From: Vicinamibacterales bacterium
Lineage (GTDB): Bacteria; Acidobacteriota; Vicinamibacteria; Vicinamibacterales; SCN-69-37
Assembly (NCBI GenBank): GCA_040902895.1
Contig: JBBDWL010000062.1
Coordinates: forward strand, 74,894 to 138,893
Direction of reading: 5' to 3'
Length of the DNA: 64,000 nucleotides
In this document: positions 1-64,000 of the stretch, piece by piece
Layout: each line of letters opens with the position of its first letter
Numbering within the stretch: the first letter of the stretch is position 1
The notes under the pieces: generated by a model
Told to the model about the DNA's origin: nothing
Databases searched by the model: none
The model's input: the letters and a program-made list of their open reading frames with translations, nothing else
Made by a program: the position numbers and the translations under genes

Positions 1-954
1 CTGGCTGTAATAGCCGCGGTAGTCGCGCACGAACGTCGTATAGAGGTATTCCACCGATTCGGGAATCGAGAGCGTGCCGAACATGCAGTCCTGATCGTTT
101 CTGCCCTGCCGCGCGTCGTTGACGTCGAACTTGTGCACGCTGACACCCGCGAATTCGGCCAGGTCGCACGCGGTCGACGCGGTCGTCGCCTCCATCTTCT
201 GATGGCCGTAATCGATCGTGAGCCCGCAGTTGTTGCCGCCGGTCGCCTTGTTCACCGCCTGCGCGACGAGAATGGCGGACGCGGCGGTCGGAATGATCAT
301 GTAGAGCTCGCGGGGCTCGTACGGTTTTGGCTCGATCGCGAGCTTGATCCCGTGTTTCAGGCATTCGGTGTTGACCGTGACGAGCGCCTCGGTGAACCAC
401 TCGATCGACTGCTTGTAATCGATCTGAAAGTGATAGTCGGCGCCGTCCGATCCGGGCCACACGCTGAGCACCGGAATCTTCAGCCGGCGGCACATCTCCA
501 CGCCCTTGAGCACCTCGTCGAGGGCCGCGCGGCGGATCGCGGGGTCCGGATTGCACGGGCCGCCGAGGCGAAACTTCGGGTTCGTCCACGTATTGATGTT
601 GCAGGCGGTGAGGGTGAGGCCAAGTTCGGCAAGGTACCCATCGCGCGCGCGCGCCATCGCCGCGTCGTCGATGTCGCCGTTGAGCGTCTTTTCGAACACG
701 CTCTGATGGATCTCGATGGCGTCGACGCCGGCAGCCTTCGTGCGGCGGCACTGCCCCTCGAACGAATTCTGGAACTGCGGATCGTCCGAGTGATAGCCCG
801 GCGGCGCAAACCGATCGCAGAAGTCGCCGGCCGACCAGTGGCCGACGCTCATGCGGATGTCCATCTGTTTCAGAAACTCGATCGACTCCGCGCGGTCCAT
901 GTAGGCCCGCTTGGAGGCGGCGTAGGCAAGCTGATCGGCCGAGAATCGCGCCAT
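1..954 (-). CDS. Xylose isomerase-like TIM-barrel sugar isomerase (3' end outside window)
   Basis: Hand translation from ATG 954: MARFSADQ...SVWPGSDGADY...AIEPKPYEPRE...TIDYGH...FDVNDARQGRNDQD. Contains the WxGxDG and EPKPxEP motifs of the xylose isomerase family. The frame is open to the window edge. Confidence 0.8.
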   Translation of the reverse strand, partial: MARFSADQLAYAASKRAYMDRAESIEFLKQMDIRMSVGHWSAGDFCDRFAPPGYHSDDPQFQNSFEGQCRRTKAAGVDAIEIHQSVFEKTLNGDIDDAAMARARDGYLAELGLTLTACNINTWTNPKFRLGGPCNPDPAIRRAALDEVLKGVEMCRRLKIPVLSVWPGSDGADYHFQIDYKQSIEWFTEALVTVNTECLKHGIKLAIEPKPYEPRELYMIIPTAASAILVAQAVNKATGGNNCGLTIDYGHQKMEATTASTACDLAEFAGVSVHKFDVNDARQGRNDQDCMFGTLSIPESVEYLYTTFVRDYRGYYSQ

Positions 955-968
955 GAATGCCCGATATC

Positions 969-2549
969 CTATCGCGCAGCGACGGTGAACGTAAGGATTG
1001 TCAATGAATGTGCAGGGAACGTGTACGTGACGGTCGATCCGCCGCCGCCCGGCGCGCGGCGGGTTACCGGCCGCACTTTCCGGTCGTCGCCGTAGGTATG
1101 CGTCGCCTTCAGATCGGGATGGTTCAGCTCCCACACCGCAACGTCGCCGGCCACCGCGCCTGACTGGCTCTCGATGGCGGTGGTGATGTCCTTGTCTTTG
1201 CTGCGGTTGAGGACGTTCAGAAACACCTGCCGGGTAGCCGGGTTGTAGCTGGCCGAGAGGTCCAGGTACCTGAAGTCGCCGGCGCGGTTCTGGATCGTGT
1301 ATCGCGGCGCGTCCCACCACACGTCGAGCGCCGTATTCCCCCGCTGCTTGCTGTATTCCACCAGCGGAAAGTACGTCGGCTGCAGGAACACGCCCGTCTT
1401 GTTGGCCATGATCGGCGCAATCACGTTGACCATCTGCGCGAGATTCGCCATCTTCACGACGTCGGCGTGGCGGAAGAAGGAGTTGAAGAACATCCCCATG
1501 GCCAGCGCGTCTTCGAAGTTGTAGATCTCCTCGAGCTGCTCGCGGATGCCGGTGCGGTACCAGACATTCCACTCGTCATACGCGATGTAGATGGGGCGCG
1601 GACGCGGCCCCGTCTGCACTTCGCGGATCAGCGCCGCGGTGGTCTCGATGTAGCGATCGATCGTCTGCTGCCAGCCGCCGAGATACCGCTCGAAGTCGTT
1701 GGGCGAGTTGTTGATGTACGTGTGAATGGCGATGTAGTCGGCCTGGTTGCGCAGCCGCTGCAGCACGCCGCGGTTCCAGCCGATCCAGTCGGCGCCGTAA
1801 TTGCTCGATCCGTTTGCCACGAGCTTGATCGAGGGATCGATCGCGCGCATGGCCTTGGCCGCCTCGAGCGCCATCTTCGAATAGTCCTCGACGTTCTTGT
1901 GGCCCATCTGCCAGGGGCCGTCGATTTCGTTGCCGAGCGCCCAGTACTTCACGTTCCAGGGCGCGTCGCGGCCGTTCTTGCGCCGCTGGTCGGCCCAATA
2001 CGTCTTCTTCGTGCCGTTGGTGTACTCGACCCACTGCCATGCGTCGTCGATGGTGCCGAGGCCGAGATTGATCGCGATGTATGGCTCGGCGCCGATCATC
2101 TCGGCATAGCGAAGGAATTCGTCGGTGCCAAAGCGGTTGCTTTCGACGGCATTCCAGGCGAGGTCGGGGCGCGCGGGGCGCTGGTCTTTCGGCCCGATGC
2201 CGTCCTTCCAGTTGTAGGACGAGACGAAGTTGCCGCCGGGCCAGCGAAGGATCGAGACATCGAGGCCCTTGACCGCCTCCATGACGTCTTTGCGGAACCC
2301 GTTGGCGTCAGAGAGCGGGCTGCCCTCTTCGTAGATGCCGCCATAAATCATGCGGCCCAGATGCTCGGCGAAGTTGCCGAACAGGAGCGGATCGACCTGG
2401 CCGATGGTGCGGTCGACATCGATTTTGATGCGGGCCTCGGGCGCCGTCTGCGGTGCGGCCAGCAACGACGCACCGGCCAGGACGGCGGCGATCAAGACCA
2501 GCCTGAGGACGGACACGGGCCGGAGAGGGTCGGCAGATGGGGCTTGCAT
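969..2549 (-). CDS. abfA: Alpha-L-arabinofuranosidase, GH51, with signal peptide
   Basis: [27 protein letters not shown] (acid/base), YDEWNVW (nucleophile), [10 protein letters not shown]. Start taken at ATG 2549, 6 nt after a TACACT -10-like hexamer. Confidence 0.93.
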
Positions 2550-2557
2550 GCGCCTAG

Positions 2558-2597
2558 TGTAAGCGTTAACATCCGCGGCAGAATGTAATCGTTTACA
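2558..2597. promoter_or_regulatory. Two LacI/GalR-family operator-like palindromes in the divergent GH51 / TonB receptor promoter
   Basis: TGTAAGCGTTAACA (2558-2571) and TGTAATCGTTTACA (2584-2597) have the CG-centred TGWAANCG-type shape of LacI operators and overlap -10-like hexamers of both genes. Confidence 0.75.
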
Positions 2598-2640
2598 GTG
2601 CCGGGCAGCCCGCCCGCGCACCCCGTTACGAGGAGCCGCC

Positions 2641-5600
2641 ATGTCGTTTGCCAGACGCGTCGTGGTTTTCGGATTCGCTCTCGTGCTGCTCGCCGCGGCC
2701 CCCGCCGCCGCCCAGCAGCAGCTCGGTGTCATTCAAGGCACCATCGCCGACCGCACCGGAGGCGTCCTGCCGGGCGTCACCGTCACCGTCACCAACCTCG
2801 ACACCGGCGTGCCGCGGGTCGCCACCACCAACGACGCCGGCGTGTACCGCGTCATTGGCGTCGAGCCGGGCCGCTATCGCGTCAGTGCCGACCTGCAGGG
2901 TTTCCGAGGCGCCACGCGCAACGAAGTCATCGTCTCGGTCGGCGCGGCGCTGGGCATCAACTTCACGCTCGAACCCGGCGCCGTCACCGAGCGCGTCGAA
3001 GTGGCCGCCGTGGCCCCCGACATCCAGACGGAGCGCGCCGACGTATCCTCGGTCGTCGAACAGAAGAAAATCACCGATTTACCGCTCGTCGGACGCAACG
3101 TGCTGTCGCTGACCGCGCTGCAGCCCGGCGTGACCGGCATTCCGGGGCAGCAGGATTTCCTGTCGCCCGAACAAGGCCTCGGCGTCAGCGCCAATGGCGT
3201 GCGCCAGAGCGGCAACAACGCCACGGTCGATGGCGCAAGCCTGAACGGCGGACCATGGGGCGGGACGATGCTGGTCGTGCCCAATGTCGAGGCCGTGCAG
3301 GAATTCCGCGTGGTGACGAACAATCCGTCCGCGGAATACGGCCGCAATTCGGGCGCGATGGTGAGCGTGATCACCAAAGGCGGCACCAACCGGTTCACCG
3401 GGAGCCTGTTCGAATTCCACCGGAACGAGAACCTGCGCGCACGCGGCTTTTTCGAAAACCGCAGCCGGCCCAAGGCCGACTTCCGGCGCAACGATTTCGG
3501 CGGCAGCTTCGGCGGCCCGATCCGGCGCGACCGCGCGTTCTTCTTCACGTCGGCGGAGTTCGTGCGCGAGGTGACGGGCAATGCGTTCAATGCGACGGTC
3601 GAGACGCAGGAGCTGGTGAATTGGGTCAATGCGAACCGGCCGGGGTCGGTCGCCGCACAGCTGTTCCAGCGCTATGCCCCGCCGTCGTACCCCACCACCG
3701 ACCTGCGCGATCTGGGCGGACCGCTGCCGGGCACGAATCGTTGGAGCACCACCCCGGACGGCATTCCCGACGTCGGGACCATCAGCGTCGCCAACAGCGG
3801 TCCGCGGCGCGGTGAACAGCTCAACGCGCGCGCCGACTACGTGCTGCGCGGCGGCAAGGACCGGCTCAAGGGGACGTACTACCTCTCCAATATCGAGTCG
3901 CAGTTCCTGTACGTCAGGCCGCAGTTCGATCACCCATTTCCCTTCCGCAATCAGCTGTTCAATCTGGCGCATACCGCGGTGCTCTCGGATCGCACGGTGA
4001 ACGAAGCCACGTTCGGCTTCGTGCGCCAGCACGGCGAGGCTGGCAATCCGGCGCCCGAATCGCCGGATGCCTTCCCAGGCAACGGCGTCGCACGGTTCGG
4101 CGTGGAGTTCTGGCATCCCATCGACTTCACGCAGAACAACTTCGAGATTCGCAACACGCTCACGATGAACCGCGGGCGGCACTCGTTCCGTGTGGGCGGC
4201 GAGCTGCGCCACGGGCGCGACGGCGCCACGCTGCATCACTGGGAGCGTCCGAGCTATGGGTTCCAGAGCATTCTCGACTTCATCGACGACGAGCCGTTCA
4301 GTGAGGATCGCGCGGTGGATCCGGCGACCGGCCTGCCCACGACCGCCTACGGGCTGTACATCACCAATGAGTGGGGACTGTTCATTCAGGACAACTGGAA
4401 GGTGCGGCCGAATCTTACGCTCAATCTCGGCCTTCGGTACGAGAACTTCGGCAGTCCGACGAAGGCCGACATTCCGTACAACGGGATCATCCTTGGACCC
4501 GGCGCGACGCGCCAGGACCAGATGGTCGGCGCCCGCGTTGGCACCGTCGACAAACTGCATGAGACCGACTGGAACAACTTCGCGCCGCGGTTCGGGATCA
4601 CCTGGGATCCGACGTCGGAGGGACGGTTCGTGCTGCGCGGCGGCGGCGGCATCTCCTACAACCGCATCAACAACACCGTGTACTCGGACGAGCGGTTGAA
4701 TCCGCCGCAGTTTGCGCACGCGTTCGGATCGGTACAGGACGGCACGCCGATCGTGTACTCGCTCGGCCCCGACTTTGCGCGCAACACCGCGCTCGGCCGC
4801 GGCGTCGATCCGCGCGGCGGCATTGTCGGCGCCCGCGTCAGCCTGCGCGTCGTCGATCCGGAGCTCGAGATTCCGGAATACTACAACTGGTTCGCGGGCC
4901 TGCAGTATCAGCTGCCGTGGCGGTTCGTTATCGACGCGACGTACAACGGCAGCGCCGGACGGAAGCTGATGAACGGCGATGGCCCTGGCGGCGAAGACTA
5001 CAACCGGTTTTCGGGTGATCTGCTTGACGGACGGCGCGATCGGCTCAACCCGAGCTTTGCAACCGTGGGACTGAACGAGAGCCGCGTGAAATCCAATTAC
5101 CACGGGTTCTCGCTGCAGCTGCAGCGGCGGTACTCAGGAGGTTTCGCGTTCCAGAGCGTCTACACGCTGGGTTTCGCGAAGGACGGAGACGGCACCGCGA
5201 TGATCGTCGAGCGTCCGGAGCTTGACTACGGGTGGGCTGACGGCGACGTGCGGCATCGCGTGGCGATGAACTTCGTCTGGGAGATTCCGTATCGTCCGTC
5301 GCACCGGATTCTGAAGGCGGTCCTCGGCGGGTGGCAGCTCAATGGCCTGGCCATTCTGCAGTCGGGCGCGCCATTCACCGTGATTTGCTCGTTCGCGTAT
5401 CCGAGGTGTGATTTCAACGCGGACGGCGTCAACAACGACCGCGTCAACCTGCCGGGCTTCGGCACCGACTTCGGCTCGCCGACGCAAGCCGAGTGGTTCG
5501 CGGGCGTGTTGAATGCGGCGGACTTTCCCCTGCCGGCTCAGGGAGAGGTCGCGAATCAGGAGCGCAACGCGTTCCGCGGCCCGGGATTCAGGAACGCCGA

Positions 5601-5814
5601 CCTGTCCCTGGTGAAGAACTTCCCGATGGCCATCGGCGCGCGCGGGTCGACACTGCAGATGCGGCTCGAGGCCTTCAATGCGTTCAACTGGGTCAACCTC
5701 AACAACCCGGTGACCGCAGTGAACAACCCCAGCTTCGGGCGCGTGACGAGCGTGCGCGGCGGTGGCACCGGCGGACCGAGGCTGGTGCAGGTAGGGCTGA
5801 GGTTTTCGTTCTAA
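2641..5814 (+). CDS. TonB-dependent receptor, Oar-like, with N-terminal carboxypeptidase-regulatory-like domain
   Basis: Signal peptide, [51 protein letters not shown]-terminal aromatic GLRFSF. AGGAG ribosome binding site. Confidence 0.92.
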
Positions 5815-5818
5815 GACA

Positions 5819-5952
5819 GGCCCTAGGCGCTAGACCCTTGGCGCTCGGCATGAGCCGTCGCGGACAACGCCGCGGCGGCTTTCGATATTCAGCCGGCGGG
5901 CCGTTGTGCCCGCCGGCTCGGGCCTATGGCCCGGGGCCTAGGGCCTAGGGCT
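5819..5952. repeat. Long imperfect intergenic hairpin bounded by inverted arrays of 7-bp repeats
   Basis: Left arm GGCCCTA GGCGCTA GACCCTT GGCGCTC. Right arm TCGGGCC TATGGCC CGGGGCC TAGGGCC TAGGGCT. Inner pairings GAGCCG/CGGCTC, ACAACG/CGTTGT, CGGCT/AGCCG. Confidence 0.7.
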
Positions 5953-5974
5953 CAACAGCGATAGGATTCCCCCT

Positions 5975-8524
5975 ATGTCCCGACGCTTTACTGTCGCGCT
6001 GGCTCTAATCGGAGCCTTCACCATTGTTCTTGTCGTGACCGCGCGCACGCAGGATCCGCAGCGCCCGGCGCCCTCGGGCCGCGACTATCCCGTGCAGCCG
6101 GTGCCTTTTACCTCGGTGCGGCTCACCGACCAGTTCTGGGCGCCGCGCATCGAAACCAATCGGAAGGTGACGATTCCTGTCGCGTTCCAGCAGTGCGAGC
6201 GCACGCAGCGTGTCTATCACTTCGAGCGCGCGGCCAAGGTGCTGCGCGGCGAGCCGGTCGATGATCTGCGTCCGCCGGGTTATCCGTTCGACGACACCGA
6301 TGTCTACAAGGTGATCGAAGGCGCGGCGTACACGTTGAGTGTCGTGCCCGATCCGAAGCTCGATGCGTACGTCGACGGACTCATTGCGAAGATCGCCGCG
6401 GCGCAGGAGCCTGACGGCTATCTCTACACGACGCGCACCATCAATCCCGCGGCGCCGCACCGGTGGGCGGGCACCGAGCGCTGGCAGCGCGAGCGCGACG
6501 ACAGCCACGAGCTCTACAACCTCGGGCATCTGTTCGAGGCGGCCGTGGCGCACCATCTGGCCACCGGCAAGCGGAACCTCTTCGACGTTGCGCTCAAGGC
6601 CGCCGACCTGCTCGTGAATACATTCGGGCCCGGCAAGCGATCGACGTGGCCCGGCCATCAGATCACCGAGATGGCGCTCGTGCGCCTCTATCGCGTCACC
6701 GGCAACGACAAGTACCTCGATCTGGCGAAGTTCCTGATCGACGAGCGCGGTCCCGGCCCGGATCCGTCGAAGCCGACGATCTTCCCGAACGGCGAGCGCG
6801 CGAACCCGCGCGGTCTCGACTACAACCAGGCGCAGCAGAAGGTTGTCGACCAGTCCGAGCCGGTCGGGCATGCCGTGCGCGCGATGTACATGTATGCCGG
6901 CATGGCCGATGTCGCGGCGCTGACCGGCGACACGGCGGTGCAGGCGGCCGGCGATCGCATCTGGACGCACCTGGTCGAGAGCAAGCTGTATCTCACGGGC
7001 GGCATCGGCGCAGCAGGCGGTCACGAAGGCTTCGGGCCGCCGTTCGACCTGCCCAACATGCAGGCCTACAACGAAACGTGCGCGTCGGTGGGCATGGACT
7101 ACTGGAACCATCGCCTGTTCCTGCTGCACGGCGACGCGAAGTACATCGACGTGATGGAGCGCACGCTCTATAACGGCCTGCTCTCGGGCGTGTCGCTCGA
7201 CGGCAAGACCTTCTTCTATCCGAACCCGCTCGAGTCGAACGGCCAGCACGCGCGCGCCGAGTGGTTCGGCGTCGCCTGCTGTCCCGGCAACATCACGCGC
7301 TTCATGGCGTCGGTGCCCGGCTACATGTACGGCAAGACGGCCGACGCCATCTACGTGAACCTGTTCGCCGCGGGCAGCGCCGACATCGAGGTCGGCTCGC
7401 GCAAGGTGAAGGTCACGCAGGAAACGCGCTTTCCGTGGGACGGCGCGATCAACATCTCTGTCGCGCCGGCGGCGGCCTCGACGTTCACGGTCAACGTGCG
7501 CATTCCCGGATGGACGCGCGACGAGGCCGTGCCGAGCACGCTCTATAGCTTCCGAGACAAGGCGGCCGCGCCGACGCTGTCGGTCAACGGACAGCCCGTG
7601 CCCGTGACCCTGAGCAAAGGCTACGTCGCGATCACGCGCGAGTGGAAGGCCGGCGACGCCATTCAACTGTCGCTGCCGATGCCCGTGCGGCGTGTGGTTG
7701 CCGACGAGCGTGTGGCGGCCGATCGCGGGCGCGTCGCCCTGCAGCGCGGCCCCATCGTCTATGCCGCCGAATGGCCCGACAATCCCGATGGCAAGGTCCG
7801 CAACATCGTGCTGTCGGATGCGCGCGCGCTGACCGCGGAATTCAAGCCGGCGCTGCTCAATGGCGTAGTCACGATTAACGGGACCGCGACAGGCCTTTCA
7901 TATGACGAGAAGGGCGTGTTGCGGAAGCGCGAACAGCCGTTCGTGGCGATCCCGTACGCGACGTGGGCCAATCGCGGACGCGGACAGATGGCGGTCTGGC
8001 TTGCCCGCGAGGATTCAGCCGCGCGGCCGACGCCGTTCCCCACCGTCGCGACGACAAGCACGGTCACGGTGTCGCCGCTGCCGCGGGGCCGCGGCAAGAA
8101 CCCGCGCAACATCGTCGACGGCGAAGAGCCGGCGAGCTCGGCAGATTCTTCCGCGTACTTCGACTGGTGGCCGTTGAACGGCTGCAAGCCGGGAGAGCCT
8201 CCGCCGGCAGCGGGGCAGCCTCGCCCGTGCAGCCAGGGCGAATGGATCGAAATGGCCTTCGAAAAGCCGGCCACTGTGTCACAGACGGAGATTTACTGGT
8301 TCGACGACACCGGCCGCGGGGGCGTGCGCGTGCCGGCATCCTGGAAACTGTTTTATAAGGATGGCGATGCGTGGAAACCCGTGGAAGCGTTGACCCCATT
8401 CGGCACGGCGCGTAATAGCTGGAACAAAATTGCCTTCAAACCCGTCATGACCAGCGCCCTCCGCATCGAGCTCGTCATGCAGCCGGGTGTGTCGGCCGGC
8501 GTTCAGGAGTGGAAGGTCAAATAG
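5975..8524 (+). CDS. Beta-L-arabinofuranosidase-like GH127 with C-terminal discoidin/F5-8-like domain
   Basis: DTDVYK, SHELYNLGH, GHAVRA, YNETCASVG, ACCPGNI (Zn-Cys3 site). N-terminal signal/TM segment. Confidence 0.9.
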   Translation: MSRRFTVALALIGAFTIVLVVTARTQDPQRPAPSGRDYPVQPVPFTSVRLTDQFWAPRIETNRKVTIPVAFQQCERTQRVYHFERAAKVLRGEPVDDLRPPGYPFDDTDVYKVIEGAAYTLSVVPDPKLDAYVDGLIAKIAAAQEPDGYLYTTRTINPAAPHRWAGTERWQRERDDSHELYNLGHLFEAAVAHHLATGKRNLFDVALKAADLLVNTFGPGKRSTWPGHQITEMALVRLYRVTGNDKYLDLAKFLIDERGPGPDPSKPTIFPNGERANPRGLDYNQAQQKVVDQSEPVGHAVRAMYMYAGMADVAALTGDTAVQAAGDRIWTHLVESKLYLTGGIGAAGGHEGFGPPFDLPNMQAYNETCASVGMDYWNHRLFLLHGDAKYIDVMERTLYNGLLSGVSLDGKTFFYPNPLESNGQHARAEWFGVACCPGNITRFMASVPGYMYGKTADAIYVNLFAAGSADIEVGSRKVKVTQETRFPWDGAINISVAPAAASTFTVNVRIPGWTRDEAVPSTLYSFRDKAAAPTLSVNGQPVPVTLSKGYVAITREWKAGDAIQLSLPMPVRRVVADERVAADRGRVALQRGPIVYAAEWPDNPDGKVRNIVLSDARALTAEFKPALLNGVVTINGTATGLSYDEKGVLRKREQPFVAIPYATWANRGRGQMAVWLAREDSAARPTPFPTVATTSTVTVSPLPRGRGKNPRNIVDGEEPASSADSSAYFDWWPLNGCKPGEPPPAAGQPRPCSQGEWIEMAFEKPATVSQTEIYWFDDTGRGGVRVPASWKLFYKDGDAWKPVEALTPFGTARNSWNKIAFKPVMTSALRIELVMQPGVSAGVQEWKVK

Positions 8525-8533
8525 GAGTTCAGG

Positions 8534-8917
8534 ATGAAAAGTCTCGCAGCGCTCGCCATTCTTCTGTTCACCCTGGCGCCTGGCCAGACGGCCGGCAATC
8601 TGACCGGCACGTGGTCCGGCACATTTACCATGATTGCTGAGGACGGCACGCCGCGTGAGATGAAAATCGAGCTGACTCTCACGCACAAGGGCAAAGACCT
8701 GACGGGTTCCGCCGGACCCAGTGCCGAGCAGCAGTGGCCGCTCAGCAACGGTGTCGTCGCCGGCGACAAGGTGACGTTCCAGGTCCAGGAGAACTCCAAC
8801 GGCCCGCTCATCAGCTTCACGCTCACGCACGCGAAAGATCGCTTGACCGGCCAGGCGTCGGGCGAAGACGACGGCCGGAAACTCAGTGCGAAAATTGACG
8901 CCGGGCGCGTCAAGTAG
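8534..8917 (+). CDS. Small secreted hypothetical protein (beta-rich, GxWSG motif)
   Basis: AGGAG ribosome binding site, signal peptide, NLTGTWSGTF...LTGSAGP. Confidence 0.75.
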   Translation: MKSLAALAILLFTLAPGQTAGNLTGTWSGTFTMIAEDGTPREMKIELTLTHKGKDLTGSAGPSAEQQWPLSNGVVAGDKVTFQVQENSNGPLISFTLTHAKDRLTGQASGEDDGRKLSAKIDAGRVK

Positions 8918-8920
8918 AGG

Positions 8921-8950
8921 TTGACACCCGCCTCGCGGCGCGAGTAACGT
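8921..8950 (+). promoter_or_regulatory. Sigma70-like promoter of the phe leader/pheA unit
   Basis: TTGACA (8921-8926), 18-nt spacer, TAACGT (8945-8950). Confidence 0.65.
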
Positions 8951-8960
8951 CTTGACCATC

Positions 8961-9032
8961 GTGAACGCTCGCGCCGCCCGCTTTACGTACTTTTTTACGG
9001 CCTCTTTTGAGGTGAGGGTCCGGCTCGGCTAA
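8961..9032 (+). CDS. Phe/Tyr-rich attenuator leader peptide (PheL/PheM-like), MNARAARFTYFFTASFEVRVRLG
   Basis: GTG start, 4 Phe (all TTT) and 1 Tyr within 9 codons, TAA at 9030-9032. Lies between a promoter and a terminator upstream of prephenate dehydratase. Confidence 0.8.
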   Translation: MNARAARFTYFFTASFEVRVRLG

Positions 9033-9066
9033 ATTTACGATTTACAATTTCCAATTAGCTGCCACC

Positions 9067-9104
9067 AAAGCCCGCCTCCGAAAGGATCGCGGGCTTTTCG
9101 CTTT
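9067..9104 (+). terminator. Intrinsic terminator (attenuator 3:4 hairpin)
   Basis: AAAGCCCGC (9067-9075) pairs with GCGGGCTTT (9089-9097), with an inner TCC-GAAA-GGA, followed by TCGCTTT. Confidence 0.85.
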
Positions 9105-9116
9105 AAGGAGCAGAAC

Positions 9117-9290
9117 GTGCCGGAAGATGCGAACAAGAACACCACCGATGGCCCCAGTCTGAGTGACTGCCAGGACCTGATCGCTCGAATAGACGGAACC
9201 ATTGCTGCGCTCGAGCGCGAGCGGATATTGCTCGAACGGCGCGCAAACGCCTTGAGCAAAGCGCCCGCAGAGCAGCGCCGTGCCGGTTAG
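9117..9290 (+). CDS. 57-aa degenerate AroQ (type II chorismate mutase) helix-1-like peptide, possibly vestigial
   Basis: AAGGAG ribosome binding site and GTG start. MPEDANKNTTDGPSLSDCQDLIARIDGTIAALERERILLERRANALSKAPAEQRRAG resembles the AroQ pattern LxxxRxxIDxIDxxIxxLxxxR. Below the ORF-track length cut-off. Confidence 0.55.
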   Translation: MPEDANKNTTDGPSLSDCQDLIARIDGTIAALERERILLERRANALSKAPAEQRRAG

Positions 9291-10116
9291 CGCCGCAGCG
9301 CGCGACGCCGCCTATCAGGGCGCGCCTGGCGCGTACAGCGAGGTGGCCGCGCGCGATTTGCTCGGCGACAGCGCGTCGCTGCTGCCCTGCCCCACGCTCG
9401 AGGACATGTTCGACGCCGTGCGCGATGGTCAGGCGCGGCATGCCGTCGTGCCGGTTGAAAACTGCCTGACCGGCGCCGTGCCCAACGCGTACGAGCTCCT
9501 CTTTGCGCACGAACTGCAGGCAATTGGTGAAACGCAGGTCCACATCGAGCACGTGCTTGCCGCACCGCCGGGAGCGACGCTGGAAGGCATTCGCCGGGTG
9601 CTCTCGCATCCCGTGGCGCTCGCGCAGTGCCGCCGGTTCTTTGCGGAGCATCCTCGCATCGAAGCGGTGGCCGCATTCGACACGGCCGGCGCCGTCGAGA
9701 TGGTCATGCGCGTCGGGGACAGGACGAGCGCGGCGCTTGCAGCGCGCCGGACGGCGGCGATCTACGGCGCCGACGTCATCGCCGACACGCTGCAGGATCA
9801 CGCCGAGAACTGGACGCGCTTTCTGCTGGTTGCGCCCGCCGGACGGATCGACGACTCGCCGGGCCCTCGAAAAGCGCTCGTCACATTCGAGCTGCCGCAC
9901 ACGCCCGGGGCGCTGCATCATGCGCTTGAGCCGCTGGCCGCGCACGGTCTGAATCTCACCCGCATCCAGAGCCAGCCCGTTCACGGCCGCCCGTTCGAAT
10001 ACCGCTTCCTGGTCGAAATGACGAGCGAGGACGGCATGACGCTCGAGAAAGGTCTCGAGGCCATGCGCATGGTGACGCGAGGGCTGAAGACGTTCGGAAA
10101 TTATCATGTAGGCTGA
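9280..10116 (+). CDS. pheA: Prephenate dehydratase (PDT + ACT domain)
   Basis: AYQGAPGAYSE, VVPVEN, SHPVALAQC, NWTRF, PGALHHAL, NLTRIQSQP, FEYRFLVE. Confidence 0.93.
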   Translation: MPVSAAARDAAYQGAPGAYSEVAARDLLGDSASLLPCPTLEDMFDAVRDGQARHAVVPVENCLTGAVPNAYELLFAHELQAIGETQVHIEHVLAAPPGATLEGIRRVLSHPVALAQCRRFFAEHPRIEAVAAFDTAGAVEMVMRVGDRTSAALAARRTAAIYGADVIADTLQDHAENWTRFLLVAPAGRIDDSPGPRKALVTFELPHTPGALHHALEPLAAHGLNLTRIQSQPVHGRPFEYRFLVEMTSEDGMTLEKGLEAMRMVTRGLKTFGNYHVG

Positions 10117-10120
10117 GCCG

Positions 10121-11878
10121 ATGGTTCTCCTGCTGGCTTGCCTCCTTGCGTCCGGCCTCCCTCTCCATCCGCCGCAGGCCCGCCCCGTTGTTGAGGAGCG
10201 TGTCGTCGTGACCGGCACCGCGGCTCCGGTGACGGAGCGCGCACTTGGACGGCCCGTCACGGTTCTCACCCGCGGCGACATCGAACGGTTCGGCGGCGGT
10301 GTGCTCGTCGATGTGCTGCGCCTCGCGCCGGGCGTCGACGTCCGCGCACGCGGCGAGCGAGGCGTGCAGGCCGACTTCGTCATCCGAGGCGCGAGCTTCG
10401 GTCAGGCGCTCGTGCTTCTCGACGGCATGCGGCTCAACGACGCGCAGTCGGGCCATCACAACGCCGACCTCCCGATTTCACCGGCGTCGATCGATCGCCT
10501 CGAGGTCGTCGCCGGCGCCGCATCGTCTGCGCACGGCGCCGACGCGTTCGGCGGCACGATCAACATCGTGACGCGCCGAGGCGCGTACCGCGAGGCAACG
10601 GCGGCAGGCGGATCGTTCGAGAGTGCGCGCGGCGAGGGTGCGATCGGCTGGGGACCGCTGGGCCTGGCCGCGTCGGCATGGGGCTCGCGGTCGGGCGGCT
10701 TCATGTTCGATCGCGACCATGCGATGGGCGGCGCCCGGCTCGCCGCAGCGCCCTCCTCTGGATCGCGGATATCGGCCGCGCACCTGCGAAAGGCGTTTGG
10801 CGCCAACGGCTTCTACGGGCCATCGCCATCGAAGGAATGGACCGACCACACGCTGTTGACGGCGTCAAGCGGACGCGCGAGCGATCGCTGGTCGATCGAC
10901 GCACGCGCGGCGTATCGCAATCACGGCGACCGCTTCCGGTGGGACATCGCCAGGCCGGGCTTCGCGGAAAATGTGCACCGCACAAATGCAGTGGACGCCA
11001 ACGTTCGCGTGGATCGCACCTTCTCGCGCGGCAGCCGTTTGACGCTTGGAGCCGCGGGCGGCGGCGACTGGATCGCGTCATCGAACCTTGGGGATCACAC
11101 ACAAGGCCGCGGATCTGCGTTCGCGCAGCTGCACGTGCCGGCCGCCTCGCGCTTCGTCATTCAACCCGCCGTTCGCGTCGATGCGTACTCGACGTTCGGC
11201 GCGGCCGTCTCGCCGTCGATTGCCTTGTCTGGATGGACGGACCGTGGCCTGCGCCTTCGCGCGTCAGCCGGCCGCGCCTTTCGCGCGCCGACATACACCG
11301 AGCGCTATTACACCGACCCGAATCATCGCGCGCAGGCCACACTCGAACCCGAACACGGCTGGACGCTCGATGGCGGCATCGACTGGCAGCGCGCGAGCTG
11401 GACGGCCTCGGCGACGCTCTTTCGCCGCTGGGATGCGAACGTGATTGACTGGGTGCGGGCGTCAGCGGCGGAGCGCTGGCAGACGACCAACGTGCACGAC
11501 GTCGACACGCATGGCGCGGAGCTGATGGTCGGCCGCGAGTTCGGCGGCGGCTTCGCGCGGCTCACGTATGCGTGGACCGACAGCAGCGCGCCCGCGCTGA
11601 CGCTCTTGTCGAAGTACGTGCTCGACTACACGCGGCACGCATTCGGCGCGCAGATCGCCGCGGAGCTTCCGGCGCGACTGCAGCTCTCGCTCCGTGCCGA
11701 CCATCGGCTGCGATCGGATCGGCAGACGTACACGCTCGTCGACGCACGCCTCGCGCGCCGGCTCAATCGCGTCACGATTTTTCTGGAAGGCGCGAATCTG
11801 ATTGACGAGACCTACACCGAGATTGCGGGCGTCGCGATGCCTGGGCAATCCGCCATGGCGGGCGTGACGATTCGATAG
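10121..11878 (+). CDS. TonB-dependent receptor (plug + barrel, BtuB-like size)
   Basis: VVVTGT TonB box, IRGASFGQALVLLDG, IDRLEVVAG..SS.HGADAFGGTINIVT, FRAPTYTERYY, LEPEHG. Confidence 0.88.
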   Translation: MVLLLACLLASGLPLHPPQARPVVEERVVVTGTAAPVTERALGRPVTVLTRGDIERFGGGVLVDVLRLAPGVDVRARGERGVQADFVIRGASFGQALVLLDGMRLNDAQSGHHNADLPISPASIDRLEVVAGAASSAHGADAFGGTINIVTRRGAYREATAAGGSFESARGEGAIGWGPLGLAASAWGSRSGGFMFDRDHAMGGARLAAAPSSGSRISAAHLRKAFGANGFYGPSPSKEWTDHTLLTASSGRASDRWSIDARAAYRNHGDRFRWDIARPGFAENVHRTNAVDANVRVDRTFSRGSRLTLGAAGGGDWIASSNLGDHTQGRGSAFAQLHVPAASRFVIQPAVRVDAYSTFGAAVSPSIALSGWTDRGLRLRASAGRAFRAPTYTERYYTDPNHRAQATLEPEHGWTLDGGIDWQRASWTASATLFRRWDANVIDWVRASAAERWQTTNVHDVDTHGAELMVGREFGGGFARLTYAWTDSSAPALTLLSKYVLDYTRHAFGAQIAAELPARLQLSLRADHRLRSDRQTYTLVDARLARRLNRVTIFLEGANLIDETYTEIAGVAMPGQSAMAGVTIR

Positions 11879-11879
11879 T

Positions 11880-12338
11880 TCAACGGGGATCCTCACCGCC
11901 GCCGAGCGACTCAATATCGGCCAGATCCTGCAGGCGTCCGCTGGCTCGCTTGTTCTTGACGAACGCGGCGCGACCGATGAACGACACGGCGTGATCTCCG
12001 CAGGTACCGGGTGCCCGGGTAGACCACACTTCATCCCAGGACACACCTGAGATGTCGCTCATGACGTGAATCTGCACCGGCTCAAGGCCCATCTGAATAA
12101 CCTTGCGTCCTGAAGCCACATCGGCCGCGGTAAACGCGCTGGTTGGAAACCCGAAGGCTGCGATGGCTGCCGCGAGGCGCTCGCCATTCTCGACTGTCGG
12201 TCTGACGAGGATGTCAAAGTCGCCCGTGAACCTGGGGTGGCCGTGAAACGCAAGCGCATACGCGCCCACGATCACGAACTCAACGCGGTGTTCGTTCAGT
12301 AACCCGCAGAACTCGTTGAAGTCTGGTGCGAGATCCAT
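11880..12338 (-). CDS. Minimal nucleotidyltransferase-fold protein
   Basis: IVGAYALAFHGHPRFTGDFDI (G...DxD) and C-terminal KRASGRLQDLAD, typical of DUF6036-like nucleotidyltransferases. Confidence 0.85.
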   Translation of the reverse strand: MDLAPDFNEFCGLLNEHRVEFVIVGAYALAFHGHPRFTGDFDILVRPTVENGERLAAAIAAFGFPTSAFTAADVASGRKVIQMGLEPVQIHVMSDISGVSWDEVWSTRAPGTCGDHAVSFIGRAAFVKNKRASGRLQDLADIESLGGGEDPR

Positions 12339-12480
12339 GTACCTGATTTCGAAGGAACTCGACGGCCGCGATTCTCTCCTCCTGCGGCCGGGAGCGCCAG
12401 TACGCCAGACTGTCCGCCTGCCCGCGGTGCTGCGCCGATGAAATGACGGCGATGGCTTTTTGGATTCTGAAGGAGCTCAC
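12280..12480 (-). CDS. Small partner protein of the nucleotidyltransferase (putative antitoxin)
   Basis: GTG 12480 lies 6 nt after TATACT. Contains DSLAYWRSRPQEERIAAVEFLR...RLQRVLRV and overlaps the NTase start. Confidence 0.65.
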   Translation of the reverse strand: MSSFRIQKAIAVISSAQHRGQADSLAYWRSRPQEERIAAVEFLRNQVHGSRTRLQRVLRVTERTPR

Positions 12481-12553
12481 AACGGCAGTATAGCGCTCCC
12501 GGGCCGGCCGGAAAGCATCTCTGGTGGCCGCGCAGGCGGAGGAGAACCGTAGG

Positions 12554-13138
12554 TCAACGCAGCAGATCCTTGTACCAGAGTAGTTGGATCTCCTCAGGAA
12601 AGGTAGGATAAGCAGCCCGGTGGATCGCTCGTAGCTGGCATCCCTGCCGTTCGTAAAACCGGCATGCTCGCACGTTCGTATTCTGAGTCTCGGCCTTGAG
12701 CTGCCTGCAACCGTGCAGCCGTGCCCATGCCTCGACTCTCTCGAAAAGCGCAGTGCCAACGCCTTGGCCGCGAGCGTCTGGAGACACGCGAAGGTCCCAC
12801 AGGATTGCGAGATCACGCCGGCCTTCCAACATCGTCATGCCAGGAGTGTCGAATGCGACGGCGGCCCGACCGACTCTCCGGTTCCTGTCGCGTGCCGTAA
12901 AGAGGGCCCAGTTCGAAAGATCGAAATGACGCTCCCACTCCGGCGGTCCCTCGCCGCCGATTGCGTCGTAGTCCTTCTCATAGGGGACGTCGAGGCGGCG
13001 CTCCGAGAATACGAACTCCCCGCGATCATCAACGCGATCCGCCACGTCCAGTACTCGATCGACGGTGAAGGCAATGGGAACGCGTCCGTACTCCGGGAGG
13101 GCTGTGATCGCTTCGTCGGTGAGCTCGATTTTCATCAC
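12554..13138 (-). CDS. GNAT acetyltransferase (streptothricin acetyltransferase SatA-like)
   Basis: WDLRVSPDARGQGVGTAL and ETQNTNVRACRFYERQG. Confidence 0.85.
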   Translation of the reverse strand: MMKIELTDEAITALPEYGRVPIAFTVDRVLDVADRVDDRGEFVFSERRLDVPYEKDYDAIGGEGPPEWERHFDLSNWALFTARDRNRRVGRAAVAFDTPGMTMLEGRRDLAILWDLRVSPDARGQGVGTALFERVEAWARLHGCRQLKAETQNTNVRACRFYERQGCQLRAIHRAAYPTFPEEIQLLWYKDLLR

Positions 13139-13199
13139 GCCATAGCCCTTCCATCCGGCCTCATTTTATGAACATTCTGGTGCACTATTGCGGGGCCAC

Positions 13200-13844
13200 A
13201 TGAACAAGCCTTTACGCCGTACGGCGGTCATCATCGGTGCTTCCTCAGGCATCGGAGAAGCGCTTGCCCACGAATTGAACCGTGCCGATTGGCATCTGGG
13301 ACTCCTGGCCCGCAGGCTCGATCGACTTGAGACCCTTCGGGAAACGCTCGCGCAAGAAACGGTCGTGCGCGCCTTCGACGTGACGCAACCAGATGCCGCA
13401 GCGATTCTCGAGCACGTACTCGACGAGCTCGGTGGTGTTGACCTCGTCATCATCAGTGCGGGCACAGGACACAATGCGGCCCTGGATTGGGAGCTGGATC
13501 TCGATACGGTGACGGTGAATGTTCTGGGCTTCATGGCAGTGGCCCAGGCGGCGATGCGCTACTTTCTCAGACGTGGGAGCGGACACTTGGTAGGGATTTC
13601 ATCGGTTGCAGCGCGCCGCGGCAATCGCGCGTCGGCCTACGCGGCTTCGAAAGCCTTTCAGTCGGTGTATCTCGGTGGCCTTCGGGATGTGGCGCGGCAT
13701 AGCGGACGGTTAGTCGTCGCTTCTCCTGTAAAGGCCGCCAGGCAAATCCTTCGAGCGGTTCAGAAACGAAAGAAGCATGCGTACATTACGAGACGGTATG
13801 CGCTGGTCGCTTTCATCCTGAAGCTCCTACCGCGACCCGGTTAG
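13200..13844 (+). CDS. SDR oxidoreductase, apparently with an internal deletion
   Basis: GASSGIG, ISAG, ISSVAA and YAASK are present. The usual PGFVDT segment after the catalytic helix is missing. Confidence 0.75.
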   Translation: MNKPLRRTAVIIGASSGIGEALAHELNRADWHLGLLARRLDRLETLRETLAQETVVRAFDVTQPDAAAILEHVLDELGGVDLVIISAGTGHNAALDWELDLDTVTVNVLGFMAVAQAAMRYFLRRGSGHLVGISSVAARRGNRASAYAASKAFQSVYLGGLRDVARHSGRLVVASPVKAARQILRAVQKRKKHAYITRRYALVAFILKLLPRPG

Positions 13845-13855
13845 GGAAACCGGCG

Positions 13856-16132
13856 CTAGCGCAGACGCACCTTCACCTGACGGCCGCTGAAGGTGATCGA
13901 TCTCGAGATGTCAGTCCCGGCCAGGCGCACGAGGATGCGCCGGGCGGCGCTCACCGTGCGGCTCCCGGGCGTGCGCACCACCGTCAGCTCGCGCGCAGTG
14001 TCATTCCACGTCGCCGCCAGCTTCAAGTACTCACCGCGACGATAGTCGAACGTCGCGCCGTCATCCTCGTACAAGCCGCCCGTGCCGTCATCGCCGGGAT
14101 AGACGACGAGCTCCAAAGGTGCATCGACGCGCTGGCCGGTCCACTGCTTCACCGGACCCATTGGCAGTATCGCTCCCGCGCGCGCGTAGATTGGCATGGT
14201 CTCGAGATCGACAGGCCGTTCGATTTCTCGTCCGCCTTCGACCCGCGCGTTCGTCCAGAAATCAAACCATGCTCCGCGCGGCAGGTAGACACGCCGCGAC
14301 GTCGCGCCTTTTTCCGTGACAGGCGCGATGAGCATGTCCCGGCCCCAGAGAAACTGATCGCCGCGCTTCGCCGCCTCGGGGTCGTCGGGATAATGCAGCC
14401 AGAGCGATCGCATCAGCGGCACTCCGGTTTCGTGGCACTCCCGCACGGCCGTGTAGATGTAGGGCAGCAGGCGGTAGCGGAGCTCGAGGTACTTGCGCAC
14501 GATCGGCTCGACGTGCGGATTGCGCAGCTCCTGCGGATCCGGATCGGCCGCGCCGCCGGTGTAGTTGCGGATTTCACTCGGACCGAGCTCGCCGCGATTC
14601 CATCCCCACGGCAGGCGCAGATGCCAGTTGCGTCCATGCGCGCGGAACGACGGGCAGAACGCCCCGAATTGGAACCAGCGCACATGCAGCTCGCCCGTGT
14701 AGTCCTTCGTGGGAACGAAGCCCCCAATGTCGGTGCCCCAGTACGGAATGCCCGACAGGCCTGTGTTCACCGCAACCGGCACGTGTGTGCGTAGCGTTTC
14801 CCACGTCGAGTACACGTCGCCGCTCCAGAGAAACGAGGCGTACCGCTGCATGCCTGCATAGCCGTTCCGATGCAGCGCGAACGGCCGCTCGTTGGGCCGA
14901 TAGAGCTGGGGCCCCTCCCAGTACATCCGGTTGCGGGTCAGGCGCGAGCGCGCATCGAGACCGTCCCCTTGATCGGGCCACCAGCCGTCGACGCCGATGT
15001 CGAACAGCGGCTTGTGGTACGGCCAGTAACACGGAACGCTGCGGTCTGCGGGCCAGCGGTCGTCGGACGTGCGGCCGCTCGGCACCGCATTCTCTGGCGT
15101 GCACGGATCCATTACGGTTCCGTTGAGCCTGCGGCCTTCGATGACGATGTGAAGGGCAACCTTGTAGTTGAGCGCGTGCAGGTCGTCGATGGCCTTCTTC
15201 GGATCGGGGAAGTTGCCTTTGTGCCAGTTGAACTCGCCGTTGCGCGTGTTCCATCCCGACGGCGTGAACTCAGTGCCGAGATAGATCAGCGCGTCGCACG
15301 GCAGCTTCTTCTCGCGGAACGTGCGCGCTACCCACATGATTTCGCCGGGTCCGGCAAGCGTGCGGTGCGACTGCATGTAACCAAGCGACCAGAGCGGCGG
15401 CATCTCGGCAAACCCGGTGATACGCGCGTACTCGCGCATCAGCGCCAGCGGGTCGGCCGATGCGGCGATGAAGATGTCGATGGGAAGCGCGGGCGCGTTC
15501 TCGCCATGCGGGCTGAACTTGCCGACGTCATCCCCGGAGCTGGTGAAGTCGAACGCTCCGAGCGGATGGTGGATGAACATGCCCCAGCCGTCGGCGGTCG
15601 CCACCATCCATTGCACCGGCACGCGGCCGCCATGCGTGCGCAGCTGAAAACCGCCCTGTCCGCTGCGGCCGCGATCAACGGTGCCTTTGCGATCGAACTG
15701 CGGACCGCCCGCGCCAAGGCCCAGCAGCGGTCCGCTTCCCATCAGAAATGCGAAGCCTGGCGCTGATGGGTTGAGAGTAATGCGCTGCAGCAGCGTGCCG
15801 CCGCGATGGACCTCGATCGCTGTGCCCGCGCGCCGCACGGTGCAGCCGCCAGCGCGAACCTGCGTGCCACTCGCCTGCGCACGGCCCGCAGGCTTACCTG
15901 TGGCTGCGGCCACCAGCGCGCCGTCGATCGGTACCTGCGTGACCGCGCCACCTGCGGCCACCGCTGTCAGCCGCAGTGTCGACGGGCTGACCTCAGAGAC
16001 GATGACGTCGACCGGCGCACCGGCTGACTGCAGGCCTTCGAACAAGCCGCGAATGGCCCCGGGCGGAAGCCCGAGCAACGCACCAGCAGCCGCCAGCTGT
16101 TTGATGACGTCGCGTCGCGCAACCACCGCCAT
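13856..16132 (-). CDS. GH31 alpha-glucosidase/alpha-xylosidase with Tat signal
   Basis: ARRDVIK twin-arginine motif, PPLWSLGYMQS, DGWWPDQGD, WSGDV, WGTDIGGF, RYRLLPYIY. Confidence 0.92.
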   Translation of the reverse strand: MAVVARRDVIKQLAAAGALLGLPPGAIRGLFEGLQSAGAPVDVIVSEVSPSTLRLTAVAAGGAVTQVPIDGALVAAATGKPAGRAQASGTQVRAGGCTVRRAGTAIEVHRGGTLLQRITLNPSAPGFAFLMGSGPLLGLGAGGPQFDRKGTVDRGRSGQGGFQLRTHGGRVPVQWMVATADGWGMFIHHPLGAFDFTSSGDDVGKFSPHGENAPALPIDIFIAASADPLALMREYARITGFAEMPPLWSLGYMQSHRTLAGPGEIMWVARTFREKKLPCDALIYLGTEFTPSGWNTRNGEFNWHKGNFPDPKKAIDDLHALNYKVALHIVIEGRRLNGTVMDPCTPENAVPSGRTSDDRWPADRSVPCYWPYHKPLFDIGVDGWWPDQGDGLDARSRLTRNRMYWEGPQLYRPNERPFALHRNGYAGMQRYASFLWSGDVYSTWETLRTHVPVAVNTGLSGIPYWGTDIGGFVPTKDYTGELHVRWFQFGAFCPSFRAHGRNWHLRLPWGWNRGELGPSEIRNYTGGAADPDPQELRNPHVEPIVRKYLELRYRLLPYIYTAVRECHETGVPLMRSLWLHYPDDPEAAKRGDQFLWGRDMLIAPVTEKGATSRRVYLPRGAWFDFWTNARVEGGREIERPVDLETMPIYARAGAILPMGPVKQWTGQRVDAPLELVVYPGDDGTGGLYEDDGATFDYRRGEYLKLAATWNDTARELTVVRTPGSRTVSAARRILVRLAGTDISRSITFSGRQVKVRLR

Positions 16133-16153
16133 CTGTCTCCTGTCTCCTGTCTT
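16133..16153. repeat. Three tandem 7-bp repeats filling the intergenic spacer (includes the RBS of GH31)
   Basis: CTGTCTC CTGTCTC CTGTCTT. On the - strand this reads AAGACAGGAGACAGGAGACAG-ATG. Confidence 0.6.
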
Positions 16154-18484
16154 CTATTTCAGCGTGACGTGCACATAGACGGAGTGTCGCCCGTAGGTCT
16201 CATAGAACGGCTTCAGCACCGCTCCGTCGACGCTGAAACGGAGCGTTGCCGGATCCCCCGTGATCGCCTTGCCGATGTCGGCGGCGTCGAGCGTGACCTG
16301 GCGCCAGTCGGTTCGTGGGCCTGACTCCTCGGCGGCCAGCAGCACCGGACCGTAGAAGATGCTGGCAACGTTCGGCTGATCGACGACGTGATCCAGGTGG
16401 AAGCCAAACGGCATGCGCACCTCGATCGTGTCGTTGGCGCGCCAGTTCCGCGCGATCGTGAGGTAGGTGCCAGGCACCGCGTTGAGCTTCTGCTCCTGCC
16501 CGTTGATCTTCACAAAGAAGCCGCGGGTCGCCCAGCGCGGCACGCGGATCTTCATGTCGAACGGCCCGCTCCCCTTCACGACGAGCCGTGTCGTGTCGGC
16601 ATAGGGGAAATCCGTCATCTGCTGCACGACGATCTTGCGGTCGGTCCAGTTCAGCGTCGACGGGATAAAAAGATTGACGTAGAGCGCCTTGTTGTCGGCG
16701 CTCCTGAAGTAGATGGTGTCCTGCAGCTTCGTGTTGCTCTCGAGCGCCGTGCCGTTGCAGCACGTGAAGCCGGTCATGCCGGCATTGCCGAACCGCTTCT
16801 GCGCGCCCGGATTGAGCGGGACGTGGTACGTGTTCCCGGGCGTGTCCTCGGCAACCGACGCGAGGATGTGGTTATAGAGCGCGCGCTCGTAGTGGTCCAT
16901 GTACTTCGCGGTCTGGTCGTACATGAACAGCTGGCGATCGAGCTTCAGCAGGTTGTACGTGGCGCACGTCTCGTTCTGTCCCTGGGCGTTGAAGCCGTTC
17001 TGCCAGAGCGTGTGGGGCTCGGCGGTGAAGCACTCGGAGTTGCTCGGCGTGCGCGCGCCGGCCACTCCCCCGATGCTGTACATGTAGCCGCGATTCACCA
17101 TGTCCCAGAAGTTGCTGGCGATCAGGTAATACGGCATCTCCTGCGTGTTGCGGAAGGTCTCGAGCGCGCCGGTGATCTGCGGGATGTGCTGGTTGGCGTG
17201 CTTGCCGCGGATCGTATCGACGTTCTTCGCCAGCCCGTGATCGTGGGTGGCGTTGCCGAAGAAAAAGTTCGTGTTGTCGAACAGCTTCGCGCCGTCCAGG
17301 AACTGCCGGTCGCCCGTGAGACGGAACAGGCGCGCCATGACTTCGTTCATGCCGCCGTACTCCCCGGCGATGTACGTGCTCCACATCTTCGTGCGGGTCT
17401 CAGGCGGCACGGCGCTTAACCGCGCCTGCACCCACGCGCCCATGCCCGTCGCGACGTCCAGGGCCTTCTTGTTCCCCGCAACCTCGTAGGCGTCGACCAG
17501 ACCCGACAGGATCTTGTGCAGCGTGTAGTACGGCGCCCAGATGCTCAGATCTGGGTTCCCGCCCCGCGGCGTGCGGTACTCCGCACCCTTCTCGAGCATG
17601 ATGAACTGGTCGGGCGGATAGCCGCTGATGAAGCCCTTGCCCCAGTTTTCGTAGTCGGTGCGGATCTGACCCGCGCGCAGATTGGAGTCGTAGCCCTTCC
17701 GGCCAGGACCGGGGGGTACCTTCGTTGGATCCGCGACTTTGCTTCCCGACAGCTGCGACAGCTCGTACAACGTGTCCACCATATAGTTCAATTTCTGGAG
17801 GAAGTTGGCGCGCAGCGCCTCGTCATACGTCGTGCTCTCGTAGGCCTGCGCGATCGCTGTGAGGTAATGGCCGGTGGCGTGACCTCGCAGCCGCGTGGTC
17901 TGGTCGTCCCACCCCCCGAGCTGCTTCACGCCCGCCGGCTGCGGCTGGCCGAAGGCCTCCCTGAAGTTGTAGAGAAAGCTGTCGGGATTGCTGGCCGCCA
18001 GGCCGCGGATGAATTTGTCCCGGTTCTTGATGAATGGCGTGTCTCGGCCTCGAGTGTCGTTATCGAGGACGACGTCCGCGAGCGGAAACGCTTCCGCCAG
18101 ACGGGCCGGCGGTGTCGTCGTCCCGACAGGCACCTTGACGATGACGGTGGCCTTCGGCTGAAACGAGGTGCCGGGCACATTGCCCGTCACCGTGTAGGTG
18201 CCGGGCGCCTTGACCGCGCTGTTGTCGGTCGGCGACGGCCAGATCACGCGCACTTCACCGTTCCCGCCGCCGCGGTAAACCGCGGGAACAGTCGCTTGCA
18301 GGCGAGGCAGCGTCCCGACTGTGGTTTGAACCGTGATGTCGGGCACGGACACGACTCGCGACGCGAACGGCGATGCCTTCGGGATGGCGTCCGTCGGGAT
18401 AGGCGCCGGCGGCGGCCCGCCCCGCTGCGCCGCCGACAGCGCGCCGAATGAAATCACAAGCCCGATCAAAAACAGCCGTTTCAT
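16154..18484 (-). CDS. Beta-L-arabinofuranosidase-like GH146/GH127 (DUF1680) with N-terminal Ig-like domain
   Basis: Signal peptide, GGWD..LRGHATGHYL, WAPYYTLHKI, EYGGMNE, HANQHIPQ, ETCATYNLLKL, TCCNGT. Confidence 0.9.
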   Translation of the reverse strand: MKRLFLIGLVISFGALSAAQRGGPPPAPIPTDAIPKASPFASRVVSVPDITVQTTVGTLPRLQATVPAVYRGGGNGEVRVIWPSPTDNSAVKAPGTYTVTGNVPGTSFQPKATVIVKVPVGTTTPPARLAEAFPLADVVLDNDTRGRDTPFIKNRDKFIRGLAASNPDSFLYNFREAFGQPQPAGVKQLGGWDDQTTRLRGHATGHYLTAIAQAYESTTYDEALRANFLQKLNYMVDTLYELSQLSGSKVADPTKVPPGPGRKGYDSNLRAGQIRTDYENWGKGFISGYPPDQFIMLEKGAEYRTPRGGNPDLSIWAPYYTLHKILSGLVDAYEVAGNKKALDVATGMGAWVQARLSAVPPETRTKMWSTYIAGEYGGMNEVMARLFRLTGDRQFLDGAKLFDNTNFFFGNATHDHGLAKNVDTIRGKHANQHIPQITGALETFRNTQEMPYYLIASNFWDMVNRGYMYSIGGVAGARTPSNSECFTAEPHTLWQNGFNAQGQNETCATYNLLKLDRQLFMYDQTAKYMDHYERALYNHILASVAEDTPGNTYHVPLNPGAQKRFGNAGMTGFTCCNGTALESNTKLQDTIYFRSADNKALYVNLFIPSTLNWTDRKIVVQQMTDFPYADTTRLVVKGSGPFDMKIRVPRWATRGFFVKINGQEQKLNAVPGTYLTIARNWRANDTIEVRMPFGFHLDHVVDQPNVASIFYGPVLLAAEESGPRTDWRQVTLDAADIGKAITGDPATLRFSVDGAVLKPFYETYGRHSVYVHVTLK

Positions 18485-19671
18485 CGCTGGACTCCAAATC
18501 TGTAAACCGTGCGGGTGCGGTACGTCTCACCCGGCTTCAGCAAAGTGCTTGGGAACGACGACTTGTTGGGCGAGTCGGGGAAATGTTGCGTCTCGAGGCA
18601 GAAGCCGGTGCGATGCGCGTAGACCGCGCCGTCCTTGCCCGTGATGCTTCCGTCGAGAAAGTTGCCCGAATAAAACTGGAGGCCGGGCTCGGTCGTGGAC
18701 ACTTCCAGCGTGCGCCCGCTCTTCGGCTCGTACGCGCGAGCGACGCGCCGGAAGCCTGACCCGTTGGTGACCCAGTTGTGGTCGTAGCCTTTGCCGAACA
18801 CAAGCTGCTGGTCTCCCGATTGATTAATCCGTGCGCCGATCGCCGTGGACTGCCTGAAGTCGAACGGCGTTCCCGCCACCGGCGCGAGCTCACCGGTCGG
18901 GATCAGCGTGTCATCAACGGGGGTGTAACGATCGGCATCAATCATCAGCTCGTGGCCGAGGATATCGCCGGCGTTGTGACCGGCCAGATTGAAGTAGCTG
19001 TGGTGCGTGAGGTTGACGTGCGTCGGCTTGTCGGTGGTGGCCTCGTAATCGATGGCCAGCTCATTGTTGTTGGTCAGCGTATACGTGACCTTCACCGCTA
19101 GATTGCCAGGATAGCCCTCTTCACCGTCGGCGCTCGTGCGCGTAAAGACAATGCGCTGCGCGCCGCCTGACGCGTCAGGCTCGGCTTTCCAGACGACTTT
19201 GTCGAACCCCTTGACCCCGCCGTGCAGGTGGTTCGGCCCGTTGTTGGCCGCAAGGGGGTAATTCGTCCCGTCAATCGCGAAGCGGGCCTTGCCGATGCGG
19301 TTGCCGTAGCGGCCGATGATCGCGCCGAAGTACGGCGGCTCATTCAGATAGCCGTCGACGCGGTCGAAGCCCAGCACGATGTCGGCCATCGCGCCGCTGC
19401 GATCGGGCGTCTTGAGGTGTGTGACGATGCCGCCCAAAGAGATGACGCGCATCTCGATGCCGTTGGCGTTGCGGAGCGTGAATGTCTCCACGGGTTGTCC
19501 GTCCTGGGAAGTGCCGAAGGCGGCGCGTGAAATGGCGGGCGGCGGCGAGGGCGGGGTTGGCGGTGATGCGGGCTCAGGGCCGCCTTTTGGACCCTCGCAG
19601 CCGTAGATGAATCCGCCGCAGCCGGCCACCGCCAGGGCAAGAGTCAGCACCGCATATCTCGAGCCTCGCAT
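18481..19671 (-). CDS. galM: Aldose 1-epimerase (mutarotase), exported/lipoprotein-like
   Basis: YFGAIIGRYGNRI, NHLHGG, EGYPGNL, NLTHHSYFNL, GYDHN, QFYSGNFL, FCLETQHFPDSPN. GGAGG ribosome binding site upstream of ATG 19671. Confidence 0.93.
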   Translation of the reverse strand: MRGSRYAVLTLALAVAGCGGFIYGCEGPKGGPEPASPPTPPSPPPAISRAAFGTSQDGQPVETFTLRNANGIEMRVISLGGIVTHLKTPDRSGAMADIVLGFDRVDGYLNEPPYFGAIIGRYGNRIGKARFAIDGTNYPLAANNGPNHLHGGVKGFDKVVWKAEPDASGGAQRIVFTRTSADGEEGYPGNLAVKVTYTLTNNNELAIDYEATTDKPTHVNLTHHSYFNLAGHNAGDILGHELMIDADRYTPVDDTLIPTGELAPVAGTPFDFRQSTAIGARINQSGDQQLVFGKGYDHNWVTNGSGFRRVARAYEPKSGRTLEVSTTEPGLQFYSGNFLDGSITGKDGAVYAHRTGFCLETQHFPDSPNKSSFPSTLLKPGETYRTRTVYRFGVQR

Positions 19672-19699
19672 CACGCGCTCCCCCTCCGTTTTCGGGCAT

Positions 19700-19713
19700 T
19701 GTAAGCGATTCCA
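19700..19713. promoter_or_regulatory. LacI-family operator-like site between divergent galM and sugar ABC genes
   Basis: TGTAAGCGATTCCA shares its left half-site with 2558-2571. Confidence 0.65.
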
Positions 19714-19734
19714 CAACATCCGGGCCGAGGTATC

Positions 19735-21249
19735 ATGCCGCCCGTGCAGGGCGATGCCGGCCTCGCGTTCAGGGATCTCCACAAATCGTTCGGCGCCGCG
19801 CGGGCGCTCAGAGCGGTGTCGTTTCATGTCGCGGAGGGCGAAACGCACGCCATCGTCGGCGAGAACGGCGCCGGCAAGTCGACCCTCCTGAAGATTCTGG
19901 CCGGACTCGTCAAAGCCGACGAGGGGCGGATCATCTGGAACGGCGAGCCGCTGCACGCCGGCAGCCCGCGCGAGGCGCTCGAGCGCGGCATCGGCATGGT
20001 CTATCAGGAGATGCTCGCGTTTCCGAACCTGAGCGTCGCCGCCAATATCTTCGCGGGCCGCGAGATCACCGGCCCGGCCGGCTGGCTGCGCGGCGCCGAG
20101 ATGCGATCCCGCACGCGCGCCCTTCTCGACGAGCTGCACCTCGCGATCGATCCCGCCGCGCTCGCCGAATCGTTGCCGGCCGCGCATCGCCAGTTGCTGC
20201 AGGTGGCGCGCGCGCTCGCCTTCGACTGCCGCATCCTCGTACTCGATGAGCCGACGACGGCGCTGACCGATGCGGAGACAGATCATCTCTTTGCGGTCAT
20301 CCGGAAATTGAAGCAGAGGGGCGTGACGATCCTGTACGTCTCGCATCGGCTGCCGGAGGTGTTCCGGCTCTGTGATCGCATTACCGTGCTGCGCGACGGC
20401 CAGTTCGTGGAAACGCTCGACCGGGCGACGGCCACGCACGATCGCGTCGTGCGCGCGATGGTCGGCCGCGACCTTCCCCATCGGGCAGACGATGCGGGCG
20501 CGCCGGCGTATGCGAAGACGGCGCTCGAGGTGCGCGGCCTGTCGCGGCGGCCGTGCTTCCGTGACGTGTCGTTCTCGGTGAGAGCCGGCGAGATTGTGGC
20601 ACTCTTCGGTCTGGTGGGATCCGGACGCTCGGAGCTGATCGAGACTATCTTCGGCCTGTTTGCGGCGCAGGCCGGGTCAATCCTGATTGAAGGCAAGGCC
20701 GTCCACCTGCGATCGGCGTGTGACGCGGCGCGTGCCGGACTCGCACTTGTGCCAGAAGAGCGCCAGCGTCAAGGGCTCTTCTTCAACCTCGCTCTGCGCC
20801 ACAACCTGCTCATCCCGCTGCGCCAGATGTCGAAGACGCGGCTCATTCGTCCGGCGGCGGACTGGGCCGAGGCCACGCATCTGATCGATGCCTGGCGCAT
20901 CAAAGCGTCGGGGCCCGACGCGCTGCCCGACAGTCTGAGCGGCGGCAACCAGCAGAAAGTCGTGCTGGCCAAGTGGCTTGCCACGCGCCCGGCCGTCCTC
21001 ATGCTCGACGAACCAACGAAAGGCGTGGATGTCGGCGCGAAGTTCGAGATTCATCACATCATCCGCCGCGAAGCGGCAGCCGGCACAGCCTGTCTTGTCG
21101 TCTCGAGCGATCTGCCCGAGGTGCTCTCGCTCGCGCACCGCGTGATCGTCATGCGCGAAGGCCGCGTGCAGGGTGAGCTCCAAGGCGCCGAGGCGACCGA
21201 AGAAGCCGTGATGCACCTCGCGACCACAGACCTGAAGGCGGCGTCGTGA
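19735..21249 (+). CDS. Monosaccharide ABC transporter ATP-binding protein (RbsA/XylG type, two NBDs)
   Basis: GENGAGKST, LVLDEPT, LSGGNQQK, LDEPTKGVDVGAK. Confidence 0.95.
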   Translation: MPPVQGDAGLAFRDLHKSFGAARALRAVSFHVAEGETHAIVGENGAGKSTLLKILAGLVKADEGRIIWNGEPLHAGSPREALERGIGMVYQEMLAFPNLSVAANIFAGREITGPAGWLRGAEMRSRTRALLDELHLAIDPAALAESLPAAHRQLLQVARALAFDCRILVLDEPTTALTDAETDHLFAVIRKLKQRGVTILYVSHRLPEVFRLCDRITVLRDGQFVETLDRATATHDRVVRAMVGRDLPHRADDAGAPAYAKTALEVRGLSRRPCFRDVSFSVRAGEIVALFGLVGSGRSELIETIFGLFAAQAGSILIEGKAVHLRSACDAARAGLALVPEERQRQGLFFNLALRHNLLIPLRQMSKTRLIRPAADWAEATHLIDAWRIKASGPDALPDSLSGGNQQKVVLAKWLATRPAVLMLDEPTKGVDVGAKFEIHHIIRREAAAGTACLVVSSDLPEVLSLAHRVIVMREGRVQGELQGAEATEEAVMHLATTDLKAAS

Positions 21250-22214
21250 CGAGGACGAGGCGCGCCTGGCATGTCCGCGAGCTGAGCACGATCGTCATCC
21301 TGCTCGTGGAGATCGCGTTCTTCGGCTGGTACCTGTGGCCCGAGGCCGGCCGCGCGCATCCGTTTCTCAACGGCGAAAACGCGGTGCTGATCCTGAAGTA
21401 CTCGTCGATTTACGGCATTGCCGCGATCGGTGCGGCCATCGTGATCATTTCGGGCGGCATCGATCTCGCGCCCGGCGCGATCATCGCGCTTGCAGGTGTG
21501 GTCTGCGGCGGCCTGTTCGTTGAGGCAGGCTGGGGTCTGGGGCCGAGCATCCTCGCCGCGCTGGCCGTGGGAACCTTGTCGGGTCTCCTCAGCGCGCTGT
21601 TGATTGTCGCCGTGAAGCTGCCGCCGTTCATCGCAACGCTGGGCGTGATGGGCATCACGCGCGGGCTCGCCTTCATCATCACGGAAGGCCGATACTACGA
21701 CGTGTCGGGACGCCTGGTCGGCGGCTGGCGGCCGTTCGGCCTGCCGCAGGACTGGGTGCCGCCCGTCATCATGATCGCGCTGGCGCTGTTCTTTCATCTG
21801 CTGATGACGCGGTTCAACTGGGGACGCGGCATCTTTTCGGTGGGCGGCAACGAAACGGCCGCCCTGTTCTCGGGAATCGCGGTCGGGCGCCTGAAGACGT
21901 CGGTCTATGTCCTGAGCGGCGTGCTGGCGGCAGCGGCCGGCGTCGTCCTGACCTTCGTGCAGGGCCAGGGGAAAGCGGACCTTGCCACCGGTTATGAGCT
22001 CGACATCATCGCGTCGGCCGTCGTGGGCGGCGCCAGTCTCTCAGGCGGGCGCGGCTCGGTGCTCGGCGCAGTGCTGGGCACGCTCATCTTCGGCGTGCTG
22101 CGCAACGCGCTGCCGCAGATTCCAGGCGCGACGTTCTATGATCGGCTCATCGTCGGCGCCGTCGTCATCGTCATTGTCGTCATGGACCAACTGTTACTCA
22201 AGAGGGGTGAATGA
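21246..22214 (+). CDS. Monosaccharide ABC transporter permease (RbsC type)
   Basis: IISGGIDL, PPFIATLG, GGNETAALFSGI, YELDIIASAVVGGASLSGGRG. Confidence 0.93.
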   Translation: MTRTRRAWHVRELSTIVILLVEIAFFGWYLWPEAGRAHPFLNGENAVLILKYSSIYGIAAIGAAIVIISGGIDLAPGAIIALAGVVCGGLFVEAGWGLGPSILAALAVGTLSGLLSALLIVAVKLPPFIATLGVMGITRGLAFIITEGRYYDVSGRLVGGWRPFGLPQDWVPPVIMIALALFFHLLMTRFNWGRGIFSVGGNETAALFSGIAVGRLKTSVYVLSGVLAAAAGVVLTFVQGQGKADLATGYELDIIASAVVGGASLSGGRGSVLGAVLGTLIFGVLRNALPQIPGATFYDRLIVGAVVIVIVVMDQLLLKRGE

Positions 22215-23189
22215 ATGATTCGCAGCGGTAGATTGACGATTGTTGCTCTCGCGGCCGTGGCCGCGCTCTCGGCCTGCCGCGGCGATGAACCGGCCGGCAC
22301 GGGCACGCCGGCGCAGCCGAAGCTGCGCTTCGCGATCATTCCCAAGGCGCTCGACATCCCGGTGTTCAACTACGCGAAGATTGGCGCGGAGCGCGCGGCA
22401 GCCGAACTGGGCAATGTCGAGATTCTCTGGAATGCGCCGGCGACGGCCGATCAACTGAAGCAGAAGGAGATTCTCGAGTCGTACATCACGCAGCGCGTGG
22501 ACGGGATCGCGATCTCGGCGCTCAATGGCGACTTCCTCACCGAGACGATCAACCGCGCGATCGATGCCGGCATCCCGGTGACCACATGGGATTCAGACGC
22601 ACCGGCCTCGAGGCGCATCGCGTTCTACGGCGTCGACGATTTCCGGTCGGGCCAGATCCTCGGCGAAGAAACGATCAAGCTGCTCGACGGCAAGGGCAAG
22701 GTTGCGATCATCACCAGTGTGGGCGCGTCGAATCTGCAGCGCCGGCTCGAGGGCGTGCGTGACGTGCTTGCGAAGGCCCCCGGCATTCAGATTGTGGAGG
22801 TCTACGACATCAAGGAAGACAGCGTGCGCGCGGCCGAGATCATCTCCACGGGGACGCGCCGGTATCCGGATCTCGGCGCGTGGGTGTCGGTGGGCGGATG
22901 GCCGGTCTTCACGCGCAACGCGCTCGATGCCGTCAACCCCGCGAGGACCAAGGTCATTTCGTTCGACACGGTGAATCCGGCGCTCGATCTGATGCGCGCG
23001 GGCAAGGTGCAGGTGCTGCTGGGGCAGAAATACTTCGGGTGGGGCGCTGAATCAGTGAAGCTGCTGCACGCGATCAAGAACGGCAACCGTCCGCCCAACG
23101 CGATCATCGACTCGGGCGTGGATGTCGTCACGCCGGCCAACGTCGAGCAGTACGCCGAGCAGTGGAAGAAGATGGAGAGCGGTAGGTAG
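22215..23189 (+). CDS. Sugar ABC substrate-binding lipoprotein (RbsB type)
   Basis: Lipobox LSAC, VDGIAIS, GIPVTTWDSD, LLGQKYFGWG. Confidence 0.92.
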   Translation: MIRSGRLTIVALAAVAALSACRGDEPAGTGTPAQPKLRFAIIPKALDIPVFNYAKIGAERAAAELGNVEILWNAPATADQLKQKEILESYITQRVDGIAISALNGDFLTETINRAIDAGIPVTTWDSDAPASRRIAFYGVDDFRSGQILGEETIKLLDGKGKVAIITSVGASNLQRRLEGVRDVLAKAPGIQIVEVYDIKEDSVRAAEIISTGTRRYPDLGAWVSVGGWPVFTRNALDAVNPARTKVISFDTVNPALDLMRAGKVQVLLGQKYFGWGAESVKLLHAIKNGNRPPNAIIDSGVDVVTPANVEQYAEQWKKMESGR

Positions 23190-23211
23190 GATAATCCCTT
23201 GAGGCGGTGCC

Positions 23212-25599
23212 GTGTCGCTCATCCGTGACATTGTTTATGCAGCGCGACTCTTTGCACGGCATAGAGTCGCGCTTGCAACCGCCCTAATCAGTCTGTCGAT
23301 CGCGCTCGGCTTTTGTACGGCCACCGTTGCGGTCGCTAATGCTTGGTTCTATCCCCGCCTAGGCGTTGCTGAGCCGACCTCACTCGCATGGGTGTCGGCG
23401 GCCCTTGAGTCGTCGGATGGCCTTCAACACGTATTTCCATATGCAGGTTTCGAGGCATTGCGCGCCGGCGTGCCTGACAAGGTTGCTGCCTTCGTGCCCG
23501 CGAGGGGCAGTCTACGGACTGACGACGGACTTGAAAAAGACGATGTTGCATTGGCTTTCGTCAGCGACCAGTTCTTCGATCTACTTGGAGCCCGACCCCT
23601 GCTAGGGCAGCTGCCAAGCAAGCCGGCTGCAGCCAACGACATCTACTCGGCGGTGCTGAGCCATGACGTGTGGTCCCGACTCTTCAACGGAGCGCCAGAC
23701 GTTGTCGGCAAGACGATCTGGGTTCGTGGAAAAGAATTCGTCGTGATCGGCGTCACTGGGCCCGCATTCGCCGGCCCGTCTCGCCTGCATCGTCCGGCAG
23801 TTTGGCTGTCGACCGCGGCGTTACCGCGACAAGTCGGGGCTGTGTTTCCCCAGATCTTGGTACGGCTGGAGACCGCCGGAGATAAGGCAAGGTTCCGGGA
23901 CCAGGCAGCGCGAAGCCTTGAGAGCGTGCGGCCGTTTTCGTCTCAGCCAGCAGGAACAATCAGAGTCGATGTGCGTGGAATCTTGGTGCCGACTGTGGAC
24001 CGGCGTGCCACGTCCGCGATGCCCGCCGTGTGGGCGCTGACTGCTGCGATGATGGTGGTCGCCATAGTTAATCTAGCAGGCTTTCTGGTTACGGTAGCAG
24101 CAAGTCGCCAACGCGAGATCGGGGTTCGCCTTGCCATCGGCGCGAGGAGAACGATGGTGTTCCGCCAGCTTGTCACCGAGAGTCTGTTGGTCAGCGCAAT
24201 CGGGGGGCTGCTCGGCTATCTCGCATCGCAGCTGTTCATACCTGTTTTTGAGTGGATGATCGATATTCCGTTAGGCGTCTCTCTGACTCCTGACATTCGT
24301 ACCTACAGCTTCTTGGTCGTTATTAGCTTGGCAGCAGCGATTCTGGCGGGGCTGGCGCCGATCAGGTACGCCTCCCGAGTGAAAATATCCGCCGCTTTGA
24401 ACGGCGACATCAGCTCTGTCCATCATTTTGCCCGGCCGGATCGTGCGCGTTCGGCTTTCGTTGGGCTTCAAGTCGCGATTTCAGTTGTCACAATCGTGTT
24501 GTCGACGCTTTGGACGCGAGGTGCAGAAAGAACGAGAGAAGCGGAGATCGGGTTCGATGCCCAACGCCTACTGGTCCTGAGAGGGCGACTAGTTGGCGGA
24601 ACCTGGAGCAATTCGGACGCTGATGGTTACTGGAAACAGGCGTCCACCCGGATTCAGGAAGTGCCTGATGTAGATGGAATTGCGCTTGCCCAGTACGTGT
24701 TTGGGGGTGGGTTTGAACGACAAAAGGTCCGCCTGCCGTCAGGAGCAAATTTGGTTCTCGCGAAGAATAGAACTTCGAGCAGCTACTTTCGTACTGCGCG
24801 GATACCGGTTCTCGCGGGACGAATCTACTCGGACCTTGATGCGGAAACTGGCGCTTCGGTCGTTGTCGTATCAGCCAAGGCAGCGAAGGAGATCTGGGGA
24901 AGTCCAGAGCGGGCGTTAGGAGCGACGCTTTCTCTGGTTGACAAGTCAGAGAAGCCCGCGGTCGTCATCGGAGTCGTTGACGACGTCGTGAGTACTAGTC
25001 TTCTGGAACTCTCGGCGCCCGTCGGGGTTGTGTACCGCCCGCTTTCCAATGAACTCTTGGCTGATGCCGCGATGATCATTCATGTGGAGCAACACTCGAA
25101 CGAGATGAAGCAAAGAATTGAAGCGGCCCTTCCAACATTCGATCCCCAGCGGACACCTCGGGTTATGCAATTGGGGAATGTGGTTTCGCAACAAGTCCGG
25201 CTAAGTCAGGTGCCCTCAAGAGTCGCGAGATTCGCCGCGACAGTTGTCCTAATACTGTCGATCGTTGGGCTTCACGGTCTGGTTAACCTGACCGTGCATC
25301 AGAAGGTCAGGGACATCGCGGTACGTGCCGCTCTAGGTGCAGACTCGATGGCCATCGTTCGATACGCCGCCTCTAGCGCCCTGAAGCCAGTTATCTGGGG
25401 TCTCGGTGCAGGCGTTATCGGCGCATTTGTCGCAGTGCAAATGACCACGGCATTGCTCTTCGGTGTGCCCGAAATCGATCCACAATCACTGATTTTAAGC
25501 GGAGGCCTATTGCTATTGGCTGGCCTGATTGGAATAGCGGCGCCGACGATCCGGGCCGTTCGCATCCAGCCAGCTGCGATTCTGAAGAGCTCCACTTGA
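23212..25599 (+). CDS. ADOP-type duplicated MacB/FtsX permease, no prefix domain, divergent and lower GC
   Basis: RDIVYAAR..., two FtsX modules (RQREIGVRLAIGA and RDIAVRAALGA), C-terminal RAVRIQPAAILK. Many A/T-ending codons. Confidence 0.85.
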   Translation: MSLIRDIVYAARLFARHRVALATALISLSIALGFCTATVAVANAWFYPRLGVAEPTSLAWVSAALESSDGLQHVFPYAGFEALRAGVPDKVAAFVPARGSLRTDDGLEKDDVALAFVSDQFFDLLGARPLLGQLPSKPAAANDIYSAVLSHDVWSRLFNGAPDVVGKTIWVRGKEFVVIGVTGPAFAGPSRLHRPAVWLSTAALPRQVGAVFPQILVRLETAGDKARFRDQAARSLESVRPFSSQPAGTIRVDVRGILVPTVDRRATSAMPAVWALTAAMMVVAIVNLAGFLVTVAASRQREIGVRLAIGARRTMVFRQLVTESLLVSAIGGLLGYLASQLFIPVFEWMIDIPLGVSLTPDIRTYSFLVVISLAAAILAGLAPIRYASRVKISAALNGDISSVHHFARPDRARSAFVGLQVAISVVTIVLSTLWTRGAERTREAEIGFDAQRLLVLRGRLVGGTWSNSDADGYWKQASTRIQEVPDVDGIALAQYVFGGGFERQKVRLPSGANLVLAKNRTSSSYFRTARIPVLAGRIYSDLDAETGASVVVVSAKAAKEIWGSPERALGATLSLVDKSEKPAVVIGVVDDVVSTSLLELSAPVGVVYRPLSNELLADAAMIIHVEQHSNEMKQRIEAALPTFDPQRTPRVMQLGNVVSQQVRLSQVPSRVARFAATVVLILSIVGLHGLVNLTVHQKVRDIAVRAALGADSMAIVRYAASSALKPVIWGLGAGVIGAFVAVQMTTALLFGVPEIDPQSLILSGGLLLLAGLIGIAAPTIRAVRIQPAAILKSST

Positions 25600-25622
25600 G
25601 ACGAGTATCGGGCCGGCAAAAA

Positions 25623-25656
25623 CAATCCGGCGCGCGCACAAGCGCGCCACGGATTG
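25623..25656. terminator. Hairpin between convergent genes
   Basis: CAATCC-GGCGCGC...GCGCGCC-AC-GGATTG. A short T-run (TTTTT) follows on the - strand. Confidence 0.5.
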
Positions 25657-25671
25657 CCGCCGATTGCAGGC

Positions 25672-26328
25672 CTAATGCACACGCACGCGCTCGACGCCGT
25701 CGAGCAGCGTGTAGGTGGCATCGAGCGCCGTCGTGACGGCCGCGTCGATCTCGGCGGCGCAGCCGTCGCCGTGCCGCGCGATCATGGCCGCTTCGCCGGC
25801 GCTGTGCTCGACGTCGAGCGTCTCGTGCACCTCGAAGTAACCGTGGCCCTCGGTCACCTTGTACAGATCGCGCAGGCCTTCGCGCTTGGTCTTCATCACT
25901 TCGGGCTGCTGCGACTCGTACGCGTAGAGTGCGGCCAGACTTGCCGCCGCCGGCATCTCTCGTGACACCCGCCGCATCGCCGCAATGGCCTGCGCCGTTT
26001 CGGGCAGCAGCTCCACGTTCTTCACGGCGTCGCGGTCGAGACCGACCGCGTCACAGAAACGCAGCCACAGCTCCGGATGGTTATCGGCACCCTGCTCCTC
26101 GTCGATCAGATTCGCGAGGATGTCCTGGCGCATCGCGAGATCGCCGGCATTGGCGTGCGTGGCGCTGAGCCACGTCGGAAACGCCAGCACCCAGTGGTAG
26201 TACTGCGCGGCGTAGGTCTGCAGCGCCTCGCGCGACAGCTCGCCTTTCGACCAGGCGTTGTAGAACGGGTGATCGAGCAGGCGGCGCGTGGCAATCTGCG
26301 CGTGGATGCGAGTGACGATCTCTGACAT
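25672..26328 (-). CDS. CADD/PqqC-like heme-oxygenase-fold dimetal protein (putative self-sacrificing pABA synthase)
   Basis: LLDHPFYNAW, YAAQYY, NLIDEEQGADNHPELW, LYAYESQ, KREGL, YFEVHETLDVEH. GGAGG ribosome binding site. Confidence 0.85.
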   Translation of the reverse strand: MSEIVTRIHAQIATRRLLDHPFYNAWSKGELSREALQTYAAQYYHWVLAFPTWLSATHANAGDLAMRQDILANLIDEEQGADNHPELWLRFCDAVGLDRDAVKNVELLPETAQAIAAMRRVSREMPAAASLAALYAYESQQPEVMKTKREGLRDLYKVTEGHGYFEVHETLDVEHSAGEAAMIARHGDGCAAEIDAAVTTALDATYTLLDGVERVRVH

Positions 26329-26430
26329 TGTGGGCAAATCCTCCGTGCCGAAATCATACGACGAAACGCGGAGACCTCGGCAGAATCTTGCCTTCCGGCA
26401 TGCGCCTAACTTTATTCGCTCCACCCTCGT

Positions 26431-26466
26431 CTGATATAGAACTACTATATCGGAGCCCTATATCAA
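26431..26466. promoter_or_regulatory. Putative PadR operator (class A)
   Basis: CTGATATAG-AACTA-CTATATCGG inverted repeat, plus an extra half-site CTATATCAA abutting the ATG. Confidence 0.7.
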
Positions 26467-26795
26467 TGCCTGAACGATCCACCGAGCTGCTGAAAGGCAC
26501 GCTCGATCTGCTGATTCTGAGAACACTCGAGCTCGCGCCTCGGCATGGCGCCGCCATCGCCGAGCGCATTGCGCAGACCACGCGCGGTACGTTCCAAATC
26601 AAGGCCGGCTCCCTGTTCCCCGCACTCCATCGCCTGGAACAGGAAGGCTGGATTGAAGGCGCGTGGGAAGTGTCGGCGGATGGCCGGCGCGTGAAGTCGT
26701 ACACGCTCACGCGGTCGGGCCGCAAACAGCTCCAGGCCGAGAAGGCCACGTGGGGACGCATCGCCGCCGCGATGGCGCAGGTCCTGGAAAGCTGA
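26466..26795 (+). CDS. PadR regulator, acidobacterial type (class A: LLxGTLDLLIL)
   Basis: ELLKGTLDLLILRTL, HG..IAERI, GSLFPALHRLEQEGWI, YTLTRSGRKQL. Confidence 0.93.
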   Translation: MPERSTELLKGTLDLLILRTLELAPRHGAAIAERIAQTTRGTFQIKAGSLFPALHRLEQEGWIEGAWEVSADGRRVKSYTLTRSGRKQLQAEKATWGRIAAAMAQVLES

Positions 26796-29443
26796 TGGCG
26801 CGCCGTCTGCTCCGCCGCCTCTCGAGTTTCCTGCGGACGTTCGTTCGCGGGCTCCAGCTCGATCGCGAGCTCGATGATGAATTGCGCGCCTATCTCGACC
26901 ACGAGATCGCGCGGCGCGTGGCCGCCGGTTCGAGTGCGGCTGAGGCGCGGAGGCTCGTGCTGGCCGAGGAAGGCGGCATCGAGCCGATCAAGGAACGCAC
27001 GCGCGCGGTCCGCTTTGGCTTCGGGCTCGCGACGGTACTTCAGGATTTGCGCTACGGCGCGCGCTCCATGGCACGTTCGCCGGGCTTCGCGCTGGTGGCA
27101 TGCCTCACGCTGGCTCTGGGGATTGGCGCGAACGTCGCTATGTTCACCGTCATGCGCTCGGTGCTCTGGCGCCCGCTGCCCTATGCGGACGGCGAGCGGC
27201 TGGTCATTCTCGACTCCACCTGGCGCGGTCTGCCGCACGCCGGCCTCTCGCCCCGCGAAATCTCCGACTTGAGGCGCGACAGCCGCACGCTCTCGCATCT
27301 CGCCGTCGTCAACGGTGTGGGCGCGCACGTCGAGATCGACGGCGAAGTCGAGTTCGTCCCGGCGGCGAGCGTCAGCGCCGATCTGTTGCCGTCGCTCGGG
27401 GCCAGGCCCGCGCACGGCCGTCTGTTCGACGCGCGCGACGACTCGCTGCACCCGGACGGCCAGGTGCGCAGCGTGATCTTCAGCGACGCGCTGTGGCGGC
27501 AACGGCTCGGCGCCGATCCCGGCGCGATCGGGCGGTGGATCACCGTCAACAACACGCCGCGTCAACTGATCGGCGTGCTTCCGGCCGACTTCCAGGTGTT
27601 TCTGCCCGCGTCGACCAGTGTGCAGGAAGCGACGCACGTCTGGTTTCCGACGTCCATCAACCCGGCCGAGAACTTCAGAGGCAACGGCGCCATCGGACGC
27701 CTGCGCGCGGGCGTGACGCTCGACGATGCGCGGCGGGAGCTCGAGGTGTTTGCCGCGCGCTTCGCATCCGACCGGCCGGAAATCTATCGCGACGCGGCAG
27801 CAACCTTCCGCGTCGATGCTCTTCGGCAGGCGCTGGCAGCCGATATCGACGCGGGCCTGTGGATGCTCGGTGCGGCCGTAGCCTTCGTACTGCTGGTGAG
27901 CTGTGTGAACATCGCCAACCTGACCCTCGCAAGATCGTCTGGACGCGCGCGCGAGCTCGCGGTGCGCCGCGCGCTGGGCGCCACCCGTGTGCGGATCGTA
28001 CGTCAGCTCCTTACCGAGAGCCTGCTGCTCGCCGCGATTGGAGGCGCCGGAGGACTCGTGATCGGGCGCCTTGGCCTCCAACTGCTCGACTGGCTGCGAA
28101 CGACGGATTTGCCGCGCCAGTCGCAGGTCGGCCTTGACGGGCAGGTGACGTTGTTCTCGATCGGCATCACGCTCGCGGCCGGCGTGATCTGCGGCGTACT
28201 GCCGGCGTTCCGCTTCGCCGCAGGCGACGCGCAGGCCCTCAAGGCCGGGCGAGCCGATTCCCCGGCGCGCGGACAACGGCGTCTGCAGCGCGGGCTCGTG
28301 ATCGCGGAGATCGCGCTGTCAATCGTCCCGCTGGTTGCCGCAGGTCTCATGGTGCGCTCGTTCGTCAATCTCACTCAGGCGCCCCTCGGCTTCAGGCCGG
28401 ACGGTATCGTCACCGCCTGGATGCCGCTGAGTTTTCGCCAGTTTAGCGATGTCGACGCACGCGTCCGCGTGCACGCCGCCGTGCTCGATCGGATCCGTGA
28501 GCTGCCGGGCGTTCATGACGTCAGCGCCGCGAGCCCGCCGCCATTCCACGATTTTCAGGTTCAGATGCTTGAACGTTATGGCCGCGCCGGCGACACAGGT
28601 CCCGGATCGCATGCCACGCGGCAGAGCGCGCTGCCCGGATACCTGCGTGTCGTGGGCACGCGGCTCGTGGCGGGCCGCGAGTTCACGGACGATGACCTGC
28701 GGCACAAGCGACAAGTCGTCATCATCGACGAGCGGATCGCGCGGGAGTTGTGGCCGTCGGGGGCGATTGGCCAGCAGATGTGGGTCGGAGCCGGCAGGCG
28801 CGCGAGCCCGCTCGAAGTGATCGGCGTGACCGAGCCTGTGCGCGTGGCGAATATCGGGGACGATTCGACGCCGCATTTGTTCGTCCCGTATCACAAGTTC
28901 ACCATCGACATGGTCCTCGCCATCAGGACCGACACGCCGGCTGAGGCACTCGCGCCCGTGCTGAAGCGCATTGCCGCCGAAGCGGGAACGAGCCGCGCGG
29001 TAATGGATGTCTGGCCGCTTCGCGACTATGTGGACAAGTCGATGGCCGACACGCGCTTCATGATGCTCGTGCTCACTGCTTTCGCCGGCCTGTCCATGCT
29101 TTTGGCGGCAATCGGTCTCTACGGCACGCTGTCGTACCTCACATCGCAGCGCTCGCGCGAATTCGGTGTGCGCCTCGCCCTCGGCGCGAGCAGCCGGCAG
29201 ATTCTGCGTCTCGTGGCCGGAGAAGGCGTGGTGTTGACGGCGATTGGCGCAGCCGCGGGACTGGCAGGAGCCATCGCGGCGGCGCGCGCACTCAGAGGCC
29301 TCCTCTATGGCGTCGAGCCCCTCGATCCGGCAACGCTGGCCGCCGTGACGGCCGCGGTCGCGGTGCTCGCGGTCCTTGCGAGCCTCAAGCCGGCGTGGTC
29401 GGCGAGCAGAGTCGATCCAACGCGCGCGCTGCGGGCGGATTGA
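26795..29443 (+). CDS. ADOP duplicated permease with prefix-1-type N-terminus
   Basis: TGATG coupling to PadR. DRELDDELRAYLDHE, QDLRYGAR, TLALGIGAN, two FtsX modules. Confidence 0.92.
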   Translation: MARRLLRRLSSFLRTFVRGLQLDRELDDELRAYLDHEIARRVAAGSSAAEARRLVLAEEGGIEPIKERTRAVRFGFGLATVLQDLRYGARSMARSPGFALVACLTLALGIGANVAMFTVMRSVLWRPLPYADGERLVILDSTWRGLPHAGLSPREISDLRRDSRTLSHLAVVNGVGAHVEIDGEVEFVPAASVSADLLPSLGARPAHGRLFDARDDSLHPDGQVRSVIFSDALWRQRLGADPGAIGRWITVNNTPRQLIGVLPADFQVFLPASTSVQEATHVWFPTSINPAENFRGNGAIGRLRAGVTLDDARRELEVFAARFASDRPEIYRDAAATFRVDALRQALAADIDAGLWMLGAAVAFVLLVSCVNIANLTLARSSGRARELAVRRALGATRVRIVRQLLTESLLLAAIGGAGGLVIGRLGLQLLDWLRTTDLPRQSQVGLDGQVTLFSIGITLAAGVICGVLPAFRFAAGDAQALKAGRADSPARGQRRLQRGLVIAEIALSIVPLVAAGLMVRSFVNLTQAPLGFRPDGIVTAWMPLSFRQFSDVDARVRVHAAVLDRIRELPGVHDVSAASPPPFHDFQVQMLERYGRAGDTGPGSHATRQSALPGYLRVVGTRLVAGREFTDDDLRHKRQVVIIDERIARELWPSGAIGQQMWVGAGRRASPLEVIGVTEPVRVANIGDDSTPHLFVPYHKFTIDMVLAIRTDTPAEALAPVLKRIAAEAGTSRAVMDVWPLRDYVDKSMADTRFMMLVLTAFAGLSMLLAAIGLYGTLSYLTSQRSREFGVRLALGASSRQILRLVAGEGVVLTAIGAAAGLAGAIAAARALRGLLYGVEPLDPATLAAVTAAVAVLAVLASLKPAWSASRVDPTRALRAD

Positions 29444-29491
29444 AACGCGCGACGGACTTCAGTGCCGCGAGGGTGGGCACGTTGCTCGCTT

Positions 29492-32152
29492 TCAGTCGGC
29501 GCGCAGCACTTGAGCCGGATCTACGCGGCTGGCGCGCACGGCGGGGATCAACGATCCGGCCGCCGCCGTGGCGACGACGGCGCCGACGGCCAGGAACCAG
29601 ATCGTGGGTTGATAGACGGTCACGTTATAAAGGTGCGACTCGAGGAAGCGCGCGAGCCAGGCCGCCACGACGACACCGGCAACAAGGCCGGCGCCCACGG
29701 TGGCGGCCTCGCCCGCAACCAGCGCCGTCACGACGCCCTCGCGCGTCGAGCCCAGCGCCATCCGAATGCCGACCTCTCGCGTCCGGCGCGCCGCCGACAT
29801 CGCGATGACGCCGAGAATGCCGGCGCCGACCAGGACGAGCGCCGCCGCGCCGAACGCGCCGAAGAGCCAGCCGAGAAAGCGGCGCGGCCGAATCGTATCG
29901 GCGAGGATGTCGGTCGCCGTCTGCGCGCGGACGGCGGTGAGCGCTGGCGCCGATGCCTCCGCAAGCCGGACGACTTCCGAGAGCACGCGTCCGGTGGCGC
30001 CGGGCGCTCGAATGGCGACAACAGGCGCGGTCTCGAAATTCAGCGCCGCGTACGAACCGTAGACGACCGGATATGGATCGACGTCGAGCGCGTTGTATCG
30101 CACGTCGGCAACGATTCCGACCACTGTGTGCGCACGGCGGGGCTGACTGGGATCGGGCTTCGCATTCGGCAGCATCGCCTGCGTGTACAGGTCACGTCCA
30201 ATCGCATCGCCGTCGTGCCAGAAGGAGCGAGCCGCCGCCTGACTCACGGCTATCACCGGAGCGCCGCGATCGAGCTCGCCATCGGCCGGAAAACGGCCGG
30301 CGATGAGAGACAGGCCTGCGGCCTCGAAGAATCCGCCCGTGACTGGCAGCCCTATGTGATGGCGAGTGTCATCGGACAGCGAAAACGCGACGTTCTCGAT
30401 ATGTGATCGATCGAGCACGTGCGCATCGATTGCCCCGGCCGCACGGACGCCCGGAATGGATCGCACGCGGCGAAGAAACGCTGCGAGCTCTTCTGCCACG
30501 CCCGGCGCGGGTTTTCCAAACACGTGCCGGCCGTCCGGCGGAATCCGCAGCTCGACGAACGACAGATCCTCGGGATCGATGCCCGGCTCGTTCCGCCAGG
30601 CCTGTGCAACGCTGCCCACGAGCAATGACCCGCCGACAGCGAGGACGAGCCCGACCGCGACCTGCGCGGCAACCGCGAGCCGGCGTCCGACGGACGCTGC
30701 GCGCGGCGTCGATGTGACCGCCGCGCCCGCCACGGGCGCGGCGAGTCCAAGCGCGCGTCTGATCGGCCAGATTGAGACAAGCAGGACCGACACAGTCGTG
30801 GCGAAGAGCGCGAATGCGGCCACGCGCCAGTCGATGACCGGCGTCTTGAGCAGCAGGAGATTGCCGGGCATCACGTCGAGCGCGACGCGCAGCAGCCAGG
30901 GCGCGGCAACGAGGCCAAGGCCCGCGCCTGACGCCACGAGCACGGCGTTCTCGATCAACACGGACCGCGCGATGTGCCACGTGCCCGCGCCTATCGCGCG
31001 GCGAAGGCCGATCTCGCGCGCGCGATCGAGGCTGCGCGCCGCCATCAGGCCCGACACGTTCAGACAGGCGATCAGCACGAGCAGCGCCGCCGCGAGAAAC
31101 GCCCCCGAGAACACGCGCGCGGAGCCCTCCGCCATCCGTTCGCCCAGCGGATGCAGCGTCGCGCGATCGAAGGGACCGAGGTATCGCCTCCCGTCCGGCC
31201 TGAGGTTCCGGCCGGCGGCGTCAGCAGCCATCACCGCTTCCAGCCGATCCCGCACTGCCAAAGCAGACTCCCCGGCGGGCAAGCGCATGACGACTTCGAG
31301 GGAGCGTTGGGTGGGACGGGCCGCCATGCCGAGCAAGGGCAACAGAATCTCTGCGTGAACCTCGACGCTCGGAAAGACGAAGCCTTCTGGCATCACGCCG
31401 ACGACTTCCCCGGTGCCGCCCGCGCGAGGATCGACCGCGAGACGGCGTCCCAACACCTGCGGATCGCCTGCGAAGCGCTGCTGCCACACGTGGTGGCTCA
31501 CGATAATCGGTATGACCCGCCCGACTTCGCCGAAATGCTGTGGGGTGAAGCCGCCCATCATCGGCCTCACGCCAATCACGTCGAAGAACTCCGGTCCAAT
31601 CATCGCGGCTGCGAGGCCGGTTTGGTTCACGGCTTCGGCGCCGCTCGTCCGATTGCCGTCGAAACCTGTGAACTCGACGTCGGGCATGGCGGTGCGCCAG
31701 ACGTCCAGCTCACGCAGGCTCACCGACGGCGTGCCGCGAATACGTTCGGTAAAGCCAGGCTCGAGCGAGTACAACTCGTGCGCCCTGGGATACGGCAGCG
31801 GCTTGAAGAGCACGCCGTCGACGACGGCGAAGACGGTGGTGGCGAGCGCCATGCTCAGCGCGATGACGCCGATGACGGCGGCGGCGTACCACGGCGCCCG
31901 GCGGAGGGAACGCAGCGCGTGTCGCAGGTCACGGCCATGGCCGCCGGCGTTGAACGCGCTGGCCAGGCGGCGTATGCCGGCAAGGGCACGTGCCGCCGCG
32001 ACGGCGGTCAGCATCGTGAGCGCCGTCCGCCAGTACCATGCGGTGCCGGCGGCCGTGCCGCGCGCGGATCGCCTGAGGCGTTCTTCATGCAGATCGCCGG
32101 CAATCGAGTCGGCCAGGTCGTCGCCGGTCAGCCAGCGCAGCAGTCTGAGCAT
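29492..32152 (-). CDS. ADOP duplicated permease with prefix-2-type N-terminus
   Basis: GGAGG ribosome binding site before ATG 32152. SIAGDLHEE...WYWR, RDLRHALRSL, two FtsX modules, RASRVDPAQVLRAD. Confidence 0.9.
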   Translation of the reverse strand: MLRLLRWLTGDDLADSIAGDLHEERLRRSARGTAAGTAWYWRTALTMLTAVAAARALAGIRRLASAFNAGGHGRDLRHALRSLRRAPWYAAAVIGVIALSMALATTVFAVVDGVLFKPLPYPRAHELYSLEPGFTERIRGTPSVSLRELDVWRTAMPDVEFTGFDGNRTSGAEAVNQTGLAAAMIGPEFFDVIGVRPMMGGFTPQHFGEVGRVIPIIVSHHVWQQRFAGDPQVLGRRLAVDPRAGGTGEVVGVMPEGFVFPSVEVHAEILLPLLGMAARPTQRSLEVVMRLPAGESALAVRDRLEAVMAADAAGRNLRPDGRRYLGPFDRATLHPLGERMAEGSARVFSGAFLAAALLVLIACLNVSGLMAARSLDRAREIGLRRAIGAGTWHIARSVLIENAVLVASGAGLGLVAAPWLLRVALDVMPGNLLLLKTPVIDWRVAAFALFATTVSVLLVSIWPIRRALGLAAPVAGAAVTSTPRAASVGRRLAVAAQVAVGLVLAVGGSLLVGSVAQAWRNEPGIDPEDLSFVELRIPPDGRHVFGKPAPGVAEELAAFLRRVRSIPGVRAAGAIDAHVLDRSHIENVAFSLSDDTRHHIGLPVTGGFFEAAGLSLIAGRFPADGELDRGAPVIAVSQAAARSFWHDGDAIGRDLYTQAMLPNAKPDPSQPRRAHTVVGIVADVRYNALDVDPYPVVYGSYAALNFETAPVVAIRAPGATGRVLSEVVRLAEASAPALTAVRAQTATDILADTIRPRRFLGWLFGAFGAAALVLVGAGILGVIAMSAARRTREVGIRMALGSTREGVVTALVAGEAATVGAGLVAGVVVAAWLARFLESHLYNVTVYQPTIWFLAVGAVVATAAAGSLIPAVRASRVDPAQVLRAD

Positions 32153-32203
32153 CTCGTTCCTCCGGCTCCAGGCCGATCGTGTTCCCGGAGCCCGGCTCAC
32201 GCG

Positions 32204-32542
32204 TCAGATTTCGGATCCACGGACGCCGTCCCACAGCGCCGTCAGCGCGCGCCGCGATGCCCGCAACGCCGCCAGCGCGGACTTCGTCACGCGATAGCAC
32301 CGCTTCGCGCGGCCGCCGCGTTCGGGCGTGGGCCCGGTGAGGTACGACGACAGCAGCCCTTTCTTCTCGAGCCGGTCGAGTGTCATGTACACGGCGCCGC
32401 GCGACGCGCGCCGATTTGTCCGCGTCTCGAGCTCCGCCAGTACATTCAGGCCGTATGCATCGTCATCCCGCCCGGCACAGAGCACGGCCAGCAGCACCAT
32501 CTGCTCGAATTCGCCCAGGGCCGGCGGCGTCTCTCGCCCCAT
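32204..32542 (-). CDS. PadR regulator (class B: LGEFEQ)
   Basis: LGEFEQMVLLAVL, AYG, RGAVYMTLDRLEKKG, PERGGRAKR. Confidence 0.92.
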   Translation of the reverse strand: MGRETPPALGEFEQMVLLAVLCAGRDDDAYGLNVLAELETRTNRRASRGAVYMTLDRLEKKGLLSSYLTGPTPERGGRAKRCYRVTKSALAALRASRRALTALWDGVRGSEI

Positions 32543-32550
32543 GCCGCGGA

Positions 32551-32637
32551 CCTTACAGCAACAATGTAGGACAAATCAAGTTCTCGGCCTGCCGCGCGTA
32601 GGCTTTCTACACAACATGTAGTAGGATTCCTACACAA
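32551..32637. promoter_or_regulatory. Operators between back-to-back PadR genes
   Basis: TTACAGC-AAC-AATGTAG lies next to the class B gene. GTAGGCTTTCTACACAA (32598-32614) and GTAGGATTCCTACACAA (32621-32637), both TAG-N5-CTA palindromes, lie next to the class A gene. Confidence 0.7.
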
Positions 32638-32993
32638 TGGCTCACAAGCCGCCGTCCCGTGTCGAGCTCCTGCGCGGCACCCTCGATCTGCTGATCCTCC
32701 GTACGCTGCTGCCGGGTCCAAGTCATGGTCACGCTATCGCCAAACATATTCAGCGGACCTCGGACGACCTGCTGAAGGTCGAAACCGGCTCTCTCTACCC
32801 CGCGCTCTACCGGCTCGAAGCCAATGGGTGGGTCGCAGCGTCCTGGGAGCTGTCCGAGAAGGGCAAGCGCGCCCGCTACTACCGAATCACGCCCAAGGGA
32901 CGAAAGCAGCTGGCCAGCGAACAGTCGAAATGGGACGCATTCGCGCGTGCCATGGGATTGCTGCTGAAGCCACTCGGTGAGGAGGGACGATGA
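32637..32993 (+). CDS. PadR regulator, acidobacterial type (class A)
   Basis: ELLRGTLDLLILRTL, HGHAIAKHI, GSLYPALYRLE, YYRITPKGRKQL. Confidence 0.93.
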   Translation: MAHKPPSRVELLRGTLDLLILRTLLPGPSHGHAIAKHIQRTSDDLLKVETGSLYPALYRLEANGWVAASWELSEKGKRARYYRITPKGRKQLASEQSKWDAFARAMGLLLKPLGEEGR

Positions 32994-35728
32994 CGCCGCT
33001 CTTTCGGAAGCTCGTGTGGTGGATGCGCCGCCGGCGGAAGGAGGACGAACTCCGCGAGGAGCTCGAATTCCACCTTGCGAACGAAGCTGACGAGCGTGAG
33101 GTTGACGGACTCGCGCACGACCAGGCGAGATGGGCCGCCCATCGCGATTTGGGCAATGTGACGCTGCTGCGGGAAGACACCCGCAGGCTTTGGACGTGGA
33201 CGCCGGTCGAACAGCTCGCGCAGGACCTGCGCTACGCCGTGTGGATGATGTTCAAGCACCCCACGTTTACAGCCCTGGCCGCCCTTTCGCTCGCGCTCGG
33301 GATCGGCGCGAATACCGCGATCTTCAGTCTGGTCAACGCGACGCTGCTCCAGCGGCTACCGGTCGATGACCGGGAGCGGCTGGTTTACGTGCACAGGGCG
33401 AGGGTTGGTGGCGTGTTCTCGTACCCGCTGTACCAGGCACTACGTGACGGCAGCCATGTTTTCGAAGGGTTGGCCGCCTGGGCGGGCGTGACGCTCAGTC
33501 TAAACGCCGACAATACGACCGACCTTGTCGACGGCGCGATCGTCACCGGGAACTTCTTCGACGTTCTTGGAATTCGTGCCTCGGAAGGACGGCTGCTTGC
33601 CCCTTCGGACGATGTGACGGTGCGCGCACATCCGGTCGCGGTGATCAGCCATGACTTGTGGCAGACCCGGTTTGGCGGTCGCGCCGATATCGTCGGGCGA
33701 GACATTCGGCTGAATGGTCACGCGTTCACGATCGTCGGCGTGACACCGGCTGCGTTTCCCGGTCCGCAGCTCGGAACGGCGCGCCAGGTGTACGCGCCGA
33801 TGATGATGCAGGCGATCTTGCGGCCGTCCGGGACCGGGGAACAGAACCCGGATCTGCTCGCAGACCGCAGAAGGCGCACCGATGGCGCCAGGGGACCTAC
33901 ACCGAGCTGGTTGTTTGGGTTGGGCCGCCTCAACCCCGGGATCACACTGGATCAAGCACGCGCAGAACTCGGGACACTTGCGACAAATTACGAGCGAACG
34001 TTTGACCCATCCGACCCTCCCGAACTCGTCGCCCTTGTGCCATTGGATCAGGGGGACCCTCGCGAACGTCAACAACTTCAGTCGGTCGCGTTGCTCTTGG
34101 GCGGTGTCGCTGCCGCCGTACTGCTGATTGCCTGCGCAAACATCGCAAACCTGCTGCTCGCGAGAACTGCCTCGCGGAGGCGCGAGTTCTCGGTCCGGCT
34201 GGCCGTCGGCGCGAGCCGCGCGCGCCTCATGCGACAGCTCCTCACCGAGAGCGTGCTCCTGTCGACTATCGGCGGTGTCATCGGCCTCGGGTTCGCTTGG
34301 GTAGTCGTGCTGTCATTCCAGGCGGCGCCCCCGCCGCCGGGCGCGCTGCCCCTCGCGATTGAGTTTTCAATTGATCAGCGCGTGCTGTTGTTCTCGGTCG
34401 TGCTGTCGTTTGTCACCGGTATCGTGTTTGGGATCGTTCCCGCCCTGAAGGCGTCACGCCCGAACCTCGTGCCGGCGCTCAAGGATGTGTCGGCGGAAAT
34501 CGATGAACGCAGGCGCTGGTTCAGCACGCAGAAAACGCTTGTGGTCGCGGAAGTCGCGCTCTCGATGCTGCTGTTGATCCCAGCCGGGCTTTTTGTTCGC
34601 AGCTTACAAGCTGCTCGCTCAATCGATCCCGGTATCGATGTCGAAAAGCTGGTCGCCGTGCCGCTTAATATCAACGTCCTCCGCTATACCACGGCCAAGG
34701 GGCGAGAGTTTTACCGACAAGTGGTGGAGCGAGTGGAGCGTTTGCCAGGTGTTGAAGCGGCGAGTGTCGCGCGCGTGCCGGTGATGAGCGGAACAGGCCG
34801 TGTGTCCGGTCTCATGGTCGAGGGGCGCCAAGGGTACTCGGAGGAGTTTGTGTTTGGTGCGGGTCCCGGAGTCGTGAGCGCCGATCCAACCCAGATCAAC
34901 ACGAATGTCGTGGGTCCGGGATTCTTTGCCACCCTTGGGATCCCGCTCATCATCGGCCGCGATTTCAGCGAGCAGGACGCACAAGGCGGGCCGCGGGTTG
35001 TGATCGTTACCGAGACGACTATGAAGAGGGATTTCAGTGGCAAGAACCCCGTCGGGCAGCGGGTCAGTTTCGGCGGCCAGGAAGGGCCATGGCGCGAGAT
35101 TGTCGGTGTTGTTCGCGACAGTAAATACGCCGCGCTCGGCGAGGCCGCGCTGGCGGTCGCATATCTCCCGCTTGCGCAGAATCATCAACCGGGTATGACA
35201 CTCTACGTTCGCACGTCGATACCGCCCGCATCGGTCATTGGGAGCCTGCGGCGCGAGTTACAGGCGATCGAACCAAACCTGCCTGTGGCGGATATCCGCA
35301 CGATGACGAGCACGATCGGTGCCTCGCTTTATGCCTCGCGAATGGGGGCGTGGCTCCTCTCGGTGTTTGGCGGTCTCGCCCTGCTCCTCGCCGCGATCGG
35401 TATTTATGGCGTGCTCTCGTTTTCGATCTCCCGCCGCACGCGCGAAATGGGCATACGCTTGGCGCTCGGCGCAGACACCCGCAACGTGTTTTGGCTGGTC
35501 GTACGTGATGGCATGATGCTGGTCGTCGTCGGGATCATCATCGGTGTGACCGGAGGCCTGATAGGCGCGCAATGGCTGTCCAGCTTCCTCTACGGGATTC
35601 CGACGACGGATGTGGCAACCTTTGCCGCCATGACGGGTGCGCTCGCAGCCGTTGCGCTCGCCGCGTGCGTGATACCCGCACGCCGCGCCATGAGAGTGAA
35701 TCCGATCACCGCGCTGCGGTACGAGTGA
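32990..35728 (+). CDS. ADOP duplicated permease with prefix-1-type N-terminus
   Basis: ATGA overlap with PadR. EDELREELEFHL, QDLRYA, LALGIGANTAIFS, PARRAMRVNPITALRYE. Confidence 0.93.
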   Translation: MTPLFRKLVWWMRRRRKEDELREELEFHLANEADEREVDGLAHDQARWAAHRDLGNVTLLREDTRRLWTWTPVEQLAQDLRYAVWMMFKHPTFTALAALSLALGIGANTAIFSLVNATLLQRLPVDDRERLVYVHRARVGGVFSYPLYQALRDGSHVFEGLAAWAGVTLSLNADNTTDLVDGAIVTGNFFDVLGIRASEGRLLAPSDDVTVRAHPVAVISHDLWQTRFGGRADIVGRDIRLNGHAFTIVGVTPAAFPGPQLGTARQVYAPMMMQAILRPSGTGEQNPDLLADRRRRTDGARGPTPSWLFGLGRLNPGITLDQARAELGTLATNYERTFDPSDPPELVALVPLDQGDPRERQQLQSVALLLGGVAAAVLLIACANIANLLLARTASRRREFSVRLAVGASRARLMRQLLTESVLLSTIGGVIGLGFAWVVVLSFQAAPPPPGALPLAIEFSIDQRVLLFSVVLSFVTGIVFGIVPALKASRPNLVPALKDVSAEIDERRRWFSTQKTLVVAEVALSMLLLIPAGLFVRSLQAARSIDPGIDVEKLVAVPLNINVLRYTTAKGREFYRQVVERVERLPGVEAASVARVPVMSGTGRVSGLMVEGRQGYSEEFVFGAGPGVVSADPTQINTNVVGPGFFATLGIPLIIGRDFSEQDAQGGPRVVIVTETTMKRDFSGKNPVGQRVSFGGQEGPWREIVGVVRDSKYAALGEAALAVAYLPLAQNHQPGMTLYVRTSIPPASVIGSLRRELQAIEPNLPVADIRTMTSTIGASLYASRMGAWLLSVFGGLALLLAAIGIYGVLSFSISRRTREMGIRLALGADTRNVFWLVVRDGMMLVVVGIIIGVTGGLIGAQWLSSFLYGIPTTDVATFAAMTGALAAVALAACVIPARRAMRVNPITALRYE

Positions 35729-35768
35729 CGTCAGGGGCCCCACGTTGTCCATCTGGTGCGAACTGGCT

Positions 35769-35870
35769 TACGCACTGGCCCTCGCCGCCGCGGTCCTCCC
35801 GTGCGCCGCATTCGTAGCCGGCTCGGCGGGCTCACGAGTCGATCCGATCATCGCGCTTCGGCACGACTGA
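35769..35870 (+). pseudogene. Eroded 3' fragment of another ADOP permease
   Basis: Reads YALALAAAVLPCAAFV...SRVDPIIALRHD-stop, with CCG GCT CGG CGG GC (PARRA) in the adjacent frame. Matches the ADOP C-terminal PARRAxRVDPxxALRxE. Confidence 0.7.
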
Positions 35871-36023
35871 CGTCGTCCCAAAGGCGGACCACCGCGTCCC
35901 ACAATCGAGCAGGTCAGGTCGGACTGCAGAGACCAGTCTCGTCGGTTAAGTGACAGAGGCACCGAAAGTTATCTCAAACGATGGGCCTGGCATCTCGAGT
36001 GCAACCGGCGGCGTGGTGATCCG

Positions 36024-38525
36024 ATGCTGCCGTCGTTGATACAGGACGTGACTTACGCGGTTCGCGGGTTGCGGAAACACCCGGCCTTCACAGTCGCCAT
36101 CGTGTTGTCGCTCGCCCTGGGCATTGGCGCCAACACGGCGATCTTCACGTTGATGGACGCGGTGCTGTGGCGGATGCTGCCTGTGAGCGATCCCGGAAGT
36201 CTGCTGATAATTGCACGGCGGGATGGCCGCAACGTCCGGCCCGGATTCACCTACGACGAGTTCCGGCTCCTGCGCGACTCACGTGATGCGGCGCAGGTCG
36301 CGGGATCCGCCTCTGCCCCGATCCACGTCAGCGTTGATGGTCCTGCCGAACCCACGGTGCAGGGACAACTCGTCACCGGCAATTACTTCGCGTTGTTAGG
36401 GGTGAGGGCTGCGATTGGACGGACAATCGGCCCCGAAGACGACCGCGTCCCAAATGGCCATCCGGTGGTGATGTTGAGTGACGGATATTGGGAGCGCCGA
36501 TTCGCACGCGATCCAGCCGTCGTCGGTCGCACCGTCAGGCTATCGGCCCTGCCGTTTACGGTTATTGGCGTGACGCCGCCGGGATTCTTTGGCGTCGAGG
36601 TCGGCAGTTCCCCCGATCTCTTCCTGCCGATCATGATGCAACCCACGGTGATGCCGGCAGTCGAGAACCTGCTGGAGGATCCTTTGATCAGCCGAACGTG
36701 GGTACAAGCCATCGCGCGCACGCGACCAGGCACAAGCGCGGAACAGGCTGCGGCCGTGCTTGATGCCGTCCTTCGCGGTGATGCAAGAGACGCAAGCGCG
36801 CCGCATCCAAATGTCATCCTCACTCACACCGGTGCGGTCTCGGTATTGCGGCGCCAGTTTTCGCTTCCCCTGTTCGTGCTTCAAGCCATGGTGGGTCTGG
36901 TCCTTCTGACAGCATGTGCGAATACCGCAAACCTGCTGCTCGCCCGTGCCTCTGCACGGCGTCCGGAATTTGCGATGCGGCTCGCGCTTGGAGCGAGCCG
37001 CCCACGCCTGGTGCGCCAGCTGCTGGTCGAAAGCCTTGTACTCGCATCTATCGGTGGCCTGTTTGGACTTCTAGTCGCGAGTTGGACGACGGAGCTGCTC
37101 CTTGCCTACATCTCGTCGGGCCGGACACCGATTACGCTGGATGTCACACCCAATTCCAGAATTCTGGCGTTTACGACCGCCGTGTCACTCCTCACCGGCG
37201 TCCTGTTTGGTCTTGCGCCCGCGTGGCGGCTCACGCGCATCGATTTGCAAAGCGCGCTCAAAGGCGTCCGCGGCTCGGTTACCCGAGGTCTGCGATTCGA
37301 TCGCGTGCTCTCGATCGCGCAGCTGGCACTATCGTTGGTCTTATTGATTGCGGCTGGTCTATTCGCGCGCAGCCTCCAGAACCTCGCCGGCGACGACAAC
37401 GGACTGCGGCAGCGCGTGATCACCACGCGGGTAGAACCGAAGGGGAGCGATCAGAGAGGCATCGCCGGAACGGCAGAACGTCTCGATCGCACGTATCAGG
37501 ATCTCATGCGCCTGGTTCGGGATCTCCCCGATGTTCAAATGGCGAGCATGGCGAACACGATTCCAACCGCGCCGACATCGACGTCGAGCCAGGCGATCCT
37601 GCTGCCGTCTGGTCTGCAGGTGCGTATACCCGTATTGATGGTGTACCCGAATTACTTCAGTACGATTGGCGTCCCGCTCTTGCGCGGACGCGACTTCACG
37701 GAAGCCGACCTCCAGCTGTCCGCACCGGCGGTATGCATCGTCAACGAATCTTTCGCGCGGCAAATGTTCCCGGAAGGTGACGACCCGATCGGCAAGCCTT
37801 GCGCCACGCGACGCCGCCCGCGGCTGCTGTCCACGATCGGACAGGCGGACACCCCGATGCCCGCCGAACCGTTCGCGATCGTCGGCGTGGTCCGAGACTC
37901 ACGGTACAGCAACCCGCGGGGTGAGACGCGTCCGGTGATCTACTCGACGTTTCTCCAGACGAACACCGGACGAGGGCAAATGGTCCTGCACGTTCGCACC
38001 AGCGGGAATCAAGGCGCCGTGATCCAGCGCATCCGCGAAGCGGTCGCAACTCTGGATCCGGCTCTGCCGATGTTCGACGTCCGCACGCTCGAGGAAGAAA
38101 TGAATGCCGCCCTGGTACAGCAACGGCTGATCGCGTTGCTCTCGGGCGTGTTCGGCGGGCTCGCGTTGGTGCTGGCGTGTGTTGGCCTCTACGGTTTGTT
38201 GGCATTCACGATCATGCAGCGGAAGCATGAAATCGGCATCCGCATGGCGCTCGGCGCACGGCGCGCGATGGTCGTCCGACTCGTGTTGTGCGATGCGCTG
38301 CTTCTGGTCGCAGTCGGTATTGCGATTGGCGTCCCCGCCGCCCTCGCCGTGGCCCGTCTCGCATCGAGTCAGATCTCCGGCCTCGTGTTTGGATTGGAGT
38401 CCACTGATGCCCTGACGATCGCGGGCGCGATCGGGACGTTGACAGCTGTCGCGGCGCTGGCTGCGTACCTGCCCGCGAGGCGAGCGTCGCAAATCGACCC
38501 TCTGGTCGTTTTCCGTAGCGAGTAG
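36024..38525 (+). CDS. ADOP duplicated permease, no prefix domain, no adjacent PadR
   Basis: Starts directly at LIQDVTYAVRGLRK. LALGIGANTAIF, two FtsX modules, PARRASQIDP. Confidence 0.92.
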   Translation: MLPSLIQDVTYAVRGLRKHPAFTVAIVLSLALGIGANTAIFTLMDAVLWRMLPVSDPGSLLIIARRDGRNVRPGFTYDEFRLLRDSRDAAQVAGSASAPIHVSVDGPAEPTVQGQLVTGNYFALLGVRAAIGRTIGPEDDRVPNGHPVVMLSDGYWERRFARDPAVVGRTVRLSALPFTVIGVTPPGFFGVEVGSSPDLFLPIMMQPTVMPAVENLLEDPLISRTWVQAIARTRPGTSAEQAAAVLDAVLRGDARDASAPHPNVILTHTGAVSVLRRQFSLPLFVLQAMVGLVLLTACANTANLLLARASARRPEFAMRLALGASRPRLVRQLLVESLVLASIGGLFGLLVASWTTELLLAYISSGRTPITLDVTPNSRILAFTTAVSLLTGVLFGLAPAWRLTRIDLQSALKGVRGSVTRGLRFDRVLSIAQLALSLVLLIAAGLFARSLQNLAGDDNGLRQRVITTRVEPKGSDQRGIAGTAERLDRTYQDLMRLVRDLPDVQMASMANTIPTAPTSTSSQAILLPSGLQVRIPVLMVYPNYFSTIGVPLLRGRDFTEADLQLSAPAVCIVNESFARQMFPEGDDPIGKPCATRRRPRLLSTIGQADTPMPAEPFAIVGVVRDSRYSNPRGETRPVIYSTFLQTNTGRGQMVLHVRTSGNQGAVIQRIREAVATLDPALPMFDVRTLEEEMNAALVQQRLIALLSGVFGGLALVLACVGLYGLLAFTIMQRKHEIGIRMALGARRAMVVRLVLCDALLLVAVGIAIGVPAALAVARLASSQISGLVFGLESTDALTIAGAIGTLTAVAALAAYLPARRASQIDPLVVFRSE

Positions 38526-38571
38526 CCTCCCTACACTGCCCGTGAGGCCCCTCGTGGGCAACCGTCTGCCG

Positions 38572-38599
38572 CGAACGGCGCCCGGATTGACGCAAACGG
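38572..38599 (-). promoter_or_regulatory. Second copy of the LytTR-type direct-repeat box (orphaned)
   Basis: CGAACGGCGCCCGGATTGACGCAAACGG is 26/28 identical to 42628-42655. Confidence 0.7.
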
Positions 38600-38751
38600 G
38601 CCGAAAGGCCCCGCGGCGTGGGTTTCCTGCGGCTCGTGCGTCATTAATGTAGGAAACACACTTGACTTGCCGTGGTATCTGCGCGCCGCTGCTCAGCGCG
38701 AATCGGCAGGCTACCACGGCAAGTCAAGTGGTTTCCCGGATGATAGAGCGC

Positions 38752-39285
38752 ATGGCGACCCCCGGCGGCGAGCCCGTCGACCCGATTGTCGTGGTTTACC
38801 GCGAGACGATTGATCCGCTCTATCGCTACGTCTCGCGCAGTTGCGGGGGAGACAGGGCCCTTGCCGAAGACGTGACGCAGGAGACCTGGCTCCGCGCGGT
38901 GCGCGACTGGCGCCGGAAGGGACCGCCCGAACAGCCGATCGCGTGGCTGACGACCGTCGCACGGAACCTCATCGTCACGCACTACCGCGGGCGGCGGCGT
39001 CCAGCGCCAGATTCGGCGCTCGAGGGTCAGGCGTCCACGGCCAATATCGAGCGTGAGGCCGAGGCGGCGCAAGCCGTCACCGCTGTGCATCACGCGCTGT
39101 CGCGCATGCCGGCGTCGCAGGCGGAATTGCTCGAGACATTTCATTTCGACGAACGCGCGACGGCCGATATCGCCGACGAAGCCGGACTCTCGGAGCGCGC
39201 CGTCGAAGGACGGCTTCGCCGCGCGCGCCAGCGGCTCCGCCGCGAGCTCGTATCGCTCTTGAAAATCAATGGAGGCCCTCGATGA
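38752..39285 (+). CDS. ECF sigma-70 factor
   Basis: LYRYVSR, AEDVTQETWL, WLTTVARN (region 2) and DIADEAGLSERAVEGRLRRAR (region 4). The start could alternatively be ATG 38740. Confidence 0.9.
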   Translation: MATPGGEPVDPIVVVYRETIDPLYRYVSRSCGGDRALAEDVTQETWLRAVRDWRRKGPPEQPIAWLTTVARNLIVTHYRGRRRPAPDSALEGQASTANIEREAEAAQAVTAVHHALSRMPASQAELLETFHFDERATADIADEAGLSERAVEGRLRRARQRLRRELVSLLKINGGPR

Positions 39286-40208
39286 TTCGCCCGCTTGATC
39301 CGCACGAACCGACGCCCGAGTTCATGGCACATCTCGAGTGGCAGATCCAGTCGGCCATCCGTCGCGAGACGCGGCTCGCATCGCCGGTCGGTGGCGGCAT
39401 ACGCCGCCTGCGCGCAGCCGCCGCCATTGCCGCGGCGGTCATGGTCGGCGCCGCCGGCGGTGTTGCCTCAGGCCAGATACAGGACGCGCGGCAACGGCAG
39501 GGCATGATCGAGAGCGCGCGCGCCGAAGAACAGCTGCTCCGCACGCGCCATGACCTGGCGAAAGCCGAATACGAAGATGCCAGGCGGCGCTTCGAAGTCG
39601 GCGTCGCGGGCCGCGAATCTCTGATTGCGGCTGAACAACAGGTGCGCGCGATGGAGGCGGCGATCAAGCGGCTCCAGATCGATCTCGCCGAGATCCAGGC
39701 GACGTCGGCGCCGCCGCGCAACGATCTCGATGCGCCGCTGGTCGGCAAACGCGACTTCGTGCGGGATCGGCTGATGCTCGACCTCGAGCTCGCGCAGCAG
39801 GCACTCGCCGCTGAGGAGCGAGCGCTGGCCGAAACGCGCGCGCGCGTTGAAGTCGGCACGGCCTCGGACACGGCGCGGCTCAGGGCCGAAGCGGAAGTCC
39901 TGCTGGCACGCGACCGGATGCAGCTGCTGCGGTCACGGATCGACCTCCGGCAGCGTCACCTCCGCGGCGAGCTCGAGGCCGAAGCGCTCGTGGCCGCTGA
40001 GCGGCGCACTGAATTGCAGCTCGCCCACGTGCGGGCGCAGCGCGAGATCGCTCTTGCGCGCGAGCGCCTGACCCTGCTGCGCAGGCAGGTCGAAGTCGGT
40101 CTCGCCGGCCAGCTCGAAGTGAAGCGCGCCGAGATTGCCATACTGGAGCGCGAGCTGGAGCTGCAGCGGATCCGCATCGAGCTCGAGGCGCTCGGCCGCG
40201 CGCGGTGA
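39282..40208 (+). CDS. Putative anti-sigma membrane protein with three TolC/OEP-like helical hairpin repeats
   Basis: ATGA overlap with the sigma gene. Short N-terminal domain, one TM/signal helix, then repeats RRRFEVGVA, RARVEVGTA, RRQVEVGLA in coiled coil. Confidence 0.7.
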   Translation: MIRPLDPHEPTPEFMAHLEWQIQSAIRRETRLASPVGGGIRRLRAAAAIAAAVMVGAAGGVASGQIQDARQRQGMIESARAEEQLLRTRHDLAKAEYEDARRRFEVGVAGRESLIAAEQQVRAMEAAIKRLQIDLAEIQATSAPPRNDLDAPLVGKRDFVRDRLMLDLELAQQALAAEERALAETRARVEVGTASDTARLRAEAEVLLARDRMQLLRSRIDLRQRHLRGELEAEALVAAERRTELQLAHVRAQREIALARERLTLLRRQVEVGLAGQLEVKRAEIAILERELELQRIRIELEALGRAR

Positions 40209-40401
40209 GCAACGGTCACGGATGCCAACGACCATCCGGTCAGGACCTCACGGTCGATGAATTCCGCGCGCTCATGAACGAGGACGACCGAAAAACAGAA
40301 CGTATCCGTCGGCGTCCTTGAGTTCGAATCCACGCAAGCCATCATCGTCGTCCTTGAGTGGTTGCTCGCCCAAGAGGGTCCGATCAGGCTGAGGGCGCGG
40401 T

Positions 40402-41448
40402 TCATCGATATTCGGGCGCGGTTTCTCTGAACAATGACGCTACCTCGGGGCCAAAGAACCGCTCCGCCTCGTAACCGTTGTGCGCCCGACACCGGAGCGC
40501 GATGTTATCGACTGTCGCCTTACCGCCGGCCGCGAACGGGACGACATGGTGATACTCGAGACAACCGGTCTCCGAGCATCGCCGTCCGTCGCCGCTCTGG
40601 AATGCGCATTGTCCGCCATCCCGGTCCCAGACCTTTCGTTTGACGTCGGCAGGAACGTGGCGCCCTTTGGGAGGTTCCTCCCGCGGAGCCCGCGGCCGCT
40701 GCACCGCCGCGGCCTTCTTTTTCATCAGGTCCTCGAGCAAGGCGTCGAGCCCTCGCTCGAGAACGGCTGCTGGATCGCCATTTGGCAACTGATGACGCAG
40801 GAGCGCTTGCGCCTGCCGGAGCTTGTCATGCGCCTTGCGCGTGAAGGTGACCTGAATCTTGTAGTGCTCTTCCGAGAGCGGAAGTATCACGGGCCGGCGA
40901 GTCGGCTGCGTGACGGTCGCAATTACAGATGGCCGCCACTCGGCCGTCGGAAGCGGGGCGCTCGGTCCTTCCGCTCCTGGCCCTGCGGGGCCTGCCGTGC
41001 GCGGCGACGGCAGCTTTCGAATCATGGAGGGCACCGGCGGCTGCGGCCGGAGCCGAGCGATCAGGTGCTGGACCTCGTCCTTGCTCAAGTGGCGGGCGCT
41101 TTCGAGGATCTGCTCATGATTCTCCAGCGTGAGCAGGGGCCGCAACAGTCTGACGGCGGTAAGCGTCAGCGCCCCTTCGGCCAGGTGGTCGAGAATCACC
41201 GGGAACACGCGGCTCGCGCGTGCCACCTCGATGCGGTTGAGAGCCGAGTGCTCCGACAAATGGAATCGCTTGGTGCAGTATTCGAACAGCGACTTGTAGC
41301 CGAGCGAGAGATACAAGCGCCGCGCATCCAGCTCCGCAAGCGACGCGACAAACTTCGCGGTCGACTGACGTTCGCCGAGCGCGAGTCGATCGGTCTCGTC
41401 CACGAGTTGTTGATCCGACAATGCCGCGAATGAATCACGATGCTGCAT
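40402..41448 (-). CDS. HNH endonuclease with long helical N-terminal (DUF222-like) domain
   Basis: C-terminal VWDRDGGQC...C...LEYHHVVPFAAGG...NIALRCRAHN (Zn-finger HNH). N-terminal LAELDARRLYLSLGYKSLFEYC...SE..A..RIEVAR. Pro-rich linker. Confidence 0.88.
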   Translation of the reverse strand: MQHRDSFAALSDQQLVDETDRLALGERQSTAKFVASLAELDARRLYLSLGYKSLFEYCTKRFHLSEHSALNRIEVARASRVFPVILDHLAEGALTLTAVRLLRPLLTLENHEQILESARHLSKDEVQHLIARLRPQPPVPSMIRKLPSPRTAGPAGPGAEGPSAPLPTAEWRPSVIATVTQPTRRPVILPLSEEHYKIQVTFTRKAHDKLRQAQALLRHQLPNGDPAAVLERGLDALLEDLMKKKAAAVQRPRAPREEPPKGRHVPADVKRKVWDRDGGQCAFQSGDGRRCSETGCLEYHHVVPFAAGGKATVDNIALRCRAHNGYEAERFFGPEVASLFRETAPEYR

Positions 41449-41737
41449 GAACCTGTATAACACGGCGATTTTCGACGCTCTTATCGTCCGCGGAACGAAC
41501 GATCACCTCCCATTCCGACGGAAGTGCTATTCGCACGCAAATCGGGCGCGGTACTACCTCTATAGCAGTCAGGGAGCCCATCTCGCGCGGGTTTCAAGTC
41601 TTCGGAAACATGCGTGGAGGAACCTGTCAAGACCTTTCCGCATTACGAATAGAAATCGGTGGCATGACTTTTTCGCAGCTCGTTCCAGAACGAGTCGCGC
41701 AAATCGCGGGCCACACCCGCATGCCTCCAATCGCCTT

Positions 41738-42568
41738 CTAACTCGACGGAGGCTTAAGGCCCAGCATCCGCATGTACGTCACGATGTTGCCGTAGTGCAG
41801 ATTGCTGTGCGCAATGTTGGCCATCAGCGGCGGCGCGTTGCCCGCTGTGGCGTACACCGCCGCGCAAGCGGCCGTTGCCGCCTTGAGCTTCGCGATGATG
41901 GCCGCCTTGTCTCCGCCGGCCTTCTCCACCGAATCAGTCCACTCGACGCCTTGGCCCGCCTTCGCGCTGCCACAGTAGTAGGCATAGCCATCCGCGGTGT
42001 GCGCAATCTGCTGGCCGAACGTCCGCACGGTGTCTGCCGGCCGATAGCTGTACTTGTCGGCGGGCACCATCTCGGCGGACTTCGTGACCCAGCCGCTGAC
42101 TTCCTCGAAGCCTTTCGCGAGAACAGCGGCGGAGCCCGAAGCGGCCGGGCCCGAGGCCCCGGCCGCCACCGGCGCCTTCACGAAGTGGAACCTGCCCGTT
42201 CCCGGACCCAGCGTCATGCGGCCGAAATACGCATCGTCGAACAGCATGCCGTCGAGGATCGCTTTCGTTGTGCCGCCGTCATCCTGAATGGCCACTTCCA
42301 GCTTCAGCGCGCCGGTCTTCGCATCGAAGACGCCACCGGTCACCACGCCATTCGGCGTCGCGCCGCTGGGCCCGCCGCTGCCGGTCACCGTGCGGCCATC
42401 GAACGTCAGGTTCAGCGTGAGGGTTCCGGAATCGGCGGGGCCGCCATCCGGAGCGGCTCTCCCGATCCAACTGCCCGAAAGGACGTCCGGCGACGATCCG
42501 GTCGATTGGGCCTGACTGGCGGCTGCCGTCAGCAGCAGTCCGCACACGACGATTGGCATTCTCTTCAT
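41738..42568 (-). CDS. Secreted DinB-family protein with an extra N-terminal beta domain
   Basis: Signal peptide. YSYRP..VRTFGQQIAH and HSNLHYGNIVTYMRMLG.KPP (His triad). Confidence 0.85.
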   Translation of the reverse strand: MKRMPIVVCGLLLTAAASQAQSTGSSPDVLSGSWIGRAAPDGGPADSGTLTLNLTFDGRTVTGSGGPSGATPNGVVTGGVFDAKTGALKLEVAIQDDGGTTKAILDGMLFDDAYFGRMTLGPGTGRFHFVKAPVAAGASGPAASGSAAVLAKGFEEVSGWVTKSAEMVPADKYSYRPADTVRTFGQQIAHTADGYAYYCGSAKAGQGVEWTDSVEKAGGDKAAIIAKLKAATAACAAVYATAGNAPPLMANIAHSNLHYGNIVTYMRMLGLKPPSS

Positions 42569-42626
42569 AAGAGGGTCTCCCGCATGAAGATTCTGCGGCC
42601 TTGCCGCGGGGCGCAACGGCTAATCC

Positions 42627-42657
42627 ACGAACGGCGCGCGGATTGACGCGAACGGCA
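42627..42657 (-). promoter_or_regulatory. LytTR-type direct repeats upstream of the DinB gene
   Basis: On the - strand TGCCGTTCGC-N11-CGCCGTTCGT (21-bp period) resembles the AlgR site CCGTTCGTC. Adjacent to a LytS/LytTR pair. Confidence 0.78.
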
Positions 42658-42704
42658 ACCGGCGCCGCGTCGCCGCAGACCGCGCCGCGGGATGATGGCA
42701 TAGA

Positions 42705-43826
42705 GTGTCACCGGTGCCGCCGCGCAGATCCCGTCTCATCCTCGTCGTCACCGCCCTCTGGATCGTGCCGGCGCTGCTTGCGATGATGAATCACATCGCG
42801 CAGGCACGACTGCACGGCGAGCCCATGCCGGAGCTGCGGCACCTGCTTTTCACCGGTGGTGACTGGTTCGTCTACGCGTTCATTACGCCGCCGATCTTCG
42901 CGATTGCCCGGCGGTGGCCGATCACGCAAACCCGCGTCCGCTCACGCGTGATGTTCCATCTGGGAATGTCGCTCGTCTTCTGCGTCGCCTGGGCGGTGGC
43001 CGGCAAGCTGCTGCAGATCGCGATCGGCGTGTTCGTCGATTCGCGCTCTCTCGCGGAAGGGCTCGCGCCGCGCGACTGGATTAGCTGGATCTTTACGACG
43101 CTGCCTTTCGGCGCGATCGTGTACCTCTGCATCGCGGGCATCGCGCTCGCGATGCAGTACTATCTCGAGTCCCGGGAGCGCGAGCTGCAGGTGTCGCGGC
43201 TCTCCGAGCAGCTTGCCGGCGCGCGATTCGCGGCGCTCGAGGCACAGGTGAATCCGCACTTCCTCTTCAACACGCTCAACACGATTGCGGTGCGCGCGCG
43301 CGACGGCGACAGCGCAGGCACGGTGCGGATGGTCGAGCAGCTCAGCGACATGCTGCGCAGGACGCTGACCCGCCATCGGTCATCTGAGGCCACGCTCGGC
43401 GAAGAGCTCGATCTGGTGCGCCAGTATCTGGCGATCGAACAGGCGCGATTCGCCGATCGCCTGCGTCCTGAGTTCGCCGTGGATGAGAGTCTGCTGTCTG
43501 CTGCCGTCCCCAGCTTCGCGGTGCAGCACCTGGTCGAGAACGCGATTCGGCACGGCATTGCAACGCGCACCGCGGCGGGACGCATCACCATTGCCGCGCG
43601 GCGCATGGGCGACGTGCTCGAGATCTCGGTGACCGATGATGGTGACGGCATCGATGACACACGACCGATGCCGGAGGGCCGAGGGATCGCGAACACGCGC
43701 GAACGGCTGCGCGCACTCCACGGCGATGCGGCGAGTCTGACGGTCACGCGCGCGGCCGCCGGCGGCACAGTTGCGATCCTCCGTCTGCCCTGGCCGGAGA
43801 TTGAGAAGGAGCAGGATCGTGGCTGA
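42705..43826 (+). CDS. LytS/YehU-family histidine kinase
   Basis: Four TM helices, ALEAQVNPHFLFNTLN, LVENAIRHG, DDGDG, GRGIANTRERL. Confidence 0.93.
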   Translation: MSPVPPRRSRLILVVTALWIVPALLAMMNHIAQARLHGEPMPELRHLLFTGGDWFVYAFITPPIFAIARRWPITQTRVRSRVMFHLGMSLVFCVAWAVAGKLLQIAIGVFVDSRSLAEGLAPRDWISWIFTTLPFGAIVYLCIAGIALAMQYYLESRERELQVSRLSEQLAGARFAALEAQVNPHFLFNTLNTIAVRARDGDSAGTVRMVEQLSDMLRRTLTRHRSSEATLGEELDLVRQYLAIEQARFADRLRPEFAVDESLLSAAVPSFAVQHLVENAIRHGIATRTAAGRITIAARRMGDVLEISVTDDGDGIDDTRPMPEGRGIANTRERLRALHGDAASLTVTRAAAGGTVAILRLPWPEIEKEQDRG

Positions 43827-44541
43827 CTGGGGCGTCCTTATTGCCGACGATGAGCCGGCCGCGCGCCGGGGCGTGCGGCAACTGCTCGCGGCGCATCCGG
43901 AATTCGCGGTGGTCGGCGAGTGCCGCGACGGCGCCGAAGTGCTCGCGTCGCTCGACAGCGCCAGACCGCACGTCGTGTTCCTCGACGTGCAGATGCCGGG
44001 TATCGACGGCTTCGAGGTCATCCGCCGCCGGACGCCCGAGCGCATGCCGGCGGTCGTCTTTCTCACCGCCTACGATCAGTTCGCGATTCGCGCGTTCGAG
44101 GCGCAGGCGCTCGACTATCTGTTGAAGCCGGCGACCGAGGCCCGTTTCAGCGCCACCATCGAGCGGCTGAAGCGGCAGCTCCGCGCGGCCGCGCCACCGG
44201 CGTGCGAGCGGGCGATGGTCGTCGCCACCGCCCGCGGCGCGATGGTCGTACCCGTGCACGAGATCGACTGGATCGAGTCGGACGGCAACTACGCACGCAT
44301 CTGGACGGGCGCGCGCAGCTATCTGCTGCGCGAATCGATGCGCGCGCTCGAGGCGCGCGTCCAGGCCGACGGGTTCGTGCGGGCGCATCGGCGCGCGCTG
44401 GTGCGCATCGAGGGCGTACGCGCGCTCGCGGCAGCGCCCAACGGGGCGCTGCGCGCGCAACTGGCCGGAGGCGCGAGCATTCCCATTTCACGCAGACGGC
44501 GAGCGGCATTTACCGCGGCCGTGCGATCGCGGAGTTACTGA
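43819..44541 (+). CDS. LytTR-family response regulator
   Basis: LIADDEP, FLDVQMPG, FLTAYD, DYLLKP, IDWIES.GNY, FVRAHR. GTG start after AAGGAG. Confidence 0.93.
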   Translation: MADWGVLIADDEPAARRGVRQLLAAHPEFAVVGECRDGAEVLASLDSARPHVVFLDVQMPGIDGFEVIRRRTPERMPAVVFLTAYDQFAIRAFEAQALDYLLKPATEARFSATIERLKRQLRAAAPPACERAMVVATARGAMVVPVHEIDWIESDGNYARIWTGARSYLLRESMRALEARVQADGFVRAHRRALVRIEGVRALAAAPNGALRAQLAGGASIPISRRRRAAFTAAVRSRSY

Positions 44542-46512
44542 GTGGCAGACCGCGAGCGTTATCGCAACCGCACCCGTTCATCGCGCCGGCGGTATCTCGC
44601 GTTCCGCGAGGATTACCGGAAGGGGATGCTGGAGGATCCGGACGAGAAGACCGCCGACAGCGAAAGCGCGCTGAAGATCGACGAGGCGGCCGACGCGACC
44701 GCCGGGCCGGCGCCAAAGCCGAAGCTGCTGCCGGCCAGGCGGCGGGAGTACCTGCGCGACTATCTGCGATGGCTGTGGCCCCACCGCTATGCCATCGGGT
44801 TCGTGTTCCTCATGGCGATCGTGGCGGCCGGCCTGCAGATGGCCGAGCCGCTGTTCATGCGGTTCATCATCGACAACGTCCTCCTCAACCAGACGCTCGA
44901 TCTCGCGGGCCGTCTCGATCGGCTGCACTTCGCCGGCGCCATCTTCCTTGCCGTCATCGTCGTCTCGGCGCTCGTGGGCGTCCTGAAGGACTACCGGCAG
45001 CGCATGCTCAACGTGCAGGTGATGCTCACGCTCCGCCGCGCGCTCTTCGAGCGGCTGCTGCACCTGCCGCTGCCGAAGCTGTGGGACATGAAGACCGGCG
45101 GAATCATCTCGCGGCTCACGGGCGACGTCGACACGACGTCGGGGCTGCTGCAGATGGCGGTGATGTCGCCCGCCATCTCACTGATCCGCCTGCTCATCGC
45201 CGTGGTCGTCCTTTTCTCGCTGAACTGGCGGCTCGCACTCACCGCGCTGGCGATCATTCCGGGCGTCGTGATGATCAGCCTGATCTCGGCGCGGCGCATT
45301 CGGCCCATCTATCGCTCGCTGCGGCAGGATGCCGAGCACATCGACGGCCGCGTCGGCGAAACCTTTTCGGGCGTCCGCGTCGTGCGGGCGTTCGGCCGCG
45401 AGATCCGCGAGCTGATCGAGTACATGCGCGGCCGGCACACGGTGCTGCGCAAGGAGTTGTTCGCGTATCGGCGCGAGATGGTGATCTGGACCTCCTGGGG
45501 CCTGCTGCTCGGCATCGTCAACGTCGTGATCGTCTGGTACGGCGGGTATCTCAACGTCGTGGGCCGCGCGTCGATCGGCGACATCATGGCGTTCCAGTGG
45601 TACACGTTCCTGCTGCTCAACCCGGTGTGGCAGCTCGTGAACTCGTTTTCAGAGCTGCAGCGATCGTTGGCCGCGATGGAGCGTGTCTTCGAGGTGCTCG
45701 GGATGGAGCAGGACAAGCCCGACAGGCCGGGCGCGATCGACGCCCCGCCGGTGGTCGACGAGATCCGGTTCGAGGACGTGGAGTTCGAATACCGCGAGGG
45801 CCGGCCGGTCGTGCGCGACTTCAATGTCACCGTCGCAGGCGGCAGCGTCGTCGCGCTCGTCGGGCGCAGCGGCGCCGGCAAGACCACCGTCACGGACCTG
45901 GTCGCGCGCTTTCACGATCCCACCCGCGGGCGCATTCTGGTCAATGGCATCGACGTCCGCGACCTGCGGCTGCGCTCCTACCGCGGCCTGCTTGCGCTCG
46001 TCCAGCAGGAGGTGTTCCTCTTCGACGGATCGGTGAAGGACAATATCGCGTATGGCCGCGTGGACGCGACGGCCGAGGAGGTCGAAGACGCCGCGCGGCG
46101 CGCGAACGCGCATGAGTTCATCGAGAAGCTGCCGGAGCAGTACGAGACTTTCGTCGGCGAGCGCGGCGTCAAGCTGTCAGGCGGCCAGCAGCAGCGGTTG
46201 GCGATCGCGCGCGCGATTCTCGCGCGGCCGCAGATTCTGATCCTGGACGAGGCGACGAGCAACCTTGACACGGAAAGCGAGCAGTTGATCCAGGCGTCGA
46301 TGGCGGAGCTGCTGGCGGGCCGCACGACATTCGTCATCGCGCATCGCCTGTCGACGATCAGGCAGGCCGGTATGATTCTGCTGATGGAAGATGGCCACGT
46401 CGTCGAGCGCGGCACGCACGAAGCGCTGATGCTCGCGCGCGGCGCCTATTACCAGATGGTCATGCGCCAGATGGCGGCATCAGCGGAGGCCGGCGAGGAA
46501 GTGCTGAAGTAG
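44542..46512 (+). CDS. ABC exporter, fused permease/ATPase (MsbA/MdlB-like)
   Basis: TM domain plus GRSGAGKT, LSGGQQQR, LILDEATS, IAHRLST. Confidence 0.95.
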   Translation: MADRERYRNRTRSSRRRYLAFREDYRKGMLEDPDEKTADSESALKIDEAADATAGPAPKPKLLPARRREYLRDYLRWLWPHRYAIGFVFLMAIVAAGLQMAEPLFMRFIIDNVLLNQTLDLAGRLDRLHFAGAIFLAVIVVSALVGVLKDYRQRMLNVQVMLTLRRALFERLLHLPLPKLWDMKTGGIISRLTGDVDTTSGLLQMAVMSPAISLIRLLIAVVVLFSLNWRLALTALAIIPGVVMISLISARRIRPIYRSLRQDAEHIDGRVGETFSGVRVVRAFGREIRELIEYMRGRHTVLRKELFAYRREMVIWTSWGLLLGIVNVVIVWYGGYLNVVGRASIGDIMAFQWYTFLLLNPVWQLVNSFSELQRSLAAMERVFEVLGMEQDKPDRPGAIDAPPVVDEIRFEDVEFEYREGRPVVRDFNVTVAGGSVVALVGRSGAGKTTVTDLVARFHDPTRGRILVNGIDVRDLRLRSYRGLLALVQQEVFLFDGSVKDNIAYGRVDATAEEVEDAARRANAHEFIEKLPEQYETFVGERGVKLSGGQQQRLAIARAILARPQILILDEATSNLDTESEQLIQASMAELLAGRTTFVIAHRLSTIRQAGMILLMEDGHVVERGTHEALMLARGAYYQMVMRQMAASAEAGEEVLK

Positions 46513-46533
46513 GACTCGGCCCGGAAAGGCTTC

Positions 46534-46566
46534 TTGACGCCATCTCTGTGTAATGTGCATATTACA
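46534..46566 (+). promoter_or_regulatory. TA promoter with autoregulatory palindrome
   Basis: TTGACG (46534-46539), then TGTAATGTG|CATATTACA (46549-46566, 1 mismatch) overlapping a CATATT -10-like hexamer 6 nt before the ATG. Confidence 0.75.
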
Positions 46567-46569
46567 TAG

Positions 46570-46818
46570 ATGGGGACAAAGACGATCTCTCTCAAGGACG
46601 AAGCGTACCGGCGACTCCGCGCGGCCCGCCGCTATCCAAACGAGTCGTTCAGCGAAGTGGTCCTGCGGGCGACGTGGCCCGAGGACACGATCACCGCCAG
46701 AGAGCTCCTTCACCGGCTGAGGACCAGCGTCCCGCACTTTTCGGACGAGGAATTGGATCGCATCGACGAGATGAAGCGGCGCGACATGCCCCCGGAGGAC
46801 AAATGGGCCGGGCGCTGA
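46570..46818 (+). CDS. vapB: VapB-type antitoxin (DUF217-like family, common in archaea)
   Basis: MGTKTISLKDEAYRRL...ESFSEVVLR. Overlaps the PIN gene. Confidence 0.82.
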   Translation: MGTKTISLKDEAYRRLRAARRYPNESFSEVVLRATWPEDTITARELLHRLRTSVPHFSDEELDRIDEMKRRDMPPEDKWAGR

Positions 46819-47201
46819 TCCTCGAAACGACGTTTGTCATCGATCTCGAGCGCGAGCAACGTCGCGAACAGCCAGCCGGGGCCATCGCCTTTCTGGAGGG
46901 CCGCGACGACGCGCGGCTCTATGTGTCCTTCGCCATTGCGGGAGAACTGGCGTGCGGGACGTCCCTTTCCGAGCGTGCGCGATGGGAGCAGTTCCTCGCG
47001 CCATTCCACATCCTCGAGTCGAATATGGACGTCGCGTGGGAGTACGGCAGGGCGTACCGCCACTTGCAGAAGAACGGAACGCTGATCACGGCCAACGATC
47101 TATGGATCGCGGCTACCGCCCTCGCATACGGGATGCCGCTGGTCACGCGCAACGTCGGCCACTTCACGCGCGTTCCGGGACTCGAGGTTGAAGGGTACTA
47201 G
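46803..47201 (+). CDS. vapC: VapC PIN-domain toxin
   Basis: ILETTFVIDL, GELACG, NDLWIAATAL, LVTRNVGHF.RVPGL. Confidence 0.88.
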   Translation: MGRALILETTFVIDLEREQRREQPAGAIAFLEGRDDARLYVSFAIAGELACGTSLSERARWEQFLAPFHILESNMDVAWEYGRAYRHLQKNGTLITANDLWIAATALAYGMPLVTRNVGHFTRVPGLEVEGY

Positions 47202-47238
47202 CGAAAGTAGTCTTGGCCTACGGTTCGGCGGTCGTGAC

Positions 47239-48561
47239 TCAGGCCGCCGCCGCGGCGCGGGCGCCGCGCGTGAGCACATACAACAGCGACGCCCCCGCGA
47301 GACACGCACCGAGCGCGAGCCACTCGTCGCGCGCGAGGCCGGTGAGCAGCCAGGCGATCACGCCGCATGCGAGCAGCGGAATCAGGCCGCCGAATGGGAT
47401 GCGGAAGCCGGTGGCGGCGCCCGGCGCGGCGGCCACATCCAGCCTCCGCAGCTGCCACGACGCCAGGGCGCATCCCAGATAGAGCGCCAGCGCCGACGCG
47501 TTGGCGAGAATGGCCAGCTTCACGAACGTACCGGTTGTTGCGAGCGCGAAGGTCAGCGCGACGTGCAACACGATGGCAGCCACGGGTGCCTGTGACGCCG
47601 GATGGACCTGCGCCAGCATCCGGGGCAGGTACCCGTCGCGCGCGAACGCGTAGATCATCCGCGGCATCGACAACGTCATACCGCCCATGTGGCCGAACAT
47701 CGAGATGGACGCACCGGCCAGCAGCAGCGCGCCGGCCCAGCCGCCGAGCGACGCCCGCGCGGCGTCAGCAAGCGGCGACACCGTCGATGCCGGCAGCGCG
47801 GCGCCGAGCACTCCCTGCGCGACCACCTGCAGCAGGATGTAGAGCGCGGTGATGCCAAACATGGCCAGCGCAATCGCGCGCGGCACGGTGCGTGCGGTAT
47901 CGCGCACTTCCCCGCCCGGCACGAGCGCCACTTCGATGCCTGCAAACGCAAAGATCAGCAGCAGCGACGTGCGCGCGACATCGGCCGCGGCAGGCGTCGC
48001 TGTCCACTCGAGATTCTCGGGCCGGATAAAGACAAGACCGGCGCCGGCAAGCAGGACGAGCGGCAGCAGCTTCGCCACCGTTGCGACGCCGTTGAGCCGG
48101 TTGCCGAGCGCCACGCCGCGGGCGTTGATGATGGCCCAGAACGCGAGCGCCACCGCGAGCACCGCCGTCTCCATCGCGCGGCCACCGAGCGCCGGAACGA
48201 GCGCGCCGACGCTGGCCGCGAAGATCGTCGACACCGCCGCCGCCGCAAACGTTCCCAGCATCCAGAGCAGCACGCCCGACACGAACCCCGCATAGCCTCC
48301 GAAGGCGGTAGCGATGTACGCGTACGGCCCTCCGGTCAGCGGCACGCGACTGCCCGCGTCTGCGATGCAAAGGACGATCAGACCCATCGCAGTCGCGCAG
48401 ATCACATACGCCACGGGCGCCGCGGCCCCGAGCGACCCGGCGACATCGGCAGGCAGCCGGAAAATCCCGCCGCCGATAGTGATGTTGATGATCGCCGCGG
48501 CGAGGCCGAAGGTGCCGATGGCGCGGACGAGCGGCTCGTGCGAACGAATGGGTGTGGTCAC
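47239..48561 (-). CDS. APC-family amino acid permease
   Basis: ITIGGGIF, GGPYAY, FAFAGIE, PRMIYAFARDG and about 12 TM helices. Confidence 0.9.
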   Translation of the reverse strand: MTTPIRSHEPLVRAIGTFGLAAAIINITIGGGIFRLPADVAGSLGAAAPVAYVICATAMGLIVLCIADAGSRVPLTGGPYAYIATAFGGYAGFVSGVLLWMLGTFAAAAVSTIFAASVGALVPALGGRAMETAVLAVALAFWAIINARGVALGNRLNGVATVAKLLPLVLLAGAGLVFIRPENLEWTATPAAADVARTSLLLIFAFAGIEVALVPGGEVRDTARTVPRAIALAMFGITALYILLQVVAQGVLGAALPASTVSPLADAARASLGGWAGALLLAGASISMFGHMGGMTLSMPRMIYAFARDGYLPRMLAQVHPASQAPVAAIVLHVALTFALATTGTFVKLAILANASALALYLGCALASWQLRRLDVAAAPGAATGFRIPFGGLIPLLACGVIAWLLTGLARDEWLALGACLAGASLLYVLTRGARAAAAA

Positions 48562-48662
48562 GCAGCCGGGATGGTATCCGATCCGCTAGCGCCCGCCGCA
48601 GAGGGCGCCGGCGGCGCGCCGAAATCAGCCGCGTGTGGACGCGCCGCTCTCCCCAGACACAG

Positions 48663-50165
48663 TCAAGAAGCTGACGGCGATTCGTGCCAGCGTATCGATG
48701 TCGTGATCGCCAGCGCCTCCCGGGAGTCGCGGAGCGGGCGGAGACGGCGATACATGTCGACGTGCTCCGGATCGGGACGTGTGCACGAGTCGGCCACGGG
48801 CGTGACGAAACCCTCGACCACGTCCTCCCAGCGTTGGCCGGAGTCGGCGTGCAGCGCCCGCAGCGCCGCGCCCAGCGCCGCCGCGTCCGTCGATGCGAAC
48901 CGGTGGACGTCCGCCTCGAACACGTCGGCGATGATCTGGAGGATCTCGCGGTTCGCCGCGGCGCCGCCCGTCGCGTAGATCGCCCGCGGCGTGACGCCCA
49001 TCCACGCCGAGTGGCGCGCCATGGCCATGATCTGCGCCTCGACGATGGCGCGGACGTGTCGCCTCGGATCCGCCGTCTCGAGCCCGAACCGATGGATCTG
49101 GCCGCCGGGCACGGCCGGCGTGATCTCCGGCTCGAACCATGGCAGCATCATGGCGCCGTCGTTGCCCGCTGGCGTCCGGCGAAGCGCCTCGGAAAAGCCC
49201 TCCCACGTCAGCCCGTGCTCGTCGCGCACCCGCTGGCGCGCGAGCGAGCCGTTCCTGAAGACCGTGATGCCCATGTACTCGCCGAGGGGCGAGGCGAAGA
49301 CGTGCCCCGTGCCGTCGCGGCTCACGCGCGGCTCGCGCATGGGCCCGAAGATCGTATCGCTCGTCCCGAGCGAGATGGCGAGCTGCCCTTCGTGGATCAG
49401 TCCCGTTCCGACGAGGCTGCACGGGTTGTCGCCCGACCACGCGACGATCCGCGCGGGCGGCAGGCCGAGGCGCGCCTGCCACTGAGCCTTCAGCCTGCCG
49501 ATCACCGTGGATGAGCGCACGAGCGGGGGCAGCTTGCCGGCCAGACCCGGCGCCGTGGCGTCGAGCGCCGCCGGCGACCACGCACCGCTCCGGATGTCCA
49601 TAAGGTTCATGCCGGAGCCGTCCGCGTGATCGATCGGTGCGTGCTCGCCGAGCAGGATCGACGCGAGGAACGAGCTGACGAGATGGATGCGCACGGTCCG
49701 CGCGTAGGCGTCCGGCTCCTGGCGGGCGAATTTTCGAATCTGCGGTCCGGTGAACCGCGGATGCGCGGGTGAGCCCGTGAGCCGCGCGACCTGCGCCGAT
49801 CCACCGAGCGCCGCTTCGATCTCGGCGCACTCCCGCGCCGTGCTGCTGTCCATCCAGATCGGTGCTGTCGGGCGGGTGAGCGCGTCGGCCGTGTCGCCGC
49901 AGTACACGCTACCGTGCTGCTGGGCCGAACCGCTGATGGCGCCGAGCGATCCGCGATCGATCTCGCGCGCGAGCCGGCCGGCGATCGTCTCGAGCGCAGC
50001 CGTCCACGTGCGCGGCGACGCGTGGACTACGGCGCCGTCGCGACTGGCAACGAACGGCTCGTCGAATGGCAGCGAGTCGCGATAGACGACCGAGCGTCGG
50101 ACGGCGTCGATCACGACCACCGACAGGCTCTGGGTGCTGCAGTCGAATCCGGCGTACAGGGCCAT
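48663..50165 (-). CDS. xylB: Xylulokinase (FGGY family, eukaryote-like subtype)
   Basis: GFDCSTQS, SGSAQQHGSVY, PIWMDSST, RFTGPQIRK, GSGMNL, GDNP, ISLGTSDT, NGSLAR, TGGAAAN. Confidence 0.88.
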   Translation of the reverse strand: MALYAGFDCSTQSLSVVVIDAVRRSVVYRDSLPFDEPFVASRDGAVVHASPRTWTAALETIAGRLAREIDRGSLGAISGSAQQHGSVYCGDTADALTRPTAPIWMDSSTARECAEIEAALGGSAQVARLTGSPAHPRFTGPQIRKFARQEPDAYARTVRIHLVSSFLASILLGEHAPIDHADGSGMNLMDIRSGAWSPAALDATAPGLAGKLPPLVRSSTVIGRLKAQWQARLGLPPARIVAWSGDNPCSLVGTGLIHEGQLAISLGTSDTIFGPMREPRVSRDGTGHVFASPLGEYMGITVFRNGSLARQRVRDEHGLTWEGFSEALRRTPAGNDGAMMLPWFEPEITPAVPGGQIHRFGLETADPRRHVRAIVEAQIMAMARHSAWMGVTPRAIYATGGAAANREILQIIADVFEADVHRFASTDAAALGAALRALHADSGQRWEDVVEGFVTPVADSCTRPDPEHVDMYRRLRPLRDSREALAITTSIRWHESPSAS

Positions 50166-50171
50166 GCGTGG

Positions 50172-51194
50172 TCACGTCGCGACGGGCGCGCCGCGCGGTA
50201 CCTCCCAGCGTCCGGACTTGGCAGAGCGGAAGATCGCTTCGATGCACTCCATGTTCCGCACGGCGTCTTCGAGCGGCACGGGAACGTCGGTCCCGTCGAG
50301 CAGTGCTTTCGAGAACAGGTCCCCCTGGATCGTGTACTGGTCGCACGTGTCGAGCTCGATCGTCTCGATGGCGCGGCCGGAGAGATCCCCCTCCGGATCG
50401 ACGAGCACGCGGCAGGGGCGGTCCGGCGGCGCGTTGAAGGGGATCTGGATCTCGATCCGCCCGCGGGTGCCGAGGATCTGCATCCGCTGGTACGGTGCCA
50501 TCTGCGTGCTGCAGGTCCCGACGGTGTGCGCGCCGCCGAAGTCCAGCAGCATCGATGCGAGCCGGTCGACGTTCAGCCGTTGATCACGATCGATCAGGCC
50601 GATGACCCGCTGCGGTTCCCGATCGAAGATGAACCGCGCGGTGTTGATCAGATAACACCCGATGTCCATCACCCCGCCGCCGCCGAATTCCGGAATGTTG
50701 CGGATGTTGGCCGGGTCGTCGTTGTAGTAGCTGAAGTATCCGAGCATCGATCGCACCTCGCCGAGGCGCCCGCTGCGGGCGATCTCGCGCGCCGTCAGCC
50801 ACTGCGGGTGCGTGCGGACCATGAACGCTTCCTGTATCCTCACGCCGGTGCGGTCGCGCACGTCCAGCAGCGAGCGCGCCTCGGCGGCCGACATCGCAAT
50901 CGGCTTCTCGCACAGCACGTGCTTGCCGCGCTCGGCCGCGCGCACCGTCCAGGGCACGTGCAGGTGGTTGGGCAGCGGGTTGTAGACGGCGTCAATGTCG
51001 GGATCGTCCAGCAGCGCCTCGTACGATCCGTACGCCTTCGGGATGCCGAGCGCGCCGGCCGCCTCCCGCGCCCGCGCGAGATCGCGCGAGGCAATCGCCG
51101 TGGTGGTCGACCATCGCCCGCGCTGCATGGCGGGAATTACCTTCTCGGTTGCGATTCGGGCGGTGCCGAGCACCCCCCAACGGATCCTGCTCAT
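50172..51194 (-). CDS. Gfo/Idh/MocA oxidoreductase (D-xylose 1-dehydrogenase-like)
   Basis: WGVLGTARIA, YNPLPNHLH, HVLCEKP, EAFMVRTHPQ, GGGVMDIGCY. Confidence 0.9.
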   Translation of the reverse strand: MSRIRWGVLGTARIATEKVIPAMQRGRWSTTTAIASRDLARAREAAGALGIPKAYGSYEALLDDPDIDAVYNPLPNHLHVPWTVRAAERGKHVLCEKPIAMSAAEARSLLDVRDRTGVRIQEAFMVRTHPQWLTAREIARSGRLGEVRSMLGYFSYYNDDPANIRNIPEFGGGGVMDIGCYLINTARFIFDREPQRVIGLIDRDQRLNVDRLASMLLDFGGAHTVGTCSTQMAPYQRMQILGTRGRIEIQIPFNAPPDRPCRVLVDPEGDLSGRAIETIELDTCDQYTIQGDLFSKALLDGTDVPVPLEDAVRNMECIEAIFRSAKSGRWEVPRGAPVAT

Positions 51195-51236
51195 CGACTC
51201 GTGTTACCCTTCGCCCGCAACAAGAGGAGTCATGCC

Positions 51237-51719
51237 ATGCGTGTATGCGGAATCGTGATGGCGGCAGTCGCCTTCCTGCCGGTCTGCCTGGCTGCTCAGG
51301 CCTCCCTGCCGACTCGCCAGACGCTCACGCTGGAGGCGGCGCGTCGCATCGCCGCCGCGGCCGAAGCCGAAGCCGTCCGTCACAACTGGGTGGTCTCGAT
51401 CGCGGTCGTCGACGACGGCGGGCACCTGATGGTCTTTCTTCGGATGGACGGCACAAAGCTGGTCGCCACCGACATCGCCATCCGCAAGGCGCGCACCGCC
51501 GTTTACTTCCAGGGGCCGACCAAGGGCCTCGAAGACGAAGTGAGCGGCGGCCGTACGGCGCTTCTCCCGATCGAGGGCTTCATGCCGCTCGAGGGCGGCG
51601 TGCCCCTGATGGCCAACGGCCAGCTCGTCGGGGCGATTGGCGTCAGCGGCGTCACCGGCGCCGAGGACGCGCAGTGCGCGCAGGCCGGCGCCGCCGCGCT
51701 CAAGCCAGGATCTCGCTGA
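51237..51719 (+). CDS. GlcG/HbpS-family heme-binding protein with signal peptide
   Basis: SIAVVDDGG.L..F.RMDG, AIRKARTA, EGGVPL, GAIGVSG...EDAQCA. AGGAG ribosome binding site. Confidence 0.88.
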   Translation: MRVCGIVMAAVAFLPVCLAAQASLPTRQTLTLEAARRIAAAAEAEAVRHNWVVSIAVVDDGGHLMVFLRMDGTKLVATDIAIRKARTAVYFQGPTKGLEDEVSGGRTALLPIEGFMPLEGGVPLMANGQLVGAIGVSGVTGAEDAQCAQAGAAALKPGSR

Positions 51720-53163
51720 TCACGCGGCCGTGCACGTCCGTGAGGCGCATGTCGCGGCCGTTGAACCGGTACGTGAGCGCATCGTGGTCCAGCCCGAGCA
51801 GGTGCAGGATCGTGGCATGGAGCTGGTACACGCTCTTCCGGTTCTCCACCGCCTTGTAGCCGTACTGATCGGTGGCGCCGACGATCGTGCCCCCCTTCAC
51901 GCCGCCGCCGGCGAGCCACACGCTGAAGCCGTTGGAGTTGTGGTCGCGTCCGTCCATGCGTTCCGAGATCGGCAGCCGTCCGAACTCGCCGTGCCAGAGG
52001 ATGAGCGTCGAGTCGAACATCCCGCGGCTCTTGAGGTCCTTGATCAGGCCGGCGATCGGTTTGTCGGTCTCGGCGCAGTGCAGGCCGTGGTTGCCCTTCA
52101 GATCCCAGTGCGCGTCCCAGCTCGGCTCGAAGTTGCCGCCGCCCGAGAAGATCTGCACGAAGCGGACGCCGCGTTCCACGAGCCGACGCGCCATCAGCAA
52201 CTGGCGCCCGAAGTAGTTCGTCGGCTCCTGGCCGACGCCGTACAGCCGCTTCGTCGCCTCCGACTCCCTCGCGACGTCGATCGCGTCCGGCGCGTGCCCC
52301 TGCATGCGGAAGGCGAGCTCGTACGAGTGAATGCGCGCGGAGAGCTCCGTGTCTTCGGGGTTCTCGGACGCGTGCCGCTCGTTCAGCTCGTGCAGCAGCC
52401 TCAGCCAGCGCCGCTGCTCGTCCGGCGACCGCTCCACGGGTGGCTTCAGGTCGACGATCGGCGCGCCGGTGTCGCGGAACTGGACGCCCTGATACGCCGC
52501 GGGCATGTAGCCGTTGCCCCAGTTCGGCGGCCCGTTGATCGGTCCCCCGCGATGGTCGGTGAAGACGATGAACCCGGGCAGGTTCTCGTTCTCGCTGCCG
52601 AGGCCATAGGTGACCCAGCTCCCGACGCTCGGATGCCCCGCGAGGATGCTCCCGGTGTTCATCTGGAAGAGCGCCGGGCCGTGCGCCGGGCTCAGCGAGT
52701 GCATCGAACGGATCAGCGCAATGTCGTCGACGTGCTGCGCGACGTGCGGAAAGAGCTCCGACACGTCCATCCCGCACTGCCCGTGCTTCTTGAACCGCCA
52801 CGGCGACGGCATCAGGCCGCCAGGGGTGCCCATCACCGTCCGCACGTCGCCGACCCCCTGCATCGTCTCCCCCTGATATGTGAGGAGGTCCGGCTTCGGA
52901 TCGAACGTGTCCACCTGGCTGACGCCGCCGTAGCAGAAGATCGAGATCACCGCCTTGGCTTTGGCGGGAAAGTTCGGCGGCTTCGGCAGCAGCGGGTTTT
53001 TCGACGCGCGGCCCTGATCGCCCAGGCCGGCCGCGAGGAGCCCGTTGCGGGCGAGGAGATCGGCGAAGGCGAGCCCGGCGATGCCGCCGCCGAGCCGGTG
53101 GATCAGTTCCCGGCGCGAGAGCAGCAGGTCGGTGGCCCTGGAACAGCAGCAGTGGTCGCTCAT
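51700..53163 (-). CDS. DUF1501 domain protein (Tat-like signal)
   Basis: SRRELI, GGVSQVDTFDPKP, PSVGSWVTYGLG.E..NLPGF, ARRLVERGVRFVQ, WDAH, GEFGR, GRDH. Confidence 0.92.
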   Translation of the reverse strand: MSDHCCCSRATDLLLSRRELIHRLGGGIAGLAFADLLARNGLLAAGLGDQGRASKNPLLPKPPNFPAKAKAVISIFCYGGVSQVDTFDPKPDLLTYQGETMQGVGDVRTVMGTPGGLMPSPWRFKKHGQCGMDVSELFPHVAQHVDDIALIRSMHSLSPAHGPALFQMNTGSILAGHPSVGSWVTYGLGSENENLPGFIVFTDHRGGPINGPPNWGNGYMPAAYQGVQFRDTGAPIVDLKPPVERSPDEQRRWLRLLHELNERHASENPEDTELSARIHSYELAFRMQGHAPDAIDVARESEATKRLYGVGQEPTNYFGRQLLMARRLVERGVRFVQIFSGGGNFEPSWDAHWDLKGNHGLHCAETDKPIAGLIKDLKSRGMFDSTLILWHGEFGRLPISERMDGRDHNSNGFSVWLAGGGVKGGTIVGATDQYGYKAVENRKSVYQLHATILHLLGLDHDALTYRFNGRDMRLTDVHGRVISEILA

Positions 53164-55724
53164 TGGCGGTACACGAACTCGTTGAGGTTGAACAGCACGT
53201 GGCAGAAGGCGGCGAGGCCGTCCTGCCGGACGAAATCGATGGCCCGTTGCCGCTCCACCGTATCCGGTGGACGCGACAGCGCGATCTGGAACGCCCGGTC
53301 GACCTGCGCGCCGATCTCTTCACCTGCGTCCCCGCGGAGGCGCTCCGCGAAGTGCTCCGATTGCAGCAGCACGAAGGCGTTGTTCATCAGCAGCAGGGCC
53401 TGCGGCGCGACGGTCGACCGGTTGCGGCGGTCCACCGAGTTCACGAGGTTCGGCTGATCGAAGGCCTCGAACAACGGATAGCGGATGCTGCGCTTGGAGA
53501 ACACGTACAGGCTGCGGCGCCACGTGGAGGGATCGTTGTTCGGCTTGCCAGGCCAGCTCCGCTTCGAGCTCACCTCGAACAGGTCGGGATCGATGTACGG
53601 GAAGACGTTCGGCCCGCCCATCGTTCGATCCAGCGTGCCGGCGGCGGCGAGGACCGCGTCGCGGATCGCCTCCGCCTCGAGGCGCTGGCGGGGCATGCGC
53701 CAGGAGAACCGGTTCTCGGGATCGATGGCGACGTTCGCCGCGATGTCGCGGCTCGACATCTGGTACGCCGCGGAGGTCAGCATCAACCGGTGCATCGCCT
53801 TCAGGCTCCACCCGCGCTCGATGAATTCGACGGCCAGCCAGTCGAGAAGCTCGGGATGCGAGGGCGGATCGCCGAGCTTCCCGAAATTGCTCGGCGTCCG
53901 AACGATCCCCTCGCCGAAGTGGTGCTGCCACAGTCGGTTGACCATCACGCGCGCCGTCAGCGGGTTGTCGGGCGACACGAGCCATTCCGCGAAGCCGCGG
54001 CGGCGCCAGCTCGTCTTCGCCTCCGGCGGCGGCGTCGGGAAGTCGTGTTCGCCGTCGAGGGCGACCGAGAGCACGCCGGGCGTCATCAGCGAGCCCTTGG
54101 CGGCGACGTTGCCGCGATGCAGGAAGTACGTCGGCCGCGGCGTCCGGCTCTGCTCGCTGATCGCCCGGGCCGTCGGGTAGCCCGGCGGCCTGATGGCTTC
54201 GACCGATGCGATCTCGTCCTTCAACGCCTGGTGCCTGGCCCGGACGTCGTCGGGCATCCGCGCCACGATGTCGTCCTCGGTGATCTTCGCGCGCAGGGAG
54301 TCCCGCTGCAGCGTGCGTTCGATCTGCCCGACGTTGAGCCGCTGTCCTTCGCTGCGTTCTTCGGGCGGTGTCTTCCACGCGATCTGCAGGTACTCGGGCA
54401 GCAGCGCGATTTCGCGGTCGACGAGCTGCTTCAGATACGGCGCTTCGATCTCGTTTTTCGTACGCCGGAGCGGCGCGAGCTGCGCATCCACGGCCGCCGT
54501 GGCGGCGCGGTGCGCTTGGACGTCGTGGGCCGGCACGAGCGGATGATTCGCCGGACGCATGGAGGCGAACACGGCCTGGATGCGGTAGTAGTCCTTCTGC
54601 GGGATCGCGTCGAATTTATGGTTATGGCATCGCGCGCACGCCACCGTCAATCCGGTGAACGTCAGCGTCGTCGTCGCGACGATGTCCTCCAACTCATCCT
54701 GGCGCCCGCGCTCGCCGCCGCCCCCCCCTTCCGGGCCCAGCCTGAGGAAGCCGGTCGCGATCATCGCCTCGTCGGACTCCGGCGCGTACTCGTCGCCGGC
54801 GATCTGCTCGCGCACGAACTGCGAGTACGGCTTGTCGCTGTTGAACGAGCCGACGACGTAGTCGCGGTAGCGCCACATCTCGGGGCGGTCCCTGTCGAAC
54901 TCGAAGCCCCCCGAGTCGGCGTACCGCACGAGATCCAGCCAGTGACGGGCCCAGCGCTCCCCATAGTGCGGTGAGGCGAGCAGGCGGTCGACGAGCTTCG
55001 GCCAGGCATCGGGCGAGCGGTCGTCCACGAACGCCTCGACCTCCTCGGGCGACGGCGGAAGGCCGAGCACGTCCAGATAGGCGCGGCGGATGAGCGTCCG
55101 CCGATCGGCCGGGGGCGAGGGCGTCAGCCCCTTGTCTCGCATCGCCTTCAGCAGGAACGCGTCGAGCGGATTCGGCGCCGTCGTCTCGTGCGCCGGCATC
55201 GGCGCGATCAGCGGCACCGTCGGACGCCGAGGCGTCTGGAAGGCCCAGTACTCCCGTTCCTCGGGCGTGATGGGGCGCTCTTCACGCCGCACGAGCATTT
55301 TGAGGGTCTGCTCTTCGTCCGGGACCGCTTCGGGAACCGACGCGAGTGAGCCGCCGTCCTCGATCCACTTGCGGATCTCTTCGATGTCATCGTCCGGCAG
55401 CTTCGGCCGGTCGAGCGGCATCCCCTCGAGGGGATTCGCGTAAGAGACGAGCAGAAAGAGCCTGCTCTTCCGCGGCTCGTGCGGGACGACGACCCGTCCG
55501 CTGGCGCTGCCCTCGATGAGCGTGCGGTGGGTGCGCAGGTCGAGGCCGCCCTTGCGGGATTCACCGTGGCATTCGACGCAGTGCGTGGTGAAGATCTCGT
55601 AGACACGCTGCGCGCGCTCGTCGGCCTGCGCGGCCGCGGGCGAGGGCAGCGCGAACGTCAGCACGGCGGCCGCGAGGGCCAGGCGAACCGCCGTCACGCG
55701 GAGCGATCGCCTGTCAGGTGCCAT
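53160..55724 (-). CDS. Planctomycete cytochrome c / DUF1549 / DUF1553 (PSD1) protein
   Basis: CVECH and CARCH heme motifs, WAF, GERWARHWLDLVRYADS, NPLTARVMVNRLWQHHFG.G, PQALLLMN. Confidence 0.93.
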   Translation of the reverse strand: MAPDRRSLRVTAVRLALAAAVLTFALPSPAAAQADERAQRVYEIFTTHCVECHGESRKGGLDLRTHRTLIEGSASGRVVVPHEPRKSRLFLLVSYANPLEGMPLDRPKLPDDDIEEIRKWIEDGGSLASVPEAVPDEEQTLKMLVRREERPITPEEREYWAFQTPRRPTVPLIAPMPAHETTAPNPLDAFLLKAMRDKGLTPSPPADRRTLIRRAYLDVLGLPPSPEEVEAFVDDRSPDAWPKLVDRLLASPHYGERWARHWLDLVRYADSGGFEFDRDRPEMWRYRDYVVGSFNSDKPYSQFVREQIAGDEYAPESDEAMIATGFLRLGPEGGGGGERGRQDELEDIVATTTLTFTGLTVACARCHNHKFDAIPQKDYYRIQAVFASMRPANHPLVPAHDVQAHRAATAAVDAQLAPLRRTKNEIEAPYLKQLVDREIALLPEYLQIAWKTPPEERSEGQRLNVGQIERTLQRDSLRAKITEDDIVARMPDDVRARHQALKDEIASVEAIRPPGYPTARAISEQSRTPRPTYFLHRGNVAAKGSLMTPGVLSVALDGEHDFPTPPPEAKTSWRRRGFAEWLVSPDNPLTARVMVNRLWQHHFGEGIVRTPSNFGKLGDPPSHPELLDWLAVEFIERGWSLKAMHRLMLTSAAYQMSSRDIAANVAIDPENRFSWRMPRQRLEAEAIRDAVLAAAGTLDRTMGGPNVFPYIDPDLFEVSSKRSWPGKPNNDPSTWRRSLYVFSKRSIRYPLFEAFDQPNLVNSVDRRNRSTVAPQALLLMNNAFVLLQSEHFAERLRGDAGEEIGAQVDRAFQIALSRPPDTVERQRAIDFVRQDGLAAFCHVLFNLNEFVYRQ

Positions 55725-55748
55725 GGCTCCGTCCCATCATGCGCGCAT

Positions 55749-55839
55749 TCCAAGCGCTTGCCGGTCCGTTATCCCGGCATGAGAAAAATCGATCCCGGCA
55801 GCGGGAACGGCCGAATCGCCGCCATTGTAAGCGCTTACG
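55749..55839. promoter_or_regulatory. LacI-family operator-like sites upstream of the PSD1/DUF1501 operon
   Basis: TGTAAGCGCTTACG (55826-55839, perfect 12-bp palindrome GTAAGCGCTTAC) and CAAGCGCTTG (55751-55760). Confidence 0.7.
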
Positions 55840-55870
55840 TCTGCCGCGTCTAGTTGTAGGGACGCGTGCC

Positions 55871-58534
55871 CTACTCACCCCGCAAAGCGTCGACAGGATC
55901 GACGGATGACGCCCGGCGCGCCGGCAGATAGCTCGCCAGAAACGCCACGCCGAGCATCAGTGCCGACATCGCGACGAACGTCGCGGCGTCGAGCGGCTCC
56001 ACGCCAAACAGCAGCGACTCGAGGAGACCCGTCAGGCCGAGCGCGGCGGCAATGCCGATCGCCACGCCGATGAGCGTGACCCGGCTGCCCTGCAGCACGA
56101 CCATCCGCCGCACCGCCGGCGCGGCGGCGCCCAGCGCCATGCGCAGCGCGATCTCACGCTTGCGCTGCGACACGACATACGAGAGCACGCCGTAGACGCC
56201 GACGGCCCCGAGAATCACGGCGAGACCGGCCGCAATGGCCAGCAGCAGCATCGTGAAGGACGTCGGCGCGAGCGATCGCTTGGCGAGGCCCTCCAGCGTG
56301 AAGATGCGATAGAACGGCGCGCCCGGCGCCACCTCGCGCAGCAGGATCCGGATGTCGCCCGCGATTGTGTCGGCGCGCGCGGTTCTCACGACGTACGCCG
56401 GCGAGCCCACACCCCACGAGGTGGGGGTCGGGCCGACCATCGGCAGGTACACGAGCGGGTCCTTCTTGTCCTGCCGGTAGCTGTCCACTCGCACGTCGCC
56501 GACCACGCCGACGACGGTCGTCCATGGATCGTCCGGATCCGTCCCGTACTGCAGGCGCTTGCCGATGGGGTTCTCGCCCGGCCAGAGCTGCTCTGCCGCG
56601 GAGCGCGAGACGATGACGTTCGTAGCTCCGCCCATGTGATCGCTCGGCTGGAAGGGGCGGCCGCCCACGAGCGGGATCTTCATCGTCTGGAAGTAGTCGC
56701 CAGCCGTGAACGTCATCATGAGGGGCGGCAGCGTCCTGCCCGCGGCCTTCGACTGCTCGGTCGCGAACCGTGCGGGACTGGCGCCCTCGTCGAGCGGCAG
56801 CTCGTTGACGAACCCGACCGATTCGACGCCCGGCAGGCCGCGCAGACGCTCCATGAGGCCTTCGTGAAAGCGGGCGAACGCCGGCCCGCTGTTGAAGCCC
56901 GGCCCCGACGGCGCGACCTGAAACGTGAAGATGTTCTTCGTGTCGAAGCCCAGATCGACATGGCTGAGCGTCCAGAAGCTGCGCACGAGCAGACCGGCTC
57001 CGACCAGCAGCACGAGGGCCGCGGCCGTCTGGAGCGCGACGAGCCCGTTCCTGGCCAGCCGTCCCTGGAGCGTCCCGCCGCGCCCCGCCTGCTTCAGATC
57101 GTCGACCCGCGCCGGTCGCGAGAACCCGATCGCCGGGATCAGCCCGAACAGGCACGCCGCCAGAATCGCCAGGCCCACCGCAAATGCCAACGTGGCGCCG
57201 TTGAGCGCGATCAAATCGAGATTGGGGACAGTCGTCGGCGCGCCCCGGACGAAGAGTGGCACGAGGATCGCCGCCACGATCGCGCCGCCGGCGGCGCCCG
57301 CCGCCGCGAGCAGCAGCGCCTCGGCCGTGAGGGATCGAATCAGGCCTGCGCGGCCTGCGCCGAGGGCCTGGCGCACGGCAATTTCCCGCCGGCGGCTTTC
57401 CGCGCGGGCCGTGAAGAGGTTCGCGACGTTCGCGCACGCGATGAGGAAGACGACGCCAACCGTGCCGAAGACGATCCAGATCGTTTTCGACGCGCGGCCG
57501 ACGAGCTGCTCTTCCAGGGTGCGGACGACGGGCTGGTGTTTCTCGATGATCCGAGCGTAGTTCGCGTTGCCGCCGAAGCGCTCCGGCAGCCGCTTCGCAA
57601 CCGTTGCGAGCTGCGTCGTCAACTCCTCCAGAGTCACCCCGGGTTTCATCCGCGCGACGAGGTTGAAGTTGAAACCGCCCGGCTTGATTTGGCTCTCATC
57701 CGCGATCGCCGCGCGCGCCCATGCCGAGTACTGCGCGTTGGGGAAACGAAACTCGGGCCCCATGACACCGATGATTTCCCGCCGCGCGCTTCCGATCTCA
57801 ATCGACTTTCCGACGACCGACGGGTCGCTGGCGAACCAATCCCGCCACAGATGGTGGCTGATCAACGCCACCTGCGCGCGCTTCGTGTCATCCGCTTTGG
57901 TCGGAAGCCGGCCGATGACCGGCTGCACGCCGAGCGTCTGGAACAACTCCGTCGTCATTTGAACCGCGAAGAGACGATCGACATGGTCGGGCGCGCGGAA
58001 CGTCGTCTGGCCGGTACCAAACATGCCGATATTCTCAATCTTGTCGGCATCGTCTCTATAGGTGACGTAGAACTCCGCCCCGAGACCGGCCTCACCCCGC
58101 AGCTCGGTTCCGGGCGCCGTGGCGCGAATCGAGACGAGCCGATCCGCGTTTGGATACGCGAGCGGGTTGATCAGCACCGCATCGACCACGCTGAAGATCG
58201 CCGCGCAGGCGCCAATCGCCAGCGCGAGCGTGACGACGACAACGGCTGTGAAGCCGGGCGCGCGCACCAGGCGCCGCGCGGCGTGGCGGAAATCGCCCGT
58301 CCAGCCTTCGACAAACCCTTTCATACGACCTCTCCTGTTTTCTTCGACCGTAAAGCGGCCGGCGAACGACAGTGCTTCGCGCCAGTACCAGAGCCGCGCG
58401 CGGGAGACGCCGACCTGCGCAGAACGCCGCTGATAGACCTCGTCGAGCTCCGCGGCGATGTGCTCCCGCACGTCGATGGGCAGCGCGCGCGTCAGCAATC
58501 GGCGCGCGAGGCGCGGCGGCTGCGGAGGCGGCAT
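55871..58534 (-). CDS. ADOP duplicated permease with prefix-2-type N-terminus
   Basis: TGATG coupling to PadR. PPRLARRLL...IAAELDEVY...LWYWRE, DFRHAARRL, PARRASSVDP. Confidence 0.92.
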   Translation of the reverse strand: MPPPQPPRLARRLLTRALPIDVREHIAAELDEVYQRRSAQVGVSRARLWYWREALSFAGRFTVEENRRGRMKGFVEGWTGDFRHAARRLVRAPGFTAVVVVTLALAIGACAAIFSVVDAVLINPLAYPNADRLVSIRATAPGTELRGEAGLGAEFYVTYRDDADKIENIGMFGTGQTTFRAPDHVDRLFAVQMTTELFQTLGVQPVIGRLPTKADDTKRAQVALISHHLWRDWFASDPSVVGKSIEIGSARREIIGVMGPEFRFPNAQYSAWARAAIADESQIKPGGFNFNLVARMKPGVTLEELTTQLATVAKRLPERFGGNANYARIIEKHQPVVRTLEEQLVGRASKTIWIVFGTVGVVFLIACANVANLFTARAESRRREIAVRQALGAGRAGLIRSLTAEALLLAAAGAAGGAIVAAILVPLFVRGAPTTVPNLDLIALNGATLAFAVGLAILAACLFGLIPAIGFSRPARVDDLKQAGRGGTLQGRLARNGLVALQTAAALVLLVGAGLLVRSFWTLSHVDLGFDTKNIFTFQVAPSGPGFNSGPAFARFHEGLMERLRGLPGVESVGFVNELPLDEGASPARFATEQSKAAGRTLPPLMMTFTAGDYFQTMKIPLVGGRPFQPSDHMGGATNVIVSRSAAEQLWPGENPIGKRLQYGTDPDDPWTTVVGVVGDVRVDSYRQDKKDPLVYLPMVGPTPTSWGVGSPAYVVRTARADTIAGDIRILLREVAPGAPFYRIFTLEGLAKRSLAPTSFTMLLLAIAAGLAVILGAVGVYGVLSYVVSQRKREIALRMALGAAAPAVRRMVVLQGSRVTLIGVAIGIAAALGLTGLLESLLFGVEPLDAATFVAMSALMLGVAFLASYLPARRASSVDPVDALRGE

Positions 58535-58872
58535 CACCCGATCTTTTCGAGCCGGGGATCGAGCCCGCTCCACATCTGATCGACGGCCTGCCGCGACTCA
58601 CGCAGCACGTGCATGCCGGCGCGCGTGACCTTCACGCAGCGGCGGGCCTTGCCGCCGCGCTCCTGGGTGTGCTCGCTCATCCAGGATTCCACGAGGCCCT
58701 TCTGTTCGAGCCTGCGAAGGGTGATGTACACGGCGGCGCGGGCCACATTCCGCTTCGTGCGGCGCTCGATCTCGTCGACGATCGGCACGCCATAGACGTC
58801 GCCCGTGCCCGCGAGGCGGATGATGGCAAGCAGCACCAGCTGTTCGAATTCGCCCAGGCTTTCGCGGGTCAT
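58534..58872 (-). CDS. PadR regulator (class B: LGEFEQ)
   Basis: LGEFEQLVLLAI, YGVPI, AVYITLRRLEQKG, ERGGKARR. Confidence 0.92.
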   Translation of the reverse strand: MTRESLGEFEQLVLLAIIRLAGTGDVYGVPIVDEIERRTKRNVARAAVYITLRRLEQKGLVESWMSEHTQERGGKARRCVKVTRAGMHVLRESRQAVDQMWSGLDPRLEKIG

Positions 58873-58878
58873 CGAATG

Positions 58879-58895
58879 ATTACTACGCTAGCAAT
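58879..58895. promoter_or_regulatory. Putative PadR operator (class B)
   Basis: ATTACTA-CGC-TAGCAAT (1 mismatch), 6 nt upstream of the ATG. Confidence 0.6.
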
Positions 58896-58959
58896 ATGCG
58901 GTTGGTTCCGTGGCGCCCGCGAACGTCGTGAGCAGCCTAAGCAAACCAGCCCAGGACGG

Positions 58960-59961
58960 CTACTGAGGGCGGCACTCCGTGCCGCCAGGGCGTCGAAACC
59001 GGCCGATCACCGGATGGTGATCCGACCCGAACGTCTCCGGCGCGCGCCTGGTGCCGCCACATAATTCGGCGTCGAGGCGGAAGAACAGATAGTCGAGCCG
59101 CACCAGCCCTCGCGTGCGGGCGGTGTCCTCTGCTCCCTGATTGCGCGACCAGTCGCGCCGCGTGTGGTCAGCCGCGTCCTCGAACGGCAGGAACGTGTTG
59201 AAGTCTCCTCCGAGGATGGCGATCGCCCCTGGCGTCTCCATCGCATCGATGTACCCGATGGTCGCGCGCGCCTGCGCGGGGCGCGGATTGCCGAGCACGT
59301 AAAGGCGGCCGCGGCCCTCTGTCGTATCGAAGTGCACGTTGATGACGCGCAGTGGGCGCCGAATTCCGGCGTCACGCACGGTCACCGTCGCGGCGATGCC
59401 GACACGCCGCTGCTTGCGGAACGGCAGCTCGAACGCGTAGACCTCATCGAGCGGCAGCGTCGAAAGAATGGCGTTGCCGCGATCCTCGCGTTGCTCGCCA
59501 TTGCGCATCGACGGCACGTAAAGGAGCGACAGCCCGAACGCTTCCGCGGCTTCGACGATGTCGGGGAGGGATGGGTCGGTGCCGCCAATCCTGCCCGCCT
59601 TCTTCATCCCGCTCTCGAACACGGGAGGCGGCATGTGACGGATGCGCACCGCCTCTTGCACGAGCAGCACGAAATGCTCGACTGGATCCCCGGTAAGGCG
59701 GCCGCCTTTCAGTTGGCCAATGAAATCGAGCAGGCGTCCGTGAGTTCCGTGAACGTTCCAGGTGATGACCGCGAGCGACTCGACGTCTGGCGGCTCGGTG
59801 GGCGCGCGCTGAATCAGGACAGGCGGCCCGACGGCGCGGGCCCAGCGCGCCTGTTCCACGCTGTCCGTGACTTCAGGATTGGGCAGCCAGACAACCGCCG
59901 GCGCCGGCGTCTGCAGGCCGGACAACCCCAGCAGCAGGGCCAGGACGAGCGCGCGAGTCAC
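58960..59961 (-). CDS. Secreted endonuclease/exonuclease/phosphatase-family protein
   Basis: Signal peptide, TWNVH, VQE, GNAILS, NVH, GGDFN, LDY, SDHHPV. Confidence 0.88.
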   Translation of the reverse strand: MTRALVLALLLGLSGLQTPAPAVVWLPNPEVTDSVEQARWARAVGPPVLIQRAPTEPPDVESLAVITWNVHGTHGRLLDFIGQLKGGRLTGDPVEHFVLLVQEAVRIRHMPPPVFESGMKKAGRIGGTDPSLPDIVEAAEAFGLSLLYVPSMRNGEQREDRGNAILSTLPLDEVYAFELPFRKQRRVGIAATVTVRDAGIRRPLRVINVHFDTTEGRGRLYVLGNPRPAQARATIGYIDAMETPGAIAILGGDFNTFLPFEDAADHTRRDWSRNQGAEDTARTRGLVRLDYLFFRLDAELCGGTRRAPETFGSDHHPVIGRFRRPGGTECRPQ

Positions 59962-60011
59962 GGATCTATTGTGCGATCACACGCCGGAGGGCGTCGATGA
60001 TCATCTGCGGG

Positions 60012-62708
60012 TCAGTCGGCGCGAAGCGCCACCGCCGGATCGATGCGCGTCGCGCGGCGAATCGCGGGCCATACGGCTAGGACCGCGGCCGCGGTCAGTC
60101 CCGTTCCAGCGACCGTAATCGTCAGCGGATCGCGGGCCGAGACGCCGAACAGATACGCGGCGACCAGGCCCGAGAGAGGCGTGATGAGCAGGCCGCCGGC
60201 AGCGAGTCCGCCGGCCGTCACGGCTGCGATGCGGCGCAGCATCGCAGTGGTGATGTTCGCTCGCGTCGCGCCGAGGGCCGCGCGAATGGCGAGCTCGCGC
60301 ATACGCTCGGTCACGAACTGCGCGACCACGGCATAGAGTCCGGTGAGCGCGAGCAGCGCGGCGATCGCGCCGATGACGAGGCTGAGGCGGCTCAATACGC
60401 GCTCCTGCGCAATCTGCTCGTCCGCTTCGCGCCGCAGAGGCACAATGTCGTCAACGGGCACCGCCGGCGCGGCGTCGCGGGCGGCTGCTCGCGCGAACGC
60501 CGCGGCACGATCGAACGGCACGCGAGGACGCAGCATGACGGTGGCAATCCGCGAGCGCCCGAACGGTTCATATGCGAATGGAAGAATCCCTTCGCGCACG
60601 TCGGATCCCACCGCGTTGCCGACGACGCCGACGACGGGGCGCGTCAGCCAGGTCTGCCCCCGCGCGGTGCGGCGCGGCGTCAGGATCGTCTGTCCAACCG
60701 CCGGCTCCATTCCAAACAGTCGGCGCGCCAGCGCCTCGTTGAGGATGATGGGCGAGCCCTCGCGGTGCGGCACCATCGATTCGGCCGCGGAGAACGTGCG
60801 CCCCTGAATCACGGGAATGCCCAGGACCGCGAAGTAGCCGCCGGTCACGTGGTGCGAGGCGATCTTGAGGGCCTTCGCGTCATCCTGCCCCGGCAGGCGC
60901 ACCGTGCTTCCCAGCGTACCGCCGAGCGGCGAGAAAAACGCGAACGCCACACGTTCAATCGCCGGCTCGCTCGCGATTCGATCGTGCAGCCTCTGCATCG
61001 TCGTCGCCGTGGCGGCATCGTCAAGCCCCGCGCGCGTCGGCCGAAACGAAAATGCGAGCACGGCGTCGGGCGAGAAGCCGAAGTCGATCGACTGCAGCCG
61101 GTGCACGCTCTGCGCCAGCAGCGCCGCCGTGACGAGAAGCGTGAAAGAGAGTGCGACCTGCGCGCCGGCAAGCGACGTCCGCAGCCAGCCTGCGTGCCGC
61201 GTCGTGCTGCGTCCACCTGCAGCCATGCCGGTGCGCACATCCGCGCGCGACGCGAGCAGCGCCGGCACGAGCGCAAAGAGCGCGATGGTCGCCGCCGATA
61301 CCGCGCCGCCGAACGCGGCGGCGCGCCAGTCGAGGCCTAGTCCCTCGAGCACCGGCAGATACGAAAGCAACCGGCTCGTACGAAACAGCGTCGTGAGCGC
61401 GGCGGCAATTACGAGACCGAGGGCGCAGGATCCGGCTGCGAGCACCGAGGCCTCGACAAGCAGCTCGCGCATCAATCGCCCGCGGCTGGCGCCGAGCGCG
61501 GAACGTACCGCGAGATCCGGCCTGCGGCGCAGGTGGCGCGCGAGCATCAGGTTCGCCGCATTGGCGCAGGCCAGCACGAGAAGCAACGCGACGCCGGCGA
61601 GCATGACGCGAAACACGGCCGTCAAACGCGCGCGCGTCACTCCGATGCCGTCGCTGAGGCCGGCGAAGGCGAATGGCCAGAAGGTGCTCTCGCCGATGCG
61701 CTGCTCACCGACCGAGCGAAACGCCGCCATGAGCTGCGCCTGAGCGACCTCGATCGACGCCCCCGGCGCGAGTCGTCCCACCATGGACGAGTGCGCGCTC
61801 TGACTGGTCGTCCGCGTCTCGGAGGGATCGAGCGTACGTTTCGAGGCGTACGCGAGCCATCCGTCGTGGTCATCGAGCCGATCGAGTCCCTGAAATGCAC
61901 GAGCTACGCCGATGATCTCGAATGCGTGCCCGCTCACGAACACCCGCCGGCCGATGACGGCTGGATCCTCGTTGAACCGACGCCGCCAGAGCCGTTCGCT
62001 GATGACGAGAAGGTCGAGGCCTGTGGACTCGTACTCGTCCGCGGTGAACAGACGACCCAGTCTCGAACGCACGCCGAGCACGTCGAAATAGCCGCGCGTC
62101 ACCGTGACGAGCCGGGCCATGCGCGGCGGCTCGCCTGGATCGACTGCCAGCGGCAGCTCGCTTGAGCGCCATGCCGCGAGGCCGGAGAGCGCCGGTGTCT
62201 GATGGCGCATCGCCTCGAGGTGCGCGTGTGACACCGACCCGCGGTGAGGCGTCGCCGCGTCGATCTGCGTGTACACGCTGATCAATCGGCCCTCGTCCAT
62301 CACGCCGGGCACGGGCCGGAGCATCGCGTAGTTGACGACCGCATACGTGGCGGTGGCGGCGCCCGTGCCGAGCGCGAGCGTGAAAACGACGGCAAGCGCC
62401 GATGCCGGCTCGCGCCGCACGCTGCGAAGCGCCAGCCGGACGTCCGGGCCCAGGTTCCAGGAACGGACGATCGGATGCAATGGCGGCTGCGGATTCCCAG
62501 GCGCGTGCGAGAAGCGGGCGCCTACACGCAGGATGTGCCACGCGAGCCACAGATCGCGACGGAGACCGCGACGCCGGTCGCGCGCAGTCTCCTCGGCGAG
62601 ATCGCGACCGACCGAGTCGCGCCAGTCGCGTGGCACAAGTGCAAGAGCCGCGCGTGCAAGCAGCCCGAGGCGATCTGGCGCCGGTGTGCGCGAATCCCGC
62701 CCGCTCAC
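60012..62708 (-). CDS. ADOP duplicated permease with prefix-2-type N-terminus
   Basis: GTGA overlap with PadR. LVPRDWRDSVGRDLAEE...LWLAW, DVRLALRSVRR, RRATRIDPAVALRAD. Confidence 0.9.
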   Translation of the reverse strand: MSGRDSRTPAPDRLGLLARAALALVPRDWRDSVGRDLAEETARDRRRGLRRDLWLAWHILRVGARFSHAPGNPQPPLHPIVRSWNLGPDVRLALRSVRREPASALAVVFTLALGTGAATATYAVVNYAMLRPVPGVMDEGRLISVYTQIDAATPHRGSVSHAHLEAMRHQTPALSGLAAWRSSELPLAVDPGEPPRMARLVTVTRGYFDVLGVRSRLGRLFTADEYESTGLDLLVISERLWRRRFNEDPAVIGRRVFVSGHAFEIIGVARAFQGLDRLDDHDGWLAYASKRTLDPSETRTTSQSAHSSMVGRLAPGASIEVAQAQLMAAFRSVGEQRIGESTFWPFAFAGLSDGIGVTRARLTAVFRVMLAGVALLLVLACANAANLMLARHLRRRPDLAVRSALGASRGRLMRELLVEASVLAAGSCALGLVIAAALTTLFRTSRLLSYLPVLEGLGLDWRAAAFGGAVSAATIALFALVPALLASRADVRTGMAAGGRSTTRHAGWLRTSLAGAQVALSFTLLVTAALLAQSVHRLQSIDFGFSPDAVLAFSFRPTRAGLDDAATATTMQRLHDRIASEPAIERVAFAFFSPLGGTLGSTVRLPGQDDAKALKIASHHVTGGYFAVLGIPVIQGRTFSAAESMVPHREGSPIILNEALARRLFGMEPAVGQTILTPRRTARGQTWLTRPVVGVVGNAVGSDVREGILPFAYEPFGRSRIATVMLRPRVPFDRAAAFARAAARDAAPAVPVDDIVPLRREADEQIAQERVLSRLSLVIGAIAALLALTGLYAVVAQFVTERMRELAIRAALGATRANITTAMLRRIAAVTAGGLAAGGLLITPLSGLVAAYLFGVSARDPLTITVAGTGLTAAAVLAVWPAIRRATRIDPAVALRAD

Positions 62709-63037
62709 TTCGGAGGCTCCAGGACGGTGCCCGCCGACAGACGGCTGATGCCACGCTGCGCCGCGCGAAGCGACGCCACCCCTGCGGGACGGGCGCGGAA
62801 CAATCGGCGCGCTTTGCCGCCTGGCTCGCCGGTCGGATCCGAAAACCACGATTCAACCAGCTCCTTGGCCTCGAGGCGATCGAGGGTGATGTAGACCGAC
62901 CCGCGCGAAAGCCGAACGCCGGTCTCGCGCGCGATCAGCTCGCGAATCGGCACGGCATACGCCTCGCTGCTGAGGCGCAGGACGGCCAACAGCACGAGTT
63001 GCTCGACTTCGCCCAGCCGTGACGGGTCAGTGGCCAT
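62705..63037 (-). CDS. PadR regulator (class B: LGEVEQ)
   Basis: LGEVEQLVLLAVL, AYAVPI, GSVYITLDRLE.K, PGGKARR. Confidence 0.92.
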   Translation of the reverse strand: MATDPSRLGEVEQLVLLAVLRLSSEAYAVPIRELIARETGVRLSRGSVYITLDRLEAKELVESWFSDPTGEPGGKARRLFRARPAGVASLRAAQRGISRLSAGTVLEPPK

Positions 63038-63038
63038 G

Positions 63039-63061
63039 GAATGCTTATATTATTAGCATTC
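63039..63061. promoter_or_regulatory. Putative PadR operator (class B)
   Basis: GAATGCTTAT-ATT-ATTAGCATTC, 10-bp arms with 1 mismatch, abutting the start codon. Confidence 0.72.
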
Positions 63062-63102
63062 AGAGCGTGGCGGGGCAAGAGGGAGGGAAAGGCCTTCGGG
63101 AT

Positions 63103-63510
63103 CTAGCGCACGGCCGCCCGCAACCTGTCGACGATGTCCTTTGGGATTGGTGCGCTCGTGAGCTTCTCGCCGGGCTTTTTGTCGACGTGAACCGCCGTCA
63201 TCGTCCCCTCGGCGATGACCGTTTCGCCATGCACGATCACGTGGCGGTACGAGATTGAGCTTCGCGAGATCTTTTCGATCGTCACGACGACTTCGCACTC
63301 GTCCTCGAAGCGCAGCGGCGCCGTGAAGTCGAGGCTGGCCGACACGCGGGGCCAGCCGACGTTCTCACCTGATTTCGCGATCGAGAGGCCCGCCGCGCGC
63401 CAGAGTGCGTGCTCGGCTTCCTCCATGTAGCGGAACAGCACCGCAAAATGCGCGATGCCGGCGAGGTCGGTTTCGGCGAACTGAACGCGGCGCTGATAAC
63501 GAAAGGCCAT
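63103..63510 (-). CDS. Acyl-CoA thioesterase (4HBT/YbgC hotdog fold)
   Basis: VQFAETDLAGIAHF...YMEEAE, DFTAPLRFED. ATG overlaps the VapC TAA. Confidence 0.88.
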   Translation of the reverse strand: MAFRYQRRVQFAETDLAGIAHFAVLFRYMEEAEHALWRAAGLSIAKSGENVGWPRVSASLDFTAPLRFEDECEVVVTIEKISRSSISYRHVIVHGETVIAEGTMTAVHVDKKPGEKLTSAPIPKDIVDRLRAAVR

Positions 63511-63878
63511 TACAGCTCTACGCGCTCGGATTCCGGCAGGTGCGCGAGAATCGCCTCGTCGGCCGTCGCAAGCCGCCAACCGCGCATGCGGGCATGCGCG
63601 ACGAGCAGGCGGTCGAACGGATCCCGCGTCCACCCAACGGACAGCGACGTCTCGAACCATCGCGCGACCGGCGGTTCGTCCAGCACCCAGCGGTCGTCGT
63701 CGAAGAATCGGGAAACCGTACCGCTCGCCAACTCGAAACGGCCCGCTTCATGAAGCATCTGCAGTTCGAGCATGGTTATCGGCGACACATAAAGCGGCCG
63801 GCCGGACTTGAGCAGGGGACGCGCCCTGCGGTGGCCGCGCTCGACCCAGGCGAGCGCGTGCGTATCGAGCAGAATCAC
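63510..63878 (-). CDS. vapC: VapC PIN-domain toxin
   Basis: ILLDTHALAW, VSPITMLEL, RDPFDRLLVAHA, LATAD. Confidence 0.9.
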   Translation of the reverse strand: MILLDTHALAWVERGHRRARPLLKSGRPLYVSPITMLELQMLHEAGRFELASGTVSRFFDDDRWVLDEPPVARWFETSLSVGWTRDPFDRLLVAHARMRGWRLATADEAILAHLPESERVEL

Positions 63879-64000
63879 TTCTTCCTGCGACGATCGCGGA
63901 ACCGCAGCCCGCCAGGCCGCCAGTCCCAGGTCCATTGCCCCGCCTCGACCGCAGGATCCATGTAGGTGATGATCGACTTACGCGGCCGGCGTCGCGGGGC
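63875..64000 (-). CDS. 3' end of a probable antitoxin (5' end outside window)
   Basis: Open frame APRRRPRKSIITYMDPAVEAGQWTWDWRPGGLRFRDRRRKK-stop with GTGA overlap onto vapC. Confidence 0.6.
   Translation of the reverse strand, partial: APRRRPRKSIITYMDPAVEAGQWTWDWRPGGLRFRDRRRKK

Follow-up and report, generated by a model that had tools for sequence, protein, structure and literature searches.

The closest described counterpart of the locus discussed here is the HAAS-PadR dyad, which was defined in a study whose available text also lists fusions to FtsX/MacB-PCD permeases, describes HAAS as a three-helix core with helix 3 kinked at a characteristic GxP motif, and suggests, as an alternative to two-component signaling, that HAAS changes conformation and thereby releases or reconfigures PadR (Ravi et al., 2024, mSystems, PMC11237479). 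A related example comes from Listeria where, according to the accessible part of the report, the gene for the PadR protein LltR lies upstream of an operon headed by lmo0600, which encodes a DUF1700/HAAS protein, and LltR represses this operon (Hauf et al., 2019, PMC6624303). Our literature searches found no experimental evidence of binding for any HAAS-PadR pair.

The window analyzed here, meaning the whole 64,000-nt stretch of DNA from contig JBBDWL010000062.1 of Vicinamibacterales bacterium assembly GCA_040902895.1, contains seven ADOP permeases along with five PadR genes, all where the original prediction had placed them, as confirmed by matches to TIGR03434, PF03551, PF02687 and PF12704 (Table 1). 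That prediction regarded the gene pairs as a candidate family of membrane sensors in which an N-terminal prefix of the permease docks its cognate PadR. The claim to a new family fails, because the HAAS-PadR dyad with FtsX/MacB-PCD fusions is in print and models for the prefix types are curated in NCBIfam. What is new here is strict matching of PadR class to prefix class, a third class, module shuffling, and distinct palindromes ahead of individual PadR genes. The available text of the HAAS-PadR study makes no mention of class-specific subfamily pairing, paralog number or private operators, on which its supplementary tables may bear (Ravi et al., 2024), and the pairing of prefix_1 with TIGR03433 was not found in print as far as our literature searches show.

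Table 1. Permeases, PadR genes, ABC ATPases and candidate regulatory sequences in the window. Curated cutoffs are 622.3 bits for TIGR03434 (ADOP) and 101.8 bits for TIGR03433 (Acidobacterial PadR).
Feature	Position	Strand	Details
ABC ATPase, sugar-uptake type	19735..21249		with BPD_transp_2 and periplasmic binding protein
P1, ADOP permease	23212..25599	+	TIGR03434 457.3 bits, residues 3-793; without prefix, without PadR
Candidate PadR operator, perfect inverted repeat	26433..26451	+	7-bp arms, 5-nt spacer, ends 14 nt before R2 start
R2, PadR class A (TIGR03433)	26466..26795	+	TIGR03433 131 bits; PF03551 E 4.7e-22
P2, ADOP permease with perm_prefix_1 (residues 14-69)	26795..29443	+	TIGR03434 762.7 bits
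P3, ADOP permease, perm_prefix_2-like N-terminus (residues 19-70)	29492..32200	-	TIGR03434 522.8 bits
R3, PadR class B (LGEFEQ)	32204..32542	-	PF03551 E 5.6e-11; TIGR03433 23.3 bits
R3/R4 divergent intergenic region	32543..32636	.	94 bp; putative operator and promoter roles
Perfect palindrome before R4	32621..32633		6-bp arms, 1-nt center, ends 3 nt before R4 ATG
R4, PadR class A (TIGR03433)	32637..32993	+	TIGR03433 142.2 bits
P4, ADOP permease with perm_prefix_1 (residues 13-64)	32990..35728	+	TIGR03434 876.5 bits
P5, ADOP permease	36024..38525	+	TIGR03434 824.6 bits from residue 5; without prefix, without PadR
ABC ATPase, fused ABC_membrane exporter	44542..46512		9 kb from P6
P6, ADOP permease with perm_prefix_2 (residues 6-58)	55871..58534	-	TIGR03434 786.8 bits
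R6, PadR class B (LGEFEQ)	58534..58872	-	PF03551 E 1.2e-10; TIGR03433 31.3 bits
P7, ADOP permease, divergent prefix_2-like N-terminus	60012..62708	-	TIGR03434 609.8 bits
R7, PadR class B (LGEVEQ)	62705..63037	-	PF03551 E 6.4e-8; TIGR03433 19 bits
Candidate operator, perfect inverted repeat	63039..63061	-	7-bp arms, 9-nt spacer, ends 1 nt before R7 ATG

The alignment with TIGR03434 is end to end for all seven permease ORFs; P2, P4, P5 and P6 score above the cutoff of this model, while P1, P3 and P7 fall below it yet align from model positions 1-3 to 802-803. Each ADOP contains two MacB_PCD (PF12704) and two FtsX (PF02687) stretches, a Pfam domain search of the seven proteins found neither PF00005 nor a protease domain, and the MacB model NF007826 matches ADOPs in the permease part alone (model positions ~352 to 648). 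As had been claimed, a MacB-type ATPase or adaptor is absent from the whole window, the two ABC ATPases present being of other types; the sugar-type ATPase ends 2 kb before P1, and 22 nt lie between its operon and P1. When conservation is scored by column, periplasmic positions (0.11-0.31) are less conserved than those of the TM and cytoplasmic regions (0.35-0.48).

The five PadR ORFs all match PF03551, and the TIGR03433 cutoff is passed by R2 and R4 alone. These two are the class A PadRs of the original prediction (LLKGTLDLLIL in R2, LLRGTLDLLIL in R4), which can now be equated with TIGR03433, and its class B PadRs (LGEFEQ in R3 and R6, LGEVEQ in R7) score below that cutoff; all of the motifs are present in the translations of the named genes. 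Judged by their profile scores, R3, R6 and R7 appear to be PadR proteins of a subfamily other than TIGR03433. The stop codon of PadR overlaps the start codon of the permease in four of the five pairs (TGATG in R2/P2 and R6/P6, ATGA in R4/P4, GTGA in R7/P7), which agrees with the predicted number when the starts chosen here are used; the exception is R3/P3, where the GTG start of P3 follows a 3-nt gap.

The five prefix-bearing ADOPs of the window all adjoin a standalone PadR gene, and P1 and P5, as originally described, have neither PadR nor prefix, their translations beginning at a QD/RD-x-x-YA motif with zero extension. The predicted prefix motifs are likewise found in the translations, namely a helix motif at the N-terminus of P2 (ELDDELRAYL) and P4 (ELREELEFHL), and a different one in P3 (IAGDLHEE..WYWR), P6 (IAAELDE..WYWR) and P7 (VGRDLAEE..WLAW). 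These two prefix types correspond to the existing NCBIfam models NF038403 (perm_prefix_1, cutoff 30 bits) and NF038404 (perm_prefix_2, cutoff 35 bits). Against NF038403, the P4 prefix scores 46 bits and that of P2 scores 29.3 bits by hmmscan and 35.5 bits in a six-frame genome search. Against NF038404, the P6 prefix exceeds the cutoff (45.1 and 50.3 bits), the P3 prefix falls under it (24.6 and 29.4 bits), and that of P7 has no match at E<=0.01. The P3 prefix matches a prefix HMM built here (A3), in which P3 itself is a row, at E 1.3e-16, and a prefix_2 HMM from which P7 was left out recognizes the P7 prefix at E 8e-5 (14.8 bits). Thus three of the seven permeases, three of the five PadRs and two or three of the five prefixes in the window fall short of the curated cutoffs.

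Pfam HAAS (PF22564) is the top family for both prefix types at scores far below the Pfam threshold, with matches to 5 of 24 prefix_1 members (best E 1.3e-4) and 3 of 22 prefix_2 members (best E 0.012), and the P4 and P6 prefixes have no HAAS match at E<=5. A conserved GxP motif was not seen in the prefix_1 or prefix_2 alignments; the conserved glycines of the prefix alignment are G40 and G55. The P4 prefix is predicted to form four helices (residues 3-38, 43-54, 57-69 and 71-79; pLDDT 83.1), and hhalign finds hardly any similarity between the prefix_1 and prefix_2 profiles (E 0.006 over 20 columns). This genome also holds a third PadR type and a third prefix type, the latter matched by neither prefix model.

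When prefix type was tabulated against upstream PadR type for the whole genome, in which ADOP permeases account for 6.5% of the sequence (112 full-length ORFs, 299 kb), the association was strict, with no cross-class pair among 30 model-classified pairs. A same-strand PadR gene lies directly upstream of 47 of the 112 ADOPs, and in 46 of these pairs PadR ends 168-287 nt before the start of the ADOP core; among ADOPs extended upstream by at least 59 aa, 46 have a PadR immediately ahead. With PadRs classed as TIGR03433-type at >=99 bits, the 24 pairs containing such a PadR comprise 21 with prefix_1, none with prefix_2 and three without a match to either model, and the 23 pairs containing other PadRs comprise none with prefix_1, nine with prefix_2 (three of them over cutoff), 13 with an extension that matches no curated prefix model and one without an extension. 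Six further prefix_1 matches in partial ORFs all lie behind a TIGR03433 PadR. PadR accompanies none of 40 ADOPs that lack an extension, and one PadR outside the window (contig C62) is directly upstream of a prefix-less ADOP. Nine prefix-bearing ADOPs have no PadR directly upstream, but eight of them lie in a same-strand cluster with a PadR, and by their profile scores each falls in the matching class.

Outside this genome, three genomes from two other families were searched for TIGR03433 matches of at least 95 bits within 450 nt upstream. A TIGR03433 PadR precedes 43 of their 49 prefix_1 matches, and none of their 42 prefix_2 matches has any listed TIGR03433 match, so there is no cross-class pair among these 43 and 42. 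Relatives of R4 are found in Acidobacteriota MAGs at 73-95% identity, and across R4-like loci of Acidobacteriota the order PadR, prefix_1, ADOP core is kept in 73 of 80, with 5 of the 80 R4-like PadRs lacking a downstream ADOP. The co-variation of PadR class with prefix class proposed for the window is true there, genome-wide and in the three other genomes: prefix_1 goes with a TIGR03433 PadR, prefix_2 goes with an LGExEQ PadR, and a third type exists elsewhere in the genome.

On balance, we lean toward the view that the PadR and ADOP genes of each pair form a two-gene operon that regulates itself, in the manner of the published HAAS-PadR dyad. In such an operon, a small PadR winged-helix repressor (109-118 aa) would bind a palindrome overlapping its own promoter, the permease would be translationally coupled to PadR, and a helical prefix of ~60-90 residues, placed in the cytoplasm ahead of permease TM1 where MacB has its ATPase domain, would dock the cognate PadR. 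The divergent MacB-like periplasmic domains would read a signal from the periplasm or the membrane and alter the prefix, which would then hold or release PadR and shift expression of the operon. The cytoplasmic location of the prefix is suggested by analogy with MacB topology, and we infer PadR-prefix binding, the direction of signaling and autoregulation.

The palindromes found upstream of PadR genes are, from their sequence and placement, candidate operators for these repressors. For 17 of 46 PadR genes, a perfect inverted repeat with arms of at least 7 bp is found no more than 45 nt from the start; the corresponding frequency is 2.2% in shuffled sequences and 3 of 38 ahead of ADOPs that have no PadR, and the sequence of the palindrome differs from one PadR to the next. 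The R3/R4 intergenic region of the window contains additional TGTAG/CTACA repeats.

The alternative that survives best, which we consider possible if rather unlikely, is that PadR is a plain autorepressor that senses a cytoplasmic ligand, that the prefix has a role independent of PadR, for example as a membrane-proximal regulatory or stabilizing helix in place of the lost ATPase domain, and that the co-variation comes from the PadR gene being contiguous with the initial 250 nt of the gene for the permease. PadR and prefix are encoded by contiguous DNA, so their co-variation could come from linkage alone; because they are adjacent, with stop and start codons that overlap or abut, a single duplication or recombination event would move both. 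The Listeria LltR protein also fits this explanation, as a PadR that controls an adjacent membrane-protein gene in a system for which the accessible text does not show contact (Hauf et al., 2019). A prefix that served the permease alone should often outlive the loss of PadR, however, and prefix and PadR were gained or lost together in most of 16 independent contrasts (~14 concordant, 0.4 opposite, median p 2.4e-4). The ADOP core tree is not arranged by prefix class (12 changes observed, 13.1 when shuffled), and therefore PadR and prefix travel as one module; an AU test also rejects prefix_1 cores as a single clade (delta lnL 197.85, p 2.4e-6). The core tree forces at least three class switches, despite which cross-class pairs number zero in this genome and the three others. 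It is crucial to point out that only four independent class contrasts fall on supported branches (eight on all branches), which leaves room for linkage even with all four concordant (p 0.125).

In class A, distances between PadRs correlate with those between prefixes (r 0.46, p 5e-4) better than with those between cores (r 0.22), and the divergence of PadR is coupled more closely to that of the prefix than the divergence of either is to that of the core; in class B the PadR-prefix correlation is no higher than the PadR-core one (all ~0.27), as linkage would have it. A predicted complex of two R4 chains with the P4 prefix scores 0.55, against 0.00 for the best of three controls, with runs sharing at least 34% of contacts and a partner pLDDT of at least 53. 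With this method, 58 of 80 solved complexes pass the support mark, as do 2 of 110 mismatched pairs, and the R4 score falls in the weak band, since scores at the mark but <=0.60 are those of 7 of the 80 solved complexes and of both passing mismatches; the model therefore lends weak support to contact between a PadR dimer and the prefix, and linkage is compatible with so low a score. In addition, the length of these PadRs is close to that of their matching profiles (75 positions for PF03551, 101 for TIGR03433), so little sequence would be left for a separate ligand domain, and prefix-PadR pairing recurs with other membrane domains in the available text of the HAAS-PadR study (Ravi et al., 2024), both of which argue against linkage only. 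These comparisons support the proposal that PadR and prefix form a functionally coupled, class-matched module; to this extent the docking and sensor interpretation of the original prediction stands, although the idea itself was already published.

We consider it improbable that ADOPs instead operate as transporters or in mechanotransmission, drawing their power from a shared ATPase encoded elsewhere or from another energy source, with prefix-PadR contact reporting transporter activity (flux sensing) rather than an external ligand. A precedent for flux sensing is BceAB, whose permease talks to the regulator BceS. A transport function would fit with the complete MacB-like architecture kept twice per protein, with the greater conservation of TM and cytoplasmic loop columns, and with the 40 of 112 ADOPs that have neither prefix nor PadR, which suggest an activity of their own and because of which the sensor reading cannot cover the entire ADOP family. 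On the other hand, a MacB-type ATPase is adjacent to none of the seven window ADOPs, and the missing associated ATPase is presumably part of the definition of TIGR03434.

There is next to no likelihood of chance or a start-codon artefact of long GC-rich ORFs since, even though stop-to-stop ORFs in 65% GC DNA often run upstream of the true start and 20 PadR-less ADOPs have extensions of at least 40 aa with no recognizable prefix, such an artefact is refuted by the genome-wide prefix searches with curated and independently built HMMs, by the PadR tabulation with coupled starts at the PadR/permease junctions, and by recurrence of the pattern in the three other genomes.

If PadR-ADOP pairs are autoregulated operons of the HAAS-PadR kind, class matching may reflect partner specificity that insulates ~50 paralogous circuits per genome. 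A broader proposal, which we put forward tentatively and with considerable doubt, is that each Acidobacteriota genome would contain dozens (~50 here) of insulated one-step transmembrane circuits, in which an ATPase-less duplicated MacB-type permease would work in reverse, passing a periplasmic event mechanically to a prefix that holds or releases its private PadR. Cross-talk would be blocked by class-specific docking (at least three classes) together with a palindromic operator that differs for every paralog, and a portable PadR-prefix cassette would have been grafted repeatedly onto different sensor bodies. To our knowledge, few paralogous families of soil Acidobacteriota that still lack an explanation are as large as the ADOPs. 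Should roughly half of the ADOPs be sensors connected to private PadRs, they would make up a major signaling repertoire in a genetically difficult phylum, and would provide a natural example of paralogous circuits kept apart.

Among known systems, the pairs described here resemble the HAAS-PadR dyad, as presented in the available text, in having a standalone small PadR gene that adjoins a gene for a membrane protein with a short α-helical N-terminus, and in that both prefix types have Pfam HAAS as their top, though weak, family match; they differ in that the prefixes are below the HAAS threshold and the GxP kink motif (Ravi et al., 2024) is not evident in the alignments. The LltR-lmo0600 system also places a PadR gene directly upstream of a gene for a HAAS-type membrane protein, but it has another membrane domain, is a single system rather than a swarm of paralogs, and has no contact reported in the accessible text (Hauf et al., 2019). 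The NCBIfam models TIGR03434, TIGR03433, NF038403 and NF038404 match window proteins directly, and the third prefix type lies outside both prefix models. In BlaR1-BlaI, MecR1-MecI and the membrane anti-σ/ECF σ systems, a membrane sensor also controls the availability of a small DNA-binding protein encoded alongside it, by proteolysis or σ sequestration and with unrelated folds; ADOPs differ from BlaR1 and MecR1 in lacking a protease domain. MacB, FtsEX and LolCDE are type VII ABC systems for mechanotransmission, in which movement crosses the membrane without passage of a substrate. ADOPs share FtsX-fold TM domains and the MacB periplasmic core domain with the MacB type, but they lack an ATPase domain, have no MacB-type ATPase gene next to them and are internally duplicated single chains; because the cytoplasmic partner of an ADOP would be a repressor, the signal would travel inward.

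Seven long ORFs of the window (the permeases P1 to P7) align end to end with TIGR03434, the NCBIfam model of internally duplicated MacB/FtsX-type (ADOP) permeases, and each contains two MacB_PCD and two FtsX stretches. A same-strand PadR (PF03551) gene of 109-118 aa precedes five of the seven (R2, R3, R4, R6 and R7, numbered as the permease that follows), and P1 and P5 start directly at the conserved motif ahead of the first transmembrane helix (TM1). The observation in the original prediction was confirmed: the layout of seven ADOPs and five PadRs is as described, every motif named was found in the window translations, stop and start codons overlap in four of the five PadR-permease pairs (given the start codons chosen), and there is no MacB-type ATPase or adaptor in the window, where the two ABC ATPases are of other types. 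Genome-wide scans found no further ADOP or PadR within the window. An adjacency absent from that prediction is that the prefix-less P1 starts 22 nt past the end of a sugar-uptake ABC operon on the same strand, and co-transcription of the two is possible. The ATPase of this operon was considered as the cognate ATPase of P1 and rejected, because its own permease and binding protein complete an uptake operon.

Features of the window, and two loci elsewhere in the same genome, with TIGR03434 scores (bits; curated cutoff 622.3) and PadR-permease junctions
Feature	Position (strand)	TIGR03434 score	Junction	Content
P1	23212 (+)	457.3, under cutoff		permease
P2		762.7, over cutoff	R2/P2, TGATG	permease
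P3		522.8, under cutoff	R3/P3, GTG start after 3-nt gap	permease
P4		876.5, over cutoff	R4/P4, ATGA	permease
P5	36024 (+)	824.6, over cutoff		permease
P6		786.8, over cutoff	R6/P6, TGATG	permease
P7		609.8, under cutoff	R7/P7, GTGA	permease
Sugar-uptake ABC operon	19735-23189			double ABC_tran ATPase, BPD_transp_2 permease, Peripla_BP_4 binding protein
Fused ABC_membrane exporter	44542-46512			second ABC ATPase of window
Perfect inverted repeats	26433-26451, 32621-32633, 63039-63061			1-14 nt from PadR start codon
Carbohydrate cluster	969-20481			arabinofuranosidases (GH127 x2, Alpha-L-AF_C), GH31, aldose epimerase, TonB-dependent/OMP beta-barrel genes
ECF-type sigma factor	38662-40208 (+)			Sigma70_r2 + r4_2
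PIN-domain ORFs	46674-47201 (+), 63510-63935 (-)			VapC-type toxin appearance
Cytochrome-type gene set	51700-55724 (-)			DUF1501 gene; PSCyt1/PSCyt2/PSD1 (DUF1549/DUF1553, planctomycete-type cytochrome) gene pair
Third prefix type	contig C62, 24013-37056			outside window
Prefix-model match	contig C138, 216791-216910			own genome

Other genes of the window can be noted in passing. The sigma factor gene follows P5 directly and shares its stop with the start of the ORF behind it, which has a weak OEP match, making a further envelope-signalling unit next to the ADOP cluster. The carbohydrate cluster, upstream of the ADOP region, has the look of a locus for the use of plant polysaccharides. To our knowledge, the two-gene set of DUF1501 and PSCyt1/PSCyt2/PSD1 proteins is widespread and uncharacterised.

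The prefix, a short helical N-terminal extension of the permease ahead of TM1, comes in two types in the window, and both correspond to curated models. The type with an E-L-x-x-E-L helix corresponds to NCBIfam NF038403 (perm_prefix_1; cutoff 30 bits), which is matched by P4 at 46 bits and by P2 at 29.3 bits (hmmscan) or 35.5 bits (genome search), and the WYWR type is NF038404 (perm_prefix_2; cutoff 35 bits), matched by P6 at 45.1 bits and by P3 at 24.6 and 29.4 bits. The P7 prefix has no NF038404 match at E<=0.01, and its assignment to a third class by single-linkage BLAST clustering was rejected, since a prefix_2 HMM built mainly from other genomes, with P7 left out, places it weakly with prefix_2 (E 8e-5). 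The class A PadRs (R2 and R4) are TIGR03433 proteins (131 and 142 bits; cutoff 101.8), and the class B PadRs (R3, R6 and R7) reach only 19-31 bits with that model. Comparison of the prefix_1 and prefix_2 profiles by hhalign found scant similarity (E 0.006 over 20 columns).

When the permease extensions of the source genome were clustered blind by BLAST, three groups (26, 15 and 9) emerged. The last represents one more prefix type, marked by an F-R-x-E-Y-G motif; it goes for the most part with a third type of PadR (L-L-P-L-S..F-H-I-L; 40-54 bits with TIGR03433) and is weakly akin to prefix_2 (hhalign E 2e-4). Besides contig C62, this prefix type occurs on contigs C66, C82, C81 and C89, and in one of its clusters three prefix-bearing ADOPs are followed by a PadR and then by two prefix-less ADOPs, so a PadR-first order is not obligatory. 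Both curated prefix models also match ORFs of 172-410 aa (loci L005, L008, L014, L017 and L022, and one on contig C138), at least some of which look like frameshifted ADOP fragments because several loci split their ADOP-core matches over two reading frames. The perm_prefix_1 model also exceeds its cutoff in the control genomes of Bacillus subtilis and Deinococcus radiodurans.

A search of the source assembly (4.58 Mb, 163 contigs) with an HMM made from the seven window permeases found 112 full-length and 34 partial ADOP ORFs, the full-length ones totalling 299 kb, which is 6.5% of the genome. A same-strand PadR ORF lies directly upstream of 47 of the 112, at 168-287 nt from the permease core (the permease minus its prefix) in all except one, which has a 68-nt gap and no prefix; a PadR precedes none of the 40 ADOPs whose upstream reading frame is shorter than 40 aa. 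By curated models alone, the 24 ADOPs behind a TIGR03433 PadR (at least 99 bits) comprise 21 with prefix_1, none with prefix_2, three with an extension that has no NF match and none without an extension; for the 23 behind another PadR these numbers are none, nine (three over the cutoff, six weaker), 13 and one, and for the 65 with no PadR directly upstream they are three, two, 20 and 40. The co-variation of prefix and PadR class, originally claimed for seven of seven window permeases, was borne out, with no cross-class pair among the 30 pairs of the source genome that curated models classify. Partial ORFs add six cases of prefix_1, all after a TIGR03433 PadR. Eight of the nine prefix-bearing ADOPs that have no PadR directly upstream share a same-strand cluster with one, in which they occupy later places in a tandem array or have the PadR immediately behind them, and scores put each of these in the matching class. 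The 40 ADOPs with neither prefix nor PadR are also without an ATPase.

The same pairing was found in other members of the phylum, where perm_prefix_2 is present in eight of 61 genomes sampled. In three of these eight, from two other families, a TIGR03433 match of at least 95 bits lies within 450 nt upstream of 43 of 49 prefix_1 loci, and three of the six exceptions have, from their coordinates, a TIGR03433 PadR of 144-158 bits about 2.5 kb off on the same strand. No TIGR03433 match was found upstream of 42 prefix_2 loci in these three genomes (among the best 150 of 330 matches, the lowest at 47.9 bits), and a custom PadR HMM detected a same-strand PadR 100-330 nt before the core start at 21 of 30 prefix_2 loci, all of the LGExEQ type by eye. 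A search with R4 alone as query returned 80 loci (L061-L140) from Vicinamibacterales, Terriglobia and Bryobacterales MAGs with relatives of 73-95% identity, which assigns the window to Acidobacteriota; 73 have the order PadR, prefix_1, ADOP core, two are cut off where the contig ends and an ADOP is missing from five, and as one orthologue group they are not 80 independent tests. For one protein out of a large paralogous family, such identity across classes of Acidobacteriota is high, and it suggests that R4 serves one conserved, specific circuit.

On phylogenies of the permease cores, which leave the prefix out, prefix state is scattered nearly as much as shuffled labels. The 112-row core tree (91 rows labelled) takes 37 changes versus 42.8 +/- 2.2 for shuffled labels (2 of 500 shuffles as low), and the 50 prefix-bearing rows take 18 versus 20.7 (49 of 500 as low). 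A 42-row IQ-TREE phylogeny of prefix_1 and prefix_2 cores needs 12 class changes versus 13.1 shuffled, with at least three forced by well-supported branches, and an AU test (LG+G4, quick search) rejected a single group of prefix_1 cores (delta lnL 197.85, p 2.4e-6), its groups being set by prefix class, though after a FastTree of the cores had been viewed. Therefore, loss, gain or movement of the PadR-plus-prefix cassette relative to the permease body has happened several times, and the cassette has stayed matched. Phylogenetically independent contrasts in prefix presence (16 pairs) were concordant for PadR presence in about 14 and opposite in 0.4 (median p 2.4e-4), and those in class were all concordant but few (four pairs on supported branches, eight on all; p 0.125). 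Distances within class A (n=23) correlate more strongly between PadR and prefix (r 0.46, p 5e-4) than between PadR and core (0.22) or prefix and core (0.17); in class B (n=12) each of these correlations is about 0.27.

Because PadR and prefix are contiguous DNA, the census, the contrasts and the correlations are also expected from linkage alone. An explanation by linkage only, with a PadR that itself senses a cytoplasmic ligand, appears rather unlikely, and what argues most strongly against pure linkage is that a prefix almost never persists in a cluster that has no PadR.

Information on how these operons may be controlled comes from their upstream regions. Perfect inverted repeats with arms of at least 7 bp were found within 45 nt upstream of the start of 17 of 46 PadR genes in the source genome, compared with 2.2% in shuffles and three of 38 regions upstream of PadR-less ADOPs. 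The repeats lie 0-27 nt ahead of the start codon and their sequence differs, by eye, from paralogue to paralogue. Several adjoin TTGACA-like and TATAAT-like hexamers, and this position close to the start codon and beside promoter-like hexamers suggests that they may be private operators overlapping the promoters of short-leader or leaderless transcripts.

The reading that we favour, and consider somewhat probable, is that each PadR represses its own PadR-ADOP operon through its private palindrome and that the prefix docks the cognate PadR class and relays periplasmic events. The permease would be translationally coupled to PadR, and by analogy with MacB the prefix, which we take from MacB topology to be cytoplasmic, would sit where MacB has its ATPase domain. 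Periplasmic events would then reach the prefix through the FtsX-fold helices, and PadR would move between DNA and membrane. This sensor role cannot extend to the 40 of 112 ADOPs without a prefix/PadR module. For the proposed docking, a complex of two R4 chains with P4 residues 1-80 (24-row alignment for each, cognate pair only) was predicted at a score of 0.55 (runs of 0.53, 0.56 and 0.55; best of three controls 0.00). In the calibration, 58 of 80 solved complexes and two of 110 mismatched pairs came up to the mark, and of these only seven complexes and both mismatches did so at 0.60 or less. With at least 34% contact agreement between runs and partner pLDDT of at least 53, the models lend weak support to a contact of the P4 prefix with the R4 dimer.

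A different possibility, which we regard as improbable, is that the ADOP functions as a transporter and signals its own activity to PadR. Alignment-column conservation is 0.11-0.31 in the periplasmic parts versus 0.35-0.48 in the transmembrane and cytoplasmic parts, and such low values fit either diverse ligands or diverse substrates. An artefactual origin of the pairing can be practically dismissed.

The favoured sensor reading has a precedent in the HTH-associated alpha-helical signalling (HAAS) domain, defined by Ravi et al. (2024, PMC11237479), who state that it always lies beside a standalone PadR-like wHTH protein. Their paper names FtsX/MacB-PCD permeases among the proteins fused to HAAS, a point on which its supplements may have more, and proposes that a signal alters the HAAS conformation so that PadR is released or reconfigured, as an alternative to two-component systems. 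In both prefix alignments, the family with the most matching members was Pfam PF22564 (HAAS), with five of 24 for prefix_1 (best E 1.3e-4) and three of 22 for prefix_2 (best E 0.012), all under the Pfam threshold and the P4 and P6 prefixes not among them. No conserved GxP motif was seen in the prefix alignments. The P4 prefix model is confidently helical (helices 3-38, 43-54, 57-69 and 71-79; pLDDT 83.1). Searches with the prefix_1 model found no Foldseek match in the PDB at E<=0.001 (best E 2.7) and only generic helical proteins with VIA-align wide (best Z 7.3), and a fold search of so small a helical domain is uninformative, saying nothing on HAAS either way. The prefixes likely belong to the HAAS superfamily, and the window loci fit the HAAS-PadR architecture.

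Thus, the pairing from which the original prediction proposed a candidate family is real, but the loci are not a novel kind, because the interpretation is a published prediction (PMC11237479) and the prefix types are curated. Strict class matching, the third prefix/PadR class, a gene order that puts the ADOP ahead of PadR, incongruence of prefix and permease core, and paralogue-specific palindromes at PadR genes were not found in print, with most subscription journals outside the coverage of the search; the papers listed on the HAAS domain together with PadR are computational. In Listeria, the PadR protein LltR represses an operon that opens with the gene for a DUF1700 membrane protein (Hauf et al., 2019, PMC6624303). 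The available part of that paper reports no contact between LltR and the DUF1700 protein.
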